A stretch of DNA of 64,000 bases from an uncultured candidate division Zixibacteria bacterium (lineage in GTDB: Bacteria > Zixibacteria > MSB-5A5 > GN15 > FEB-12). Of the stretch, positions 1 through 64,000 are shown one piece after another. The position numbers and the translations under genes are program-made. The DNA lies in NCBI GenBank assembly GCA_963735035.1, contig CAVTJJ010000003.1, forward strand, positions 832,001 through 896,000. The letters run 5' to 3'. The notes under the pieces are model-generated. The model saw only the letters and a program-made list of their open reading frames with translations. It did not search any database and had not been told where the DNA came from. How positions within the stretch are numbered: position 1 is the stretch's first letter; the number at the start of each line of letters is the position of its first letter.

Positions 1-19
1 GGGCACCGGACATTGAACA

Positions 20-115
20 CCCTTCGACAGGCTCAGGGTGACTTAGGGCAAACCACTATCGTCGTACACAGAAGTAATGCTGAGCTTCTCGAAGCATGAG
101 CTTGTCGAAGCATGA
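20..115. repeat. Palindromic repeat cluster (CTTCGACAGGCTCAG-type extragenic repeat)
   Basis: CCCTTCGACAGGCTCAGGGTGAC at 20-42, and the oppositely oriented tandem TGAGCTT(C/G)TCGAAGCA units within 77-115, just downstream of the yjbQ stop. Confidence 0.55.
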
Positions 116-116
116 A

Positions 117-536
117 CTACTCCCCGATCACTTTCACCAGCGCCCGCTTGCGGCGGCGGCCATCGAACTCACCGTAGAAAATCTGCTCCCACGGCCCGAC
201 ATCGAGCTGCCCTTTCGTAATCGCCACCACCACCTCGCGCCCCATTATCTGTCGCTTCATATGGGCATCGGCGTTGTCTTCGCCGGTGTCGTTGTGGCGA
301 TACTGCGAGGTCGGCGCGTGCGGCGCGAGCCGTTCAAGCCACTTGTCGTAGTCCTCGTGCAGGCCATGCTCGTCGTCGTTGATAAACACCGACGCCGTTA
401 TGTGCATGGCGTTGACCAGCACGAAACCTTCCTGCACCCCCGACGCCTGCACACACTCTTCGACCTGCGACGTGATATTCACGAAAGCGCGGCGCGTTGG
501 CACCTCGAACCAGAGTTCCTTACGATACGATTTCAT
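117..536 (-). CDS. yjbQ: YjbQ (UPF0047) family protein
   Basis: [19 protein letters not shown] and [15 protein letters not shown] motifs; 139 aa. Confidence 0.92.
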
Positions 537-1090
537 ACCTGCGGTTCCTTCGCACCCTCCAGAGGATAGACCGCCTCGACCTGATGAATCGCCATTTCCG
601 ACGACAGAAAACTCGAGAACAGACAGAACTCACGAACATCGAAAGGCGGCAGCCGAAACAGGGCGTTCTCGCCGAGATAAGTTACCAGCCGTCCGGGCGG
701 CGTTTCCCGGATCTTGGCCAGGCCGACGTGCGGCGCGAACTTGCGTTTCTCGCTTTCCATCCCGGCCCGCACCAGGGTCGACTCTACTTTGTTGCGAAGT
801 TGTTTCAGTCGTTCGCCGTCTTCGATTCCCGCCCATAGTAGTTGCGGATCGCCCCTCGGTGGGAAATACCCCATGCCCTTCAGGGTGATTTCGAAAGGCT
901 CCATACGAATTGTCGCCAGGGCTTCGAGCGCGTCGCGAAACACAGCACCGTCGACCTCGCCGATGAACTTGAGCACGATATGCATCTGGGTCGGATCGAG
1001 CCATTTGGCCCCGGGGAGGCCGTAACTGACTTCGGTCAGAGCCAGCTTGACCGGTTCGGGAAGATCGATGGCTACAAAGAGTCGGTACAT
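533..1090 (-). CDS. thpR: RNA 2',3'-cyclic phosphodiesterase (2H phosphoesterase, ThpR/LigT family)
   Basis: [11 protein letters not shown] start (ATG 1090); 2H motifs read HIVLKF and PHVGLAK; overlaps the yjbQ start by 4 nt. Confidence 0.88.
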
Positions 1091-1246
1091 AGTGACCTTT
1101 ATACGGCGGCGGTGGGCGCCCGGTGTTAGCCTTTGAAGCAAGAAAGGGTCTGACGACCTGCGTGTCATCAAATATCCTTGTGCGGTTCGGGATCGACTCT
1201 TATCGTTGGCTCTGGCACGAGCCCGACCTTACGAGGACTCGGGCAC

Positions 1247-1520
1247 GTGCCCGGCAGATGTCCACATCTGCCGACTCGTAAAGCCTCGGCGGGTTTGAAG
1301 TCTTGTAGGGCAGATCCGCTTCGAACCTGCCGTTGTAGGCAGGACCGCAGGAGCCCTGCCATACGAGATAAGAAGTCAACGCGTCAGTTCACACGCCCCG
1401 CTGAAGCGGGTCGCAGGAACTGACGCAACCATCGATCTGCAGTTTTTGCATGTGCCCGGCAGATGCCCACATCTGCCGACTCGTAAAGCCTCGGCGGGTT
1501 TGAAGCAGACCCGCCCTACA
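1247..1520. repeat. REP cluster: two 54-bp direct repeats of a GTGC-footed REP plus GTAG-type palindromes
   Basis: GTGCCCGGCAGATG(T/C)CCACATCTGCCGACTCGTAAAGCCTCGGCGGGTTTGAAG at 1247-1300 and 1452-1505 (one mismatch); GTAGGGCAG near 1305; CAGACCCGCCCTAC at 1506-1519; branched hairpin 1381-1430. Confidence 0.85.
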
Positions 1521-1534
1521 TTAGGAGAAGCCTG

Positions 1535-2440
1535 TTGATCAATCTCGTCGTAGTCGGTTCGGTGGCGCTGGATACAATCGAAACGCCTTTCGGTAAAGTG
1601 AGCCGGGTGCTCGGCGGCACCGCTACGTACGGCTCGATTGCTGCGTCTTATTTCGCGCGCCCGGGCGTGGTCGGTGTGGTCGGAGGCGATTTCGAACGCC
1701 GCCATATCAATTTGCTGAAGAAGCGTGGCGTGGATCTCGAAGGACTCCAGATTGTGCCGGACGGTCAAACCTTCCACTGGTCCGGCTACTACGAAGGTGA
1801 CATGAACCGGGCCATCACCCGCGCTACCGATCTCAACGTATTTCAATCGTTCAAACCGGTGATTCCGGAGCACTATCGCCGTGCCCCGTTTCTGTTTCTG
1901 GGCAACATCCAGCCCGATTTACAATTGCAGGTCCTCGACCAGATGAAAGAACCGAAACTGGTCCTGTGCGATACCATGAACTACTGGATCGAATCACAGC
2001 CGGAACGCCTGATTAAAGTCTTCCGCCGCTCTCATGTGGTCTGTGTGAATGATGGCGAAGCGCGCATGTTCACAGGGAAGACATCGCTGCTCGCGGCTGC
2101 CCAGGACCTGCTCAAGCTTGGTCCAAAGCGTGTGATTATCAAACTGGGTGGCTACGGCGTTCATATCTACGGCAAGGATTCATTCTTCGCCCTGCCAGCT
2201 CTGCCGTTGACCAAAGTGAAAGACCCAACCGGCGCGGGCGATACGTTTGCCGGCGGATTCGTGGGCAGTCTGGCGAAATCGAAGCGACATGATGATCACG
2301 CTTTCAGACAGGCATCGGCGGTCGGAACCGTGATGGCATCGTTCTGCGTTCAGGATTTCAGTTGTCGCGCCACGGCGCGGTTGAAGCATGAGGACATTCG
2401 TCATCGGTTGGCTACATTGAAAGCGGCAACACAGTTGTAG
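1535..2440 (+). CDS. PfkB/ribokinase family carbohydrate kinase
   Basis: VVGSVALD, LGGTATY and DPTGAGDTFAGG signatures; AGGAG RBS before TTG start. Confidence 0.92.
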   Translation: MINLVVVGSVALDTIETPFGKVSRVLGGTATYGSIAASYFARPGVVGVVGGDFERRHINLLKKRGVDLEGLQIVPDGQTFHWSGYYEGDMNRAITRATDLNVFQSFKPVIPEHYRRAPFLFLGNIQPDLQLQVLDQMKEPKLVLCDTMNYWIESQPERLIKVFRRSHVVCVNDGEARMFTGKTSLLAAAQDLLKLGPKRVIIKLGGYGVHIYGKDSFFALPALPLTKVKDPTGAGDTFAGGFVGSLAKSKRHDDHAFRQASAVGTVMASFCVQDFSCRATARLKHEDIRHRLATLKAATQL

Positions 2441-2506
2441 GTCAGGCGGACTTGACGCCTGACGCGGCGAATCGAAGATGTCAGGCCTCGAGTCGGCCTG
2501 ACCTAC
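2437..2506. repeat. REPIN (inverted pair of GTAG REPs), copy 1
   Basis: GTAGGTCAGGC...GCCTGACCTAC, 70 bp; near-identical copy at 3281-3351. Confidence 0.85.
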
Positions 2507-2537
2507 TTGGCTGCCACTACTAACAAGGACGGCCCAC

Positions 2538-3254
2538 ATGACCGAAGCGACAGAAAAGACTTTCACCTGTCCCATCTGTGAACTCCAAAAACCGATGGTC
2601 GAGGGTCGCCTGGCGGAATTAGTGCCGGGCCCCGCCGGCGAACTGATCCGCCAGCAACATCCTGACTGGGACCCCAGTCATGTTATCTGCATGTCATGCT
2701 TGAATCGATTCCGAACGCGGTATGTGGCGAAAGCGCTCGAAGAACAACGAGGTGAATTGTCGGCAGTGGAAAACGCGGTCATCGCCAGCCTTCAGGAACA
2801 GATGGTTCTGTCTCGCAACACGGCCTCAGAATTCGAGACCAAACTGACTTTCGGTGAACGCCTGGCTGACCGGGTGGCATCGTTCGGCGGGAGCTGGCAT
2901 TTTATCATCCTGTTCGGAGCGATAATAACAGTCTGGATCGGAATTAATACTGTAATGCTGCTCCGGCAGCCGTTTGATCCCTACCCATACATATTGCTCA
3001 ATCTTGTCCTTTCATGTTTGGCCGCGTTGCAGGCGCCGGTCATCATGATGAGCCAGAATCGACAGGAAGCGAAAGACCGCCTTCGCTCCGAGCATGATTA
3101 TCAGGTCAATCTCAAGGCTGAAATTGAAATCCGTCAGCTCCACATCAAGCTCGACCAGTTGATCAACCACTCCTGGCAACGGCTACTGGAGATACAGCAG
3201 GTTCAAACCGAGCTGATGGAAGAGTTGGTGGAGCGCCGCAACAAAGAGCAATAG
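2538..3254 (+). CDS. DUF1003 domain membrane protein
   Basis: GERLADRVASFGGSW, PFDPYPYILLNLVLSCLAALQAPVIMMSQNRQEAKDR; N-terminal CxxC...CxxC. Confidence 0.92.
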   Translation: MTEATEKTFTCPICELQKPMVEGRLAELVPGPAGELIRQQHPDWDPSHVICMSCLNRFRTRYVAKALEEQRGELSAVENAVIASLQEQMVLSRNTASEFETKLTFGERLADRVASFGGSWHFIILFGAIITVWIGINTVMLLRQPFDPYPYILLNLVLSCLAALQAPVIMMSQNRQEAKDRLRSEHDYQVNLKAEIEIRQLHIKLDQLINHSWQRLLEIQQVQTELMEELVERRNKEQ

Positions 3255-3280
3255 GCATTTGAGAGTGTTGTATACACTTC

Positions 3281-3351
3281 GTAGGTCAGGCGGACTTGAC
3301 TCCTGACGCGGTGAATCGATGATGTCAGGCCCCCGAGTCGGCCTGACCTAC
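3281..3351. repeat. REPIN (inverted pair of GTAG REPs), copy 2
   Basis: GTAGGTCAGGC...GCCTGACCTAC, 71 bp; its right end contains the TAG stop of the minus-strand gene at 3348. Confidence 0.85.
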
Positions 3352-3860
3352 AAAGTCTGCGCCCGTTTGAGGGCCGCCTCCAAATCGGTCGCCTGGCGCG
3401 AACCGACCAAGATCCTGTGGCCGTTCTGTAGCTCTAGTTGCACTCCCTTGTTGCCGGTCATCGAGAACGCCATCCCTCGTCCCCACCCCCACCGTATGCC
3501 CCAGCCGCCGTAGTCACGAATAGGGTGATACTCACAAGCGGCGAACGACTTGATTTCGCTTATCACTATTGTCCGTGTGATCAACGGCCAGTAGCGCACT
3601 TTCAGACGCTCGCGGCTGACCGTGGTGGTCATCTTGAGCGCGTACATGAACAACGGCATCCCTATACCCACAAACACGAGAATAGCCCAGTAGACACCAG
3701 TCGGCGGCGGGTTATCTCCCACTGGTTGGTTTAGCACGACGCCCTGGATAAATGTCCACCATGCGAAAATAGCGCCCGCCAACACCAGCGCCCAGACCCA
3801 CCAAAAAGTCATTCGCTGGGTTTCTTTGAAATAGACGTTGAGTTCGGGTGTCTGAGTCAT
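3348..3860 (-). CDS. Two-TM membrane protein with PH-like domain (DUF6141-like)
   Basis: FKETQR, two hydrophobic helices, YHPIRDYGGWGIR and GNKGVQL..ILVGS motifs; GAGGTG RBS before ATG 3860. Confidence 0.75.
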   Translation of the reverse strand: MTQTPELNVYFKETQRMTFWWVWALVLAGAIFAWWTFIQGVVLNQPVGDNPPPTGVYWAILVFVGIGMPLFMYALKMTTTVSRERLKVRYWPLITRTIVISEIKSFAACEYHPIRDYGGWGIRWGWGRGMAFSMTGNKGVQLELQNGHRILVGSRQATDLEAALKRAQTL

Positions 3861-3998
3861 AGTCCACCTCTTGCTTTCAATACCACCACAACTGTACACT
3901 ATTCAAGGCTATCTAGAACCGCCGGGCAAGGATTATAAGGGAGCACTTGACGGACCGCCTGCCCCGCTTCATCTTACAGGTTCGCCGGAAAGGTGGGT

Positions 3999-4421
3999 AT
4001 GAAAGACTACGAGTTCAAAGAACATACCGCCGACATTATCGCTCGCGCCCACGGCCACACGCTCGACCAGGCGTTCGCAGGGGCGGCCCGGGCGATGTTC
4101 GATATCATAACGGGTGGGGCGATGATTCGTCCGCTGCAGGAATATGAACTAACCGTCAAGTCGATTGACCTTGAGGGACTCCTGGTCACATTCCTTTCCG
4201 AACTGATTGTGCTTCACGAGACCGAGAATGTCGTGCTCGATCAGTTTCAGGTAACCCTCGACGGTGACACCGGCCTGACTGCTATCTGCCGTGGCGAGAA
4301 CTTCGATCGCGCACGTCACGGCGACGGCACCCAGGTGAAGGGGGTTTCGTACCACTTGATGGAAGTAGTGCGCGGCGAGCACGGGAAACCGTGCCATGTT
4401 CAGGTGTTGTTTGATATATAG
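3999..4421 (+). CDS. Archease
   Basis: YEFKEHTADI N-terminus, VKGVSYH, C-terminal LFDI; directly upstream of rtcB. Confidence 0.92.
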   Translation: MKDYEFKEHTADIIARAHGHTLDQAFAGAARAMFDIITGGAMIRPLQEYELTVKSIDLEGLLVTFLSELIVLHETENVVLDQFQVTLDGDTGLTAICRGENFDRARHGDGTQVKGVSYHLMEVVRGEHGKPCHVQVLFDI

Positions 4422-4446
4422 CGGCTGATAAATGCCGTCTGAATTT

Positions 4447-4549
4447 GTAGGTCGGGTTCACGAACGCTGCGCGAAGCGGAGCGCGAGCAACCCGACAGCG
4501 GCGTCAGGTCACACGATCCGCAAAGCGGATCGCAGGACCTGACGCAACC
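4447..4549. repeat. Branched palindromic repeat pair between archease and rtcB
   Basis: 4447-4496 matches 29213-29262; 4501-4549 matches 1381-1430 and, in reverse, 12778-12821. Confidence 0.75.
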
Positions 4550-4578
4550 TAGATGTATGCGGCTAGGAGATAGATGCC

Positions 4579-6054
4579 ATGTGGCGAGGACCCATAAAGA
4601 AACTTGACGGCTGCCGCTTCCGGATCGACCCCGACTACCAGTCGGACACAATGAAGCGGGCGAATATCCGTATGCGCGTACCGGGCGTGATTTACGCCGA
4701 TCAGGCGATGTTCGACCAGATCGTGCAGGACGATTCCCCGGACCAGGTTGCCCGTGTCGCGACCCTTCCCGGCATCGTAGGGAGCTCGTTCGCTATGCCG
4801 GATATTCATCACGGCTATGGATTCGCGATCGGCGGCGTAGCGGCGTTCGACGCCGAGGAAGGGATTATCTCACCCGGTGGAGTCGGCTACGATATCAATT
4901 GCGGCGTCCGCCTGATACGCTCGTCGCTGAATTTCGGCGACATCAAGACGCAGATCAAACCGCTTATCGACGCCATGTTCAGCAGTGTTCCGTCCGGAGT
5001 CGGCGCCGGCGGCCAGCGAAAATTATCGCGGGCCGAGATCGATCAGGTGCTCGCACGCGGCTCGGAGTGGGCGGTCAGTGAAGGATACGGTTGGAAAGGC
5101 GACCTTGAAGTTACCGAGGAGAATGGCTCTATCCGTGGGGCCGACCCGGCCGCTGTCTCAGAGAACGCCAAGAAACGGGGCGCGCCGCAGCTTGGGTCGC
5201 TCGGAGCCGGGAATCATTTCCTCGAAATTCAACGGGTCGATGAAATTTTCGATACCGAAGCGGCCGCCGCGTATGGGATCACTAATGTCGGGCAGGTTAC
5301 TATCATGATTCACACCGGATCGCGCGGTTGTGGTCATCAGATCTGCACCGACTATCTCGACTCGATGCGCCGCGCCAACCAGAAATACAACATTCCGCTG
5401 GTCGACCGCGAACTCTCCTGCGCGCCGGCATCGTCGCCCGAAGCTCAGGCCTATTTCACAGCCATGAAATGCGGCGCCAACTATGCCTGGGCGAACCGTC
5501 AGATGATCACGCACTGGGTGCGTGAGTCGTTCGAGAAAGTGCTGGGACAGGAAGCCCACCGGATGGGTCTGAGCCTCGTTTATGATATCGCCCACAACAT
5601 GGCTAAGCTGGAAGACCACGAGTTCGAAGGGCGGAAGCGACATTTGTATGTCCATCGCAAGGGGGCCACGCGAGCGTTCGGGCCGGGGCTGACAGCAGTG
5701 CCGATGGCGTATCGCAAAGTCGGTCAGCCGGTACTAATACCCGGCGACATGGGGTCGGCGTCGTTTCTGTTGATGGGGACCGACAAGGCGATGCAGGAGA
5801 CGTTCGGCTCGACCTGCCACGGGGCGGGACGCAAAATGTCGCGGACGGCGGCTATGAAAATTTTCCGGGCGGATGAGGTGAGGGCGAAACTGGAGAAGCA
5901 GGGGATATATCTTCGCGCGGCGAGTAAGAGTGGTGTGGCGGAAGAAGCTCCGGGGGTCTACAAAGATGTCGAAAATGTGGTCGATATCGCGCACAATTCG
6001 GGGATAGCGCTCAAGGTGGCGCGTCTGCGCCCGTTGGGCGTGGTGAAGGGGTAG
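4579..6054 (+). CDS. rtcB: RtcB family RNA ligase (archease-associated type)
   Basis: [49 protein letters not shown] and C-terminal VKG all intact. Confidence 0.96.
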
Positions 6055-6063
6055 GGTTGAACC

Positions 6064-6447
6064 GTGCCCGGCAGATGTAACTATGGTGCCCCGTCGCTTG
6101 CGCTGGGATGGAACATACTGGCCCCCACGGTATCGCCAGTCCCTTCCGACCCTACTCTAGGCGTGCCCGGTCCGCCGCGGCGGATCCACATCTGCCGGTT
6201 AGTGAAAGTCTTGTAGGGTAGCACACGTAGGGCAGAACCCAAGCCTGGCCCGCCGGAGGCGGAGCGGGCTTGTGGTTCTGCCACGGGGCCAAATGGCAGA
6301 ATCACTCCACCGAAGCGGCGGAGGATTCTGCCCTACGAAGACCGAATACGAGGGGCAGACGAGGACCCCCAATCAAATCGGGGGCAGGCTATGCCGCTCA
6401 CGAACTTCTGCTTTCGAATCCGGCAGATGTGGGCATCTGCCGGGCAC
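6064..6447. repeat. REP/REPIN mosaic downstream of rtcB
   Basis: Partial GTGC-REP 6064-6078; interrupted GTGC-REP 6163-6198; GTAGGGCAGAA...TTCTGCCCTAC REPIN 6227-6336; full reverse GTGC-REP 6421-6447. Confidence 0.8.
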
Positions 6448-6501
6448 GGCTCATATCGGATAGTTCTGTATTAGCTGTGACCGCGCCCCCCCTAAACGTC
6501 A

Positions 6502-6534
6502 AGCGGCAGGTCGGACTGAGTCCGGCCTGCCGCT
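6502..6534. terminator. Hairpin between convergent rtcB and MCP genes, probable terminator
   Basis: AGCGGCAGGTCGGACT-GAGTCCGGCCTGCCGCT long stem; U-tract weak. Confidence 0.5.
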
Positions 6535-6560
6535 CTTGGGTCGCGCGTGACCTTCACGCA

Positions 6561-8225
6561 CTATATTGAATCGTTCGTCTTGAACCGGGCCACCATTTCG
6601 CTCAGCGATTCGGACTGCCGATTCAACTCTTCAGCAGCGGTCGCCATCTCACCCGCGCCCTTCGCGGTCTCCGACGTCACCACGGCGATATCCTCGATGC
6701 TATGACTGATCTCGTCCGCCGACGCTGACTGTTCCTGCGCCGCGGTTGCGATTTGTTCGATCATCGCCATGACAGTGGTCGACGCCGCCACGATTTCCTG
6801 AAGCGCGCTGCCGGCGTGGTCGGCCAGTTCGCGTCCTTTATCGACACTGCGAATGCCGGTCTCCATGGCGTCAACGGCATCGGCCGTCTTCCCCTGCACG
6901 GCGGCGATAACGCCCTTGATTTCACCGGTAGCGCGGCCGGTTCGTTCGGCCAGCTTGCGGACTTCATCGGCTACCACAGCAAAGCCCCGTCCCTGTTCTC
7001 CGGCGCGGGCAGCTTCGATAGCGGCGTTCAACGCGAGCAGGTTGGTCTGACCGGCGATATCCTCGATCACGTTGACGATCTTGTCGATCTGTTCAGCCGA
7101 TTCGGCCAGGCGACCGATTGAGTCGGACGATTCACTGACCAGGTTGGCGATTTCACCCATCCCGTCGATGGTTCTTCCTACTATCTGTCCACCGCTGCCG
7201 GCCGTCTCTGAGGCCTGGCGTGACGCCTGGGTGGCGTCCTCGGCGTGGTGGGTGGCGTCGCCTATCGCGGCCGCCATCTCCTGTACCGCGGCCGTGACCT
7301 GTTTCACCTGGTCGGCCTGATTGCGGGCGCCGGAAGACATCTCTTCCGCCGCCGCCGAAATCTGGGTCGCCGCACTTACAACCTGGGCAGAAAGAACTCG
7401 AAGTTGCGAGACCATATCCGAGAGATTCGAGATCATATTGGCAAACGACTCGCTGAGCACGTCTTTGCCTGAACGCGGTGTTATCCGAACGGTGAGATCG
7501 TTGGCGGCAATACGATGAGCCGCATCGGAGAGGTCACGCATGTAGTCGCGAATGTCGACCATCGCCTTGGCCAGACGCCCGATCTCGTCGCGGGAGCGAT
7601 AAGCTACTTTTAGTTCGAGGTCGCCCACCGCCAGACGACCGGCCGCTAACTCCAGTTCCTTTACCGGCCGGGAAATCACCCGCTGGAACACATTTGCAAT
7701 TATGAACGCCACCAGAGCCGTAAATACCGAAATAATCAGACTCATCTTGATGAACCAGGTCGTTCTTTCGGCCGCCCGGTCCAGATCGGAACCCAGAAAG
7801 AGGCTGGCAACGGTCTTGTCACCTGACTTGACGGTTCGACAAACCACAAGCTGATCGCTTTCGAACAGCGATTCCTCGTCTTTCAGTTGTGGCAACGTGG
7901 CCGGAACCGTCCCGTTCTTGCGAGTATGTTGGGCGAACACGCGACCGTCGGGAAGCGCCACCGCCGCCCACACGAGATGAGCATCGTTGTCGATCGCCCG
8001 AAGCGCCTCTACGGCCGACGGGGCGTCGTCGAACGCCACAGCGCTGGCACAATTGGCGGCAACCACGGCCGCCAGAAGCGAGCAGTTGGCGGTTAGCTCT
8101 TGGCGAAAGCTCTTGCGGTCGTTAAGTATGTACGCCAGCGACGACAGAGTAAGCGTCACCAACGTCACGAAAAGAACCACGAGGGTCAGTTTGGTCCTGA
8201 TGGTACAGTCGCGGAAACTGAACAT
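6561..8225 (-). CDS. Methyl-accepting chemotaxis protein with CHASE8-like periplasmic sensor and HAMP domains
   Basis: Two TM helices around [12 protein letters not shown]...[41 protein letters not shown] signalling tip. Confidence 0.93.
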
Positions 8226-8462
8226 GTATATCCTCCGGATTACCCGTGAGACGTCCTGGTTTCAGGGGGCAACGTCGTTTTCGGGCACCTCTTTCAAAGC
8301 ATCGTCATTCTGCCCATCTTCTTAAGAGCTTCTCCCCTATTCGGTGCCCTACGCTGGGGAGAGTAAACCGCTCTGATCAGTTCTTGCACAAAGCTTCGGG
8401 ATCGCAGAGGAGCCTGGCGCTGGGGGACACAGATGACTACGTCAAAGATTGGGAAATAGTCT

Positions 8463-8489
8463 TCAGGGGATAATCTTACTAGCCGATAA
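8463..8489 (+). promoter_or_regulatory. Putative sigma-28 (FliA) promoter for the YfiR-family gene
   Basis: TCAG-N15-GCCGATAA; the -10 box matches the consensus exactly. Confidence 0.6.
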
Positions 8490-8610
8490 TCCGATTAATG
8501 GCCCGACCGTAGGCCAGGAATTAGAAAAGGGGCTGGAACCGATATTTTAGTAGTACGGTTAAAAAGATGGTATTACTCTACTTTTGGAACCTGGTTTGTG
8601 AGGTGCAAAG

Positions 8611-9150
8611 TTGACGTTACGGGTGACAATCATCGGTGCCAGTTTGGTGCTTGCGACGATGTTGCAGGCCAAGACTCTTACAGCCGAGGAAATCGAATAC
8701 AAAGCCGATTTTATCGTCAAGATAGTCGACTATATCACCTGGCCGGCCGGCGCCGGAGTTAATGGCCAGGGTGAGATTTCCATCGGCGTTCTGGGCGACT
8801 CACCACTGATCCCCAAGCTGAAGGAACTGGCCGCGGCCAGAACTCAGGCGGGCACGAAAATGTCGGTATCTTCAGTGACCCTGGAATCCGACCTGGCAGC
8901 CTACCAGATACTTTTCATTTCGACCGAAGACAAGACTGAATTGGCGACCATTCTCAAGAAGGTAGACAAGGCCCCCGTGCTGACGGTCAGCGACGCCTAC
9001 TATTTCGCCCGCTACGGCGTCATGGTCAATTTCTTCTCTGAAGAAGTCGACGGCAAGCCGAAGATCAAATTCGAGGTCAATCAGATGACTCTCGGGATGG
9101 TCGGCCTGAAGATGAGCTCCAAACTGCTCAAACTGGCCACGCTCATTTAG
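8611..9150 (+). CDS. YfiR family (DUF4154) periplasmic protein
   Basis: Signal peptide; EYKADFIVKIVDYITWP, ILFIS, VLTVSD, FEVN, LKMSSKLLKLA. Confidence 0.88.
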   Translation: MTLRVTIIGASLVLATMLQAKTLTAEEIEYKADFIVKIVDYITWPAGAGVNGQGEISIGVLGDSPLIPKLKELAAARTQAGTKMSVSSVTLESDLAAYQILFISTEDKTELATILKKVDKAPVLTVSDAYYFARYGVMVNFFSEEVDGKPKIKFEVNQMTLGMVGLKMSSKLLKLATLI

Positions 9151-9177
9151 CAAACTAGCTCACTCGAAAAAGAAAAT

Positions 9178-9213
9178 CGCCTCTGCGGCTAGTCGCTGCA
9201 GAGGCGTTGTTTT
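9178..9213. terminator. Bidirectional intrinsic terminator
   Basis: CGCCTCTGCGGC-loop-GCTGCAGAGGCG with A-rich and T-rich flanks, between convergent genes. Confidence 0.7.
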
Positions 9214-9232
9214 GTTTGGCCCGAAAGAAAAG

Positions 9233-9688
9233 TCAATTCTCCGAGAGCACTACCTCGTCGTATTCGATTTCAAAACGAAGCTTGTGTTTGGCTTCTTCCT
9301 GGGCCAGCATCATGAACAATTCTTTGAGTTCAGGCCTGTCAGCGGCGCCCGCGAGTTTATAGTAGAGCAAGTAGGCCGCTTTCTCTGCCTTCATAGCGAC
9401 AATAAGCGCTTCCTGATAGGAGAGACTTGATCTGCCCGGCTCCGGCTCTACGAAGGAATCGGCGAGCTTGAGATCAAGGACACCCTTGGGCGAAAGGGTC
9501 AGCTTGTGACCGTCCTTGACCGCTTGAAGTTTGGCCTTGTGACCCATCTCTTCTTTTGCGAAGCCGGCAAAAACTTCCTGCATCGGTTTGCGGGCCATCT
9601 TGGCGGCCAAACCGCGATAGAACTCCGCGGCTTCTTCCTCTTTCTGAATAGCAAAATCCAGAATCTTATCCGTCGAATCCAATTTCAC
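9233..9688 (-). CDS. Rubrerythrin-like / ferritin family di-iron protein
   Basis: AIQKEEEAAEFY, EEMGH, AMKAEKAAY, EEAKH; no rubredoxin tail. Confidence 0.88.
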   Translation of the reverse strand: MKLDSTDKILDFAIQKEEEAAEFYRGLAAKMARKPMQEVFAGFAKEEMGHKAKLQAVKDGHKLTLSPKGVLDLKLADSFVEPEPGRSSLSYQEALIVAMKAEKAAYLLYYKLAGAADRPELKELFMMLAQEEAKHKLRFEIEYDEVVLSEN

Positions 9689-9811
9689 AGGCTACTCCTT
9701 CCGTACGAATGAGCGAATCGCTAATACGAACCGAATATAGGGTTTGCCCGAGGATTATCAACTTCTATGTTGTGCCCAACCGGTCCGGGTGCGTGTCGCC
9801 TCTGATTCAAT

Positions 9812-11764
9812 TTATTGCACTGTCCGATTGACAAGTGTTGTTAGTCGCAGCGACGCTTTCAGGCTCTTGTTCATGCGGCGCGCCTCATCGTACTGTTCAG
9901 GTGGGATTTCACCGCCGAAATATATCGTTCGCGAAATCAAGTGCAATCCGTTGTCGTGGGTCACGTCGCAGCTCAGCGAAGCCAATTTGCAGGAATCAGA
10001 AATGTGCCGCGGATCTCCGACTGGAGTCCAAGATGGAGGAAGACGCCATTCGATGTCAGTCGTGATGTCGGCGGGGGTACCGAAAGTAATCGGGTACACC
10101 CGCTCTGGGCTCGACAGATCGTCTACGTGGCCGTAATGAAAGAAATCCGTGGTGAGAAGACAGGATGTCCCCGACAGAGTCGCCGCATGCGAGGCCGAAA
10201 GCACGAATGAGAGCCACGAAGAATCACTATCTGCGCCGAATGAACAGTCGGTCAGTATCGGGTTTTCCACTACCTGAGCGAAACGCTTTTGCCAAGCACC
10301 TGCCATCTCTCGGCCTGATAACAATTCCTGAATGTGCCCGTCCTGTGCCCCCCAGATTCCGTATGTGACTATACTTACTTCGGCGCACATGCTGAGATCA
10401 GTGGATAATTCGGCGACGGCGCGAAAACGGCATTTACGATCTGCCGGTGTGAGAGCCGGCAACTGCGTCAGGGCAGTGTCACCAGGCGACAACTTCAAAA
10501 CGTACGAGCCACGTAGCGTGGCACTCAGGCTACCCAGAGGTATGGCGTCGTTGGTCGGATCGAAGTAGAGCCAGCCGCCGACAGTGGCATTCGGAAATTG
10601 TGGCAGATCTGGCAAGTGTTTAACGGGAATAGCGACGATAATATGATCGAATTGAAACGGACACGGAAAGTCTGGCTCAACTCCACCGCTGATTCTCGCG
10701 GCGACCGCCTCGGAGGGAATACCCACCAAAGCCAGCATAGCCCTCATGAGAGTTGCTTTATCTTTGCAATCTCCGAACTTGTTCTTCAGAGTGAGGCCAG
10801 CCTTCCGGGGTTGGAAGCGATGGTCCCCGGCCCAAACAGCAATGTATTTGATCTCTTCCTGGACCCACTTGGCGATAGCGTTCAGTTTCTCGGTAGGAGA
10901 GTTCACCCCGCCGCACAGTCGTTCAACCGTCTTTACCAAGGGGACGGTGTCAGCACATGCGGCATCATACAAAGCGCGCTGCCAGGTCACTGCTGTGTTC
11001 CAATCGGCGAAGCCACGCACCTTCCGGCTGCGGTCATCAAAGCATCCTAGCGACACCCGCCGAACCAATTGCGACCAAGGTGGCATGTACGGCTCGGTCG
11101 GGCGATAGTCTAAATTCTCGGCTGTCCAAATGTGTTTATCTCCCTCGCTGGTGTAAGTGACCGGTTCAGCCTGCTGCTCGAATGTCAGAAGTTTCCAATC
11201 AGGCGGTATCTCTACCTCAAATCGCGCGCTAACTACTGGCTGGTTTAGCTGAAATTGAAAATCGGTATAGTAACTGGTAAACGGGTCGTCGTCCTTCACG
11301 GTGTATTCGTACGCGATAATGTCCCCCGGGGAAACATCCTTGAACGACGCCACGAGCGACAGAACATCATCGTAGATGTCAGTCCTTTGATTGAGGTCGC
11401 GCTTCATGACGCACTCCCTGGGGAGCTCCATCGCGCTTCCGTCCGGCCTCAGCTTCCAGCCCTTAAGATTCTTTACCTTGCGAGTGGTGGTCAACGGTTC
11501 AACCAGAATAGCCAGACCTGCGCCCAGTGTGTCTAGAACCCGAGCAGCCCGGCGAACCTCAAGAACCAGATCTCCTTTCTTACCGATCTTTCCCACCACG
11601 GAGTCAAGCAATATGAGCAATGAAGCATCCTTGTGAGGGGTCACCGATGCACCACGCTTGGCCGCCTCTAGCACCCAACTGGGTTGGGCTAGACCGGACC
11701 CGTACAAAGCCGGCACAATAATCAGCAGGGTAACCCAGAATGCCATGCGACGGCGGCATTTCAT
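9812..11764 (-). CDS. Secreted DUF3857 + transglutaminase-like domain protein
   Basis: Signal peptide; GDCKDKA, FDHII and FDPT (Cys-His-Asp triad). Confidence 0.85.
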   Translation of the reverse strand: MKCRRRMAFWVTLLIIVPALYGSGLAQPSWVLEAAKRGASVTPHKDASLLILLDSVVGKIGKKGDLVLEVRRAARVLDTLGAGLAILVEPLTTTRKVKNLKGWKLRPDGSAMELPRECVMKRDLNQRTDIYDDVLSLVASFKDVSPGDIIAYEYTVKDDDPFTSYYTDFQFQLNQPVVSARFEVEIPPDWKLLTFEQQAEPVTYTSEGDKHIWTAENLDYRPTEPYMPPWSQLVRRVSLGCFDDRSRKVRGFADWNTAVTWQRALYDAACADTVPLVKTVERLCGGVNSPTEKLNAIAKWVQEEIKYIAVWAGDHRFQPRKAGLTLKNKFGDCKDKATLMRAMLALVGIPSEAVAARISGGVEPDFPCPFQFDHIIVAIPVKHLPDLPQFPNATVGGWLYFDPTNDAIPLGSLSATLRGSYVLKLSPGDTALTQLPALTPADRKCRFRAVAELSTDLSMCAEVSIVTYGIWGAQDGHIQELLSGREMAGAWQKRFAQVVENPILTDCSFGADSDSSWLSFVLSASHAATLSGTSCLLTTDFFHYGHVDDLSSPERVYPITFGTPADITTDIEWRLPPSWTPVGDPRHISDSCKLASLSCDVTHDNGLHLISRTIYFGGEIPPEQYDEARRMNKSLKASLRLTTLVNRTVQ

Positions 11765-11899
11765 ATCAACCCTCCGAGAGCAGGCTTACGGGCACAGGTC
11801 GCCGGGTGTGACCCCGACAAATTCACCCAAAGCGATGGATAGACAACAACTTCCGGGCGACTTTTCATATGACCCCTTGCCTGCAGGTCCATAATGCCA

Positions 11900-11928
11900 A
11901 GTATATGAGTCCCTTACCCTCATGTCAA
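11900..11928 (-). promoter_or_regulatory. Sigma-70 promoter
   Basis: TTGACA-N17-TATACT on the minus strand upstream of the transglutaminase gene. Confidence 0.7.
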
Positions 11929-12070
11929 TAAACTACTCGCACCCATCATTACCCGATCGGATGCTTTCTCTCTGGCTTATATTATTCGGCCTGAATATGT
12001 TAACCTACATGACGGGCATCGCATGGCTTAGCCGACGGAGATGATCTGAAGGTTGTCAGGATGGATGTGT

Positions 12071-12745
12071 ATGACCGACCAATACTATTCCCAAAAGCTC
12101 GCCGCCGACCGCTTGAAGCGCGTCTACGATCTCGCGCCGCCGCGCATCCAACAGTACCTCCAATCGGAAATAGCGTATGTGCTCGAACTGATGCCCGCGA
12201 ATGCCACGGTGCTCGAGTTGGGCTGCGGCTACGGTCGGGTGCTGAAAGTTCTGGCCGAGAGAGCAGGACAGTTGATCGGAATCGACACGTCAATGGCCAG
12301 CGTGGAACTGGCGAAGAGCTACTGCGGCGACCAACCCAACTTACACCTCGCGCGCATGGACGCCTCCCGGCTGGCCTTTCGCGATGACACCTTTGATGTG
12401 GTGGTATGCATCCAAAATGGCATTTCCGCTTTTCATGTGGATCAGAGGAAATTGATCCACGAAGCTTTGCGGGTCGTACGACCGGGTGGGCTGGCTCTAT
12501 TCACCAGCTATGCAGAGAAGTTTTGGGATGTTCGGCTGAATTGGTTTGAAAGACAGTCTCAACTCGGCTTGGTCGGTGAAATCGACTATGCGAAGACCGG
12601 CGACGGTGTCATCGTGTGCAAAGACGGCTTCACCGCAATGACTGTCAACGCTGAAGCCTTTCGCACTTTAACTGCGGACTTGATCGCCGACGTAGAAATT
12701 GTCGAAATCGATGAGTCCAGCCTGTTCTGCGTGATCCGATTGTAG
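12071..12745 (+). CDS. Class I SAM-dependent methyltransferase
   Basis: VLELGCGYG, GID, MDA, FDVVV, LRVVRPGG. Confidence 0.9.
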   Translation: MTDQYYSQKLAADRLKRVYDLAPPRIQQYLQSEIAYVLELMPANATVLELGCGYGRVLKVLAERAGQLIGIDTSMASVELAKSYCGDQPNLHLARMDASRLAFRDDTFDVVVCIQNGISAFHVDQRKLIHEALRVVRPGGLALFTSYAEKFWDVRLNWFERQSQLGLVGEIDYAKTGDGVIVCKDGFTAMTVNAEAFRTLTADLIADVEIVEIDESSLFCVIRL

Positions 12746-12777
12746 AAGTGACTGCTGAGAACACGAAAGTGGAGTTG

Positions 12778-12821
12778 CGGTAGGTCTTGCGCCCCGCCTA
12801 AGCGGGGCGTGTGACCTACCG
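12778..12821. repeat. Branched GTAG palindrome between convergent genes
   Basis: CGGTAGGTC...GACCTACCG with internal CGCCCCGC-loop-GCGGGGCG; same family as 1381-1430. Confidence 0.7.
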
Positions 12822-12844
12822 AGTATCGTCTTTTTAGTGTGCGC

Positions 12845-13162
12845 TTACACACACCCAGTCGGTTTGGCGAGACCGGCAACCTTACAGGCTCCCTTGGCCG
12901 GACCGGACGGAAACAATTCGTATATTCGACCCAGTGAAATGCCCGTGTCCTTGCAGAGTTTCCGCACCATCGGGGCGGTACCGAACTTGACGTAATAGTC
13001 ACGAAGGTAGTTCACCAGCTTCCAGTGTTCCTCGCTCATCTCAGTAACGCCTTCAGTGGTGGCCAACGCGCGGGCAATGGCATCGTTCCACTGCGACGGA
13101 TCATTCATGAAGCCGTCGTCGTCAATCTCAATCTTGATATCATCATGTTCGAAAGTAGGCAT
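12845..13162 (-). CDS. DsrC/TusE/DsvC family sulfur relay protein with both C-terminal cysteines
   Basis: DDDGF..W, EEHWKLVNYLRDYY, LFPSGPAKGACKVAGLAKPTGCV (C-x10-C). Confidence 0.92.
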   Translation of the reverse strand: MPTFEHDDIKIEIDDDGFMNDPSQWNDAIARALATTEGVTEMSEEHWKLVNYLRDYYVKFGTAPMVRKLCKDTGISLGRIYELFPSGPAKGACKVAGLAKPTGCV

Positions 13163-13417
13163 CTGTTCTCCTGAACCGGTTTATGCAGTCGTCTGATTCT
13201 CGTAGGAACCGACTGACCTGGCGAAGATGCACTAAAAGAGCGGACGACTCAACGGAAAAATGATAATCGGCAGACACGCGAGTAACTGCACATATCCACT
13301 TACTACACAAGGAATTGTATTTATACACGAAGGCCCCCCCGAATCCAGAGGAGCCTTCAAATGTGTCAGCAACCCGGGCTAAACTGCCGGGTGCTGCGTC
13401 TGCAAAGATGGACCCGC

Positions 13418-15700
13418 TTACTTCAATAGAATCATCTTCTTGGAATCAGTGAACTGGTCGGTCTGCAGACGATAGAAATAGACGCCGCTCGCCAGGTCTT
13501 CCCCATTCCAGGTCTCACGATAGAAACCGGCTTCACGCCAGCCGTTCACGAGAGTAGCCACCTTTTGGCCGGTGATGTTGTAAATGGTGATTTCAACATT
13601 GCTCCCTTCGGGTAGCGCATACCAGAACTCGGTGGTGGGGTTGAACGGGTTTGGATAGTTCTGCACCAGAGCATAATCGGTCGGCAGACCGTCCGTACCT
13701 GCGACCAGGTCGTTCTGCGGAAGGCCTGATACCCACCAGCTCGAGACTACGTTGCCACCGATGGCAACCTTATGCTGATTGACCAGATTCGGGTCTTTCA
13801 TGAAGTAGTATCCGGCGCTGTCGCACACGAAGCTGACACTTGATGCTCTGGTCTCCCAGTGGCCGCCCGGTCCCGGCTGCGAAAGGCTCATCTGGGTCTG
13901 ACCCCAGTAACAGTAAGTGATGGTAGCGAATTTGACCCGGGTGTTGCCGGCCGGCTGGGTGTTCCATCCGACGCCGGACTTCAGGACGACCCACTTATGG
14001 CTGGCTCCATCAAAGCTGTCAATTTCCACCCCCGCCTCCGGCACCACGTTGTAGATGTTGTGAGCGCCGGTGACTACGATCTTCACCTTGAAATCATCAA
14101 GATCGAAACTGCTCCGGGTGAAATATTCCTGCGAAATCAGCCCGGAACCGGACGAAACCGACGGGCAGAAGTATTCGCCCATGAGATATTCGACTTGAGG
14201 ACTGTCCCAAGTATAGTTGCCGGCGGCGTGGGTCAGCACGGCCGCCCCGGTCGTATCCGTCACAAGCGCATTGTAAGTCGGGTCGGAATCAAACGGGGTC
14301 TGATAGGTGATAGGGTAGAACCGATTATCGAAATTTGTGGGCGGTACGAAACCAGCCACAGTTTGGATGTTGAAAGAAACCATGTTCTCAGGAGTTCCCA
14401 GCCCCGGCAGGAAGCCGGAGTTGGGCTCAGCCCATATCGATACTTCCTGACCATTCGCTCCGTCGTATGTCCAGGCGCCGAAGTTTATGGCTTCATAAGT
14501 CAGCTGACCCGTCTTCTCCAGGCTTGGACCCAGGCACACATTCGTGATGATCGACTTCCAGCCTCTGCCGGCCGGGAAGTTGTTGTTCATCTTGATCATC
14601 ATCGAGACCTGATTGTCGGTCAACCCGATCTTGCCGCCATCGGTGAACTCGGTAGTCACAGCAGCCAAGTACGCGGGAATGCTGATAGTGCAGGGGTACT
14701 TTGCCCAATAACCGAAGGGAATGCCGCAAGTCCCGGCATCCTGGGCTATCACGAATCCCATGGGATTTACCGACTCAACGTCCGTACTTCCACCCTGCCA
14801 ATTCCCGATGACCCGGAACCTCAGGTTCGCCATTACGTCGCCGTGAAATTCGTGTCTTGGGACAATCGATTCATTGGTATTGAGCTGTATGCCTACTCGG
14901 CCCGATACAGAGGAGTCAACGATCGATGAGGTAATGCTCCCTTCCAGAGCGCTCAGGCCGACAAAACGAAGCTTCGTGTTGTCATAGGTGAACGTCAGGT
15001 TGGCCTGTGCCATCCTGAATTCCCCACCCATGTAGATCGGCACCTCAATCACGGTACCAAGCGCTCCGGGCACTTCCATGTGCATGAAAGTGTCGCCCAG
15101 CCAGACGGTCCAGGTTGGCTGCCACGGACGGAAGTGGCCGTCAAAGATTCGATTGGTCCGGGTATTCACGATATGCCTGTCGATGCCGTCATCGACCCAG
15201 GTCCCATTGGCGCCATAAAGTACAGAAATCGGACTATTGATTGGCGAGGTCTGACACTCTGCCCGGAAATCAAACTCGGCCAGAACGGTCGGTGTCGCGG
15301 AGTTCGGTATGCCAGATGTACCCGGATCCGGGTCAATGTCAAATATCACAGTGGTGGGATTGCCGGGTATGACCGTGAGATACGGCTGTACCGTACCCCA
15401 TTCCGGTACGGCGCGTGCGGCGGTCAATGTAACACGGGTGGGATCGTAAGTGAACTTGATCGACGCCCCCTGCAAATAGCCGCTCCGTACTTGATCGAAC
15501 GCAAACTTGAAATAGACTGTCCCCGTCTCTCTGACAGGCTGATCCGTAGTGTGATAGGTGTAGGCTGCAGTGTCCGTCATGTAGAATTTGACACTATCGG
15601 TCTTTATGGCTTCCACGCCGGCGATCGCTGTGCTTGCCATCCAAAGCAAGCCCAGACACACCGCAACCAGACCGACAACACGTGGTAGTGAACGATGCAT
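13418..15700 (-). CDS. Secreted protein with cohesin-like beta-sandwich repeats and a T9SS-A/FlgD-like C-terminal domain
   Basis: Signal peptide; FTYDPTRV and FTYDNTKL cohesin-like motifs; LVQNYPNPFNPTT...LASGVYFYRL...KKMILLK; GGAGG RBS before ATG 15700. Confidence 0.82.
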   Translation of the reverse strand: MHRSLPRVVGLVAVCLGLLWMASTAIAGVEAIKTDSVKFYMTDTAAYTYHTTDQPVRETGTVYFKFAFDQVRSGYLQGASIKFTYDPTRVTLTAARAVPEWGTVQPYLTVIPGNPTTVIFDIDPDPGTSGIPNSATPTVLAEFDFRAECQTSPINSPISVLYGANGTWVDDGIDRHIVNTRTNRIFDGHFRPWQPTWTVWLGDTFMHMEVPGALGTVIEVPIYMGGEFRMAQANLTFTYDNTKLRFVGLSALEGSITSSIVDSSVSGRVGIQLNTNESIVPRHEFHGDVMANLRFRVIGNWQGGSTDVESVNPMGFVIAQDAGTCGIPFGYWAKYPCTISIPAYLAAVTTEFTDGGKIGLTDNQVSMMIKMNNNFPAGRGWKSIITNVCLGPSLEKTGQLTYEAINFGAWTYDGANGQEVSIWAEPNSGFLPGLGTPENMVSFNIQTVAGFVPPTNFDNRFYPITYQTPFDSDPTYNALVTDTTGAAVLTHAAGNYTWDSPQVEYLMGEYFCPSVSSGSGLISQEYFTRSSFDLDDFKVKIVVTGAHNIYNVVPEAGVEIDSFDGASHKWVVLKSGVGWNTQPAGNTRVKFATITYCYWGQTQMSLSQPGPGGHWETRASSVSFVCDSAGYYFMKDPNLVNQHKVAIGGNVVSSWWVSGLPQNDLVAGTDGLPTDYALVQNYPNPFNPTTEFWYALPEGSNVEITIYNITGQKVATLVNGWREAGFYRETWNGEDLASGVYFYRLQTDQFTDSKKMILLK

Positions 15701-16185
15701 GTTTGCCTCCATTATGCAGTTGGTTTGTTCCCACAGGAATACAATTCAAGATTTCGCTGAGGCGTTCACGGCGGCGGACGCGCCGGCCCACCCGAAGGGG
15801 GAAATTTGTATAGCGCCCGGCCATAGGCCGGATACCAATGCATAACTTCCTTCCTCTCAGTCTACGAGTTATCACCCGGTAAGACAGAATAGAAAGTATT
15901 CAGCCCTTGGCGCGAACGGATTCAGCGAAACTGAGCCCGGAAGTCATTCTGACGCCGTGCGGCGTCACATCCCGATGAGGCTATCAAACAAATATCATAC
16001 CCGCATAAAGTATACGATGCCGCCATTCTCCATCCAAGCAAAAAATAACGGCATTTGTCAATTCTTGTCAGATCATGCGAAATGTCCAAGTCCCTGCTCA
16101 CAATTCCTTCTGGCTCCCAAACTCAAGTCACACAGTACTTTTCTCGATATTGACAAGACAACACTCTGATCGCTTCATTGCTGTC

Positions 16186-17031
16186 ATGATAATCAGACGC
16201 GCCCGACCGGATGATCTCGGGTTCTTCGTAGACTGTGTGACGCATGAAGGCTGGCTCAGTGAAACGCGGACTGTCTTCGATGCCTTCTTCGCACACTCGC
16301 CGGAGGGATGTTTCGTCGGTGAGATCAATAACCGCCCGGTCGGCATGTGTGTGGCGAGTTCATACGGCAATTGCGGCTTCATTGGAGAACTAATCGTCGT
16401 TCGCAATCAGCGTGGATGTGGACTGGGCACACAGTTCATGAAGCACGCCATCGCATGGCTGCAAGCCGAAGGATGCCAGAGCATCTATCTCGATGGCGAT
16501 ATCCCAGCGGTGCCAATCTATGAAAGATTGGGATTCCGCGCGATCACACAGTCACTGCGGTTTCTCGGACATGTCGAATATTTCAAGAGCGATAGCATCA
16601 CACCGATTTGCGACAATGTCCTTCCGACCCTTCTGACTGCTGACCGACTTGCTTTCGCGGCCAATCGCAGCTTCTTCTTGAAGCGCCGCCTCGAAACATT
16701 CCCTCAACTATGCCTGGTGGAGATGAAGAACGAATTGTTGGTCGGCTATATCATGGGTCAGCCCGGGCACGGCGTTGTGTCCGTTGGCCCCTGGCTGGTC
16801 ACAGATTCATCTCCCGATCCGCTTGGTTTACTTCGCGCTCTCGCCGAGGCGTGTGGCAATCAGAGACTGCGTATAGGCGTGCTCGAATCCAATCGGGCTG
16901 CGACCGCTCTTTTGCGGTCTCAGTCAGCCCTCACTGAAACTGAACCAAGTATTAGGATGGTTCTCGGTCCCGATTGCGGTCTAGGGGCATCAGCCCAGCT
17001 ATACGCGATCGGAGCACCGTCAAAAGGCTGA
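16186..17031 (+). CDS. GNAT family N-acetyltransferase (YitH-like, tandem domain)
   Basis: LIVVRNQRGCGLG and YERLGF motifs; start chosen at MIIRRAR. Confidence 0.85.
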   Translation: MIIRRARPDDLGFFVDCVTHEGWLSETRTVFDAFFAHSPEGCFVGEINNRPVGMCVASSYGNCGFIGELIVVRNQRGCGLGTQFMKHAIAWLQAEGCQSIYLDGDIPAVPIYERLGFRAITQSLRFLGHVEYFKSDSITPICDNVLPTLLTADRLAFAANRSFFLKRRLETFPQLCLVEMKNELLVGYIMGQPGHGVVSVGPWLVTDSSPDPLGLLRALAEACGNQRLRIGVLESNRAATALLRSQSALTETEPSIRMVLGPDCGLGASAQLYAIGAPSKG

Positions 17032-17040
17032 CCGCCTCGG

Positions 17041-17343
17041 TTACTGCTCGCCTGAAAAGAGGGCCAACCGATAGCGGTGCAATTCAGCTTTGAACACTCC
17101 CGCTTTGACCGCGGGGTCTTCACGGACAATTTTCTCTGCCGCAACGATATCCGCCGCCCGAAATACCGCCAACCCCATGCTGCCTTCTTCGGTGCGTCCA
17201 GCCAGGAGCAGGATTCTCTCGGACAGAAGCCGTTTGAGATACTCGAGGTGCTCGCCTACCGCCGCCGATTCCTGTTCGGTAGCATCGTCGACAAAGTTTG
17301 AGCGTGGGGAGCGATAGATTATAAGATAGTGGTCCATAGACAA
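17041..17343 (-). CDS. YciI family protein
   Basis: HLEYLKRL, LAGR, EDPAVKAG. Confidence 0.85.
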   Translation of the reverse strand: MSMDHYLIIYRSPRSNFVDDATEQESAAVGEHLEYLKRLLSERILLLAGRTEEGSMGLAVFRAADIVAAEKIVREDPAVKAGVFKAELHRYRLALFSGEQ

Positions 17344-17445
17344 TTATACGAATCCACTGCCAATTAGGAAAACGAATCCGGTCGCTCCCCCGGAAACCTC
17401 TTGGGTCACCGCTTGTTATAGGGTGTGCCTGGAAGGAGTTAGTAT

Positions 17446-18144
17446 ATGATTACATTACGGCGCGCCGAAGAACGTGGCCACGCCCAGCACGGCTGGCTGG
17501 ACACTTACCATACCTTTTCTTTCAACACTTACTATGACAAGAAGTACATGGGTTTCCGCGCCCTTCGAGTCATCAACGACGATCGCGTACAGCCCGGACG
17601 CGGCTTCGGTTTCCATCCCCATCGCGACATGGAAATTATTACCTACGTCTTGAGCGGTGAACTCGAACACAAAGACAGTATGGGTAACGGTTCAATAATC
17701 AAGACTGGCGACTTTCAGTACATGAGCGCCGGTAACGGGGTCATGCACAGTGAATTTAATCCCTCAAAGACTGAGCCGGTGCATCTGCTCCAGATTTGGA
17801 TCGTTCCGAAGGTCAACGGCGGCGCCCCCCAGTATGCTCAGCGGTCATATCCAGAGAAAGATCGATTGGGCAAGTTCGTCCTGATAGCGTCACCGGACGG
17901 GCAGGCCGATTCCTTCATCATTAAGCAAGATGCCCGCCTTTACTCTGCGATTATTGACACGGCAGGTAAGATCACCACGCCGATCGTGCCAGATCGGTAC
18001 GCCTGGCTGCACGTCGCCACGGGCAGCATCGTATTTGATAAGGAGATTCTGCGCGCGGGCGACGGCGCCGCGATAAGTCGCGAAGCCACGCCGAACATTA
18101 CCGGGATTGAGCGAAGTGAACTGCTGCTGTTCGATCTGGCGTAG
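17446..18144 (+). CDS. Pirin family protein (YhhW-like)
   Basis: HGWLDTYHTFSF, HPHRDMEIITY, MSAGNGVMHSEFN, LLQIW. Confidence 0.95.
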   Translation: MITLRRAEERGHAQHGWLDTYHTFSFNTYYDKKYMGFRALRVINDDRVQPGRGFGFHPHRDMEIITYVLSGELEHKDSMGNGSIIKTGDFQYMSAGNGVMHSEFNPSKTEPVHLLQIWIVPKVNGGAPQYAQRSYPEKDRLGKFVLIASPDGQADSFIIKQDARLYSAIIDTAGKITTPIVPDRYAWLHVATGSIVFDKEILRAGDGAAISREATPNITGIERSELLLFDLA

Positions 18145-18317
18145 TACGCGAAGCAATTGGCATTAAGAATGGATTCACTACCGGGCCGCCTCCCAGCAGG
18201 TAATCACCTCATGTTTTGGCCAAGTAGCTATAGCCGGCCGACATCATTGGTATACTAGCGATCCCCAATCACAATTATGAGCACATGGCCCCCCTTTGAT
18301 TACGGACGTGCAACCGT

Positions 18318-19013
18318 CTAGAGTATCTGCCAACCGAAAATGTAAATGGCACTGAGATACAAGCCGACCAGAATAAACAGTGCACCAGTTGCAAGGCGCG
18401 CCAAACGCTCGATAGCCGAAAGCCGATTGAACAACGCCGCAACGTACCTGGCTCCGAAAGCAATGAGTACGGCAAAAGCAACCACTGGCAATGCCGTACC
18501 GACGCCAAATATCGTCGGTATCATGATCGGCGACTGCCTCTGTACGGCGAGCGGAATGAGGCTGCCGAAGAAGAGCGCTGCTGACACTGGACATAGTGAG
18601 AGTGCGAACAGCACCCCCAAGAGTCCCCCGCCCCACATGCCGGACGCCGCCACCCGTTCCTGGGTCTTCTGCCCGAGAGTCAACCCCGATGATTTCCATT
18701 TGAACAGGCCGAGCAGGACCAGGCCGGTCAATACGAGAAGCGGTCCGAGAAACTTGTTGAAGTTGTCCTGGAGAAAGAAGGAGAGGCTGGGGATCGCCAT
18801 TACACCACCCACCGCAAGCGCCGCAAGAGCCACATACACCAGACTGCGACCCAGGGTATAAAGCAGCCCCGTTGCCATTGCCCGGCTCGGTCGCCCCACC
18901 TGGCGGCCGATATATGTTATCGCGGCAATGTTGGTAGCAAGCGGGCAGGGCGAGATCGAAGTCAGGATGCCCAGCCAGAGAGCCGAACCTGCAGCAACAA
19001 ACCCGGTATCCAT
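18318..19013 (-). CDS. ArsG family / CcdA-like membrane protein
   Basis: WLGILTSISPCPLATNIAA and LCPVSAALFFG; about six TM helices. Confidence 0.82.
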   Translation of the reverse strand: MDTGFVAAGSALWLGILTSISPCPLATNIAAITYIGRQVGRPSRAMATGLLYTLGRSLVYVALAALAVGGVMAIPSLSFFLQDNFNKFLGPLLVLTGLVLLGLFKWKSSGLTLGQKTQERVAASGMWGGGLLGVLFALSLCPVSAALFFGSLIPLAVQRQSPIMIPTIFGVGTALPVVAFAVLIAFGARYVAALFNRLSAIERLARLATGALFILVGLYLSAIYIFGWQIL

Positions 19014-19504
19014 TACCGGACCGGAGCGGCTATGAATATCCGGGTCTGGTCCTGGACGTATTTCACGAACCGGCCTTTGTCACCGACCAACGTCCAGATG
19101 CTATCCAGATTAGTCCAGGCGATTTCTTTCCCGCTGCGCAGCCGCGATATAATCACCGCTTTGGTGAACAGCTTGTAGTCGGCGAGAAAATGCTTGTTCT
19201 CTTCCTTGTCCCAGTTCACCGTGCGCCAGACCAGAGAGCTGTCCTTCAATTCCTTCTCGAAACCGGTCTGCATAGCCTCGGCGGAGTAAGTCTCCAGCTT
19301 GTAGCAGGTCGCGCAACGGACGTTCCCGTGGAAATAGGAAGCTATGAAAACATCGGCCGATGCCGCGCTGTCAGACTTGGACGCTTCTGGAGCGGGCGCC
19401 TGTTGCGCCCTGACCAGCAACGCGACCGGATTTACAAGAATCATTATGACCGCCAACCAGATCGAACGTGACATCATGTACCTCATTGCCAAAGGCCCAA
19501 TCAT
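19013..19504 (-). CDS. ArsF family exported thioredoxin-fold protein
   Basis: Signal peptide; YFHGNVRCATC; the true start may be a few codons downstream. Confidence 0.78.
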   Translation of the reverse strand: MIGPLAMRYMMSRSIWLAVIMILVNPVALLVRAQQAPAPEASKSDSAASADVFIASYFHGNVRCATCYKLETYSAEAMQTGFEKELKDSSLVWRTVNWDKEENKHFLADYKLFTKAVIISRLRSGKEIAWTNLDSIWTLVGDKGRFVKYVQDQTRIFIAAPVR

Positions 19505-19738
19505 CTACATCAGCAACTTCTTCAAGTCGTCGAGCGATGGTACCTTGCCGGACACCTTCACCTGACCATCAACCAAAAGCGCCGGAGTCATCATGACCCC
19601 GTATTTCGTTATTTCCCGAATATCGGTCACTTTCTGAACCGTGCAATCCAATCCGAGTTCACGAGCTGCCCGCTGCGTCTGGCTCAGCAGTTCCTGACAC
19701 TTGGCGCAGCCGGGGCCGAGTACTTTCACATCTTTCAT
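19505..19738 (-). CDS. Small redox-active disulfide protein (thioredoxin family)
   Basis: VLGPGCAKC, YGVMMTPALLVDG. Confidence 0.92.
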   Translation of the reverse strand: MKDVKVLGPGCAKCQELLSQTQRAARELGLDCTVQKVTDIREITKYGVMMTPALLVDGQVKVSGKVPSLDDLKKLLM

Positions 19739-19749
19739 TCCGCGTTCTC

Positions 19750-21048
19750 CTAGAAAAGTGCGCCGTAGGTTATACCGGTGATAGTCGCCATAATCACCAC
19801 CAAAGATACATAGACAATCGTCTTCTTCATCCCCACAAGCGAGCGAAGTACCAGCATGCTTGGCAGCGACAGTGCCGGGCCCGCAAGCAAAAGTGCAAGC
19901 GCCGGACCCTTGCCCATACCGCTTCCTAACAAACCCTGTAGAATAGGCACTTCGGTCAGCGTGGCAAAATACATGAAGGCCGCAACCACGGCGGAGAATA
20001 GATTGGCCCAGAGCGAATTGCCGCCCACGGACCTACTGATCCATTCTGATGGAATCAGACCTTCATTTCCGGGGCGACCCAGTAGAAGTCCAGAGATCAG
20101 CACCCCGGCCAGCAACAGCGGGAGAATCTGCTTAGCGAACATCCAGGTCTGCGAAAACCACTCGCCCGCCTCCCCTTTGCTCCTGCTTGCCACGATCGCC
20201 AATCCTACCGAGCCTGCGGCAAACGCCAGCATGGGACTTACGAAGATGATTCCGACCGCCGCGGTGGCCGAAGCCACAGCCAACAACGGTGCGAGGCTGA
20301 ACTCGAACCAGAGCACCAGGAAAATTCCAAGAAGAATCGCCGCCGCTCCGGTGATCCACCATTTCACCGTATAGATCTGCATCCAGAGTCCGACCTCCAT
20401 CTCCGGCCTCGCCCAGTTGGCAAATACGAGGATGGATATCATGGAGCTGAAGTAGAGTACCGTCTGCCACAGCGGACGGGATGCTTCCGGTTCCGGCAGG
20501 TTCATCTGCGCTTCAACCCGATCAGCCTCTTCCTTTCGGAATATGAAGTGCATCAGCAGACCGATCACCACACTGAATAGGATCGCCCCTATCGCGCGCG
20601 CCACGCCCAGCTCGAGGCCGAGGATACGCGCCGTCAGAATGATCGCCAAGACGTTGATCGCCGGTCCAGCATAGAGAAAAGCGGACGCCGGTCCGAGCCC
20701 CGCCCCCATTCGATATATCCCGGCAAAAAGCGGCAGCACGGTGCAGGAACAGACCGCGAGAACCGTTCCTGACACCGAGGCCACACCGTAGGCCATGAAC
20801 CGGTTAGCGCGCACCCCCAGGTACTTCATAACTGAGGCCTGCTTGACAAAGACACCGATGGCACCTGCAATGAAGAAGGCGGGAATCAGGCAAAGAATGA
20901 CATGCTCACGGGCGTACCAGCGCGACAACTCAAGCGCTTCGTTGACCGCTCCGCGGAACCGTGGCGCCTCTGTCGGCAGGAAGAAGATTATCAGAAAGGC
21001 AGCCGTCAGAGCTACCAGTCCTTTCCATTCCTGTTTCCAGTCTATCAT
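19750..21048 (-). CDS. ArsP (DUF318) family permease
   Basis: LAVCSCTVLPLF, FLYAGPAIN, MYFATLTEVP, GPALSLP. Confidence 0.88.
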   Translation of the reverse strand: MIDWKQEWKGLVALTAAFLIIFFLPTEAPRFRGAVNEALELSRWYAREHVILCLIPAFFIAGAIGVFVKQASVMKYLGVRANRFMAYGVASVSGTVLAVCSCTVLPLFAGIYRMGAGLGPASAFLYAGPAINVLAIILTARILGLELGVARAIGAILFSVVIGLLMHFIFRKEEADRVEAQMNLPEPEASRPLWQTVLYFSSMISILVFANWARPEMEVGLWMQIYTVKWWITGAAAILLGIFLVLWFEFSLAPLLAVASATAAVGIIFVSPMLAFAAGSVGLAIVASRSKGEAGEWFSQTWMFAKQILPLLLAGVLISGLLLGRPGNEGLIPSEWISRSVGGNSLWANLFSAVVAAFMYFATLTEVPILQGLLGSGMGKGPALALLLAGPALSLPSMLVLRSLVGMKKTIVYVSLVVIMATITGITYGALF

Positions 21049-21058
21049 TCGCGGCTCC

Positions 21059-21394
21059 TCAACGACTCACCTGGCTCTTTGTTGCGGCCACCGCCACTCG
21101 CGCGTTGGCTTTCAGCACCCTCTCCACACAGCCAAAGAAATTCAGAATGCATGGCACTTTGAGCCGATACCACACCTGAAGTCCCCGCTTCTCGTCCTGG
21201 ACTAATCCGGCCTGCTTTAGGATCGACAAATGCTTGGAAACGGTGGATATGTCGTCGCCGATCATGTCGCGCAGCTCGCAGACGCATCGCTCCGCACGCG
21301 ATAGTTCATCGACTATCAGCAGCCGGGTTGGGTGGGCCAACGCCTTGATCACTACGGCGCGGGCTTCGAAGGTTCTCTTTGTGTTTTCGTTCAT
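21059..21394 (-). CDS. arsR: ArsR/SmtB family metalloregulator
   Basis: KALAHPTRL, RCVCEL (alpha-3 Cys pair), STVSKHLSILKQAGLV. Confidence 0.9.
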   Translation of the reverse strand: MNENTKRTFEARAVVIKALAHPTRLLIVDELSRAERCVCELRDMIGDDISTVSKHLSILKQAGLVQDEKRGLQVWYRLKVPCILNFFGCVERVLKANARVAVAATKSQVSR

Positions 21395-21418
21395 ACTAAG
21401 ATATCTACCACTTGCCTG

Positions 21419-21452
21419 TTTGGCAAAATAACCAAATAGCTGAACCAGTCAA
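21419..21452 (-). promoter_or_regulatory. ars operon promoter with overlapping inverted repeat (putative ArsR operator)
   Basis: TTGACT-N16-TATTTT on the minus strand; TTTGG-N8-CCAAA at 21419-21436 overlaps the -10 box. Confidence 0.6.
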
Positions 21453-21492
21453 GGTTTTTTTCTGATTTCTATATCTAGTTGGCGCCCAATGC

Positions 21493-21524
21493 AAAACCGG
21501 CGAGGGTGTAACGCCCCCGCCGGT
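21493..21524 (-). terminator. Intrinsic terminator after MCP
   Basis: ACCGGCGGGGG-loop-CCCTCGCCGGT followed by TTT on the minus strand. Confidence 0.65.
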
Positions 21525-21548
21525 CATCAAAGACTAAGCGAAATAGTT

Positions 21549-23597
21549 CTAGGCCCGGTTACCCTGCAGTACCTTGAACTTCGAAACCATCTGGCGCATA
21601 GCCTCGGCCTGACGGTTCAGCTCTTCCGCCGCCGCCGCCGACTGCTGCGCACCGGTCGCAGATTCGCGAGCGATGGCCGTAACGTTTTCCACGTTCTTGG
21701 AAATCTGCTCGGCCGCCGAAGACTGCTCTTCGGAAGCTGTCGCTATCTGCTGAATCATGTCCTGCACCTGCTGGGCCATGCTAACGATCGAGGTCAGGCT
21801 GTTTCCCGCCTGATCAGCCAGTTCACGACCCTTGTCGACTTCCTGGATACCGGTTTCCATCGACTTGACCGCTTCTTCGGTCTCCTGCTGGATACCTTTG
21901 ATCATGCCGGTGATTTCGCCGGTCGCTTTGCCGGTACGCTCGGCCAGTTTGCGGACTTCATCGGCTACGACTGCGAAACCGCGACCCTGCTCGCCGGCGC
22001 GAGCCGCTTCGATAGCAGCGTTCAGAGCCAGCAAGTTGGTCTGGTCGGCGATGTCATCGATTACGCCGATGATCTCACCGATCTGGTCGGCCGACTTGGC
22101 CAGCTTGGCAATCGATTCCGCCGATTCACGAACCACGGCGGCAATGCGCTGCATACCCTGAATCGTTCCGTTAACGATCTGGCCACCGGAGGTAGCCGTC
22201 TCGGCAGCCTTGTGAGCACCAGTGGTGGCGTCTCCGGCATTCTTGGAGGACTCGACAATGGTAGCCGTCATCTCTTCGACCGCGGTCGAGACCTGACCCA
22301 TCTGGTCGGTCTGATCCTTGGCGCCGCGTGACATCTGCTCCGAAGACGACGCCACTTCGTTGGCGGCCGATACCAGTTGTCCGGCACCGTCGGTCAACTG
22401 ACGGATCATGTCGGACAGATTGATCGTCATGCTCTTGAATGATTTGCCCAGCACGTCGGCATCTGATTTCGGCTCGACTTTGACGGTCAGGTCGTTGTCG
22501 GCGATACGTTGGGCCGCGTTGGCTAATCCCTTCATGTACTCAATAAGGCCGCGGAAGGCCTGAGCGAGGACACCGATCTCGTCCTTGGACCGTACTTCGA
22601 TGTCATGATCCACATCACCCAGCGCAATCTGCTGCGCCACGTTCGCCATTTGCGAAACCGGCCGTGAAATCAAGCGCGATACGTAGAAGGCGATAAAGGC
22701 CCCGAGTACTAGCGCTATCATTGAAATTAGGATAGGCAACATGGCACTGGACTCGGCAGCGTCGATAGTGGATTTCGTCTGCGTTGCGCCGGCTTCCGCT
22801 GCCTTGGCATACCCGTCTTCAATAAGGGGTTCAAGTTGATGCACAGCTTCGCGCATGATGTCAGTCTGTTTTGTTATTTCCTGGTCTTTTCCTACCAATG
22901 CCAGAAACGAGGCCTCGTATTTTGAGGCACCGCTGTTGAGGGCCTCTTTCTGAGAAGCGCTCAACCTGCTGCTACGGCCATTAAGCTGCATAACCGCCAG
23001 TTGCTCCTGGACTGACTTGACGTACTTCTGATCAAGCCGGAGCAAATAGTCCTTCTCATTCTTTCTGACCGTCAGGAGGTCGGCCTTCAGTTGAAGGTCC
23101 TTGCTATCGGTCGCTACGGCTTCAAGTGCGTGCGCAGCCTCTCTAAACTGACCCTGCAGACCGGAATTCTCATCCAGTCCCTTTTCCTGACAGGCAGTAG
23201 TCACTGTATGAAAACCTGATAAGTAGATATCAGCATTCTTGCCTATAGTTGCCGCCTTCTCAGCCCCTTCTTTGTCGCCGTGTGATTGCTCGATTTCTTC
23301 CAAATTCTGAGCTTCAGCTTTCAATTTTGCTACCGCCTCATCCACCATTGCGACGTATTTTACATCCAGGCGGAGCAAGAAGTCTTTCTCTGACCGGCGG
23401 GCCTGCAGCATATAGCGATCGATGTTGGCATTGGCGATCTGCGCACCTAAGTCCTGACTGATGGTGCCCTCGAAACCACCCAATGTGCCCTTGAGATTGT
23501 TGTAAGACATGAATGTCACTATTGCCAGCAAAACCAGCACAGCGCCGAAACCGGTATACAGTTTCGCTCCCACGTTGAAATCTCTAAAGTTCTTCAT
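21549..23597 (-). CDS. Methyl-accepting chemotaxis protein (helical periplasmic sensor)
   Basis: Two TMs, duplicated [20 protein letters not shown] helical sensor repeat, HAMP, canonical signalling tip. Confidence 0.95.
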
Positions 23598-23724
23598 AAT
23601 TCCTTCGTCCTTCCCCTTACGTTTATTTGAGCAGGAATGATTGCAGTCCCGCTAATTCCCTCTAAGTCTCTGATAGGGGCGGGTCCGAAGATGAACTCGC
23701 CCCACAGTATTCGCTACCTCTGCC

Positions 23725-25170
23725 TCAGAACGCCATCTGCAGGTTGATCGAGGTGGTAGTCTTCTGACCCAGGTGGTCGCCGGTGTCATCAAGATCAACG
23801 TTGAACTGCAATTTGGTGTACTTGTCATCCACGAACAGGTTGGTGCCAAACGTCAACCGCGAGGTCGTATTCTTGGTAACGGCCCGGTTCGGATCCGTCT
23901 GCTCATAGCGAGTCAGGAACTCCACCATCGGCAGGAACTGCCAGCCGGTGCTCAGGCCCTGTGACGCATAGGTGTACCAGCCCGCTTTGTCGGTAGTGCC
24001 GGTCTGGTTGTAGATCATCTCAGCCATCACCTGGGTCTTGGACCATTTCCAGCCCAGTGAGGCTCCGTATACGGTCATGTCCTTGGCGACACTGTCAACA
24101 CCGTTGTCTTTGCCGTCCAGGACGTTCGAGGCAAAGGTGAACATGTTGAAGAACTGGAATTCGCCGCGGAAGACGAAATTCTTACGACCGTTGGCGTCGG
24201 TGGTATTCACACCGGAACCGTTGAAGACACCCGACGTGAGTTTGAAATTGAACTGCTTGCTGACCTTCTGACGGTACGACAGACTCGCACCGATGTCCCG
24301 GTTCGGGCCGTAGGCCGAAGCCAGGGAACTGTTGATAAACGGCATGGACGTGGATGAAACCAGAAAGTCGGTGCCGAACGGAGTCTTGTACTGACCCAGG
24401 CTCATCGACCAGTTCGGATGAGGCGACACGGTCAGTTCGGCGTCGTTCAGGGCCGGAGTGGAACCGGCAAATTGGCTGACTACCTTGATGCGGGCGTACT
24501 TGTTCAGTTCACCGCTGACACCAAGTTCGGCGCGACGCGTCCGGAAAGTCGACTTTTCATGCGACGGATCGACGAAGTGCGAATGCACGAATCCGGTAAC
24601 AGCGATCTTGCCGTGACCGATTCGGGCAGCGTTGATATCGGAACCGTTCTTCAGAGCCGCTCCCTCGAGCTGCTTGTTGATTGTTCCCAGACGTTCGTAG
24701 ATCTTGTCCAGCACGGTATCCTGCTGCTCAGGAACGTAGAATCCCTCGTTGTCGAGCGAAGCCAGCAGCTTCTGGTTCGAGGCGTTGTTGGCCTGAAGCG
24801 TCGACATTTCGGCTTTAATCGAGGCGATGTCGCTGACCAAATTGGACAGATCAGCCTCGGAAAGTGACGGCTGGGTCTTCTGAGCCGCCAGCTTGGCCAC
24901 TTCCGCCTTCAGAGTCTGCAGTTCCTGCTGCATCTGCGCGAGAACTGAATTGTCTACCGCGCCGCCGGTCGCGGGCGTCTGTTTCATTTCGGTGCGAAGT
25001 TTCTGCACCTCTTGTTGACGCGCAGTGGATTCCTGCTCCACGAGAGCCTTCAAATTGGCTTCCACTTTGTCAACCGCCTGCAGCAGGGCATTGAAGTCCT
25101 GCGCCATCAAACTCGTCTGGCTGACCAGCAGCAGTACGAGCACGACTAGAGCATTAAGTAGCCCCCTCAT
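23725..25170 (-). CDS. Outer-membrane porin (OprO/OprP-like) with long N-terminal coiled coil
   Basis: Signal peptide, about 150-aa heptad region, FRTRRAELG, LGQYKTPF, NRDIG, GVFNGSG; C-terminal Phe. Confidence 0.8.
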   Translation of the reverse strand: MRGLLNALVVLVLLLVSQTSLMAQDFNALLQAVDKVEANLKALVEQESTARQQEVQKLRTEMKQTPATGGAVDNSVLAQMQQELQTLKAEVAKLAAQKTQPSLSEADLSNLVSDIASIKAEMSTLQANNASNQKLLASLDNEGFYVPEQQDTVLDKIYERLGTINKQLEGAALKNGSDINAARIGHGKIAVTGFVHSHFVDPSHEKSTFRTRRAELGVSGELNKYARIKVVSQFAGSTPALNDAELTVSPHPNWSMSLGQYKTPFGTDFLVSSTSMPFINSSLASAYGPNRDIGASLSYRQKVSKQFNFKLTSGVFNGSGVNTTDANGRKNFVFRGEFQFFNMFTFASNVLDGKDNGVDSVAKDMTVYGASLGWKWSKTQVMAEMIYNQTGTTDKAGWYTYASQGLSTGWQFLPMVEFLTRYEQTDPNRAVTKNTTSRLTFGTNLFVDDKYTKLQFNVDLDDTGDHLGQKTTTSINLQMAF

Positions 25171-25397
25171 GCTGTCCCTTCCTTTCCGTGTTGTTTATGT
25201 CTCATCAGTTTTCTTGGTATTCGAATTCAAACAGGTCATTCGGCCTGCTGTCTCGATTACATCCGGGTTGTTCCATCAACCCGTTCTCTGAATCTGGAGC
25301 ACTGACGATGAAGTATCCTATTCGCATGTACTGTGCCCCCTCCCGTTAATGTCGGATTGTATCGGTCGCACTTTATGCCTAAACGGCGACCATAGAA

Positions 25398-25416
25398 TGA
25401 CTATGGTTTGTAGTCA
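25398..25416. promoter_or_regulatory. Palindromic operator, copy 1
   Basis: TGACTA-TGGTTTG-TAGTCA upstream of the porin gene. Confidence 0.7.
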
Positions 25417-25552
25417 ATAACATACCGTGTTCGCAACTTCTGGTGTCTGTTCTATCCGCTCATTCCAGAGGCGCGCAGGCCGGTTTGGCCCGCGCGCCTT
25501 ATCGTTACTACGTCAAGAAAACCGGAGAGGATACGTCTCCCACCCGGATCAC

Positions 25553-27898
25553 TTATTTGACAGCCCCAGCCGTCATATGCTGGGACAACTCACCCAACCG
25601 GGCTATAACCTCGCGTGACGCTTCATGAGCCTGCTCGCTGAGCTGAGCTGCCTGTTCCTTGTGGCCTGCTTTGATCGCTGCCACGGCCTTATTGGCCAGG
25701 TCATGAACCCGCGCATGCGGCGGCTCCACCTGACGATAGGCGCCGTCCTGTCTCAGATCGGAGGTAGCATCCGAATAGTACCATTTCCCAAAACGGCAAT
25801 TGTGATGGTCTACGGTCTTCCACTGTTGGGCCGACTCGGGGTATCTAATAGTCTCATCGAGTTTCTTCACATAGATAGCGTGGTCCTGTTTGGCCAGATC
25901 AACTATACCCGTATTGTTGCCCAGGATTCGGAAGATCGACACGATCTGGCGCATCGATTCGGCCTGACGGTTCAGTTCTTCCGCCGCCGCGGCCGACTGC
26001 TGCGCACCGGCAGCAGATTCCCTTGCTATCGACGAAACGTTTTCCACGTTCTTCGAAATCTGCTCCGCCGCTGAGGACTGCTCACCGGCCGCCGCCGCAA
26101 TTTGCTGGATCATATCCTGCACCTGCTGGGCCATGGTCACGATCGAAGTCAGGCTGTTGCCGGCCTTGTCCGCCAGATCGCGACCCTTGTCAACTTCGTG
26201 AATACCGGTTTCCATCGACTTGACCGCCTCGACAGTCTGTTGCTGAATGCCTTTAATCATGCCGGTGATCTCTCCGGTCGCCTTGCCGGTACGTTCGGCC
26301 AGCTTGCGGACTTCATCGGCCACCACCGCGAATCCACGCCCCTGCTCACCGGCCCGGGCCGCTTCAATGGCGGCGTTGAGAGCCAACAGATTGGTCTGGT
26401 CGGCGATGTCATCGATTACGCCTATGATCTCGCCAATTTGATCGGCCGATTTAGCCAGCTTGCCGATCGAATCCGCCGATTCACGGACCACGGCGGCGAT
26501 CCGCTGCATTCCCTGAATCGTGTCGTTCACAATCTGGCCACCCGTACCCGCGGTATCGGCCGCGCTGCGGGCGCCGGTGGTGGCGTCGGAGGCGTTCTTC
26601 GATGATTCTACTATCGTCGCCGTCATCTCTTCCACCGCCGCCGAGACCTGGGCCATTTGATCGGTTTGATCCTTGGCGCCACGCGACATCTCCTCCGAAG
26701 ACGAAGCAACTTCGGTGGCCGCCGACACCAACTGCCCGGCGCCATCGGTCAATTGACGAATCATATTGGACAGATTGACCGTCATAGTCTTGAACGAGTT
26801 GCCGAGTACATCGCCGTTGGAGCGCGGCTCGACTATAGTCGTAAGATCATTGTTAGCTATACGCTCGGCCGCCAGCGCCATGGACTTCATGTAACTGATG
26901 AGCTCCTGGAACGACGTGGCCAGCTTGCCGATTTCGTCCTGAGAGCGTACCTCGATGGTGTGATCGATATTTCCCTGGGAGATTTCCGCCGCCACTCGGG
27001 CCATTTCCGACACCGGGCGCGAAATGCCGCGCGCGATGAAGAAGGCCGCCACGATGCCTATCAGGACCGCCGCTATCACGAAGATCTCTGACAGAGTCAT
27101 GGCAGACTGCTGGGCGGACAGTTCTTGTTCCTGCATGACGGCGCCCAGGGCCGCGCTTTTGGCCACCAACTGGTCGGCTATACCAGCCAGTTCTTTTCCG
27201 ACCGCCTGCTGTTCTTCACGGACTTTGAAGTATTCCTGAAAGGCGGCGTAGTACCCCTGGAAACCGGCCGTGACTTCGTCAACCTGAGCCCGATTGGCGT
27301 TGCCGACGCGAATGGTCAGGAGATGAGCCAGCATCTTTTCCTGAGTCTTGCCGACCTCATCCACGTACTTTTGTTCGTCGCGAAGGATATAATTCTTCTC
27401 TGCCTGACGGCACTGGCGTATTCCGGCTTCCAGCTTGAATCCGTCGAGCCCGCCCATAGCCTGGGCCGCCGCCAGGGCCTTACGTCCGGTGGCAACCATC
27501 TGTTCATCTAATTTAACCTGGGTGTAAGATTCCTCGGTGAATTTGCCAAATTGATTCAAGTAAGAATCAAATTGGGATTTGATTTGATCGAGCGTTGCCC
27601 GATCCTCTTCCCGGACCACCATGGCAGCGGTGGAATCTATCTGCTGAAGACACACGTTGACGTAACTACGAAGAGCATCATCGAACTTCTTGTCACTGGT
27701 AGCAAAGAAGTCCCGACGTGCCACTTCGCAGTCTTTGGCGGTCTTGATAATGTTGTCAACACCGCTGGCGCATTGCACCATGTTTTCCACCTTGTTGAAG
27801 CCGTTTAGGGCGGTCAATCCGACCGCCACGACCAGCACCAACAGGATCCCGAAACCAACATACAGTTTCTGAGCGACCTTAAGGTTATTCCAGCTCAT
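25553..27898 (-). CDS. Methyl-accepting chemotaxis protein with C-terminal CZB zinc-binding domain
   Basis: Canonical signalling tip; tail KQDH...[11 protein letters not shown]...HARVH; GGAGG RBS before ATG 27898. Confidence 0.93.
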
Positions 27899-28150
27899 TT
27901 CAAACACCTCCAAACATCTTCACTTCACCGTATTGCATATCCCTGGTTTACAAACCCGTCACGTCGGACCAAGAGCGCAGATCTAGTCGGTACGAATTTC
28001 ATGTTGGGCTCTTGTCCTGGAATCATCATTTTCGCCGACCGTCACTGCGGTCGACCGTAGTCTCTGTTAAATTAGACTGGTTAGTACTAGTTTACATTTA
28101 GGATTATCGGTCCTATGGACTGGCGGCTCTATGCCCAAAGAGTGACTCAA

Positions 28151-28175
28151 GATTGACTATGGTACATAGTCAATC
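28151..28175. promoter_or_regulatory. Palindromic operator, copy 2 (perfect 10-bp inverted repeat)
   Basis: GATTGACTAT-GGTAC-ATAGTCAATC upstream of the CZB-MCP gene. Confidence 0.78.
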
Positions 28176-28227
28176 GGAGACACCCTTCGCGACGCTCCGG
28201 GGAAGAGATATTAGGCGGTCGGCCTTC

Positions 28228-29136
28228 TTAGAGGCTTTTCAGAAGCGATTCGAGATTGGTGACGCCGTCGGCGATCTCTAGTTTCTTGCGGATGCTTCGC
28301 CTCTGGTTGTGGACCGTGCAGACAGAGGTATGCAGCACCGAGGCGATCTGCTTCGACGAAAATCCGTTTCGAATCATGTTACAGACTTCCGATTCCCGTC
28401 GCGTCAGACTGGCGGACAAGTGGTCGAGCTTCCCGACAAAAGGATCGAGCAGGTCTCTGAGCGTGCTGTCGAGCAGACCGATCAGGTGCTGGTCGGAAGT
28501 GGGCAGTTTGTCCGCCAGTATCTGCAGCATCGGGCGAATTACCCGATTGACATTGGCCTGCAGTTGCTGGTTGGTGTTGGTCTTGTACTGTTCTATCTGC
28601 TCCATGATTTCTTTGAGCGCGATATTCTTGTTCTCAAGCATGGAGCGCTCCACCCGAAGCGTATTGTTGGTCGTTTCCAGCTCCTGAAGTATCTTCTGAC
28701 GCTCGGAAGTATCCTCAACTACAGTCACGAAGTGCACTTGTTTTCCGTCGCTGTCCTCGACCGGAGTTACTGTCTGGCTTACATGAACCAGCGACCCATC
28801 TTTCAGCCTGATCCCGATCGTGCTGACTTCGGCCACATCCTTCAACATTCGAACCAAAGTATCTGTGAGTTCAGACAAATCGGTTGAGTTAACCATCGCC
28901 GCCATCGCTTGAGGGAGTATCCCCGGCTTCGCGGGAATGGACTCAACATCAGAAGCACTGGAATTGAGAGCAGCAAAGTCACCTACGGTCTTCTTTGCTC
29001 CGGTCGTTTCGCCTGGATTTACAGGATTCAGCCGATTTGCCGGCCTATCAGAAGTCTGATGGGGAATCGATTCGACGGCGTCCTGTGTGATTTCGAGCGA
29101 ATTATTGTGAGCTAACGTATCGATGATTTGCCTCAT
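28228..29136 (-). CDS. LuxR C-terminal HTH transcriptional regulator with residual PAC motif
   Basis: LTRRESEVCNMIRNGFSSKQIASVL..SVCTVHNQRRSIRKKL; KDGS...EDTSERQ PAC motif; coiled coil. Confidence 0.85.
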   Translation of the reverse strand: MRQIIDTLAHNNSLEITQDAVESIPHQTSDRPANRLNPVNPGETTGAKKTVGDFAALNSSASDVESIPAKPGILPQAMAAMVNSTDLSELTDTLVRMLKDVAEVSTIGIRLKDGSLVHVSQTVTPVEDSDGKQVHFVTVVEDTSERQKILQELETTNNTLRVERSMLENKNIALKEIMEQIEQYKTNTNQQLQANVNRVIRPMLQILADKLPTSDQHLIGLLDSTLRDLLDPFVGKLDHLSASLTRRESEVCNMIRNGFSSKQIASVLHTSVCTVHNQRRSIRKKLEIADGVTNLESLLKSL

Positions 29137-29152
29137 GCCCTGATCCTTCTCC

Positions 29153-29199
29153 TGACTATTCTCATAGTCAATATATCGGTAGTTTTGAGCAAATCCTGA
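29153..29199 (-). promoter_or_regulatory. Operator copy 3 plus putative sigma-28 promoter of the LuxR gene
   Basis: TGACTA-TTCTCA-TAGTCA at 29153-29170; TCAG-N15-ACCGATAT on the minus strand at 29173-29199. Confidence 0.6.
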
Positions 29200-29212
29200 G
29201 CAGGGGAGAGAG

Positions 29213-29262
29213 GTAGGTCGGGTTCACGAGAGTCTCGCGAAGCGAGACGCGAGCAACCCGAC
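29213..29262. repeat. Branched GTAG palindrome
   Basis: GTAGGTCGGGTTCACGA...CGCGAGCAACCCGAC, same as 4447-4496. Confidence 0.75.
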
Positions 29263-29287
29263 ACTGCCCGGCAACTGAGGCGAAAGA

Positions 29288-31273
29288 CTATCTCAGATCG
29301 AGCGCCCTAGCCGTCTCCTGGCACTCAGCCGCCGACCCGACAATATAGAGCAAATCGCCGGATTCGAAGCGCTCTCCGGCGGGAGGATTACTCACAAGCC
29401 GGGTGCCACGCATAACCGCCAGAAGCGTCACGCCAAACCGGTTACGCATCTGGGCTTCGGCCAGTGTCTGACCAATCAGTGGACCCTGGTCGCCTACCCG
29501 AAGGGCGCTGATCTCGATAGCCGGCAGATTGAGCTGCAGGTCGGAAAGGCTCGGCGACTGGTGAGTAAGGCTGCGAAACATCTCATAGCTATGGGACCGC
29601 AAATCGGTCGTAAACTTCTCGATCTCTTCGCGGGGCACCAGATACTTGGACAGCACCCTCGTAAAAATCTCCACCGATGTCTCGAACTCTTCCGGGATGA
29701 CTTCGTTGGCGCCGATGTCATACAGGGCCGCCATCTCATTGACGAAACGGGTCCTCACGATGATATAGACTCTGGAGCTGAGTTCCCGTATCGAAAAAGT
29801 AATGCGACGCGAGGCGATTGGATCGGATATCGCAATGACGACAATTCGCGCCCGATCGACCGCGATGTCTCTGAGCAGTTCCCGGCTGGTAGCGTCGCCG
29901 TACCGGATCGGTTCGCCTTCGCGACGCACCGCCCGCACGGTGTCAGGGTTCATTTCCACGATCAGATAGCGAATCCCGGCGGCTCGGGCCGCTCCGGCAA
30001 TGTTGCGACCATTCAGCCCGAAGCCAATAATCACCAGATGGTCCTGCAGATCTTTTTCGCCCGGACGATTATCCGCCATTTGCAGATACGACCCGGATTC
30101 AAATCGTCTCAGCCCCGGCCAAGCCGAGACCACCCCCGCCAGCGAGGGAGCGATGTTAATCAGGAACGGCGTTACACCCATTGTCAGGATAGCTATCGCC
30201 AGAAAGGTCTGGTAATCGTTCCCCTCAAAGAGGCCGTACGACAATCCCACTTTGGACAGAATGAAGCTGAACTCTCCGACTTGACCTAGCGCCAGTCCGA
30301 CCATGACGGCTGCCCGGGATGACATCCCCAGTGCCAGAGCCACCCCGCCGGCCAGAATCGACTTCAGCAGGATGACCAGCAGGCCGCCGCCGATCACTTT
30401 GACCGGTTCGGCCAGCACCACCGACGTATCCAGAAGCATCCCGATAGACACAAAGAAGAAACCGGTAAACACCGCCTTGAACGGCAGAATTCCCTCGAGC
30501 GCCTGATAACTATACTCCGAGTCGGAGATGACCAACCCGGCGAGAAACGCCCCTAAACCCAGCGACAGTCCAAGCTCGTACGTTGCCCAGGCGACACCGC
30601 TACAGATCAACACTACACTGAGCAGGAACAGCTCGCGGCTCTTGGTTCTAGCTACCTGATACATGACAATCGGCACGATATATCGCGCCAACAGGATAAC
30701 CAGCCCCACCACAGCCAACCCTTTGACAACAATGCCCAACATCGATTGAGTTAGGCCGTCGGCGCCGCCACTGAGCACCGGCGTGATGATCATCATAGGT
30801 GCGATGATGATATCCTGGAAGATCAGAATGGCCAGGGTCGCCCGGCCATGGGCGCTGTCCAGTTCGCCCTTGTCCTGAAGCGCTTTCAAGACGATCGCCG
30901 TGCTGCTCAAGGCCACCAGGAACCCGGCAAACACGGCTTCTTTGGCGGCGAAACCGAACCCGATCATCAGCAGGAGGGTCACGCTGGCGGTCAATATTAC
31001 CTGCAGACTCCCCCCCAGCAATGCCGCCCGCTGGGACTGCATCAGGTTCTTGATCGAGAACTCAATACCAATGGCAAATAGCAGCAGCACGACGCCTATC
31101 TCGGCGAGCACGTCGACTTCGTCCTGAGACTGCACCAGGCTAAGACCGTAGGGGCCAATGACCATCCCCGCAATCAGGAACCCCACCACCGGTGGCAGCT
31201 TGAGGCGATGGCATATGAACAGCCCGCCCACTGAGGCGGCGAGAATGAGTACCAGATCCTGAAGAACATACAT
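29288..31273 (-). CDS. CPA2 cation:proton antiporter (Kef-like) with TrkA-N and TrkA-C domains
   Basis: About 12 TMs, LAEIGVVLLLFAIGIEFS, LSSTAIV, FQD; IIGFGLNG and YGDAT; C-terminal TrkA-C. Confidence 0.92.
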   Translation of the reverse strand: MYVLQDLVLILAASVGGLFICHRLKLPPVVGFLIAGMVIGPYGLSLVQSQDEVDVLAEIGVVLLLFAIGIEFSIKNLMQSQRAALLGGSLQVILTASVTLLLMIGFGFAAKEAVFAGFLVALSSTAIVLKALQDKGELDSAHGRATLAILIFQDIIIAPMMIITPVLSGGADGLTQSMLGIVVKGLAVVGLVILLARYIVPIVMYQVARTKSRELFLLSVVLICSGVAWATYELGLSLGLGAFLAGLVISDSEYSYQALEGILPFKAVFTGFFFVSIGMLLDTSVVLAEPVKVIGGGLLVILLKSILAGGVALALGMSSRAAVMVGLALGQVGEFSFILSKVGLSYGLFEGNDYQTFLAIAILTMGVTPFLINIAPSLAGVVSAWPGLRRFESGSYLQMADNRPGEKDLQDHLVIIGFGLNGRNIAGAARAAGIRYLIVEMNPDTVRAVRREGEPIRYGDATSRELLRDIAVDRARIVVIAISDPIASRRITFSIRELSSRVYIIVRTRFVNEMAALYDIGANEVIPEEFETSVEIFTRVLSKYLVPREEIEKFTTDLRSHSYEMFRSLTHQSPSLSDLQLNLPAIEISALRVGDQGPLIGQTLAEAQMRNRFGVTLLAVMRGTRLVSNPPAGERFESGDLLYIVGSAAECQETARALDLR

Positions 31274-31546
31274 GGGCGGTTCCTGCCTGAAAAGGGTCGA
31301 GGTGAGACGGGAAAGGGCCGAGCCTGTATCATCTCCCTCGTCTATCGAAAAATAGACCCGATCCGACCGTCAGATCAACCTCAAAGAATGGCCCTTTGAG
31401 CTCAATTCATGACGGGAACAAGCTCCACAGCAGCGGGTTTAGCTCTCAGTACGCGCGAACCGGCCATTTCGAGACCGGACTCATTTCCTCTTGATCCTGG
31501 GCGGCCGCTGTCGTACCGTAGTAACCTATTTTCGAGGTGAATCTCA

Positions 31547-33037
31547 ATGGCTGAAGCAGGACAGACAGACTCTACAATCAAATCCGGGACCGGCCTCGAC
31601 GTCGAGGCGATCATGGACCGAGCCGTGACGGCGGCGCGCGCCTTCCACGACCTGGATCAGAAACAGACCGACCGCATTGTCGAAGCGGTTTTCAGGGCCG
31701 GTTTCGACAACCGCATCCGTCTCGCCCGGGCCGCCTGCGACGAGACCCGCATGGGCGTCTGGAAAGACAAGGTCATCAAGAATGTCATCGCCACGCTGTT
31801 TGTCTACGAAGATATCAGCAACATGAAGACGGTCGGTGTGATCTCCGAGGACGAAGTCCGCGGTATTGTGGAGATTGCCCAGCCGGTCGGACCGATCTTC
31901 GCCATCACGCCGGTGACCAATCCTACGTCGACGGTTCTCTTCAAGATTCTGATCTCGCTCAAATCGCGCAATCCGATAATCATCCGCCCCCACGGCGCGG
32001 CGCGGAAGTGTTCGATTGAAGCCGCCCGTATCTGCTACGAAGCCGCTCTGGCGGCTGGCGCTCCGGAACACTGTATCCAATGGGTATCCCGATCAACCGA
32101 TCAGGAGACTATTGCCCTGATGAGCCACAAGAAGACGGCCATGGTGCTCGCCACCGGCTCCACCGCGCTGGTTAGGGCCGCGTATAGTTCCGGCAACCCG
32201 GCCATAGGCATAGGCCCCGGGAACGTGCCGGTGTTTATCGGCAAAACTGCCGATATTCCCTTTGCCATTGAGCAGATCTTCCTTTCCAAGACTTTCGACA
32301 ACGGCACGATTTGCGCCAGTGAACAGGCGCTGGTGATAAGAGGCTGTCACGTTGACGAAGCCAAACGCCTTCTGAAAGAGCGGAAAGCCTATTTCCTCTC
32401 GAAGGATGAAATTGCGCGCCTCGAAAAGATCGCCTTCAACGTCGAGCACCGCACGATGCGGCCCGAGGTGATCGGTCAGCCCGCAGCGGTGATAGCGCGC
32501 ATGGCCGACATCCAGGTGCCTGATGACACCACTCTGCTGATAGCCGAGCTGGAAGATGTCGGCTTGCAGTCGCCTCTGTCGCTTGAGATTCTGGCGCCGA
32601 TTCTGGCACTCTACGTAGCACCAAACCTCGAAACGGCCATCGATCTGTGCCGCAAGATCAACGTTCACGGCGGCCTGGGGCACACGATCAGCATGTTCTC
32701 CAACAACGAAGAACGTATCCGGTATTTTGCGTCGACTATGAATGCCGGCCGGATTCTGGTGAACACTCCCGCCTCTCAGGGCGCTCTTGGCGGAACTTAC
32801 AACGCCCTGTCCCCTTCGATGACTCTGGCCTGCGGTTCCGGCGGTAAGAATCATTCGACGGACAACATCAGCGCCATGCACTTGCTTAATATCCAGCGCA
32901 TCGCCCGCAGGCGTGTCAGCCCGCATATTTCTGACGAGGCGATGGCGATGTATCTGGATGAATCGGTGACTGCGGTCGATTTCGAAAAGCACACTCGCGA
33001 TGCCCACGCGTTCGACGAATCCGCGCCTTCGGAGTGA
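31547..33037 (+). CDS. Acylating aldehyde dehydrogenase (stand-alone AdhE-type ALDH domain)
   Basis: PVTNPTST, GPGNVP, SKTFDNGTICASEQ (catalytic Cys), GLGHT, PSMTLACG; no ADH domain. Confidence 0.88.
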   Translation: MAEAGQTDSTIKSGTGLDVEAIMDRAVTAARAFHDLDQKQTDRIVEAVFRAGFDNRIRLARAACDETRMGVWKDKVIKNVIATLFVYEDISNMKTVGVISEDEVRGIVEIAQPVGPIFAITPVTNPTSTVLFKILISLKSRNPIIIRPHGAARKCSIEAARICYEAALAAGAPEHCIQWVSRSTDQETIALMSHKKTAMVLATGSTALVRAAYSSGNPAIGIGPGNVPVFIGKTADIPFAIEQIFLSKTFDNGTICASEQALVIRGCHVDEAKRLLKERKAYFLSKDEIARLEKIAFNVEHRTMRPEVIGQPAAVIARMADIQVPDDTTLLIAELEDVGLQSPLSLEILAPILALYVAPNLETAIDLCRKINVHGGLGHTISMFSNNEERIRYFASTMNAGRILVNTPASQGALGGTYNALSPSMTLACGSGGKNHSTDNISAMHLLNIQRIARRRVSPHISDEAMAMYLDESVTAVDFEKHTRDAHAFDESAPSE

Positions 33038-33083
33038 ACAAGTTCCTTTGGCCCCCACAAACAAAAAGCCCCTGCCGAACTTA

Positions 33084-33214
33084 ACGTGCCCGGCAGATGC
33101 CCACATCTGCCGACGAATGTGATTCGTGGGAGTCACAAAACTCCCCTTCTGCCATAATCGGCGACTGCCATCTACGTGCCCGGCAGATGCCCACATCTGC
33201 CGACGAATGTGATT
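33084..33214. repeat. Two identical 41-bp direct repeats containing the GTGC-REP
   Basis: ACGTGCCCGGCAGATGCCCACATCTGCCGACGAATGTGATT at 33084-33124 and 33174-33214. Confidence 0.92.
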
Positions 33215-33247
33215 GCCACGGTTTGTGCATTTCAGGCATCTTAGCAC

Positions 33248-33772
33248 ATGCCGACTCGTACGCGCCTCCAAATGACTGGGCCGTGCTTGACGTTTGTCAC
33301 CACCACGGTCACCGATTGGGTTCCCGTGTTCGGAGATAAGCGGCTGGCTGAATGTGTACTCACTACTTTTGGAGAGGGTTTGACGCGTCAGAAAGTCTCG
33401 TGCATTGCATACGTTCTGATGCCGTCGCATCTTCATGCTGTCATTGGTGTCACAGACTACTCGCTGATCTCAAGATTCATGCAAAGCTTCAAGATTATTT
33501 CGTCGAAGAATCTGAAAGAGCAACTTGGGCACAATTTCCTTGAACGAATTACCAATAGTGGAAAGTACCATTTCTGGCAGCCTCGGTACGATGAACTTGT
33601 CATCACCAGCGAAAAGCAGTTCAGGACGAAGATTCAGTACATCCATACCAATCCGGTCAGGGCGGGTTTAGTCAGGGAGGCTGTGGATTGGGTGTATTCG
33701 AGTGCGCGAAGCTGGAACGGGAAGGGACGAGGGATAGTCCCAATTGATACTACTTTTTCATTTGAGCGGTGA
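33248..33772 (+). CDS. REP-associated tyrosine transposase (RAYT / TnpA-REP, Y1 HUH)
   Basis: FVTTT, YVLMPSHLH (HUH), FWQPRY, YIHTNPVRAGLV, WVYSS; visibly more AT-rich than its neighbours. Confidence 0.93.
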   Translation: MPTRTRLQMTGPCLTFVTTTVTDWVPVFGDKRLAECVLTTFGEGLTRQKVSCIAYVLMPSHLHAVIGVTDYSLISRFMQSFKIISSKNLKEQLGHNFLERITNSGKYHFWQPRYDELVITSEKQFRTKIQYIHTNPVRAGLVREAVDWVYSSARSWNGKGRGIVPIDTTFSFER

Positions 33773-33790
33773 AGAGTCTTTCTTGCTTGC

Positions 33791-33817
33791 CGGCAGATGT
33801 GGGCATCTGCCGGGCAC
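33791..33817. repeat. GTGC-REP, inverted copy downstream of RAYT
   Basis: CGGCAGATGTGGGCATCTGCCGGGCAC, identical to 6421-6447. Confidence 0.9.
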
Positions 33818-33910
33818 TCTAAGGAAGAACCGACTCTTGTTCACCTAGGTCTATACGTTCAACGAGTCTTTCAAACCTACGAACTAAGAAACACAGGCCC
33901 CCCCACAAAC

Positions 33911-33942
33911 AAAAAGCCCCTGCCGATAGGCAGGGGCTTTTT
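33911..33942. terminator. Bidirectional intrinsic terminator
   Basis: AAAAAGCCCCTGCC-GATA-GGCAGGGGCTTTTT. Confidence 0.88.
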
Positions 33943-33963
33943 CACTCGATCGAGTAATCTCAA

Positions 33964-35064
33964 TTAGTGAGCGGAATAAGTGCGCGGCTCTGATTTCACA
34001 GCAGCGGTAACGCCACTCGCGTTTCCCGTTCTGATGAAGTTCAGAGATGACTGGAGCAGGCCGAGAGCATATTCGGTATTGTGAATGCCCTCGGACCGGT
34101 CTTCCTTGACGAACATGTAGTTGTAAACCGCACCCGTGGAGTCTTTGCTCTTGACAATCCTATTACCCATTGGTGCGTAGGTGGTGTCAGCGGTCCCATC
34201 TTCGAACTCTTCGATGGAATAATCGGCCAGGCCGACGTCGTAAAGGGCGGCGCCGAGGGAATCAAGGTACTCTACGATAGACGTCTGCACGCCGGTAGAA
34301 TCAAAACCCTTCATCTCAGCGTTGTGGCAAGTGGACCTGTTGCATCCAACAAGATTCTGTTCTTCGCCCTCGACCGTCACGGCTGCCATGGTCCAGGTAT
34401 GTCCGCCCAATTCAACACCGACTGACGGCGACATGTGACAGTCAATGCAACCATCAACGGCAACATTGGAGTGGGGGGAGTTCGTATAGGTGTAACCGTC
34501 ATACTCGTAACCACCGCTGCCATTCAGCATATCGCCCTGCGGGCCGTGGTGCGGACCGAAACGCGACGAAAGCTTCACGCTGTCAGCAACAGTGGTTCGT
34601 ACATCCTTCCGGCTGTGATGACAATTCACGCAGAGATTGGCTTCACCATGATCGAAGACGTCGCCGTTAAGCAGCGTATACGGTTCAGTCACGCGAAGCG
34701 CCAGGGTTCCGGTGGTATGCGGGGCGTGGCAAGTGAAGCATCCGATAGACGAATAATGTGACGAGTCAAAGGGTACGTCGGTAATAGCAGAGATGAATCC
34801 CTCCGCCGTATGGCATTCCCCGCACGAACCCTCGCCGACATTGGCGTTGAGGATAGTCGTCGCACCTTCGCCGTGTTTCGAGTTAGCCCACTGTGTCTGG
34901 GCGGCTACCAGCTTTAGATCACCGTCGCCATGGCATTCCATGCAGGCGTCCGCGCCGGCGAAGGTATTGTCTTGTACGATGGTGTTGGTCACTTTCCGCT
35001 CGCAACCAAGCGCCAATATCAGCGAGGCGCAAAGCAGAATCGTGAATATGACTGTACGTTTCAT
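33964..35064 (-). CDS. Multiheme c-type cytochrome lipoprotein (5 CxxCH + 1 Cx4CH)
   Basis: Lipobox LALGC; CMECH, CGECH, CFTCH, CVNCH, CIDCH, CNRSTCH; C-terminal helical EDRSEGIHNTEYA. Confidence 0.9.
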   Translation of the reverse strand: MKRTVIFTILLCASLILALGCERKVTNTIVQDNTFAGADACMECHGDGDLKLVAAQTQWANSKHGEGATTILNANVGEGSCGECHTAEGFISAITDVPFDSSHYSSIGCFTCHAPHTTGTLALRVTEPYTLLNGDVFDHGEANLCVNCHHSRKDVRTTVADSVKLSSRFGPHHGPQGDMLNGSGGYEYDGYTYTNSPHSNVAVDGCIDCHMSPSVGVELGGHTWTMAAVTVEGEEQNLVGCNRSTCHNAEMKGFDSTGVQTSIVEYLDSLGAALYDVGLADYSIEEFEDGTADTTYAPMGNRIVKSKDSTGAVYNYMFVKEDRSEGIHNTEYALGLLQSSLNFIRTGNASGVTAAVKSEPRTYSAH

Positions 35065-35076
35065 GTGTCCGTCTCC

Positions 35077-36645
35077 TTAGAATTGGACGTCTTTTATCAA
35101 ACTAACTTCTACTATATTCGCGGTGTAATACTTGTCCCCCAGCAGGAAATCGTCGTAGTTGAATACATCGTAGCGCGCCTCCAGCCGATGCCCCTTCGGG
35201 AACCGGTACGACACGCCAAGATCAACGCTGAACTTCTCGATATCCTGATCGCGTCTGCTGCGGTAGTACGTTCCCCCTCCATCGACCGTGAAATTCTTCC
35301 AGGCCACCGGATAAACGTGTCCGGTGAGAAGGTGATCGATGAAGTTGTAACTCGTGACGTCACTCCGGTTGTTATAGGACCCGTCGTAGTAGGAATACGT
35401 AAAGGTCAAGCGTCCCAGCTTCGAACGAGTCAGGTTCACCTCGCTGGAGAGCACGTTGTAGTCAACCTTGCTGGTCAGATCGTCATTCTTGCGGGTACGA
35501 CCGTCCCAACGGGCGGATACATCGCCCCACTCCGGCTGAATGAACTTTGCCATGAGCGAATGGTGGGTCCGGTTTTCGTCGCCCAACAGCGTTACGCCGT
35601 CGGTGACATCGGTCTTGCGGGTTGAAAAACCGCCGCTGAAATACCACTTATCGGCCGGTTTCAGCCAGGCGTTGGCCAGCATACCGTTCAGTTTGGTGCG
35701 ATTTTCAAAATCGTCACCGGTCCGGCTTTCATATCCGACCCTGACACCACCCCAGTGGCTCCATGATTTTCCGAGCATAAGCGTATGGGAATAGTTGTCG
35801 ACCGTGCGTTGCGGTTCATTTCGCTCGGTGATAGCATAGATAAGCTTGTATTCGGCGAACAGGGTCGATGTAAAGTTGAATCTGGCATCGCCCCAGTACT
35901 GACTCGTCTTCAATTCAGTGGCGGACAGATCAGCCTTGTCCTTACGATAGTTCAATCCGCCCGAAACCTGGAGCTGTTCGCAGCGCGGCAGCTTGGAGGT
36001 GGCCTGAAGATTCAATAGATCGGCCGTGCGGTTCGCAGCCAGCGGCGTGTTGTCAGTGAAGTCAAAGCGACGATAATCCACCCGGAACTGGTGGCTGGCA
36101 TCTCCCACCTGGGCGCCAACATTATAAGTGTTCTGGGACCAATCGTTGCCGCGAGAAACGGTATCGCTGACCGCCGGCAGGACAAAGAAGTCCCGGCCGA
36201 ACTTGTCCATACGACCGTACCCGGCGTTGAACTTCACGAATTGATTAGGCTGATAATTGGCCTGAACGTTGGTCGCGCGACGGCGCGTATAGTCGCTGCC
36301 ACTGTCGCTGTAGATCCGACGATACTGCGTGTTGGTCACGCTCAAGCCGAAACTGCCGGGCTTGCCCAGCGAAAATCTGACATTACGGTTGTTGAGCGTA
36401 ATATTATTGAGGTCGGCCTTGAATCTCATGCCGCTGTCCCAGTTGTAGCGCCACTGGTTGAGCGAAACGCCGAATCCCTCGTAAGTATTGTAGGTCTCTT
36501 GATTGACCGCCCGGGATCCTTCCTCGTCGAGATAGGTATATCCCAGTTTGACCGAACCACCACCGTTACCGGCGGCATGGATCGCCGGGGTCACCAGGAT
36601 GGCGATCAAAGCGAACAAAGCCGTTGCGTAGTATTTCTGTTTCAT
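35077..36645 (-). CDS. Outer-membrane beta-barrel of a porin-cytochrome conduit (MtrB/PioB-like role)
   Basis: Signal peptide, amphipathic Tyr/Gly-rich strands, C-terminal Phe; sits between a decaheme and a lipoprotein cytochrome. Confidence 0.8.
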   Translation of the reverse strand: MKQKYYATALFALIAILVTPAIHAAGNGGGSVKLGYTYLDEEGSRAVNQETYNTYEGFGVSLNQWRYNWDSGMRFKADLNNITLNNRNVRFSLGKPGSFGLSVTNTQYRRIYSDSGSDYTRRRATNVQANYQPNQFVKFNAGYGRMDKFGRDFFVLPAVSDTVSRGNDWSQNTYNVGAQVGDASHQFRVDYRRFDFTDNTPLAANRTADLLNLQATSKLPRCEQLQVSGGLNYRKDKADLSATELKTSQYWGDARFNFTSTLFAEYKLIYAITERNEPQRTVDNYSHTLMLGKSWSHWGGVRVGYESRTGDDFENRTKLNGMLANAWLKPADKWYFSGGFSTRKTDVTDGVTLLGDENRTHHSLMAKFIQPEWGDVSARWDGRTRKNDDLTSKVDYNVLSSEVNLTRSKLGRLTFTYSYYDGSYNNRSDVTSYNFIDHLLTGHVYPVAWKNFTVDGGGTYYRSRRDQDIEKFSVDLGVSYRFPKGHRLEARYDVFNYDDFLLGDKYYTANIVEVSLIKDVQF

Positions 36646-36657
36646 CGCGCCGCCTCC

Positions 36658-37578
36658 TCAGTTCACACCGTGACACCAGCAACTCTGACCGTAGGTCGTA
36701 GAGATGTCGCTGGACAGCAGTTTGCGGGTGGTCGACGAGCCATGGATGTCGCTATGGCACGCCAGGCAGTCGATTCCGGCGTAGACGCCGCCGTGCGCCG
36801 TGTTATGTGTCGGAACCATGTGACAGTAGTTACAGATCTGAGACTTGGGCTGTCTCAGGAGCTGATCGTTTTCACTGCCGTGAGGATAGTGGCATTCCAT
36901 GCACCAGCCGCTCTCCGAGCTAAACGTGCTCGAACTCTGATGGCCGTACAGGAACGGGCCACTCTGCTCCATATGGCAAGAGTAGCAGTTAGCCGACGCT
37001 CCAAGCCCTATTTCCGGCTCCGAAACGCCCAGGAAGCGATGGCAACTCGTGCAAGTAAAGGTGCCTTCGATCAAAGGGTGGTTGGAGCGCTTGTGGAACT
37101 GGAGAGCGACCGATTCGTGGCATTTTTTGCACGGTTGATCACCGGTCCAGGCCGCCGCCTGGTGAACCGAATGGCAACTCGTGCACGACATCCCCAGCCC
37201 GGCATGAGGATCATGCCCGGCCATCCCCAACCCCGGATGAGGCTGGTGGCAGGTGGTGCAGGTTGAGCCGGTCTTCGAGGGATCCTGAGTCGCCGGATTC
37301 GTGATATTATCCTTTGAAGGATTCTCGATGTGGACCGGACCACCCTCGTGGCAAGATACGCAGGCAACGGTGTGGTTGCCCTTCAAGCCCAGAGCGTGGG
37401 TGGTTTTGGCCAGTCCGGCGTCGTAGCCTTCGTGACACGACAGACAGGTCGCATTGTCGACCCCTGCCGGCGCGGCCGGTGTTTCGCCCGCTGAAAGAGC
37501 GGCCGAAGTTAGCAATCCCAGTCCCGCGATCAATAGACCAAGCAGGAACCGGTGTGAATTTGGGTTTTTCTCCGTCAT
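36658..37578 (-). CDS. Periplasmic decaheme cytochrome c (MtrA/DmsE-like)
   Basis: Signal peptide; 10 CxxCH; GPFLYGH, CMECHYPHGS, CLACHSDIHGS; extra C-terminal CWCH. Confidence 0.88.
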   Translation of the reverse strand: MTEKNPNSHRFLLGLLIAGLGLLTSAALSAGETPAAPAGVDNATCLSCHEGYDAGLAKTTHALGLKGNHTVACVSCHEGGPVHIENPSKDNITNPATQDPSKTGSTCTTCHQPHPGLGMAGHDPHAGLGMSCTSCHSVHQAAAWTGDQPCKKCHESVALQFHKRSNHPLIEGTFTCTSCHRFLGVSEPEIGLGASANCYSCHMEQSGPFLYGHQSSSTFSSESGWCMECHYPHGSENDQLLRQPKSQICNYCHMVPTHNTAHGGVYAGIDCLACHSDIHGSSTTRKLLSSDISTTYGQSCWCHGVN

Positions 37579-37650
37579 GGCTTGTCCTGAAGAACCTTGT
37601 CCTTAGTCGACGTTTACATCCATGTACACGACACCTGCATTGGTGCGGGT

Positions 37651-37668
37651 TTGTGACATTTTTAACAA
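37651..37668. promoter_or_regulatory. Putative Rex operator
   Basis: TTGTGACATTTTTAACAA vs TTGTGAA-N4-TTCACAA (2 mismatches). Confidence 0.55.
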
Positions 37669-37694
37669 GATAAAAAAACTTTCCATGGTCATCT

Positions 37695-37722
37695 TTGTCG
37701 GCAATGATCCACCGAACCTTTA
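37695..37722 (-). promoter_or_regulatory. Putative sigma-28-like promoter upstream of the decaheme gene
   Basis: TAAA-N16-GCCGACAA on the minus strand. Confidence 0.45.
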
Positions 37723-37933
37723 GCTTTCCCAGTGACATACATGTCGTAACTGATTTGGACGGGGAATCCGATCATCCGGATCATCCAGCCGTAACCGCCT
37801 GAAAGCTAATCATCTACGCCGACATCACGTATCTTGAGCGGCACCCCAATCATCTGGATGATTGACGCTTAATCCCACACATAAAGTGCGAAGCATGCCT
37901 TACTGTGCGGAGCTTCCTATGTGATCCCAAGGC

Positions 37934-37967
37934 AAAAAAAGAGGAGGAGAGCTAAGCTCTCCTCCTC
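37934..37967 (-). terminator. Strong intrinsic terminator after the OmcS-like gene
   Basis: GAGGAGGAGAGC-TTA-GCTCTCCTCCTC followed by T7 on the minus strand. Confidence 0.9.
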
Positions 37968-37989
37968 GGAAATACCCACGTATCGTGTC

Positions 37990-39015
37990 TTACGGCAGGT
38001 TCAGAGCAACGGTACCCTGAGAATGGCACTGCTGACAGACAACTTTCGGAGCCGTTCCATCGCCTTCTTCGTCAATCGCGGCAGCGCCGGTAGCGAAGAT
38101 CAAGCCAAAGGCATTCTGGTTGCCGTGGCCCTTGTGGCAGCTAAAGCAGCTCGGCGTCAGATCGGCCGGAGCGGTCGCAAAGTTGGTACCCTGCGTACCC
38201 CAGTCACCGGTGGAGCTCATGACCTTGACGCGGTAGGGGCGGTTGCTGAAGCGACGAGTCGCACCAACGCTGATGTTGGCACCAGCGGTTGGGTGACGCA
38301 CCCAGGCGCTGTCGGTCATGTTGTACATGTTGGCGTTCGACGAGTTGCCGTGGAAATTCGTGTGGCAGTCGCGGCAGAAAGCAGCATAGGCCGACGAATC
38401 CTGGTACGGCTCGTTGAAATCGATATTGTCGACACTGTAATGGTCAGCAATCGCGGCACTGCGCTGGAAGACAGCCGTGGCCAGATTGTTGGTGCCGGTT
38501 GAATAGGTAATGTAATGACGGGCTGAGGATCCCACACCGCTAGAACGGGTATTGCGATAGTAAGCGTTGCCGTGCACGGTATGGCAGTTGGTGCAGCTCA
38601 AACCGTCGGCATTGCTCCAGGTACCGCCCGGGGCGACGTCAGTCGAGCCAATGGTATGGCCGGTAACGTCGAAGTACGGGGCGGTATTATCCATGTTCAA
38701 ACCACCACCCATACGACCGTTGGTGTACTGGGTCCCACCGTTGGCGCCCATGACATCAGGGGCAAACGTCTGGTTGTTGTGACAGCCGAGGCAGAGGTTC
38801 GTGACCTCATCGCGCAACAGAGCGTCATTCGGGCCGTTCGGGGTTACAAAGTATCCCGATCCGGCTGAGTCGGCATTGTAACCGTGCTGTTGGCTGGAGT
38901 GCATTACGTGGCACTCATTGCAATTCAGAGTCGCCTGGTAATGATAGTCTCCGGCCATGGCTCCCGCTGCAAACAACGCAACGAGTCCAGCCGCTACCAT
39001 GAAAGTGTTTCTCAT
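37990..39015 (-). CDS. OmcS-like secreted hexaheme cytochrome c (candidate nanowire subunit)
   Basis: Signal peptide AMA|GDYH; YH-x6-CNECHVMH, CLGCH, GH..APGGT, CTNCHTVHG, CRDCH, RHP, CFSCHKGH, CQQCH; AAGGAG RBS before ATG 39015. Confidence 0.85.
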   Translation of the reverse strand: MRNTFMVAAGLVALFAAGAMAGDYHYQATLNCNECHVMHSSQQHGYNADSAGSGYFVTPNGPNDALLRDEVTNLCLGCHNNQTFAPDVMGANGGTQYTNGRMGGGLNMDNTAPYFDVTGHTIGSTDVAPGGTWSNADGLSCTNCHTVHGNAYYRNTRSSGVGSSARHYITYSTGTNNLATAVFQRSAAIADHYSVDNIDFNEPYQDSSAYAAFCRDCHTNFHGNSSNANMYNMTDSAWVRHPTAGANISVGATRRFSNRPYRVKVMSSTGDWGTQGTNFATAPADLTPSCFSCHKGHGNQNAFGLIFATGAAAIDEEGDGTAPKVVCQQCHSQGTVALNLP

Positions 39016-39169
39016 GAAGAACTCCTTAATAAACACACAGTACTGAGGTTGAAGTGTTATTGGACATCACTAAATTGGCTCTGCAAGCGGCCGGAATTGA
39101 AAAGTGCCGACCGAATCCAAACAGGAGAATCAGGTAGGAAATTTCTTCCTCAAAGAAGCGAGCGATGAC

Positions 39170-39202
39170 ACATCGGTGACAATATTGTGAAACTTTTAGC
39201 AA
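39170..39202 (-). promoter_or_regulatory. Putative Rex operator overlapping a weak sigma-28-like promoter
   Basis: TTGTGAAACTTTTAGCAA at 39185-39202; AAAAGTTT-N12-ACCGATGT on the minus strand. Confidence 0.5.
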
Positions 39203-39403
39203 GCCGTCGTAAAGCTTAAGCATTGTGGTCGTTTGTTTCGTCACAAATGTTACTCAGTAATCACTAGGTAAGTACTAGTTCAATCTGGCGTAAAGATATC
39301 AATATTACCCGATAAGTCAATACCAAATTATTCGAGAACTTGAATCTTTTTTGTCGTAAATCTATACCAGCTAGTAAGTTAAACTACTACTGGGAAGGTG
39401 GGA

Positions 39404-40381
39404 TTACCTGATCTGGTACTTTTGGATTCGTCGACCTGACCGCTCGACGACGTAAAACGTTGAACTGCCGTCACTTGCAATTCCGATCGGATACTGGAAG
39501 AACCCCGGCTGTCGGCCGTATGCCCCGATCATCGTAAAGAAATCTCCGGTCCCTAAATAGACCTTTACAGTCTGCCGTAATTCGTCCAGAATCAAAATGA
39601 ACCGCCCCCCCTGACCATCGGACAAAAACCCGAATCCGGCAGGAAACGTCAAATCCTGTCTTTCGACATCGTGGCCGCCAAAACCGAACAGATATTGTCC
39701 GAGCGTATCGAAGACTTTTACGGCCGGAGTTCCGTAGATATCGCCAACATAGACTTTTCCGTCGTACATCCCCAGGCCAACCGGCGTATTGAGCTGATTG
39801 GCGGAATCTCCCTTCGATCCGATTGTACGAACCAAGAGAAGGTCCTGATCCAGAAGCAGCACGGTGGTGCGATCACCGTTGACGGCCAGACAGAACCGGT
39901 CGGTCGCGTCGACGGTCACGCACGAGACTTTCAAGTGAAGGGCAGTGTCGCCCAGCAATTGGCTGGGCCAAACGTTGTCAATAACGCGCCCCCGAAAGTC
40001 CAGGAGATCAAGTCGATCACTGATAGCATCAAGAAGCAGTATCTCCCCCCGACTATTAACTGCCATCGCCTTCGGCTGTCCGGCGAGAGTTCTTCCCGAG
40101 GCGTCTCTCACGAAATGCCGGAAAGAGAACTTACAGGTCAACTGGCGATCGTAGATCAGCACCCGGCTATTTCCAGCGTCGGCGACAAACACTTCTCCCG
40201 CCGTAGTGTCAAACCAGATGCCGGCCGGATCTTTGAGCATGGAGCCGAAACCGTCATCGTAGGCGACCGCCGTTACGGAAATGGCCGCCTGCAACGAATC
40301 CGCATCAAGAGCCGACGCAGTCGTGGCGCCCAGACCCGACAGAACGATAAGACCAAGAGCACAGACTCGAATCGGGCTCAT
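39404..40381 (-). CDS. Secreted NHL-repeat beta-propeller protein
   Basis: DPAGI..VFVADAGNSRV, QPKAMAV, TPVGL, FPAGF, YPIGIA repeats. Confidence 0.88.
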   Translation of the reverse strand: MSPIRVCALGLIVLSGLGATTASALDADSLQAAISVTAVAYDDGFGSMLKDPAGIWFDTTAGEVFVADAGNSRVLIYDRQLTCKFSFRHFVRDASGRTLAGQPKAMAVNSRGEILLLDAISDRLDLLDFRGRVIDNVWPSQLLGDTALHLKVSCVTVDATDRFCLAVNGDRTTVLLLDQDLLLVRTIGSKGDSANQLNTPVGLGMYDGKVYVGDIYGTPAVKVFDTLGQYLFGFGGHDVERQDLTFPAGFGFLSDGQGGRFILILDELRQTVKVYLGTGDFFTMIGAYGRQPGFFQYPIGIASDGSSTFYVVERSGRRIQKYQIR

Positions 40382-40962
40382 TCACCGACCAGCTTAACAA
40401 GTTTCGCAACTGCTTTATCAACCACTTTGCGGGCCAGTTCTTCGCGCGATCTTACCGCCCGAATCCCGAACAATAATTCCGACTGATCACCTCGGGCGTT
40501 GGAAGCCCCGGTCCAGACGGTTTCGCGGGTTTTACAGCTAATTAGTCGAAGGTTCATCGAGACTTGCGGGATCTTCCCGAGGTAGGTGTTATCTGTCTCG
40601 GTGTATTCCAGAACCGTCCCGGTTATGATGTAATCAACCTTGAGACCGCCCGCGAGACTGTCGATCTGATCACCGGTCAGAAAGGTGCTCGACCGTACCC
40701 GATGTTTTCGCATTTGCTCGTAGGTTTGACCCAGTTCGGTCATTTCGAAAGCATTCGTGCTTCGCAGCGACAGAGCCAGCAGTTCGGTCATTTTCTCCGA
40801 GGCATTTTCCCGCGCACTCAGGTTTTCGAAGGGCATAATCGCGACTTTCGCACCCCGATGAATGGTTTCACCGCTGTATTTTCCGGCGGTAAAACTCGGC
40901 CCGCAGCCGGGTGCGACAAACAGGACAGCCATGATAGCCCACAACAGGCGTGGCATAAGCAT
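40378..40962 (-). CDS. CsgG/GNA1162-like lipoprotein
   Basis: Lipobox APGC; VAIMPFENLS, VDYIITGTVLEY, LRLISCKTRETVW. Confidence 0.78.
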   Translation of the reverse strand: MLMPRLLWAIMAVLFVAPGCGPSFTAGKYSGETIHRGAKVAIMPFENLSARENASEKMTELLALSLRSTNAFEMTELGQTYEQMRKHRVRSSTFLTGDQIDSLAGGLKVDYIITGTVLEYTETDNTYLGKIPQVSMNLRLISCKTRETVWTGASNARGDQSELLFGIRAVRSREELARKVVDKAVAKLVKLVGE

Positions 40963-40967
40963 ATCTC

Positions 40968-41561
40968 CTACTTCAGCACCAGCGCAAAGCGCGCCGCTAC
41001 TTCCCGGCAGACCTTGGTCGTGAGTTCGCCGAGCGTATGGGTTTCGCCGATCGATACAATCGGGAATTTCGGACCGCCACGACGGGTGGTTTCATAGCTC
41101 CACACCACCTTTCCCGAGTTACAGTCCAATAACCGGACTATCAGACCGACCGTCGGGAATTCGTCCGAACCGACCCGGACCATTCCGAAATCCCTGACCG
41201 CGCCCACGAAGACTCCCTGCACTCCGGTCGCCTTAGCGAGAGCGGTAAGCTCCTCCGCGGTGATTTCTTCAGGCAAATTGACCTTGTCGCCCTTGAGCGA
41301 CTCGCGTACCGCCTTGTAGAAATCGCCGGCCGGAGCTATTTCCACCGCATTCTTCATCAGAAGCTCGGTAATGAAACTCGAGGTGACTTTGTCCGACGCG
41401 GCACGGTCGCCGGTCAGACTGGCGAACGGGATAACTCCCACACGCTGGTAAAATCCAAAGTCGGCCTCGTTGTTCACATATTCCGGCGGTGGTGCACACG
41501 ACACAATTGCGAGCGCCGCCAGGGTAACAGCGATCAACCTGTAAACATGTTCTTTAAGCAT
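40968..41561 (-). CDS. CsgG/GNA1162-like lipoprotein (paralog)
   Basis: Lipobox IVSC; VGVIPFASLT, VQGVFVGAVRDF, VRLLDCNSGKVVW. Confidence 0.78.
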   Translation of the reverse strand: MLKEHVYRLIAVTLAALAIVSCAPPPEYVNNEADFGFYQRVGVIPFASLTGDRAASDKVTSSFITELLMKNAVEIAPAGDFYKAVRESLKGDKVNLPEEITAEELTALAKATGVQGVFVGAVRDFGMVRVGSDEFPTVGLIVRLLDCNSGKVVWSYETTRRGGPKFPIVSIGETHTLGELTTKVCREVAARFALVLK

Positions 41562-41573
41562 ACTTTCTTGCCG

Positions 41574-43364
41574 CTATATCTGAAAGTTGAAGGTTCCATT
41601 CCAGGTTTTTGAAATGATTTCCGTTTTGTCGAGTTTTGAGCCGCTCCGCCCCTGAAGATAGCCGAGGGTAAGCGTCGAACGACGACTGGTGTATATCATT
41701 AACTGAACGTTGGCGGTCCGAGGGCGCGTAATCTTGACCGATCCCTTGTCGTATATCGACTCGGCCTGCACCCGCTCCTGGTTCTGTCCGTTGAGCGATA
41801 AGTAGAAAGTGAAGGCTCGACGAAACGAGTAGTTGACGTACAGCCCGATATTCTCGTTGCGATTGAACGCACTCGATGCCCCCACGCGACTGAAGATATA
41901 AGACGCCGACAGGTTGAGATTCTGTCGAGGCAACCAGGCCAGCCCGGTGTTGACTGATTCCATAAAGACACGGCCGGGCCGCAGCTTCCGTCCCAGCGAC
42001 GTGCTCGAATAGCCTACCCGGCCTTCCAGGTTGGAAGCCATGTAGAACCGGCCTTCCGCCGAATTGCTCATCTGGTAGCGGCGCTCCGCCTGCGGCGATT
42101 TGATATCTCTAATGAGCGATGAATTCATTCTCAGGTCGAAATAGGGAAACGGCGAAAAGTCGACCGAGCCGTAGTACGTGTCCACCGCATAGTGATCGAG
42201 ACGCTGAGTGGAAACTAAGTTGCCCAGCGAATCGGTCTGCTCGATCACCCGGTTCGACCGCTGGTAGATTGTGCGGGACGCGCTGAGCCTCGTGTCCACA
42301 CCCTGCCTCAAGTACCGGGAAAGAGAGCCCGTCATCGACACAAACTCCAGAATGCCGTCGCTGCCCCAGCCTTCAACCTGATATGATTTCACTACGCTGG
42401 CGTCAAAATACGGCGCCGGGGAAAAGTCCAGCCCGGCGGACATCGACTCGGAGCGTGTGCGGGAAGTCGCAACGCCCTGGGTTGCCGATGTAGCCCTGCC
42501 GGAGTAGCTCGCCGATAATCCCAGCGGCCGCCAAGGTGAAGCGGAAACCATCGCCGAGAGAGTGTGTGTCCGGCTGCGCGAGTCAATCGTAACCAGGGCA
42601 TCGTCCTTCGTGTCGTAGATATTATAAGACGCGCCGGCGTTGCCGAACCGCCACGACGGCGTGGTCGTGGATAGAGTCCCGCTCATGGCCCGGATAACAT
42701 CACTCGCCAGTGGATTGAGCCGATCATCTCGTCTGATGCGTGTATAATTGCCCCTCAGAGCAAATCGTTCGCGAGCGTAACCGGTCTCGCCCACAAAGTT
42801 GTGCTGAATGACATCGTCATGGCGCACAGGCGCGCGATCAAAGAAACGAAGGCGGTTGTAGGCCAGATTCAGAGTCGGATATCGAGGCACATTCACGGCC
42901 AGCGCGCCGCGCCAATCCCTATAGAAAACGTCGACAAGTGAAGTACCCGCCGTGTCCGAAATCGTCCTGTCCCTGCGACTATAAGGTGAGTAGCTCGTGT
43001 TGATGCTGTAGCCGTAGCTGCTCAGATCAAAGTAATAAGTGGGGCGGTAGCTCCGATAATCGGTGTGAAGATCGTCACGCCAATCAAACCTCCCGGCCAG
43101 GCGCATCCGGTTCTTGTAGAAGAGAACGTCCTCTACATTGATAAACGTATTGGCCATCATCTGACCACTTCGCGATGTGGTCGCACCCGTAGTCCGAACA
43201 TCAGACATCGACAACTGCCCGTTACCGTACCAGCGCTGTCCGCATGCCGAACCGGGCACGAAGACAACAGTCATCATTATCAGCGCAGCCGCACCCCATA
43301 AGGCGTTACTGAGTGTCAATTGAGTATGGCCGCAAGAGCCTCGTCTCCAGAGAGAACCGTCCAC
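41574..43364 (-). CDS. Large outer-membrane beta-barrel protein
   Basis: Signal peptide; Ser/Tyr-rich alternating strands throughout; ends GTFNFQI. Confidence 0.75.
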   Translation of the reverse strand: MDGSLWRRGSCGHTQLTLSNALWGAAALIMMTVVFVPGSACGQRWYGNGQLSMSDVRTTGATTSRSGQMMANTFINVEDVLFYKNRMRLAGRFDWRDDLHTDYRSYRPTYYFDLSSYGYSINTSYSPYSRRDRTISDTAGTSLVDVFYRDWRGALAVNVPRYPTLNLAYNRLRFFDRAPVRHDDVIQHNFVGETGYARERFALRGNYTRIRRDDRLNPLASDVIRAMSGTLSTTTPSWRFGNAGASYNIYDTKDDALVTIDSRSRTHTLSAMVSASPWRPLGLSASYSGRATSATQGVATSRTRSESMSAGLDFSPAPYFDASVVKSYQVEGWGSDGILEFVSMTGSLSRYLRQGVDTRLSASRTIYQRSNRVIEQTDSLGNLVSTQRLDHYAVDTYYGSVDFSPFPYFDLRMNSSLIRDIKSPQAERRYQMSNSAEGRFYMASNLEGRVGYSSTSLGRKLRPGRVFMESVNTGLAWLPRQNLNLSASYIFSRVGASSAFNRNENIGLYVNYSFRRAFTFYLSLNGQNQERVQAESIYDKGSVKITRPRTANVQLMIYTSRRSTLTLGYLQGRSGSKLDKTEIISKTWNGTFNFQI

Positions 43365-44453
43365 CTAGTCTCCTGGATCCGGATTGTGAACGTTGTGCCC
43401 GGTCGGCGAGCTATAATTGCTACCGTGTTTATCATAACAGTGCTTATCAGACGAGAACAGATGTGCCTCTTCGTTCGGAATCGGCGGCAGCGTCCTGCCT
43501 TCAACCGTACCACCGCCAACACCATCCGACGATTGGTGACAGCCAAAGCAGAACCGACGCACTTGAGCGGCATCATTCTTGATGTCAGTCAGACCGTACC
43601 ATCCCGGCCGTTGATCACTCAGCAGATAGGCGTTTCCACCGGCTCCGTTGTTGCCGACCGAACCGTGAGGATTATGGCACTCGTAACATGGGAGACGTGA
43701 CATCGACGGAACATACCCCACGCCGTTGCTGGAGCCGTGTCCGGCGTTCGAAGCGGGATTGATGGAGCGGTCATAGTAGTAGGCTATAGTCTTCGATGTA
43801 TCATCCATCGCCGCAGGGCCAAACTGGCTATGACAATTCAAACAGAGCATGTAATTGGTCGGCTGCGATCCGGTCTGAGAACCCACGATGCCGCGATAGG
43901 TCGTATCGAGCAAATCGTGCTCACCCGACCCGCCGTGAACATTGTGACAATTGTTGCAGGAACCGTTCCCGTCCGCGTCTTTCAAAGGCATGTACTGGCT
44001 GGTGTAGTGCGGCGAAAATTGCGGATCTTCCCACACGAGTTGCCCCGGCCACCGAACACGGTGCTGCACTCCCGCCACCCGGGTACCGCCGGAATTGTAT
44101 TCGAAGTAACCCGGATCGGACGATCCCGTGGGTAACCGATCCGATTCCTGGGCCGGATAACCCGACGTACCCCCGGAGGGGCGATCGGCGTGACAACCAC
44201 CCAGAGATGCCGCGAAGCAGAGTCGATCCGAATTGGCCTGGAATAATCCATAGGGAGAAGACGACGCCGGGTCGTGGCTGACGTGACACTGAGCGCAGCT
44301 CCCGCGCGGGCATTCCTGAACTCGCAGAACACCGGTCGTCGTTGAACCGTGAGGTGACGCCTGATACCGGCCGTTGTCGGCGTTGGATACACTGATCAAC
44401 AACATCGTCAGGCCGGTCATTACGAAAACAAAGATACGTTTACGAGTTATCAT
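43365..44453 (-). CDS. Secreted multiheme cytochrome c (5 CxxCH + Cx7CH + degenerate CxxKH)
   Basis: Signal peptide from MITRKR (ATG 44453); CAQCH, CFAASLGGCH, CNNCH, CLNCH, CYECH, CFGCH, CYDKH. Confidence 0.85.
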   Translation of the reverse strand: MITRKRIFVFVMTGLTMLLISVSNADNGRYQASPHGSTTTGVLRVQECPRGSCAQCHVSHDPASSSPYGLFQANSDRLCFAASLGGCHADRPSGGTSGYPAQESDRLPTGSSDPGYFEYNSGGTRVAGVQHRVRWPGQLVWEDPQFSPHYTSQYMPLKDADGNGSCNNCHNVHGGSGEHDLLDTTYRGIVGSQTGSQPTNYMLCLNCHSQFGPAAMDDTSKTIAYYYDRSINPASNAGHGSSNGVGYVPSMSRLPCYECHNPHGSVGNNGAGGNAYLLSDQRPGWYGLTDIKNDAAQVRRFCFGCHQSSDGVGGGTVEGRTLPPIPNEEAHLFSSDKHCYDKHGSNYSSPTGHNVHNPDPGD

Positions 44454-44460
44454 CGTGGCC

Positions 44461-45429
44461 TCACTTGTAATGGCATTGCTGACAACCGGAAAGATAGTTG
44501 ATGCCGCCATCGACATACGGCCAGCGTAGATTCTTGGTATTGGCCGTACCATGAGAAGCATGACAACTGCCGCAGAATACCATATTGCTGCTCTGGGCTA
44601 TTTGCGACGAGGCGAAATCGGTTGCTTGCGGCTGAAGGAAAGGAAGTCGCGGGACACCTTCGCCGGTGATCGGGCTTGACCCAACGAACCCCTCGCCGCC
44701 GCCCGACACCCAATGATTCACGTTGGTATGTCCGGAGCTTCCGACGGAAACATCCGACGGGTGGGCGTTGAAATGAGCCGGCAACACTGCGGCGGAATTT
44801 ACCGCTACCTGATCATGGCAGGAACCGCACCAGCGCGACCAACCAGTCTTATACCCAATGTTACCCCGGTTGTAAGCGATAGCGGAACCGCTGGCGTTGG
44901 GTGGATTGGCCGGAGCGACATTCCAGAACAGATCACGACCGGCCTCGATAGTGATCGAATCTCCTACCCCGGCCGGATCAAAACGGAGATTGCGATAATT
45001 CGTATTTCCGTGATAATCATGGCAACTGGCGCAGGTCAGGGTCATCGATTTTCCAAAACCGTTGAGCGGAATCGGGGACGCGATACCGAGATCATGACCC
45101 GAAACCTGGCCGACGCCAACAACCGTAAAATGCCCGGCGGCGCTTTCGGCAATGGTCCCCTGAGAATACATCGATATCGGCGCCAGAACGTCCGGTGCGC
45201 TCGGGTCGGAGCCGTCGTGACATGACAGGCACAACTCGTTGACTGAACTCTTTATCAGGAGCACCGAATACGGTCCGCCCGGAATCGGCTGGCCGTCGGC
45301 GCTGCTGTGCTGGATGTGACACTGCCCGCAGGCGAGTGATTCGCCCAGGTGCCAGTCGCCGGCCGACACGCCCGGTGCCGCCAGAAGCGAAGCTGTCGTC
45401 AGAGCTGTAAGTATCTGCCCGAGTTTCAT
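44461..45429 (-). CDS. Second OmcS-like hexaheme cytochrome c
   Basis: VSA|GDWH; WH-x6-CGQCHIQH, CLSCH, GH, CASCHDYHG, WCGSCH, HP, CGSCHASH, CQQCH. Confidence 0.85.
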   Translation of the reverse strand: MKLGQILTALTTASLLAAPGVSAGDWHLGESLACGQCHIQHSSADGQPIPGGPYSVLLIKSSVNELCLSCHDGSDPSAPDVLAPISMYSQGTIAESAAGHFTVVGVGQVSGHDLGIASPIPLNGFGKSMTLTCASCHDYHGNTNYRNLRFDPAGVGDSITIEAGRDLFWNVAPANPPNASGSAIAYNRGNIGYKTGWSRWCGSCHDQVAVNSAAVLPAHFNAHPSDVSVGSSGHTNVNHWVSGGGEGFVGSSPITGEGVPRLPFLQPQATDFASSQIAQSSNMVFCGSCHASHGTANTKNLRWPYVDGGINYLSGCQQCHYK

Positions 45430-45430
45430 A

Positions 45431-46339
45431 TTACTGCTCCTGACTTAGATCGTAAATGTCAAGGCGGCCGGTATCGTTGACAACGATCAATTTGTAGTCG
45501 GAAGTCGTTGTCATGTCGACCGGCCTTACGCCCGGTGTTCCGAAAAGCCGCGTGTCCAAAAGCGTGCCTGTCTGATCGTAGCGCCGAAACTGCGAATTGG
45601 TGGCGTCGGCCACCCAGATCATCTCGCGCGCATCCACAGTCGCCGCCGTAGCATCCCAGACGCTTTGCGGCGACGGTCGGTTCCAGTCCCCGGCCAACAA
45701 CGGTTTACCGTCGACGTCGAAAATCTGCACCGGGAAAGATCGATCACCAACTATCACCAGACGCCCCGAGGCCAGTTGGGCGCAGACCGTCGCCCGTCCG
45801 AGCTTGCCCCGTCCGGATCCGCCCGGTATTAACACGCCGACTTGTTTCCACTCGATATCAAAGTGTCTCAAGCCATCCGGGTTTTCCGTGATCGCAAGAA
45901 AAGTACGATCGCGACGTTGATATAAACGCAGGATTCGTCCCTTGCCGCCAAGAGTCGATGACAGATCGGCCACGGTATCGATCTTTCGGGGTTCTTCTTC
46001 GGAGACCCGAAACAGAAGTCGGCTATCCCACTGAGAGAATATCAATTCCCGATCGCTCGTCCAGACGAGGGCGGTCGGTTGAGCGAGCATGACCCCGTCA
46101 CCGACCGACCAGAGCACTTCGCCTCTGGAATCGAATACGTAAATGCGATTGTTGAATCGATCGGCGACCGCCACCCGCTCGCCACTGGGCGCTGTCGCCA
46201 GTTGCCCGGGTTTGGACACCGAAAAAGAAACCAGCCTGGAAATAAGCGGAGGCAACTCAGTGGCCGACTCGGCAATAACGGCGCATGTCGACAGCAACAA
46301 TGCGCTTACGAAAACTATTCTTGCCGATGCAGCCGACAT
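45431..46339 (-). CDS. Secreted NHL-like beta-propeller protein
   Basis: VAVADRFNNRIYVFD, QPTAL, IWVADATNSQFRRYD repeats. Confidence 0.75.
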   Translation of the reverse strand: MSAASARIVFVSALLLSTCAVIAESATELPPLISRLVSFSVSKPGQLATAPSGERVAVADRFNNRIYVFDSRGEVLWSVGDGVMLAQPTALVWTSDRELIFSQWDSRLLFRVSEEEPRKIDTVADLSSTLGGKGRILRLYQRRDRTFLAITENPDGLRHFDIEWKQVGVLIPGGSGRGKLGRATVCAQLASGRLVIVGDRSFPVQIFDVDGKPLLAGDWNRPSPQSVWDATAATVDAREMIWVADATNSQFRRYDQTGTLLDTRLFGTPGVRPVDMTTTSDYKLIVVNDTGRLDIYDLSQEQ

Positions 46340-46356
46340 AAGCGATGCTCATTGCC

Positions 46357-49300
46357 TCATTCGTGCTCTGTGCCGTGGCACAGATTGCAGAGTTTGCGGG
46401 TCTTGTCTGCTATCAGCAGATTCTTTTCCGTCGTAGAGTGCGGCGAATGACACCCGGTACATATTAATTCGGTACGAGTTCGTGGATCCAACACTCCCGC
46501 TCCCATCGGATGGAAATGCGTCTTCTGGGCGTCCTCATGACAGCCCGTGCACAATTTCATGATATCCGGTGAAGCGAGCAGGTTCTTGTAATCGCTCGAA
46601 TGCGGGTCGTGACAGGTGCCGCAATCCTCAAAGGCGGGCGGATGCTTCACCGGCCCGGTGAATTCTCTGGTATTGTGGCAGCTCAGGCACTGCTGGACGC
46701 CGTCCTTCTTCTGCAATCCGGCGCCGAATCCGACGTGCGGCGAGTGACAGGCAGTGCAGGAACCCGGGGTTTCGAGCGCCGGGTGCACGACCGCCTTCGA
46801 AGTCAGTTTGGTAGCATCGGCATGGCACTTGGCGCAGAGTTGAACGCCGGTGGCAACGAACTGCGTGGGCGATGAACCCTGATGGCAGTCGGGGCACCGG
46901 CCCTGAGTAAACGGCTTGTGGCTCTTCGGCAACAGCAGGCCGGTGGCGCCTTTCGCTCCCACGTGCGACGCATGGCAGCTCTGGCAATCGGTTCCGGAAA
47001 TGTCGAAGCCCTTGTGAGCGACACCCATCGCCGGTGACGTCAAATTATGACACTTGCCACAGAGCGCTTTCTTGTCGGTCACGAGCAGGGCTTTGTGGGT
47101 CCCGGCGTGGACTTCGTGACAGGCAACACACTTGCCGTTCTTCGCCGGCGGATGCACCTGGCCTTTATCAAATGATTCCTTGAGCGCCGAATGGCAATCA
47201 AGGCAGATTACTTCGGAAGGTTCCTTCAATAGCCCGGCATTGGCCGAGGCGTGCGGCTTGTGACATTCGGTGCATTTCTTCTCGGCGAACGGTCGATGTA
47301 CCGATGGCAGCGTGTCCAGCTTGCGCAGGTCGTCGTGACACTGGAAACACAACAGACTCGCTTCAGCTTTCAAGAGCTTGGGCTCGTCGGCGGCGTGCAC
47401 CCGGTGACAGCCGACACATTCGCCGCCCGCGAACGGCGGATGTTGCGTCGATAGTTTCATTTCGGCGGCCAGGCCGTCGTGACAGGTGGTACAGACCTCA
47501 GTGAGATTGGTCGCCAAAACAACCGAGCCGTCCGGGCCTTTGGTATGGCAGTCTTCGCAAGCCCCTTCGGCGAACGGCGGGTGCTCGATCGAGCGCACCA
47601 GCTTGGCAGCGGTCGATATATGCGGATTGTGACAATCCAGACAGTCGGCCTTGGCGACGTTGAATCCCTTGTGAGCGGCATCAAGAGTGGAGTCGACCGT
47701 ATGACACTGCACACACAATTCCGGCGCGGGAGCTTTGACAAATCCGGGCTGGTCGGATCCATGCGAGACGTGACAGGCGTCGCAATTGCCGTCCTTTACC
47801 GGCTTGTGCGCGATATTCTTCTGAATCCTGTCGCCCATCTCCTGATGGCAGACATAGCAGAGGGAGGCCCGCTGATCGGTGAGCGACGGCTGAACCATCA
47901 CCATCTGCCCGCTCACCAGCATGTTCGTAGACCGCCCGGCAATTAACCCGGCCCGTTCGGCGCCATGCGGATTATGACAGCCGGTGCAGTCGCCGTCTTT
48001 AGCCGCCGTATGCACATGGGCTTTCTGCAATCCCAGTTCACTGCTGTCGTGACAACCCACGCACAGCTTGGCGGGCGCCTCGGTCAGAAGATTCTGCTCG
48101 TTGCCGTAATGGGGCACGTGACAGGTCAGACAGTCTTCGCCGGCCGGGGCATGCTTGTGCTGCAAATTGAGCATGCTGCCGATCTGCTCGTGGCAACCTA
48201 GACAAAGAACGGGGCCCTCCGCCCGAAGCAACGCCTTCTTCGTACTGAAGTGCGGCTGATGACAGCCGGCACAATTGCCGGTCATGTAAGGCGAATGTGC
48301 CGAGGCCGCCGTCTGAGCTTTCGCATCCGGTTCGTGACAATCGGCACAGAGCTGCTCCACCGGTTTGCGCAACATTGCCTTGCCGATACCCTCGTGCGGC
48401 GAATGACACGACAGACAATCTTCTAGCGCGGCGTGGACCGACATCGATGAATCCCGTGTCGCCGCCATCGCGGTATGACACTGCAAGCAGAGCTCAGCTC
48501 CGTTCTTGCGCAACAGATGCGTCCGCTCGGAACCGTGCGGTTCGTGACAGGAACTGCACTGGCCCAACAAAGCCGGCTGATGCTTTACTAGATCCGATTG
48601 AGTAGTAATTTCGGAGTGGCAATCCCGGCACAGCTCTCCCTCACCCTTGACTAATAGTTTATCCTGGCGGGAACTATGCGGCTTGTGACAGTCGGAACAA
48701 TTGTCCGCACTTACTGCCGGGTGAGGCACCGGCTTCGAGGCGCCTGCCGCCTGTTGGTCGTGACAGGTCGCACAGACCGAATTCGCAGTAGTGCCGGCTG
48801 CGAAAGTAACCTTGCCGCTAGCATCGGGCAACGAATGGCAGGTCTCGCATTCACCGTCCGCAAACGGAGCATGCGCCCGGCGTGACAATAGACCCGGCTT
48901 GGCGGTCGCATGACCCGAGTGGCAATCAGTACAGCCCAGAGCCTCGGTGTTCTTGCCGGCATGAGCCTTGGCCATCGCCGCCGCATCATCTTTGTGACAG
49001 CTCATGCACAGAGCGCTTCCCTCCTGCTTCAACAGGGAGGGATGGGCGGAGTTATGAGCTTCGTGGCAAACCAGACAGTTCAGTTCGTTGAACGGCTTGT
49101 GCGGATGAGCCGCTTTCAGCGACTCAGACACTTCGGCATCATGACACAACAGACACGACGCCGGGTCATCGGTCCCCTCCACCACCGGATACAGCATCGC
49201 CTTCTTGTCCGAAGCGTGAGGACTGTGGCAATCCCAGCAGACCCCCTGTCCGACCGGCGTGTGAACTGTACCCGCGGCAAATTTTTCCTGCAGGTCTTTG

Positions 49301-49557
49301 TGGCAAGAGAAGCAAAGCTGATTGTCGTAGAATTTTAGAACCAGATTCTGAGCAAATCCGTGCCGCCCATGACAGGACTCGCACTGTTCCTTCTTGACCG
49401 GATCATGAACGAATTTTCGGGAACTGAATTCCGACTTCTGCTTCTTGTGGCAATCTAAGCAGGTCTTGGCGGCAAACAGGTCGGCGGCCGAGAACAGCAG
49501 CGTTATGGCGAAGAGAATACTAGAAAGACGAAAGAACCTCGATGAAGCGCGAGACAT
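46357..49557 (-). CDS. Giant periplasmic multiheme cytochrome c with 42 CxxCH motifs
   Basis: Signal peptide; 42 CxxCH counted by hand in 1066 aa, arranged as repeated H-x-P...CxxCH-x-PH...LL...LCxxCH pairs. Confidence 0.93.
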   Translation of the reverse strand: MSRASSRFFRLSSILFAITLLFSAADLFAAKTCLDCHKKQKSEFSSRKFVHDPVKKEQCESCHGRHGFAQNLVLKFYDNQLCFSCHKDLQEKFAAGTVHTPVGQGVCWDCHSPHASDKKAMLYPVVEGTDDPASCLLCHDAEVSESLKAAHPHKPFNELNCLVCHEAHNSAHPSLLKQEGSALCMSCHKDDAAAMAKAHAGKNTEALGCTDCHSGHATAKPGLLSRRAHAPFADGECETCHSLPDASGKVTFAAGTTANSVCATCHDQQAAGASKPVPHPAVSADNCSDCHKPHSSRQDKLLVKGEGELCRDCHSEITTQSDLVKHQPALLGQCSSCHEPHGSERTHLLRKNGAELCLQCHTAMAATRDSSMSVHAALEDCLSCHSPHEGIGKAMLRKPVEQLCADCHEPDAKAQTAASAHSPYMTGNCAGCHQPHFSTKKALLRAEGPVLCLGCHEQIGSMLNLQHKHAPAGEDCLTCHVPHYGNEQNLLTEAPAKLCVGCHDSSELGLQKAHVHTAAKDGDCTGCHNPHGAERAGLIAGRSTNMLVSGQMVMVQPSLTDQRASLCYVCHQEMGDRIQKNIAHKPVKDGNCDACHVSHGSDQPGFVKAPAPELCVQCHTVDSTLDAAHKGFNVAKADCLDCHNPHISTAAKLVRSIEHPPFAEGACEDCHTKGPDGSVVLATNLTEVCTTCHDGLAAEMKLSTQHPPFAGGECVGCHRVHAADEPKLLKAEASLLCFQCHDDLRKLDTLPSVHRPFAEKKCTECHKPHASANAGLLKEPSEVICLDCHSALKESFDKGQVHPPAKNGKCVACHEVHAGTHKALLVTDKKALCGKCHNLTSPAMGVAHKGFDISGTDCQSCHASHVGAKGATGLLLPKSHKPFTQGRCPDCHQGSSPTQFVATGVQLCAKCHADATKLTSKAVVHPALETPGSCTACHSPHVGFGAGLQKKDGVQQCLSCHNTREFTGPVKHPPAFEDCGTCHDPHSSDYKNLLASPDIMKLCTGCHEDAQKTHFHPMGAGVLDPRTRTELICTGCHSPHSTTEKNLLIADKTRKLCNLCHGTEHE

Positions 49558-49567
49558 AAAACCCCCG

Positions 49568-50143
49568 CTAGTGCGGCTTGGCCGTGGAGTCGGCCGGTAA
49601 CGGCTTCGATACCGGTTTTGGTCTCTCGACCTTCACGAACCGGTCACTTACTTTGAAGTCAACTAAACGGAAGCCGAACATGTCGTTCCGGCGAAAGTGC
49701 GGAGCATCGGTGAAAAAGAAACCCCAGCTCTCCTGTACCAACGAATCCCCGACCATCACGCGTACGCGCACCGCGGGGTTGTACAGAGTGTCCGACAACT
49801 GCATGACCTTACCGCTGTCAGTGATCGTGAAATGAGGATTGAACAGGATCACCTCACCCACATCGTCACCTTCACCAAGCGGGAACTTCTGGTTCATCTT
49901 GACCGTGTCAATTTGTGAAAAACCGGTGAAAACCCGGTGCTTGGTCTCAATGACGTAATAGTCATCAGGCGAAGCGACCGCCGCCGCCGGGGCAGCGTCA
50001 TGACTGGGCAACAAAACCGGCGTCTGACCGGCAGGAACTTTGACTGAATCAGTCTCGGCCAACGCGACCGCTACCGCTGCAACTGCAAATGTCACAACAA
50101 GTAGGGGTCGAACGGACCATTTCTCAAACCACATCTTTCGCAT
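49568..50143 (-). CDS. Exported protein with ResB-like beta-rich segment
   Basis: Signal peptide; NPAVRVRV...QESWGFFFTDAPHF resembles the ResB periplasmic region; start uncertain. Confidence 0.5.
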   Translation of the reverse strand: MRKMWFEKWSVRPLLVVTFAVAAVAVALAETDSVKVPAGQTPVLLPSHDAAPAAAVASPDDYYVIETKHRVFTGFSQIDTVKMNQKFPLGEGDDVGEVILFNPHFTITDSGKVMQLSDTLYNPAVRVRVMVGDSLVQESWGFFFTDAPHFRRNDMFGFRLVDFKVSDRFVKVERPKPVSKPLPADSTAKPH

Positions 50144-50275
50144 CAAAATAAGAGTAACAGGATCGGACCGGTATGTCAATACGTATTTGGGAATAGGATA
50201 CCAGGTAGTAATGATTGATAACCGCTCTTGATAAGCATTGAGCGTGGCCTACCGAAGCGATTCTTGTAAAATTCG

Positions 50276-51082
50276 CTATTCGAATTCGTGGCAGGCCAGA
50301 CAAAGCGCCCGGGGTGAACCAAGATCGATCAGCCGATTCTTCGTCACGCTGGTCAACTGGTGACAGGTCTGACACTCCATCCGACCACCGTACAACTGCA
50401 GGCGCGGATCCAAATCGCGACGTACCCGAACACCGCTCCGGAAATCGGCGTGACGCTCGATCTGTCCGACCGGGTGCATCCGGTGACTGCTGAACCGTGG
50501 GACGTTGGCCTGATCGATTCCCTCAACCGACAGGTTTTGTTCTTCGCCATGACAGAGGAGGCAGCTTTCCGACGAAGTCAGACCGGCCATGGCGGGATAA
50601 TTCGTATGGTACAACCCGGCCGCCTGTCGATGACCCTCGGAGAGCATGTCCATCCGGACAGTGCCGTCGTGGCAGGCCGAGCATACATCGGGTCCGGCCG
50701 AAAGACTCGGAGCAAATACATTCCCGCTCGCGCTGATCATACCCGGCTCGTGATACACATGACAATCGCCGCAGGGGCGGTTTGGATTTTGGTGGAAGGC
50801 GGCCGCAAGACCGTTCTGAGGGCCATCGGATTTGCCGTGGCACGACCGGCATCGTTGTGTCGGTGACGGCGCTACAGACGTTTCGTCCAACGAAGCCACC
50901 AGGCTATGGCAGACGGAGCAATCGATTTTCGCATGGCTGTTACTTGCAGTGGCGGGGGCTCCGATATTGTCGGTCCGGCCGAATACGCCCACTCCACAGA
51001 CGAAAACGATGACAATGCCATGACTCCAGAAGCGTGATCTTCTCATACGCCCCATATCGGCTCGGAAAGGGGCCGATGACAT
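50276..51082 (-). CDS. Multiheme cytochrome c (7 CxxCH)
   Basis: CSVCH, CRSCH, CGDCH, CSACH, CLLCH, CQTCH, CLACH; N-terminal hydrophobic segment; start uncertain. Confidence 0.85.
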   Translation of the reverse strand: MSSAPFRADMGRMRRSRFWSHGIVIVFVCGVGVFGRTDNIGAPATASNSHAKIDCSVCHSLVASLDETSVAPSPTQRCRSCHGKSDGPQNGLAAAFHQNPNRPCGDCHVYHEPGMISASGNVFAPSLSAGPDVCSACHDGTVRMDMLSEGHRQAAGLYHTNYPAMAGLTSSESCLLCHGEEQNLSVEGIDQANVPRFSSHRMHPVGQIERHADFRSGVRVRRDLDPRLQLYGGRMECQTCHQLTSVTKNRLIDLGSPRALCLACHEFE

Positions 51083-51335
51083 TTCCTCCCGCTATTTTGG
51101 CGCGGTTGCGCCTCAGGTTGTTTAACCGCTGAATACGCTGTTCAGACGGTGAACAGAAAATGACTCGGGAGTTGTCCTAAATTCACGCCGATGACCGCGT
51201 TACCACGATTTCCCACTCCAGCTTGCCCCGCGGATACAATCGAAATAGACCAAAAGACTCCAAGTTCGGGAACCGCTACGATATGGCCAGTGTATTAGCT
51301 ATTAGTTGTCACTTTGAAAATAAGGAACTCGCCGC

Positions 51336-51890
51336 TTGACCGCAGCCAAACCCCTTTTCACACCCGTTCGAACCGCTTCGCAGAAACACTTGTTCGAACG
51401 ACTACTGGTAGGCGTCATTATCATGCTTATCGTGATGGCGTTCACCCCATCGAACGTCCACGCCGAGGACCCGTCGGCAACAGTCGCGACTATCGACTCC
51501 GTTCTCGCGCATTCTCTCGTCCTGAAAGATAAAGTTGTGTACGTCGACTTCTGGGCGTCCTGGTGTACGCCGTGCCGCCACTCCTTTCCCAAGATGAAAG
51601 AACTCGCTGAGAAATATGCCGGCAAGGGCTTTCAGATAGTCACGGTCAATCTTGATAAGAAGCACGCCGATGCCGAGAAGTTTCTCCGTGAGACACAGAC
51701 TGCTTTTCAGGTGGTATATGACTCCACCGGCTCCGTCGCCAAACTGTTCAAAGTCGACGCCATGCCGACCTCGTTCTTATACGGTCGTGATGGCCGTCTG
51801 CAAACGCGCTTTCGGGGATTCAAGGACGACGAGTCCGAGACTCTCACTACAACAATTAGTAATCTTCTCATTAGGGAGAATTCTAAATGA
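51336..51890 (+). CDS. TlpA disulfide reductase family protein
   Basis: VYVDFWASWCTPC, VNLD, MPTSFL; start uncertain. Confidence 0.92.
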   Translation: MTAAKPLFTPVRTASQKHLFERLLVGVIIMLIVMAFTPSNVHAEDPSATVATIDSVLAHSLVLKDKVVYVDFWASWCTPCRHSFPKMKELAEKYAGKGFQIVTVNLDKKHADAEKFLRETQTAFQVVYDSTGSVAKLFKVDAMPTSFLYGRDGRLQTRFRGFKDDESETLTTTISNLLIRENSK

Positions 51891-52120
51891 ACCGCAAGTC
51901 TCTGGCTGGAATGTTACTGATAGCCATCCTGGCCGCCGGCGCTTTCTCGGGTTGTGCCGGAGTGGGTGTGCAGGTATGGGAGCGCGACGTTCTCGCCAAG
52001 CGTGAGATGCAGCTCGACAACGGCGCTCTGGATAAAGCCCTGGATGATCATATCTACTTCAGCAAGGAAGCATCATCCGGTGGCAGCGGCTTTGGCGGTG
52101 GAGGCTGTGGGTGCAACTGA
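51887..52120 (+). CDS. DUF4266 lipoprotein
   Basis: Lipobox FSGC; WERDVLA, HIYFSKEASSGG..GGGGCGCN. Confidence 0.92.
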   Translation: MNRKSLAGMLLIAILAAGAFSGCAGVGVQVWERDVLAKREMQLDNGALDKALDDHIYFSKEASSGGSGFGGGGCGCN

Positions 52121-53409
52121 ACCGAGCCAGATCAATCAGGCCCGCTCTCGCGACCATTACGGCCGCCCTTCTCGGTACTGGTGTCAGCGCCCAGACGGAG
52201 CTATCCAAGGTTGAATCGTCGCTGCTAGTCTATTCCGAAACGAGTCGCGTTAAGGCGCTGGAAAGCGTTACCGGTCTCACCTGGAAACTCAAAAACGATC
52301 GCACGGCCAGTGTCAAGTTTACCTACGACGGCCTCACCGGTGCCTCGCCCAACGGCGCGGCCCCCTCGCGTAACATCCAGACCTTTACCCGCCCTTCGGG
52401 TCAGGCAGGCTACTCTGTAGCCCCGGGGACAATTCCTCTGGACAACACGTTCCACGACACCCGTCTGTCCCTGGATGGCAGCTTATCTCTGCCGCTGACA
52501 CGTCTCGTGGTCAGTTCGTTCGGCGGGCATTATTCGACCGAACATGACTATTCCTCTTTCGGCCTCAACTCCAGTCTGACTCTGGATCTCTTCCGAAAGA
52601 ATACGACTCTGGGTGTCTCGGGGTCGCTATCTCACGATCTGGTCTCGCCTAAGAGCGGAGCCCCGACACCTATGGCGACCCTTGTGGCACCAGTGGTAGT
52701 AGTCGGTGATGGCGAGGGCGAAGGGGAAGGCGGTGCTGTTGGTCCTGCCAAAACCAAGAACGTCTTCGACGCCGTCTTCAGTCTGACTCAGATTCTGGAT
52801 CGGAAGACCCTGGCTCGCTTCAATTATTCGTATAGCCGTTCGTCCGGCTATCTCAACGACCCGTACAAGATTCTGAGCGTAGTGCAGAATCCCAGCGATT
52901 CGGCGCCCGGTGAACCGGTCGGCTACATCTATGAGGCCCGCCCCGATCTGCGCACGAAATACGCCTGGTTCGGACAGATACGACGATACATCGCTGGAAA
53001 CACAATCGATCTATCATACCGCTACTTCTGGGATAACTGGGGAATCAAGTCTCGCACGACCGAGGTATTCTATCTCCAGCAACTGGGCCGGGGATATGCC
53101 ATCAAACCGCACGTTCGCTGGTACCAGCAGACCCAGGCCGACTTCTACCGCCAGTTTCTCGCGAGCGGCAGCCCGCTCCCTAAATACGCTTCGGCTGACT
53201 ACCGGCTTGGGGCTTTCGACGCTAACACGTACGGACTGCAGTTCATCATGCCGGTCGGCGAGCGAACCCATTTCAACATCGCCGCCGAGTACTACCGACA
53301 GATCGGCAAACGGGGACCGCCAAACGAATTGGGTGTACTGCGCGAATTCAAGCTGTTCCCGGACATGAGCTCGGTCATGGTCAGAACGGGGATCACGGTT
53401 GATTTCTAA
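52111..53409 (+). CDS. DUF3570 outer-membrane protein with flavinylation motif
   Basis: MQL start overlapping DUF4266; DGLTGAS, STEHDY, GYLNDPYK, YRYFWDNWGI, ASADYRL; C-terminal Phe. Confidence 0.88.
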   Translation: MQLNRARSIRPALATITAALLGTGVSAQTELSKVESSLLVYSETSRVKALESVTGLTWKLKNDRTASVKFTYDGLTGASPNGAAPSRNIQTFTRPSGQAGYSVAPGTIPLDNTFHDTRLSLDGSLSLPLTRLVVSSFGGHYSTEHDYSSFGLNSSLTLDLFRKNTTLGVSGSLSHDLVSPKSGAPTPMATLVAPVVVVGDGEGEGEGGAVGPAKTKNVFDAVFSLTQILDRKTLARFNYSYSRSSGYLNDPYKILSVVQNPSDSAPGEPVGYIYEARPDLRTKYAWFGQIRRYIAGNTIDLSYRYFWDNWGIKSRTTEVFYLQQLGRGYAIKPHVRWYQQTQADFYRQFLASGSPLPKYASADYRLGAFDANTYGLQFIMPVGERTHFNIAAEYYRQIGKRGPPNELGVLREFKLFPDMSSVMVRTGITVDF

Positions 53410-54301
53410 AACGGCGACAGAATTCGCGTTGACGCGCACGGACGACGGCTGGCTCGTGAGCTACTCCGCCATGGCCAGTCCCTGTGAGATACATTTGAAT
53501 TCAATATCAAAGAGCGAGGCCGAGGAATCGGCCTCGCTTGCCTTTTCCGAGACCCGGCGAATCGAACAGAAATACAGCCGGTATCGCACCGACAACATCA
53601 TCCACGCCATAAATCATTCGAATGGAAGTCCGGTTGAGGTCGACAATGAAACCGCACGTATATTCAACTACTCCGATCAGTGCTACCAGCTCAGCGAGCA
53701 TATGTTCGATATTACATCGGGCGTGCTTCGCAAAGCGTGGAAATTCGACGGGCGAGAGGTCAACGTCGACGAGACGCTGATTTCGTCGCTGCTCGATCTG
53801 GTCGGTTGGGACAAAGTAGTCTGGAGCGATGACAAGATTACGCTTCGGCCGGGGATGGAACTCGATCTGGGAGGCGTGGGCAAAGAGTACGCGGTCGATC
53901 GGGTAGCTGAGATGCTTTTCAGGGCCTGCAACTCACCTGTCATGGTGAATTTCGGCGGCGATATTAGAACCGTCTGCCCGACTGATCGGCCACATATCTG
54001 GACGATTGGAATAGAGAAGCCGGAGACTGAGAGCACGGCGGTTGGACAGATCGAACTAACCAGTGGTGGGGTCGCCACCAGTGGCGACGCACGTCGTTTC
54101 TGCCTCCATAGGGGCAAGAGACTTGGACATATACTTAACCCGCTCACCGGCTGGCCCGTGATAGGCGCGCCACGAAGTGTCACGGTCATATCGGATCTCT
54201 GCACCGAAGCCGGATTGTTTTCGACCCTGGCCATGCTTCAAGGCGAATCCGCCGAAGAATTCCTCGACGCTCAGCAGGTGAAATTTCACTGCATACGCTG
54301 A
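53399..54301 (+). CDS. apbE: FAD:protein FMN transferase (ApbE)
   Basis: AMASP, SRYR, FDITSG, LDLGGVGKEYAVD, NFGGD, ATSGD, HILNPLTGWP, SVTV. Confidence 0.93.
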   Translation: MISKTATEFALTRTDDGWLVSYSAMASPCEIHLNSISKSEAEESASLAFSETRRIEQKYSRYRTDNIIHAINHSNGSPVEVDNETARIFNYSDQCYQLSEHMFDITSGVLRKAWKFDGREVNVDETLISSLLDLVGWDKVVWSDDKITLRPGMELDLGGVGKEYAVDRVAEMLFRACNSPVMVNFGGDIRTVCPTDRPHIWTIGIEKPETESTAVGQIELTSGGVATSGDARRFCLHRGKRLGHILNPLTGWPVIGAPRSVTVISDLCTEAGLFSTLAMLQGESAEEFLDAQQVKFHCIR

Positions 54302-54311
54302 CTTGATGCCA

Positions 54312-54734
54312 CTATTCGCGTGAATCCGGGGTGAGGATGTATCCTTCGCTGCGGACTGATTTGATTAGCTGGCGCGACTCCCCACTGTCGCCGAGTTTTC
54401 GCCTCAGGCGGGATACCCTCAGGTCGATAGTCCGGTCAAGCCCGTCGTACTCCATACCGAGGACCTGCCGAAACAATTCGTCGCGCGAGACCACCTTCCC
54501 GGGGTGAGCCGCCAGATAATCCAGCACCTCAAACTCGGCCGAAGTCAGGGAAATATCACGATTGTCGACCGAAGCGATACGGGACATGCGATTGAGACTG
54601 AGCCGTCCTACCCCCAGGGGCTCGATACTTACGTGGGCTGACTCGGAGCTTTCGTTCATTATCATAATATGACCGTCCAGCAGAAGTCGGTTCGGGCGAT
54701 GGTTCTGGTCCGACGCCGGACCGATACAAATCAT
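54312..54734 (-). CDS. Stand-alone OmpR/RstA-type winged-helix DNA-binding protein (no receiver domain)
   Basis: LTSAEFEVL, VVSRDEL, DRTIDLRVSRLRRKLGD, IKSVRSEGY; start uncertain (perhaps near 54665). Confidence 0.78.
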   Translation of the reverse strand: MICIGPASDQNHRPNRLLLDGHIMIMNESSESAHVSIEPLGVGRLSLNRMSRIASVDNRDISLTSAEFEVLDYLAAHPGKVVSRDELFRQVLGMEYDGLDRTIDLRVSRLRRKLGDSGESRQLIKSVRSEGYILTPDSRE

Positions 54735-54978
54735 CGCGATACAATCCTGACAGCTCAGGTCCTGAAAAGGATTAATGCTCTCAGAAGGAATAATTGGAGC
54801 GGTACTTTCGAATCAATGAAGTCAGGTGACGGAGCAGATCGTTCGGCTGGTTAAGAATCAATGGCACAATATGTTACGGCGGCCTGCAAGTGCTCTGGAA
54901 AACTGGCCGTTCGACTTTGTCTACAGACCCAAAAAAAACGAAAAAAACTTCAGTTCGATCTTGACACTGCCGACGTAT

Positions 54979-55000
54979 AATAGCATATTGACATGCGATT
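54979..55000. promoter_or_regulatory. Putative Rrf2 operator, copy 1
   Basis: AATAGCAT-ATTGAC-ATGCGATT, 13 nt upstream of the rrf2 ATG. Confidence 0.68.
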
Positions 55001-55013
55001 AGGAATTTAACTT

Positions 55014-55433
55014 ATGATTTCCAGAACCGGAACCCACGCCACTCTTGCACTCGCCTTCCTGGCCCGACTTAAGCCGGGCGAGTATGCCGGCGCCTCCCAG
55101 ATTGCAACCCAGGTCGGTGCGCCCCGCAACTACCTGGGTAAGCTCTTGAAGATTCTCGCGGCCGAGGGTCTAGTCGAGTCTCAAAAAGGCTTTGGAGGCG
55201 GCTTTCGACTGGCGCGAGCCGGCGGCAAAATCACACTTTACGACATCCTCGAGCCGGTAGAGAAAGTCAGCAAATGGAACGGCTGCTTCATGGGGCACGC
55301 CCGCTGCAACGAAAAAGATCCCTGTGCCGTCCATGACCGCTGGAGCAAAGTTCGCAGCGACTACCTGAATTTTTTGAAAGCGACCACGATCAACGACGTC
55401 GCCGACGGAAACGTCCCGCTGTCGGAGAACTAA
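55014..55433 (+). CDS. Rrf2 family Fe-S transcriptional regulator
   Basis: YLGKLL, VESQKGFGGGFRLAR, C-x6-C-x5-CAVH. Confidence 0.92.
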   Translation: MISRTGTHATLALAFLARLKPGEYAGASQIATQVGAPRNYLGKLLKILAAEGLVESQKGFGGGFRLARAGGKITLYDILEPVEKVSKWNGCFMGHARCNEKDPCAVHDRWSKVRSDYLNFLKATTINDVADGNVPLSEN

Positions 55434-55452
55434 AATGCTTGGGCGTGTATAT

Positions 55453-55474
55453 AATCGTATAATAACATGTGATT
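55453..55474. promoter_or_regulatory. Putative Rrf2 operator, copy 2
   Basis: AATCGTAT-AATAAC-ATGTGATT upstream of the hemerythrin gene. Confidence 0.68.
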
Positions 55475-55500
55475 CTACTGTAAATGCAAAGGAGTATATT

Positions 55501-56097
55501 ATGAACCCCACCGAAATTCTCTCAAGCGAGCACCGGATCATCGAAATCGTGCTCTCCTGCCTCGAACGCATCACCGAAGAGGCCCTTTCCAAAGGTCGCC
55601 TCGAACGTGAGTCCGCCGAACAGGCCCTAGATTTTATTCGCAACTTCGCGGACGGATGCCATCATTACAAAGAAGAGAAACTGCTGTTTGTCGCCCTGAC
55701 CGAAAAGGGCATGCCTCAACACGGCGGTCCCGTCGGCCAGATGCTGCACGAACACGAGGAAGGTCGGCAGTTTGTGGCAGGTATGGCCAGAAACATCGAA
55801 GCCGCTTCCACCGGTGACTCAATCTCGGTACGCGAGTTCGCCCAGAACGCCGGCGGATACATTCAGCTATTGCGAGCCCACATCCTCAAAGAGGATGGAA
55901 TCCTCTTCCGTATGGCTGAACGTATCTTCGACGACGACGACTGCGCCAGACTGCTCCAGTCATTCAGTGAGACTGAAATCCACCACATGGGTGAAGGTAC
56001 CCACGCCCGATATATGGGCCTGGCCGCGAACCTGGCGAAGAAATACGGCGTGCCTCATGAGCTGTTGCACAGCGCATCGTGCGGATGTGGCCATTAG
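55501..56097 (+). CDS. Hemerythrin-like (HHE) domain protein
   Basis: EHRII, HHYKEEKLLF, EHEEGR, HILKEDGILF; AAGGAG RBS before ATG 55501. Confidence 0.9.
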   Translation: MNPTEILSSEHRIIEIVLSCLERITEEALSKGRLERESAEQALDFIRNFADGCHHYKEEKLLFVALTEKGMPQHGGPVGQMLHEHEEGRQFVAGMARNIEAASTGDSISVREFAQNAGGYIQLLRAHILKEDGILFRMAERIFDDDDCARLLQSFSETEIHHMGEGTHARYMGLAANLAKKYGVPHELLHSASCGCGH

Positions 56098-56166
56098 GGA
56101 AGGACCAGACTCCATGAACGTTGACCGGTGCAAGTACGATTGAGTTAGATAGGAGGACGTAGGGAT

Positions 56167-58437
56167 ATGAAACGTTTATGGACCGCGTTCATACTGGTCG
56201 TGCTGGTTTCATTCGGGGTGCTAGGATGGGCCGGCATGAGAATCTATCAGGAAAAACCGCCGCTTCCGGAGAGCATCGCCACTCCGGACGGCACAAAGAT
56301 TATACCGGATGGGTACGTAGTCACCGGGCAGAGTGTCTGGCAGGCCATGGGTGGCATGGAACTCGGATCAATCTGGGGACACGGGAGCTATGTCGCCCCG
56401 GACTGGACCGCCGACTGGCTGCACCGTGAGTGTGTGTTCATCCTCAACGATTGGGCCAACGCCGACTTCACCGCGAACTATGACAACCTTAGCGGCGAGC
56501 AGCAGGCTGCTCTGCGCGAACGACTCAAAGAACTCATGCGCAAGAACACCTACGATCCGGCTACCGGGTGGATCACTCTCGAACCGATCCGCGCGCGAGC
56601 TTTCGCCGCCAACGTACAATATTATCAGCAACTGTTCACGCAGGGCAAACCGGAATACGCCATACCTGTCAATACGCTTACGGATACGGAGAAGATCACG
56701 CAACTGGCGTCGTTCTTCTTCTGGACCTCATGGGCCGCTTCGACCAATCGTCCCGGCCAGAGCATGTCATACACCAGCAACTGGCCGCATGAGCCGTTGA
56801 TCGACAATAATCCTACCGCCGATTCAATCATTTGGACGGGGTTCAGCATCATCATGCTGCTGGCGGGAATCGGCCTGATGGTCTGGTACCATGCTCGCGC
56901 AGAAGCGCGAGCTCGTGGCCGAGCAGATTCCGCAAACCGATCCGCTCTTCGATTTCAAACCGACGCCGTCGCAGAAGGCGATCGTCAAATACTTCTGGAC
57001 CGTGGCCGGTCTGTTTCTCCTCCAGATGCTTATGGGGGTGATATCTGCACATTACGGTGTAGAGGGAAACGGCTTCTACGGCATACCGATCGACAAATGG
57101 ATTCCGTATCACGGTCGTGCGCACCTGGCACACCCAGCTCGGCATCTTCTGGATCGCTACCGCCTGGCTTGCGGCGGGGCTGTTTATCGGGCCAGCCGTC
57201 AGTGGCGTCGAACTCAAGGGCCAGAGACTGGGTGTGAACGTCTTATTTGTCGCCCTCGTAACGGTCGTACTGGGATCGTTTGCCGGGGAATGGCTGAGCG
57301 TAAAAGGGTACCTCAGTGGCGACAGCTGGTTCTGGTTCGGACACCAGGGTCTCGAGTACGTCGATCTGGGCCGCGTCTGGCAGGTCAGCGCTTGTGGTAG
57401 GCCTCTTCCTGTGGTTGTATCTGGTTGGACGAAATGTCCTGATCGCCATCCGCAAGGGCGGGGAGCAGAAACCGCTCTTGACCATGTTTCTCATCTCGGC
57501 CGTGGCCATCGCCGGTTTCTACGCGGCCGGTCTAATGTGGGGCAAACACACGCATCTGTCCATCGTCGAGTACTGGCGCTGGTGGGTGGTGCATCTCTGG
57601 GTAGAAGGATTCTTCGAAGTCTTCGCCACTGCCGTGATCGCTTTTCTGTTTGCCAAACTGGGCCTGGTGCGCCTCAAGACCGCCAACTCGGCCGTCATCT
57701 TCTCTACCACGATCTTTCTCACCGGCGGCATCATCGGCACGCTTCACCATTTGTATTTCGCGGGCACACCGATCGCAGTCATGGCTCTCGGGGCGGTGTT
57801 CAGTGCTCTCGAAGTAGTCCCCCTTACTATCATTGGTTTCGAGGCCTGGGACAATATCCGGCTGTCACGCTCGGTGGAATGGGTCAAAAAATACCGCTGG
57901 CCGATCTATTTTTTTGTCGCGGTGGCCTTCTGGAACATGGTCGGCGCCGGACTGTTCGGCTTTATGATCAATCCCCCGATCGCCCTCTACTACATGCAGG
58001 GTCTCAACACCACCCCGGTTCACGGACATACTGCTTTGTTCGGCGTCTACGGCATGCTCGGCATCGGTCTGATGCTCTTTTGCCTGCGGGTACTCTATGT
58101 GAAACGTGACTGGAAGGACGGCATCATCAAGTTCTCCTTCTGGACCATCAATGTCGGACTTGCGCTGATGGTCTTGCTGAGCCTGCTTCCGGTCGGTTTC
58201 ATGCAAACGTGGGCTTCGGTCGAACACGGCTATTGGTTCGCCCGGTCGAGCGAGTTCCTCTATTCTCCCACGGTGACAGTGTTCAAATGGCTGCGCGCTC
58301 CCGGTGACATAATATTCGCCACCGGCATTTTGATCTTCGTGTTGTTCATCTTCGGCCTGGCGAGCGGCCATTCACTCTTGAAAGAACGCCCGATCACCCG
58401 TCAGCCAAGCGAGAAGAAACCCGAGAGAGTAGCGTAG
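56167..58437 (+). pseudogene. norB: Quinol-dependent nitric oxide reductase (qNor), interrupted by three +1 frameshifts (real or sequencing error)
   Basis: GSIWGHGSYVAPDWTADWLH, RTWHTQL, WWVVHLWVEGFFE, GTLHH, VHGHTALFGVYG spread over four overlapping ORFs; extra bases near 56896, 57110 and 57387. Confidence 0.88.
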
Positions 58438-58463
58438 AGTACATACCCCGGCGGACGTTTACC

Positions 58464-58495
58464 TAGCCCGGCCGATGTTGGCATCGGCCGGGCTA
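58464..58495 (+). terminator. 14-bp hairpin after qNor
   Basis: TAGCCCGGCCGATG-TTGG-CATCGGCCGGGCTA; weak U-tract. Confidence 0.55.
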
Positions 58496-58665
58496 CTATG
58501 TGCGTGGTGGACGTCCTCGTTCGACTAGAGGTAAGAGACTTGCCACAACTTGCCGATCTGTCTAGTTGACGTGTAACTCTGACTGGGATCGTCCAACCAA
58601 GTTTCACCGGACGCGGCTTTGGAGCCGTCAACTGACGACAATATGAGATACAGGATGGTTGCATC

Positions 58666-59430
58666 ATGCTTGTTATCGTAAAGGAAGACTACGATTCCAT
58701 GGGCCGTGAGGCGGCCCGAATTGTCGCCGACCGTCTGCACGCCAAACCAAATCTGGTTCTCGGCCTCGCCACCGGCAGCAGTCCGCTTGGGCTCTACACT
58801 GAATTAATTCGCATGCACCGCCAGGAGGGACTCGATTTCTCCAAGGTCACTACCTTCAATCTCGATGAATATGTCGGGCTTCCTCCCGAGCACGATCAGA
58901 GCTACCACTACTTCATGCGCGAACATCTGTTCAACCATATTAATGTCGATCCCCGTTACGTACATATTCCTTTGGGAACCGCCAAAGATATCAACGCCTT
59001 CTGTCAATGGTACGAACAACGGATAACCGAGGCGGGTGGCATCGATCTGCAGGTGCTCGGTATCGGCGCCAACGGACATATCGCGTTCAACGAGCCCGGC
59101 TCCTCTCTTGGATCGCGCACTAGAATCAAAACTTTGACTGGAACGACCCGACTAGACAACGGCCGCTTCTTCAAGAACGCCGATGAGGTCCCCAAGTACG
59201 CCATTACCATGGGCGTTGGAACAATCATGGAAGCTCGAGAAATCGTTCTCTTGGCCTCCGGTTCCGCCAAAGCTGACGCCATAAAGGCCGCGGTCGAAGG
59301 GCCGATTACGGCCACCTGTCCGGCCTCGATAATTCAGATGCATCCCAAAGCGTATGTAGTGATAGACAAAGACGCGGCCGTAAAGTTATCCTGTCTGTAC
59401 AACGACACCTGGGACTCCGAGACGCTTTAG
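58666..59430 (+). CDS. nagB: Glucosamine-6-phosphate deaminase
   Basis: LGLATGSSP, TFNLDEYVGL, LGIGANGHIAFNEPG, AITMGVGTI. Confidence 0.96.
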   Translation: MLVIVKEDYDSMGREAARIVADRLHAKPNLVLGLATGSSPLGLYTELIRMHRQEGLDFSKVTTFNLDEYVGLPPEHDQSYHYFMREHLFNHINVDPRYVHIPLGTAKDINAFCQWYEQRITEAGGIDLQVLGIGANGHIAFNEPGSSLGSRTRIKTLTGTTRLDNGRFFKNADEVPKYAITMGVGTIMEAREIVLLASGSAKADAIKAAVEGPITATCPASIIQMHPKAYVVIDKDAAVKLSCLYNDTWDSETL

Positions 59431-59612
59431 TTGGCTGTCATCCAATAAGTTAGGCTTTGCAGGGAGCCAGATTCTGAGCCGGCTACTGCCGACGATGTTC
59501 CAGACCTGGTTGAAACCAACGTTTGGCGGACTCTGTTCGCAAATATCTATGCCAATCAATTGAATAACAAGATGTTATAAGATTAGTCGCAGATTCTTGA
59601 AACTTACAGTGA

Positions 59613-59660
59613 TTAAATGCCGTTTAATTACTTGACAGCGTTCAGCTACTTGCCGATATT
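59613..59660 (+). promoter_or_regulatory. tetR promoter with two putative TetR operators
   Basis: TTAAATGCCGTTTAA (59613-59627), CTTGACAGCGTTCAG (59631-59645); TTGACA-N17-GATATT. Confidence 0.55.
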
Positions 59661-59691
59661 GGCGGGTGTAGACTGAACCAACGAATAGAAA

Positions 59692-60315
59692 GTGATGAGA
59701 GTCATGGGTACTGCTGAAAGACGAGAGCGCGAACGAGGCGAGATGCGCGACGCTATAGTCGACGCAGCAGTCGAGCTGTTTCTGGCCGAAGGATATGAAA
59801 ATACCTCGATCCGTCGGATCGCCGAGAAGATCGAGTACACTCCGGGCGCCATCTACTCTTATTTCAAAGACAAAGATGAGATCCTCTTCGAGATTCACAA
59901 GAAGGGGTTCGACAAGCTCTTCGAATATCTTCTGCCGGCTCTCGAAGGTGCCGATCCGCTCGATCGGCTCTATAGAACCGGACGTCTATATATCAAGTTC
60001 GCCCTGGAGAATCCCAAGTACTACGACGTGATGTTCATCGATAATAGTGCGGCCAGAACTATCCAGGAAGAATGCAATTGGGAATGCGGCCACCGAGCGT
60101 ACGATGTACTCCGGAAGATTATTGCAGAGTGCATCGAAGGCCGACTTCTCCCTCAGGGAGACATCGATCTCGCCGCCTATTCATTCTGGTCACTGACTCA
60201 CGGTATGGTATCGCTGGTACTTCGCGGCCGGAGTATGGTGCGAGCAGAGGAACAGGACGCCATGCTCAATGGCGCCTTCGAATACATGTGGTCAGCAATC
60301 GTTGGTAAGAGATAG
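59692..60315 (+). CDS. TetR/AcrR family regulator
   Basis: IVDAAVELFLAEGYENTSIRRIAEKIEYTPGAIYSYFKDK; start may be ATG 59704. Confidence 0.95.
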   Translation: MMRVMGTAERRERERGEMRDAIVDAAVELFLAEGYENTSIRRIAEKIEYTPGAIYSYFKDKDEILFEIHKKGFDKLFEYLLPALEGADPLDRLYRTGRLYIKFALENPKYYDVMFIDNSAARTIQEECNWECGHRAYDVLRKIIAECIEGRLLPQGDIDLAAYSFWSLTHGMVSLVLRGRSMVRAEEQDAMLNGAFEYMWSAIVGKR

Positions 60316-60335
60316 TATATTTTTTTGACCTTCAA

Positions 60336-60350
60336 TTGAACGGTGTTTAA
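60336..60350. promoter_or_regulatory. Putative TetR operator before tolC
   Basis: TTGAAC-GGT-GTTTAA, related to the two sites upstream of tetR. Confidence 0.55.
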
Positions 60351-60355
60351 GAATT

Positions 60356-61759
60356 ATGCAACGTTTAGCAAGACATAGGAATACGACGACCAGATGGCAG
60401 ATTGTGGCGGCTTCAATAGCCACGACCGTGCTATATGCCTCGACATTCGCGCAGACTCCCACCCACTTGGATCAGTATGTGCAACTGGGTCTTCATCAGA
60501 ACCTCTCGCTGCAGCAGCAGGAACTGACCGTTCGCAAGGCGTCTGAAGCCACGAAAGAAGCGCGTGGTTTGCTGCTTCCGTCGCTGTCAGTCGACACCCG
60601 GTACAGTGACATAAGCGGCAATTCGCTCGATTTCGGCGATCTGATCAACCCGGCCTACGCGACCTTGAATCAGCTCACCGGTCAGAATCGGTTTCCGACC
60701 AACCTGAGTTTGAAGATCCCGTACAAGCAGGAAACGAAATTCCGCCTGACTCAGCCGGTCTTCCAGCCGAAAGCCATCTACAATCTGCGGCTTCGGCGCG
60801 ACTTGAAGCAGGCCGAGCAGGCGCATCTGGACGCCTCCGCCCGTGACCTGGTCGCGCAGATAAAGACTACTTATCTGGACTATGCCAAGTCGGTGCGCGT
60901 GGTCGAGCTGTACACTCAGACTTTGCAGTTGCTCGAAGAGAATCTCCGAGTCAGCCAGAAGCTGGTAGACAACCAGAAGGCGACGCTTGACGTCCTCTAT
61001 CGTGCCAGGGCGGAGTTGAGCGACGTGCAGCAGAAGCGGGACGAAGCTGAACTCCGTCGTTCGGATGTTGCCCGATTCTTCAATTTCCTGCTCGACCGAC
61101 CCACGGATGCGGCTATCGAACTCGATCCTGATTCGGTCATCAGTGACATCACAATCCCGACCCTTGATCAAGTTGTTCGTTCGGGGCTGGAGCAGCGCGA
61201 CGAACTTAGGCAGCTCGACTACGGCGTACGGGCGTCATCGAACAACGTCAAGCTCAATACATCAGCATACCTGCCCAACGTGGCGGTGGTTGCAGACTAT
61301 GGATTTCAGGGTCAGGACTACCGCTTCTCTTCCAAGAACGACGTGACCACGATCTCGCTGGTCGCACAATGGAACATATTCAACGGCGGTCAGGATGCCT
61401 CCCGTCGCGCTCAGGCGGTATTGGACGTGAAGCGTCTTTCCACCCAGAAGGATGAACTTCAGAAGCAAATTGAGCTTCAGGTTCGGCAGACCTACGATGC
61501 CGTCAGGGTCGCCAAGCAGGCTCAGGCTACTTCCCGCGACCGCCTGCAGAGCGCGCAGAAGTCATTCGAGCTGGTATCCCGCAGGTTCTCCGAAGGGATG
61601 GCGTCACAGGTTGAATTTCTCGATGCCCGGACCAATTTCACTTCGGCCGGCATCAACGATATTCTCACCACGTACAGTTTCGTTCAAACGTTTGTTCAAC
61701 TGGAGCGTGCCGGCGCGCTTTTCTCAGTACAACTCGACAATCTCAGTCAGGACAAGTAA
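60356..61759 (+). CDS. TolC family outer-membrane efflux protein
   Basis: Signal peptide; LTQPVF, AYLPNV, WNIFNGG, RFSEGMASQVEFLDA. Confidence 0.92.
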   Translation: MQRLARHRNTTTRWQIVAASIATTVLYASTFAQTPTHLDQYVQLGLHQNLSLQQQELTVRKASEATKEARGLLLPSLSVDTRYSDISGNSLDFGDLINPAYATLNQLTGQNRFPTNLSLKIPYKQETKFRLTQPVFQPKAIYNLRLRRDLKQAEQAHLDASARDLVAQIKTTYLDYAKSVRVVELYTQTLQLLEENLRVSQKLVDNQKATLDVLYRARAELSDVQQKRDEAELRRSDVARFFNFLLDRPTDAAIELDPDSVISDITIPTLDQVVRSGLEQRDELRQLDYGVRASSNNVKLNTSAYLPNVAVVADYGFQGQDYRFSSKNDVTTISLVAQWNIFNGGQDASRRAQAVLDVKRLSTQKDELQKQIELQVRQTYDAVRVAKQAQATSRDRLQSAQKSFELVSRRFSEGMASQVEFLDARTNFTSAGINDILTTYSFVQTFVQLERAGALFSVQLDNLSQDK

Positions 61760-61772
61760 GGAGTCTACTCAC

Positions 61773-62837
61773 ATGCGAAACACAATTTTAATCATCTCAG
61801 CCCTGGTGTTGACAATCGCTTTGTCGATGCTTGCCGGATGCGGCGCCAGTTCGAACGCCGCCGCCACCAACGGGACAGTGACTTCGGCTCCGATACCTGT
61901 GCGCCTGGCCACGGTTGAACACACCAACGCCGGTCTTCCGGTGCGCGCGGTCGGCAAGCTCGAAGCTAAAGAAGAGTTGCGGCTGTCATTCAAGATCGGT
62001 GGCATTGTCGAGAAGGTGTATGTGGATGAAGGCCAGAAGGTGTCCAAAGGTCAACTGCTCGCCACTCTCAGCCTGACCGAAATTGATGCTCAACTGAAGC
62101 AGGCGCAGAACGGTTTCGACAAGGCCGACCGTGATCTTCAGAGAGTAAAGAATCTCTTTGCCGACACCGTCGCCACACTGGAACAACTTCAGAACGCTAC
62201 CACCGCGTGGGAAATGGCCAAGGCCGGTCTCGACGCGGCCGCATTCAATCGCAAGTACTCGCAGATCTATGCGCCTTCGGACGGCCGCATACTCCGGCGG
62301 ATGGCGGATGACCATGAGCAGATAGCCTCAGGTACCACCGTAATCGTCATGGCCGGCTACGAAAAAGGCTGGATCGTGCGGGCCGGGCTGGCTGATCGTG
62401 ACATAATGCGGATACAGACGGGCGATTCTGCGAAAATTGAATTTGATGCCCTTCCCGGAAATCCCGTAACCGGGAACGTCGCGGAAATTGGCGCCGCCCC
62501 GAACCCGATGAATGGAACTTACGAAGTAGAAATCCGGGTCGACCATCCGTCGGAACGGCTGGTTACCGGACTTATTGGAAAGATCACGATCACACCGGCT
62601 ACGACTAAGCAGATGTCATTGGTCCCAATCGAAGCGCTCGTTGAAGCCAACGGCACCAGCGGCTTCGTGTTCGCCCCGGCGTTCGATGAGAAGACGGCCA
62701 TGAAAGTGCCCGTCACGGTCGCGTATATCCAGGAAGGCAAAGTCAGCATCCAGGGCGACCTGCCGGGAATCAGTGAAGTTATTACTGCGGGTGCGACGAA
62801 GCTGACCGACGGCGCGTTCGTCAGCGTTGTAAAGTAA
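61773..62837 (+). CDS. RND efflux periplasmic adaptor (lipoprotein)
   Basis: Lipobox LAGC; LSFKIGGIVEKVYVDEGQKVSKGQLLA, IYAPSDG; AAGGAG RBS. Confidence 0.93.
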   Translation: MRNTILIISALVLTIALSMLAGCGASSNAAATNGTVTSAPIPVRLATVEHTNAGLPVRAVGKLEAKEELRLSFKIGGIVEKVYVDEGQKVSKGQLLATLSLTEIDAQLKQAQNGFDKADRDLQRVKNLFADTVATLEQLQNATTAWEMAKAGLDAAAFNRKYSQIYAPSDGRILRRMADDHEQIASGTTVIVMAGYEKGWIVRAGLADRDIMRIQTGDSAKIEFDALPGNPVTGNVAEIGAAPNPMNGTYEVEIRVDHPSERLVTGLIGKITITPATTKQMSLVPIEALVEANGTSGFVFAPAFDEKTAMKVPVTVAYIQEGKVSIQGDLPGISEVITAGATKLTDGAFVSVVK

Positions 62838-62876
62838 CGCCTCCGACCATTATTGAGATCGATCAGGAGCCCAAAC

Positions 62877-64000
62877 ATGAAACTTGCAGAGTTCTCTGTC
62901 AAAAACTTCCAGTTCACGATTGTCGTGTTCGTCATGCTGATCGGACTGGGGTTGACATCGTTCATGAACATACCGCGGTCGGAGGACCCGGTGTTTCCGA
63001 TACCCTCTTTCGCGGTGGTGGCGGTCCTGCCCGGTGGGACTCCGCACGACGTCGAACAGCTCCTGATCAATCCGATTGAGAAGAGCCTTAAGGAGCTTGA
63101 GGACATAGACGCGATCAAGTCAACGGCCGAGGACCAGTTGGCAATCGTGAATATCGAGTTCCACGCCGACGCCGATACCGAGCAGAAACATGATGCGGTG
63201 CTGCGACAGATCAACAGCATTCGCGGAACGTTGCCGGCCGAGCTTCTCAGCCTTGAAGTCATCAAGTACAGCACCAGCAATGTCAATATCGTGCAGTGTG
63301 CGCTCGTGTCCGACTCGGTCGATTTCAAGATTCTCGAGAAGCAGGCCACCAATCTCAAGGACCGCATTGACGCCATCAGCGGAATCAAAGATTCCAAGGT
63401 ACTCGCTTGCCCCGAAACTCAGGTGCGCATTGCCCTCGACCTGGAGCGCATTGCCGCCCTGCACATTCCTTTGAATCAGATCATCGGCGCCGTGCAAAGC
63501 GACAATGCCAACATACCAGGCGGCTCAGTGGAATCCGGAACCCGCCGTTTCAATCTCGAAATGTCCGGCCGCTATGAGTCGCTCGACCAGATCGGCTCGA
63601 CGGTGATTGGCACGTCGGATGGGGCCGTGGTTCGGGTACGTGACGTGGCCGAAGTCTCCTGGAATCACGAAGACGAATCGTATACGGCCCGTTTCAATGG
63701 TCGTCGCGCCGTCTTTGTGGTCGCTTCCCTGCAGGGAGGCAAGAATATCTTCGAGGTGCGCGATCGGGTATACGCCGAATTAGGTGATTTCTCGAAGAAC
63801 CTGCCGTCGGGTGTGAAGCTGGAAACCGGCTTCGATCAGTCGAAAAACGTCGCACGACGCTTGGATCATTTGTTCATCGATTTTCTTATCGCTATCACCC
63901 TGGTCTTGATTACACTATTGCCGCTGGGACCCCGCGCCTCACTCATTGTCATGATATCCATCCCGCTGTCAATCGCGATCGGTACAACCCTGTTGTACTG
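62877..64000 (+). CDS. RND efflux permease (AcrB/D/F family), truncated by the window end
   Basis: ATG 62877 after AGGAG; MKLAEFSVKNFQFT...IPRSEDP...; open to the window end with SIPLS in the TM region. Confidence 0.9.
   Translation, partial: MKLAEFSVKNFQFTIVVFVMLIGLGLTSFMNIPRSEDPVFPIPSFAVVAVLPGGTPHDVEQLLINPIEKSLKELEDIDAIKSTAEDQLAIVNIEFHADADTEQKHDAVLRQINSIRGTLPAELLSLEVIKYSTSNVNIVQCALVSDSVDFKILEKQATNLKDRIDAISGIKDSKVLACPETQVRIALDLERIAALHIPLNQIIGAVQSDNANIPGGSVESGTRRFNLEMSGRYESLDQIGSTVIGTSDGAVVRVRDVAEVSWNHEDESYTARFNGRRAVFVVASLQGGKNIFEVRDRVYAELGDFSKNLPSGVKLETGFDQSKNVARRLDHLFIDFLIAITLVLITLLPLGPRASLIVMISIPLSIAIGTTLLY

Follow-up and report, generated by a model that had tools for sequence, protein, structure and literature searches.

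In the 64,000-nucleotide stretch of Zixibacteria DNA that was analysed as a whole (the window), the genes at 37990-51082 are, judged by homology and gene order, a divergent and compact relative of the omcS-companion (osc) cluster of Geobacter. An Mtr-like conduit (33964-37578) and a flavinylation operon (51336-54301) lie on either side of this core. We consider it likely that these are three separate envelope electron-transfer modules, which happen to lie side by side in this genome.

Gene content of the locus and its host

The open reading frames were found at the coordinates that an earlier note on this DNA had given. The minus-strand run at 33964-51082 contains 14 genes, all co-oriented; the note had counted 13, but the components it listed also sum to 14. 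From 33964 to 51082, the cytochrome genes carry 5, 10, 6, 5, 6, 42 and 7 CxxCH motifs, that is seven multiheme cytochromes with 81 motifs, in exact agreement with the earlier count. In the whole genome, 19 ORFs have at least three CxxCH motifs and 243 such motifs are present; 7/19 of these ORFs and 81/243 motifs fall in the locus, and no inner-membrane quinol oxidase was identified within it, so that a full path in one locus, as had been claimed, is an overstatement. Concerning the host, 15 of the 23 taxon-named rows among the 120 RpoB matches listed were Zixibacteria. This marker-gene assignment and the OmcS profile matches described below bear out the suggestion of an OmcS-type locus with companion genes outside Geobacter. 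Elsewhere in the window, the gene at 13418-15712 encodes a T9SS-tail protein (Por_Secre_tail, E 7.7e-9), consistent with the FCB-type secreted protein previously noticed at 13.4-15.7 kb.

The osc-like core

The osc cluster was reportedly described by Shen et al. in 2025 (Cell Chem Biol 32:239). Our direct comparison partner is the osc-like cluster of a Geobacteraceae MAG (L035/L036), to whose genes we provisionally assign Osc letters by gene order. In Geobacter sulfurreducens, the cluster corresponds to GSU2504-GSU2493 (PMC13194489, PMC12307469, PMC13748539), and Shen et al. 2025, as summarised in PMC13194489, proposed that the barrel/lipoprotein-type proteins form a secretion channel.

Conservation was followed by tblastn in ten Zixibacteria genomes with an osc-like core, 40 kb each, which represent 10/51 of the other genomes carrying the core barrel. 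Core gene order is kept in 9/10 of these relatives. Each core gene is present in 9-10 of the ten: 10/10 for both lipoproteins, and 9/10 for each propeller, the 42-heme cytochrome, the 203-aa protein and the cytochrome upstream of the barrel. The exception is the 7-heme gene, which adjoins the core in 5/10.

Two hexaheme cytochromes, each with six CxxCH, belong to the OmcS family, an assignment supported by profile comparisons. Hexaheme 1 (37990..39036, minus strand; an ORF of 348 aa, listed with 341 aa in the public collection) is the last core gene; its family profile, A1, matches OmcS 6ef8_A with E 1.3e-8 (runner-up 0.23) and retrieves OmcS-type genes from 5/5 Geobacter-type genomes. Hexaheme 2 (44461..45429, minus strand; 322 aa) belongs to a family whose profile, A6, matches the same chain with E 2.4e-23 (runner-up 1.4e-5), and BLASTP against Geobacteraceae proteins relates it to OmcT-like (E 9e-14) and OmcS-like (E 7e-10) sequences. 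The two proteins are paralogs (E 5e-22); plain phmmer of the hexahemes against OmcS gave no match. Compared with OmcS (PDB 6EF8/6NEF), the six CxxCH are kept in the same order and profile-level homology extends across chain residues 1-149 and 208-346. The mature N-terminus of hexaheme 1 aligns with OmcS residue 1, and an H..CxxCHxxH segment, conserved and invariant in both hexaheme families, lies over OmcS residues 1-16. This N-terminal part of OmcS carries the inter-subunit His ligand. The hexaheme 1 family has, in addition, eight invariant His besides those in CxxCH motifs.

Polymerisation of the Zixibacteria hexahemes is a prediction, to which a reading with no filaments must be compared: the hexahemes would work as terminal reductases or oxidases, either as monomers or attached to the surface, in an ordinary outer-surface cytochrome system. 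Consistent with this reading, they fall short of OmcS by about 60-85 residues (322 and 348 aa including the signal peptide, versus 407 aa mature), and the AF2 model calculated without hemes is poor (pLDDT 52.9), its best Foldseek match being 6ef8_A at a non-significant E of 0.093. Moreover, our literature search found no filament evidence for any Zixibacterium, and the essentiality of OmcS filaments is disputed in Geobacter, according to PMC13194489. We nevertheless regard this possibility as unlikely, given the invariant segment aligned with the OmcS N-terminus and the conservation, beside the hexahemes, of homologs of the Geobacter filament-assembly accessory genes.

The giant periplasmic cytochrome is a second feature shared with osc. 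The Zixibacteria protein (46357..49557, minus strand; 1066 aa, signal peptide, 42 CxxCH) aligns by BLASTP over residues 11-672 with the Geobacteraceae 26-heme protein (32% identity, E 3e-106) and over residues 687-1061 with the 16-heme protein (E 1e-54). On these alignments, it amounts to two adjacent genes of the Geobacteraceae cluster, the 26-heme one and the 16-heme one, fused into a single gene. Upstream of it, the first core gene (50276..51082, minus strand) encodes a 7-heme c-type cytochrome with seven CxxCH and cytochrome c7/c3-type Pfam matches, which weakly resembles a 4-heme lipoprotein of the Geobacteraceae cluster (BLASTP, E 2e-5). Between these two genes, a 203-aa protein (49568..50179, minus strand) has a single N-terminal hydrophobic segment (residues 21-46) and no relevant family in Pfam or NCBIfam, and its former description as ResB-like is not supported. 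Its matches in the Atlas are weak leads only: an unnamed cluster at 0.88, and two clusters at 0.80 and 0.78 in which 13% and 32% of members carry DUF2155.

The third shared feature is a gene order: in the Zixibacteria and Geobacteraceae clusters alike, a large barrel-sized protein comes first, then a lipoprotein of the 198-aa type, then another lipoprotein related to it. The OscF-like lipoprotein (40968..41561, minus strand; 197 aa, lipobox Cys22) shares 31% identity with a Geobacteraceae cluster lipoprotein of 198 aa (E 2e-25), and the OscG-like lipoprotein (40378..40962, minus strand; lipobox Cys20), a single domain of 194 aa versus 431 aa, matches residues 276-424 of its longer counterpart (E 1.4e-12); a further match of the pair to the lipoproteins of that cluster had E 4e-12. 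They are paralogs (E 9e-14). Their earlier description as lipoproteins stands, but the label "CsgG-like" is unsupported because no CsgG family was found at E <= 0.01; the only matches were weak ones to LpoB (E 3.5e-4 and 6.8e-3, the former for 40378-40962). Both propellers, in agreement with the earlier description, are NHL-repeat proteins. Propeller 1 (39404..40381, minus strand; Pfam NHL, E 3.4e-11) matches the Geobacteraceae NHL protein with E 1e-4, and propeller 2 (45431..46339, minus strand; NCBIfam NHL/ScyF, E 9.1e-13, below cut-off) matches the 299-aa Geobacteraceae NHL protein by BLASTP with E 2e-3; an NHL propeller adjoining an OmcS-like gene is likewise found in osc.

The barrel itself (41574..43364, minus strand; 596 aa versus 767 aa) belongs to no Pfam family, and occupies what we take, by gene order, to be the position of OscE. 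Its AF2 model (mean pLDDT 86.2) is confidently all-beta, with about 29 strand elements and without a plug domain. At the sequence level, the barrel is weakly related to the 767-aa protein of the Geobacteraceae cluster. When its profile was compared by hhalign with a Geobacter-type profile of that protein built from five sequences, the probability was 88.5% (E 2.7e-6) over 180 N-terminal columns, covering the N-terminal third only. With one sequence in place of the five the probability was 1.4%, and a search of 5/5 Geobacter-type genomes with the barrel profile gave nothing at E <= 10. Directly upstream, a multiheme cytochrome (43365..44561, minus strand; five CxxCH, probable start near 44453) ends at 43365, next to the barrel start at 43364. 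Aligned with four relatives, it shows a conserved C-x7-CH site that is CxxCH in one relative, and the last CxxCH of the relatives is CxxKH here; its homologs carry 6, 7 or 12 CxxCH.

This arrangement could also be read as a second porin-cytochrome conduit rather than an export channel, with the cytochrome at 43365-44561 inside the barrel as MtrA is in MtrB. Such a conduit would connect the periplasmic 42-heme protein either to surface-bound monomers or to an OmcS-family filament at its base, and the lipoproteins would serve as plugs or help in assembly, in the way that LptE serves LptD. In Foldseek, the barrel matches MtrB best (6r2q_B, E 5.5e-11, TMq 0.51), with LptD from LptD-LptE complexes and then TonB-dependent receptors next; the barrel has the strand number and lacks the plug described above, and the cytochrome and barrel genes, which abut here, adjoin in the relatives examined. 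However, VIA re-ranking returned generic large barrels (Z 13-17), with MtrB absent among the 50 rows shown, and the heme density of the cytochrome (5-7 sites per ~360 aa) is far below that of MtrA (10 per 306 aa). In addition, the homology, weak for the barrel and clear for the lipoproteins, is to Geobacter-type proteins that PMC13194489 presents as a proposed secretion channel. A second conduit thus appears quite improbable to us, and export through the barrel is the preferred prediction.

Besides the fused 42-heme gene, the shorter barrel and the one-domain OscG-like protein, the Zixibacteria core differs from osc by its host, by the absence of a PPIase (OscH-like) and of a YncE-type propeller (OscD-like), and by two extra conserved genes, those of the 203-aa protein and of the 5-7-heme cytochrome abutting the barrel.

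The Mtr-like module and the flavinylation operon

The three genes at 33964-37578 follow the order decaheme, porin, lipoprotein cytochrome known from porin-cytochrome modules including MtrCAB, and uphold the proposal of an MtrAB-type conduit. The MtrA/DmsE-like periplasmic decaheme (36658..37578, minus strand; ten CxxCH) is homologous to chain A of the Shewanella Mtr complex (PDB 6R2Q; phmmer versus 6r2q_A, E 7.4e-22) and scores 134.5 bits against TIGR03508, under the 192.2 cut-off. Sequence homology of the porin (35077..36645, minus strand; C-terminus ...VQF) to MtrB is weak: it reaches 18.8 bits against MtrB_PioB (cut-off 23), 3/11 members of its family match this model (best E 5.1e-6), and its profile found no match in the PDB. 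Of the two beta-barrels previously announced, the one at 41574-43364 has the confident all-beta model given above, and the one at 35077-36645 has this marginal match only. The lipoprotein cytochrome (33964..35064, minus strand; five CxxCH, lipobox LALGC) is likely the outer-surface partner; it matches no MtrC/OmcA family model and, with 5 hemes in 366 aa, differs from the surface partner in MtrCAB. In relatives, homologs of the MtrA-like gene and of the lipoprotein cytochrome stand beside the porin in 9/10 and 8/10 cases, respectively.

The plus-strand operon at 51336-54301 was correctly read as TlpA-DUF4266-DUF3570-ApbE, and Pfam matched its families. It encodes a TlpA/ResA-like thioredoxin-fold protein (51336..51890; Redoxin E 7.2e-18, ResA subfamily E 7.3e-24, below cut-off), a DUF4266 lipoprotein with a C-terminal CxC (51887..52120; PF14086 E 7.1e-22, C-terminus ...GGGCGCN), a DUF3570 protein (52111..53409; PF12094, 390.5 bits) and an ApbE FAD:protein FMN transferase (53399..54301; PF02424, 215.7 bits). 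The same four components, with DUF3570 as one family of ApbE flavinylation substrates, occur in the DsbD-type system described by Meheust et al. 2021 in eLife (PMC8238504). The present operon differs by a single canonical [ST]GA[ST] site in the DUF3570 protein (TGAS, residue 76), where that paper gives two, and by the lack of an adjacent DsbD, a DsbD_2 gene being located ~32 kb away (18318-19013).

Linkage of the three modules and proposed electron route

The earlier note had joined the filament locus, the conduit and the flavinylation operon into one integrated island. In such an island, for example, the surface cytochrome of the conduit would charge the filament and the flavinylated DUF3570 protein would be a further outer-membrane redox partner. 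Here, the three modules are indeed contiguous: the Mtr-like module follows the hexaheme 1 gene after 412 bp in the same orientation, and the ApbE operon diverges from the first core gene over ~250 bp. In the relatives, however, tblastn (40 kb each) placed neither the module porin and its lipoprotein cytochrome nor TlpA, DUF4266, DUF3570 and ApbE near the core (0/10 cases for each), and the Mtr-like module and the ApbE operon sit elsewhere in the genomes. In the six relatives that have core barrel and module porin on one contig, ~91-646 kb lie between the two, and DUF3570, present in 4/5 relatives, is on other contigs in all 4. The phyletic patterns are also unlike, the module porin occurring in 169/285 genomes of the phylum and the osc-like barrel in 52/285. 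Between the core and the Mtr-like module, directly after hexaheme 1, stands a terminator-like hairpin (37941..37967, minus strand; 12-bp stem with 8 G-C pairs, 3-nt loop, T7 tail), the strongest of 19 such sites in the region, a total that is not above shuffles (18.6 +/- 5.2). Finally, an IS200-like (Y1) transposase gene flanking the cluster (33248..33772, plus strand; Pfam Y1_Tnp, E 2e-9) fits local rearrangement. The modules were thus never linked in ten relatives, an outcome that the note itself had named as counting against its proposal; the integrated island is largely refuted by synteny, and we hold it to be very improbable. Nor is the system undescribed, as had been suggested, since osc, mtrAB from Zixibacteria MAGs (PMC9769843) and DUF3570 flavinylation (PMC8238504) have each been reported.

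From the observed homology, gene order and conservation, we infer the following route for three separate modules. The Sec-exported 42-heme cytochrome, an OscI-like and OscJ-like fusion, and the 7-heme cytochrome would carry electrons across the periplasm, to an outer-membrane station formed by the large barrel and the two small lipoproteins (OscE/F/G-like). The two OmcS-family hexahemes would pass through this station or be anchored there and, polymerised head-to-tail, would form a heme wire outside the cell, with the two NHL propellers as helpers. At 33964-37578, the MtrA-like decaheme in its porin would pass electrons to the surface lipoprotein cytochrome as an independent conduit, and 51336-54301 would work as the published thioredoxin/DUF4266/DUF3570/ApbE flavinylation system. 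The direction in which electrons flow, like any coupling of the modules, belongs to this prediction, and shared orientation and adjacency in this genome could still mean co-use; we see in the locus a compact form of an already known system and not a new integrated island.

Genome and gene content of the locus

The earlier note had taken the organism to be unlike Geobacter and of FCB type, and the taxonomy agrees. Among the 120 matches listed for RpoB of the same genome, relatives were 73-91% identical, and 15 of the 23 that carried a taxon name were Zixibacteria/Zixiibacteriota (the others were 'bacterium', five; Acidobacteriota, Deferrimicrobium and GN15, one each). A protein with a T9SS C-terminal sorting domain at 13418-15712 is also in agreement with the FCB group. 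Considering both the base composition, which is uniform over the window, and the contig, which measures 989 kb and belongs to a 97% complete genome of 3.6 Mb, nothing points to a chimera.

The ORF map places 14 genes in the minus-strand run that extends from 51082 to 33964. Their common orientation is as previously described; their number is not, having been given as 13 for a list of components that itself sums to 14. Seven of these genes encode multiheme cytochromes with 5, 10, 6, 5, 6, 42 and 7 CxxCH motifs, and the motif count reproduces exactly the 81 counted earlier by hand. One further ORF on the same strand (37307-37738, 143 aa), which overlaps the start of the decaheme gene and has neither a heme motif nor a signal peptide, is probably not a gene. 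Genome-wide, 19 ORFs with at least three CxxCH account for 243 motifs; the locus holds 7 of these ORFs, with 81 motifs, and no inner-membrane quinol oxidase was recognised there. The proposal that a full electron path is kept in this one locus is overstated. Two multiheme clusters were observed outside the window, a large one at G000:C3:739633-754326 (G000 being this genome; 13, 11, 9, 37 and 20 CxxCH) and another at G000:C1:10406-15262 (11 and 19 CxxCH). Within the window, a quinol-type nitric oxide reductase (56167-58437) is apparently split over two adjacent ORFs, with a NorB cytochrome c-like domain at 56167-57237 and a COX1 domain at 57316-58437, preceded by an Rrf2 regulator and a hemerythrin gene (55014-56097). 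A frameshift, a pseudogene or a true split gene could each account for this.

OmcS-family cytochromes and companion genes

The core of the locus is an osc-like cluster (37990-51082, minus strand), osc being the omcS-companion cluster of Geobacter. It contains two genes with six CxxCH motifs each, hexaheme 1 (37990-39036) and hexaheme 2 (44461-45429), which are paralogs (28% identity, E 5e-22). Single-sequence phmmer searches of the PDB gave no OmcS match from either hexaheme and nothing useful from the 5-heme protein, and profiles were therefore needed. The profile of 32 homologs of hexaheme 1 (A1) matches OmcS (6ef8_A) with E 1.3e-8 (runner-up 0.23), and the profile of 31 homologs of hexaheme 2 (A6) matches the same chain with E 2.4e-23 (runner-up 1.4e-5), in an alignment that spans chain residues 1-149 and 208-346. 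As a positive control, profile A1 recovered OmcS-type genes in 5/5 Geobacter-type genomes. The predicted mature N-terminus (H..CxxCHxxH) of both families aligns from residue 1 of mature OmcS, and the histidine located three residues past the first CxxCH, invariant in both (H39 in A1, H41 in A6), aligns with the second His of the OmcS CHTMH segment. We take the inter-subunit ligand of OmcS to be His16. As outlined in PMC12307469, a distal His of one OmcS subunit ligates a heme of the next subunit. The AF2 model of hexaheme 1, built without hemes, was poor (pLDDT 52.9), so that the Foldseek ranking obtained with it, in which 6ef8_A came top but with E 0.093, carries little weight. As judged by profile comparison, both hexahemes belong to the OmcS family, and the OmcS-type cytochromes of the earlier note are confirmed in this sense.

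A third OmcS-family gene (375-aa ORF, 7 CxxCH) was observed on another contig of the genome (G000:C4:762490-763617), and in three relatives (G066, G022 and G266) a similar 7-heme gene directly adjoins hexaheme 1. The exact OmcS N-terminal motif pattern is also present in MAGs labelled Nitrospira/Nitrospirota, Myxococcales, Anaeromyxobacter and Desulfovibrio (loci L003, L015, L002, L016 and L022), so that OmcS-type genes are widely spread outside Geobacter.

To obtain a comparison cluster, OmcS-type genes were located by means of a degenerate motif derived from the N-terminus of OmcS, and 32 kb of one Geobacteraceae MAG were then extracted. The Osc letters attached to the genes of this MAG are presumptive, being given by gene order. 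The twelve genes encode, in order, an OmcS-like hexaheme, a 4-heme lipoprotein, an OmcT-like hexaheme, a YncE-like propeller, a 767-aa protein, a 198-aa lipoprotein, a 431-aa protein, a PPIase, a 26-heme cytochrome, a 16-heme cytochrome, an NHL propeller and another OmcS-like hexaheme, which agrees with the osc operon as summarised in PMC13194489. According to that summary, OscH serves folding, OscE/F/G secretion and OscD filament morphology, with OscC, OscI and OscJ as cytochromes (PMC13194489).

The 42-heme protein (46357-49557) matches the 26-heme protein of the MAG over residues 11-672 (32% identity, E 3e-106, BLASTP) and the 16-heme protein over residues 687-1061 (E 1e-54, BLASTP). The protein is thus a fusion of both (26 + 16 = 42); the giant periplasmic cytochromes of OscI/OscJ type are present in the core, but as one fused gene. 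The OscF-like lipoprotein (40968-41561) corresponds to the 198-aa lipoprotein (E 2e-25 at 31% identity). The OscG-like lipoprotein (40378-40962) has two matches, one with the 198-aa lipoprotein (E 4e-12) and one with the 431-aa protein, in its C-terminal half (E 1.4e-12). In osc, as in the core, lipoproteins of OscF/OscG type adjoin a large outer-membrane protein, and core and Geobacteraceae cluster share the order barrel, lipoprotein, lipoprotein. With the lipoproteins and the giant cytochrome matched in this way, companion genes do exist in a non-Geobacter organism, as had been suggested. Of two labels proposed earlier, CsgG-like drew no CsgG family for the lipoproteins at E <= 0.01, where weak LpoB matches came up instead. 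The other has to be abandoned: the supposed ResB-like protein (49568-50179) measures 203 aa and has a single hydrophobic segment, no match to the ResB domain and no family, and an Atlas search returned sub-threshold leads at best.

The core has two NHL propellers, which weakly match the NHL protein of the Geobacteraceae cluster (E 1e-4 and 2e-3) and do not significantly match its YncE-like 467-aa protein, in the OscD position (E 0.064); the YncE-type propeller is absent from the core. Similarly, the PPIase of the Geobacteraceae cluster is absent from the Zixibacteria cluster, none of whose 14 proteins contains the Rotamase domain of an OscH-type prolyl isomerase.

The barrel (41574-43364) gave a confident AF2 model (pLDDT 86.2), plug-less and with about 29 strand elements. 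With this model, Foldseek ranked MtrB of the Mtr complex top (E 5.5e-11, TMq 0.51), followed by LptD and TonB-dependent receptors. VIA re-ranking returned generic large barrels (receptors, ushers, porins, LptD; Z 13-17) with no family singled out, and MtrB was not among the best 50 matches listed. From its predicted structure, the protein can safely be called a very large outer-membrane barrel, and not MtrB. Its family profile (A2) found no match in the five Geobacter-type genomes (0/5 at E <= 10). Aligned by hhalign with the single 767-aa sequence it reached a probability of 1.4%, and with a five-sequence profile of the 767-aa protein 88.5% (E 2.7e-6), over 180 N-terminal columns only; its kinship to the 767-aa (OscE-type) protein thus appears weaker than that of the lipoproteins and of the 42-heme protein to their counterparts. 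Complex prediction for the barrel with both lipoproteins scored 0.24 and 0.22 where the mark is 0.32, without controls, and is evidence neither way. The barrel may alternatively form a conduit with the 5-7-heme cytochrome that abuts it (43365-44561). In this cytochrome, a C-x7-CH site is conserved in three of four relatives and reads CxxCH in the fourth, CxxKH stands in the present genome where the relatives have their last CxxCH, and the homologs of the relatives have 6, 7 or 12 CxxCH.

Conservation and linkage of the modules

The barrel family is present in 52/285 genomes of the phylum (37/198 of the high-quality ones) and is absent from both further genomes of this genus (77% and 100% completeness). 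For ten relatives, drawn from several families, a 40-kb neighbourhood of the barrel was compared by tblastn. Both lipoproteins were found in 10/10. The frequency was 9/10 for each of hexaheme 1, the barrel, the cytochrome that abuts it, the two NHL genes, the 203-aa gene and the 42-heme gene. Hexaheme 2 had matches in nine, one of which (G031) was rejected as a cross-hit since it coincides with the hexaheme 1 gene of that genome, leaving 8/10; the 7-heme gene (50276-51082) was found in 5/10. Gene order in the core is the same in all relatives compared. Presence and common order together define the core as a conserved, patchily distributed cluster of 10-11 genes.

Downstream of the core, the Mtr-like module (33964-37578, minus strand) consists of a decaheme, a porin and a 5-heme lipoprotein cytochrome. 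The MtrAB-type conduit announced by the earlier note stands for the MtrA homolog and only marginally for the porin. For the decaheme, the match to chain A of the Mtr complex (6r2q_A) has E 7.4e-22, and its TIGR03508 score is 134.5 bits, under the curated 192.2. The porin scores 18.8 bits against MtrB_PioB (cut-off 23), a family matched by 3/11 of its homologs (best E 5.1e-6), and its profile found no match, MtrB included, in the PDB; by sequence it is only marginally MtrB_PioB-like. No surface decaheme of MtrC/OmcA type was found in the module, since the partner gene has 5 CxxCH and no TIGR03507 match; unlike in MtrCAB, the surface partner is here a 5-heme lipoprotein cytochrome of another type. 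Independently of the core, the unit is conserved in ten relatives, where the MtrA-like gene adjoins the porin in 9/10 and the lipoprotein in 8/10, and the porin occurs in 169/285 genomes of the phylum. Nine 'MtrA-like' tblastn matches in osc-like neighbourhoods (23-28% identity) were discarded as cross-hits, since they lie within 42-heme genes and do not represent MtrA orthologs.

The operon transcribed divergently from the core (51336-54301, plus strand) was described in the earlier note as TlpA-DUF4266-DUF3570-ApbE, and all four genes were found: a TlpA/ResA-like thioredoxin-fold protein, a 77-aa DUF4266 lipoprotein with a C-terminal CGC-N, DUF3570 (390.5 bits) and ApbE (215.7 bits). The DUF3570 flavinylation system, as defined in PMC8238504, combines ApbE, DUF3570, DUF4266 (CxC) and a thioredoxin-like protein in one cluster, as here, and is described there as being of uncertain function. 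By regular expression, the DUF3570 protein has one exact [S/T]GA[S/T] motif, TGAS at residue 76, for two in the family definition. A DsbD_2-type membrane protein (18318-19013), about 32 kb from the DUF3570/ApbE operon and not adjacent to it, could be the electron donor expected by the published model.

The single three-module island proposed earlier dissolves in the comparison. Porin, lipoprotein cytochrome, TlpA, DUF4266, DUF3570 and ApbE were found near the core in 0/10 relatives (40 kb each, tblastn), an observation that the note itself had named as telling against the island. In the six relatives where the osc-like barrel and the module porin share a contig they are about 91-646 kb apart, and DUF3570, present in 4/5 relatives, is always on other contigs than the core. 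The Mtr-like and ApbE modules are real but separate, and the three-module island is a local juxtaposition. An IS200-like Y1 transposase (33248-33772, E 2e-9) directly flanks the Mtr-like module and may mark the rearrangement that joined the modules. A terminator-like hairpin (37941-37967, minus strand; 12-bp stem, T7 tail) lies 23 nt after the hexaheme 1 stop and is the strongest of the region, where the total count of such sites is not above chance. Together with a promoter-like site at 39320-39293, upstream of hexaheme 1, it hints that this gene may be its own transcription unit.

Reading of the cluster and its significance

The core is a real, well-conserved compact variant of the known osc system, and no new kind of system. 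The claim of an undescribed system does not survive, given that osc, mtrAB in Zixibacteria (PMC9769843) and DUF3570 flavinylation are each already described. In the literature searched on Zixibacteria with OmcS or extracellular electron transfer, no description of the cluster in this phylum was found; the primary osc paper (Shen et al. 2025) may already cover it.

We propose the following path as the most likely one. After Sec export, heme would be attached by machinery encoded elsewhere; the 42-heme and 7-heme proteins would relay electrons through the periplasm to an outer-membrane station formed by the barrel and the two lipoproteins; OmcS-family subunits would assemble outside the cell into a heme chain, with the propellers as helpers. 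The parts present are the barrel, the two lipoproteins, each of a single domain, the NHL propellers and, as feeder, the fused 42-heme protein, without PPIase or YncE propeller. We consider it rather improbable that the core is a natural minimal OmcS-filament system, moved here beside a porin-cytochrome conduit to share a surface electron path, or that the barrel and the 5-7-heme cytochrome are a conduit wiring the filament base. If true, such a barrel-cytochrome conduit would call for a new view of OscEFG, now taken to be a secretion channel.

With this compact osc variant, the known range of the OmcS/osc filament machinery comes to include Zixibacteria, an uncultured phylum that has repeatedly been connected with iron cycling (PMC8478452, PMC9769843). 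The parts kept in this stripped-down version (hexahemes, barrel, two small lipoproteins, NHL propellers and giant periplasmic cytochrome) form a candidate minimal set with which nanowires might be produced heterologously and the role of the OscEFG-like module tested.
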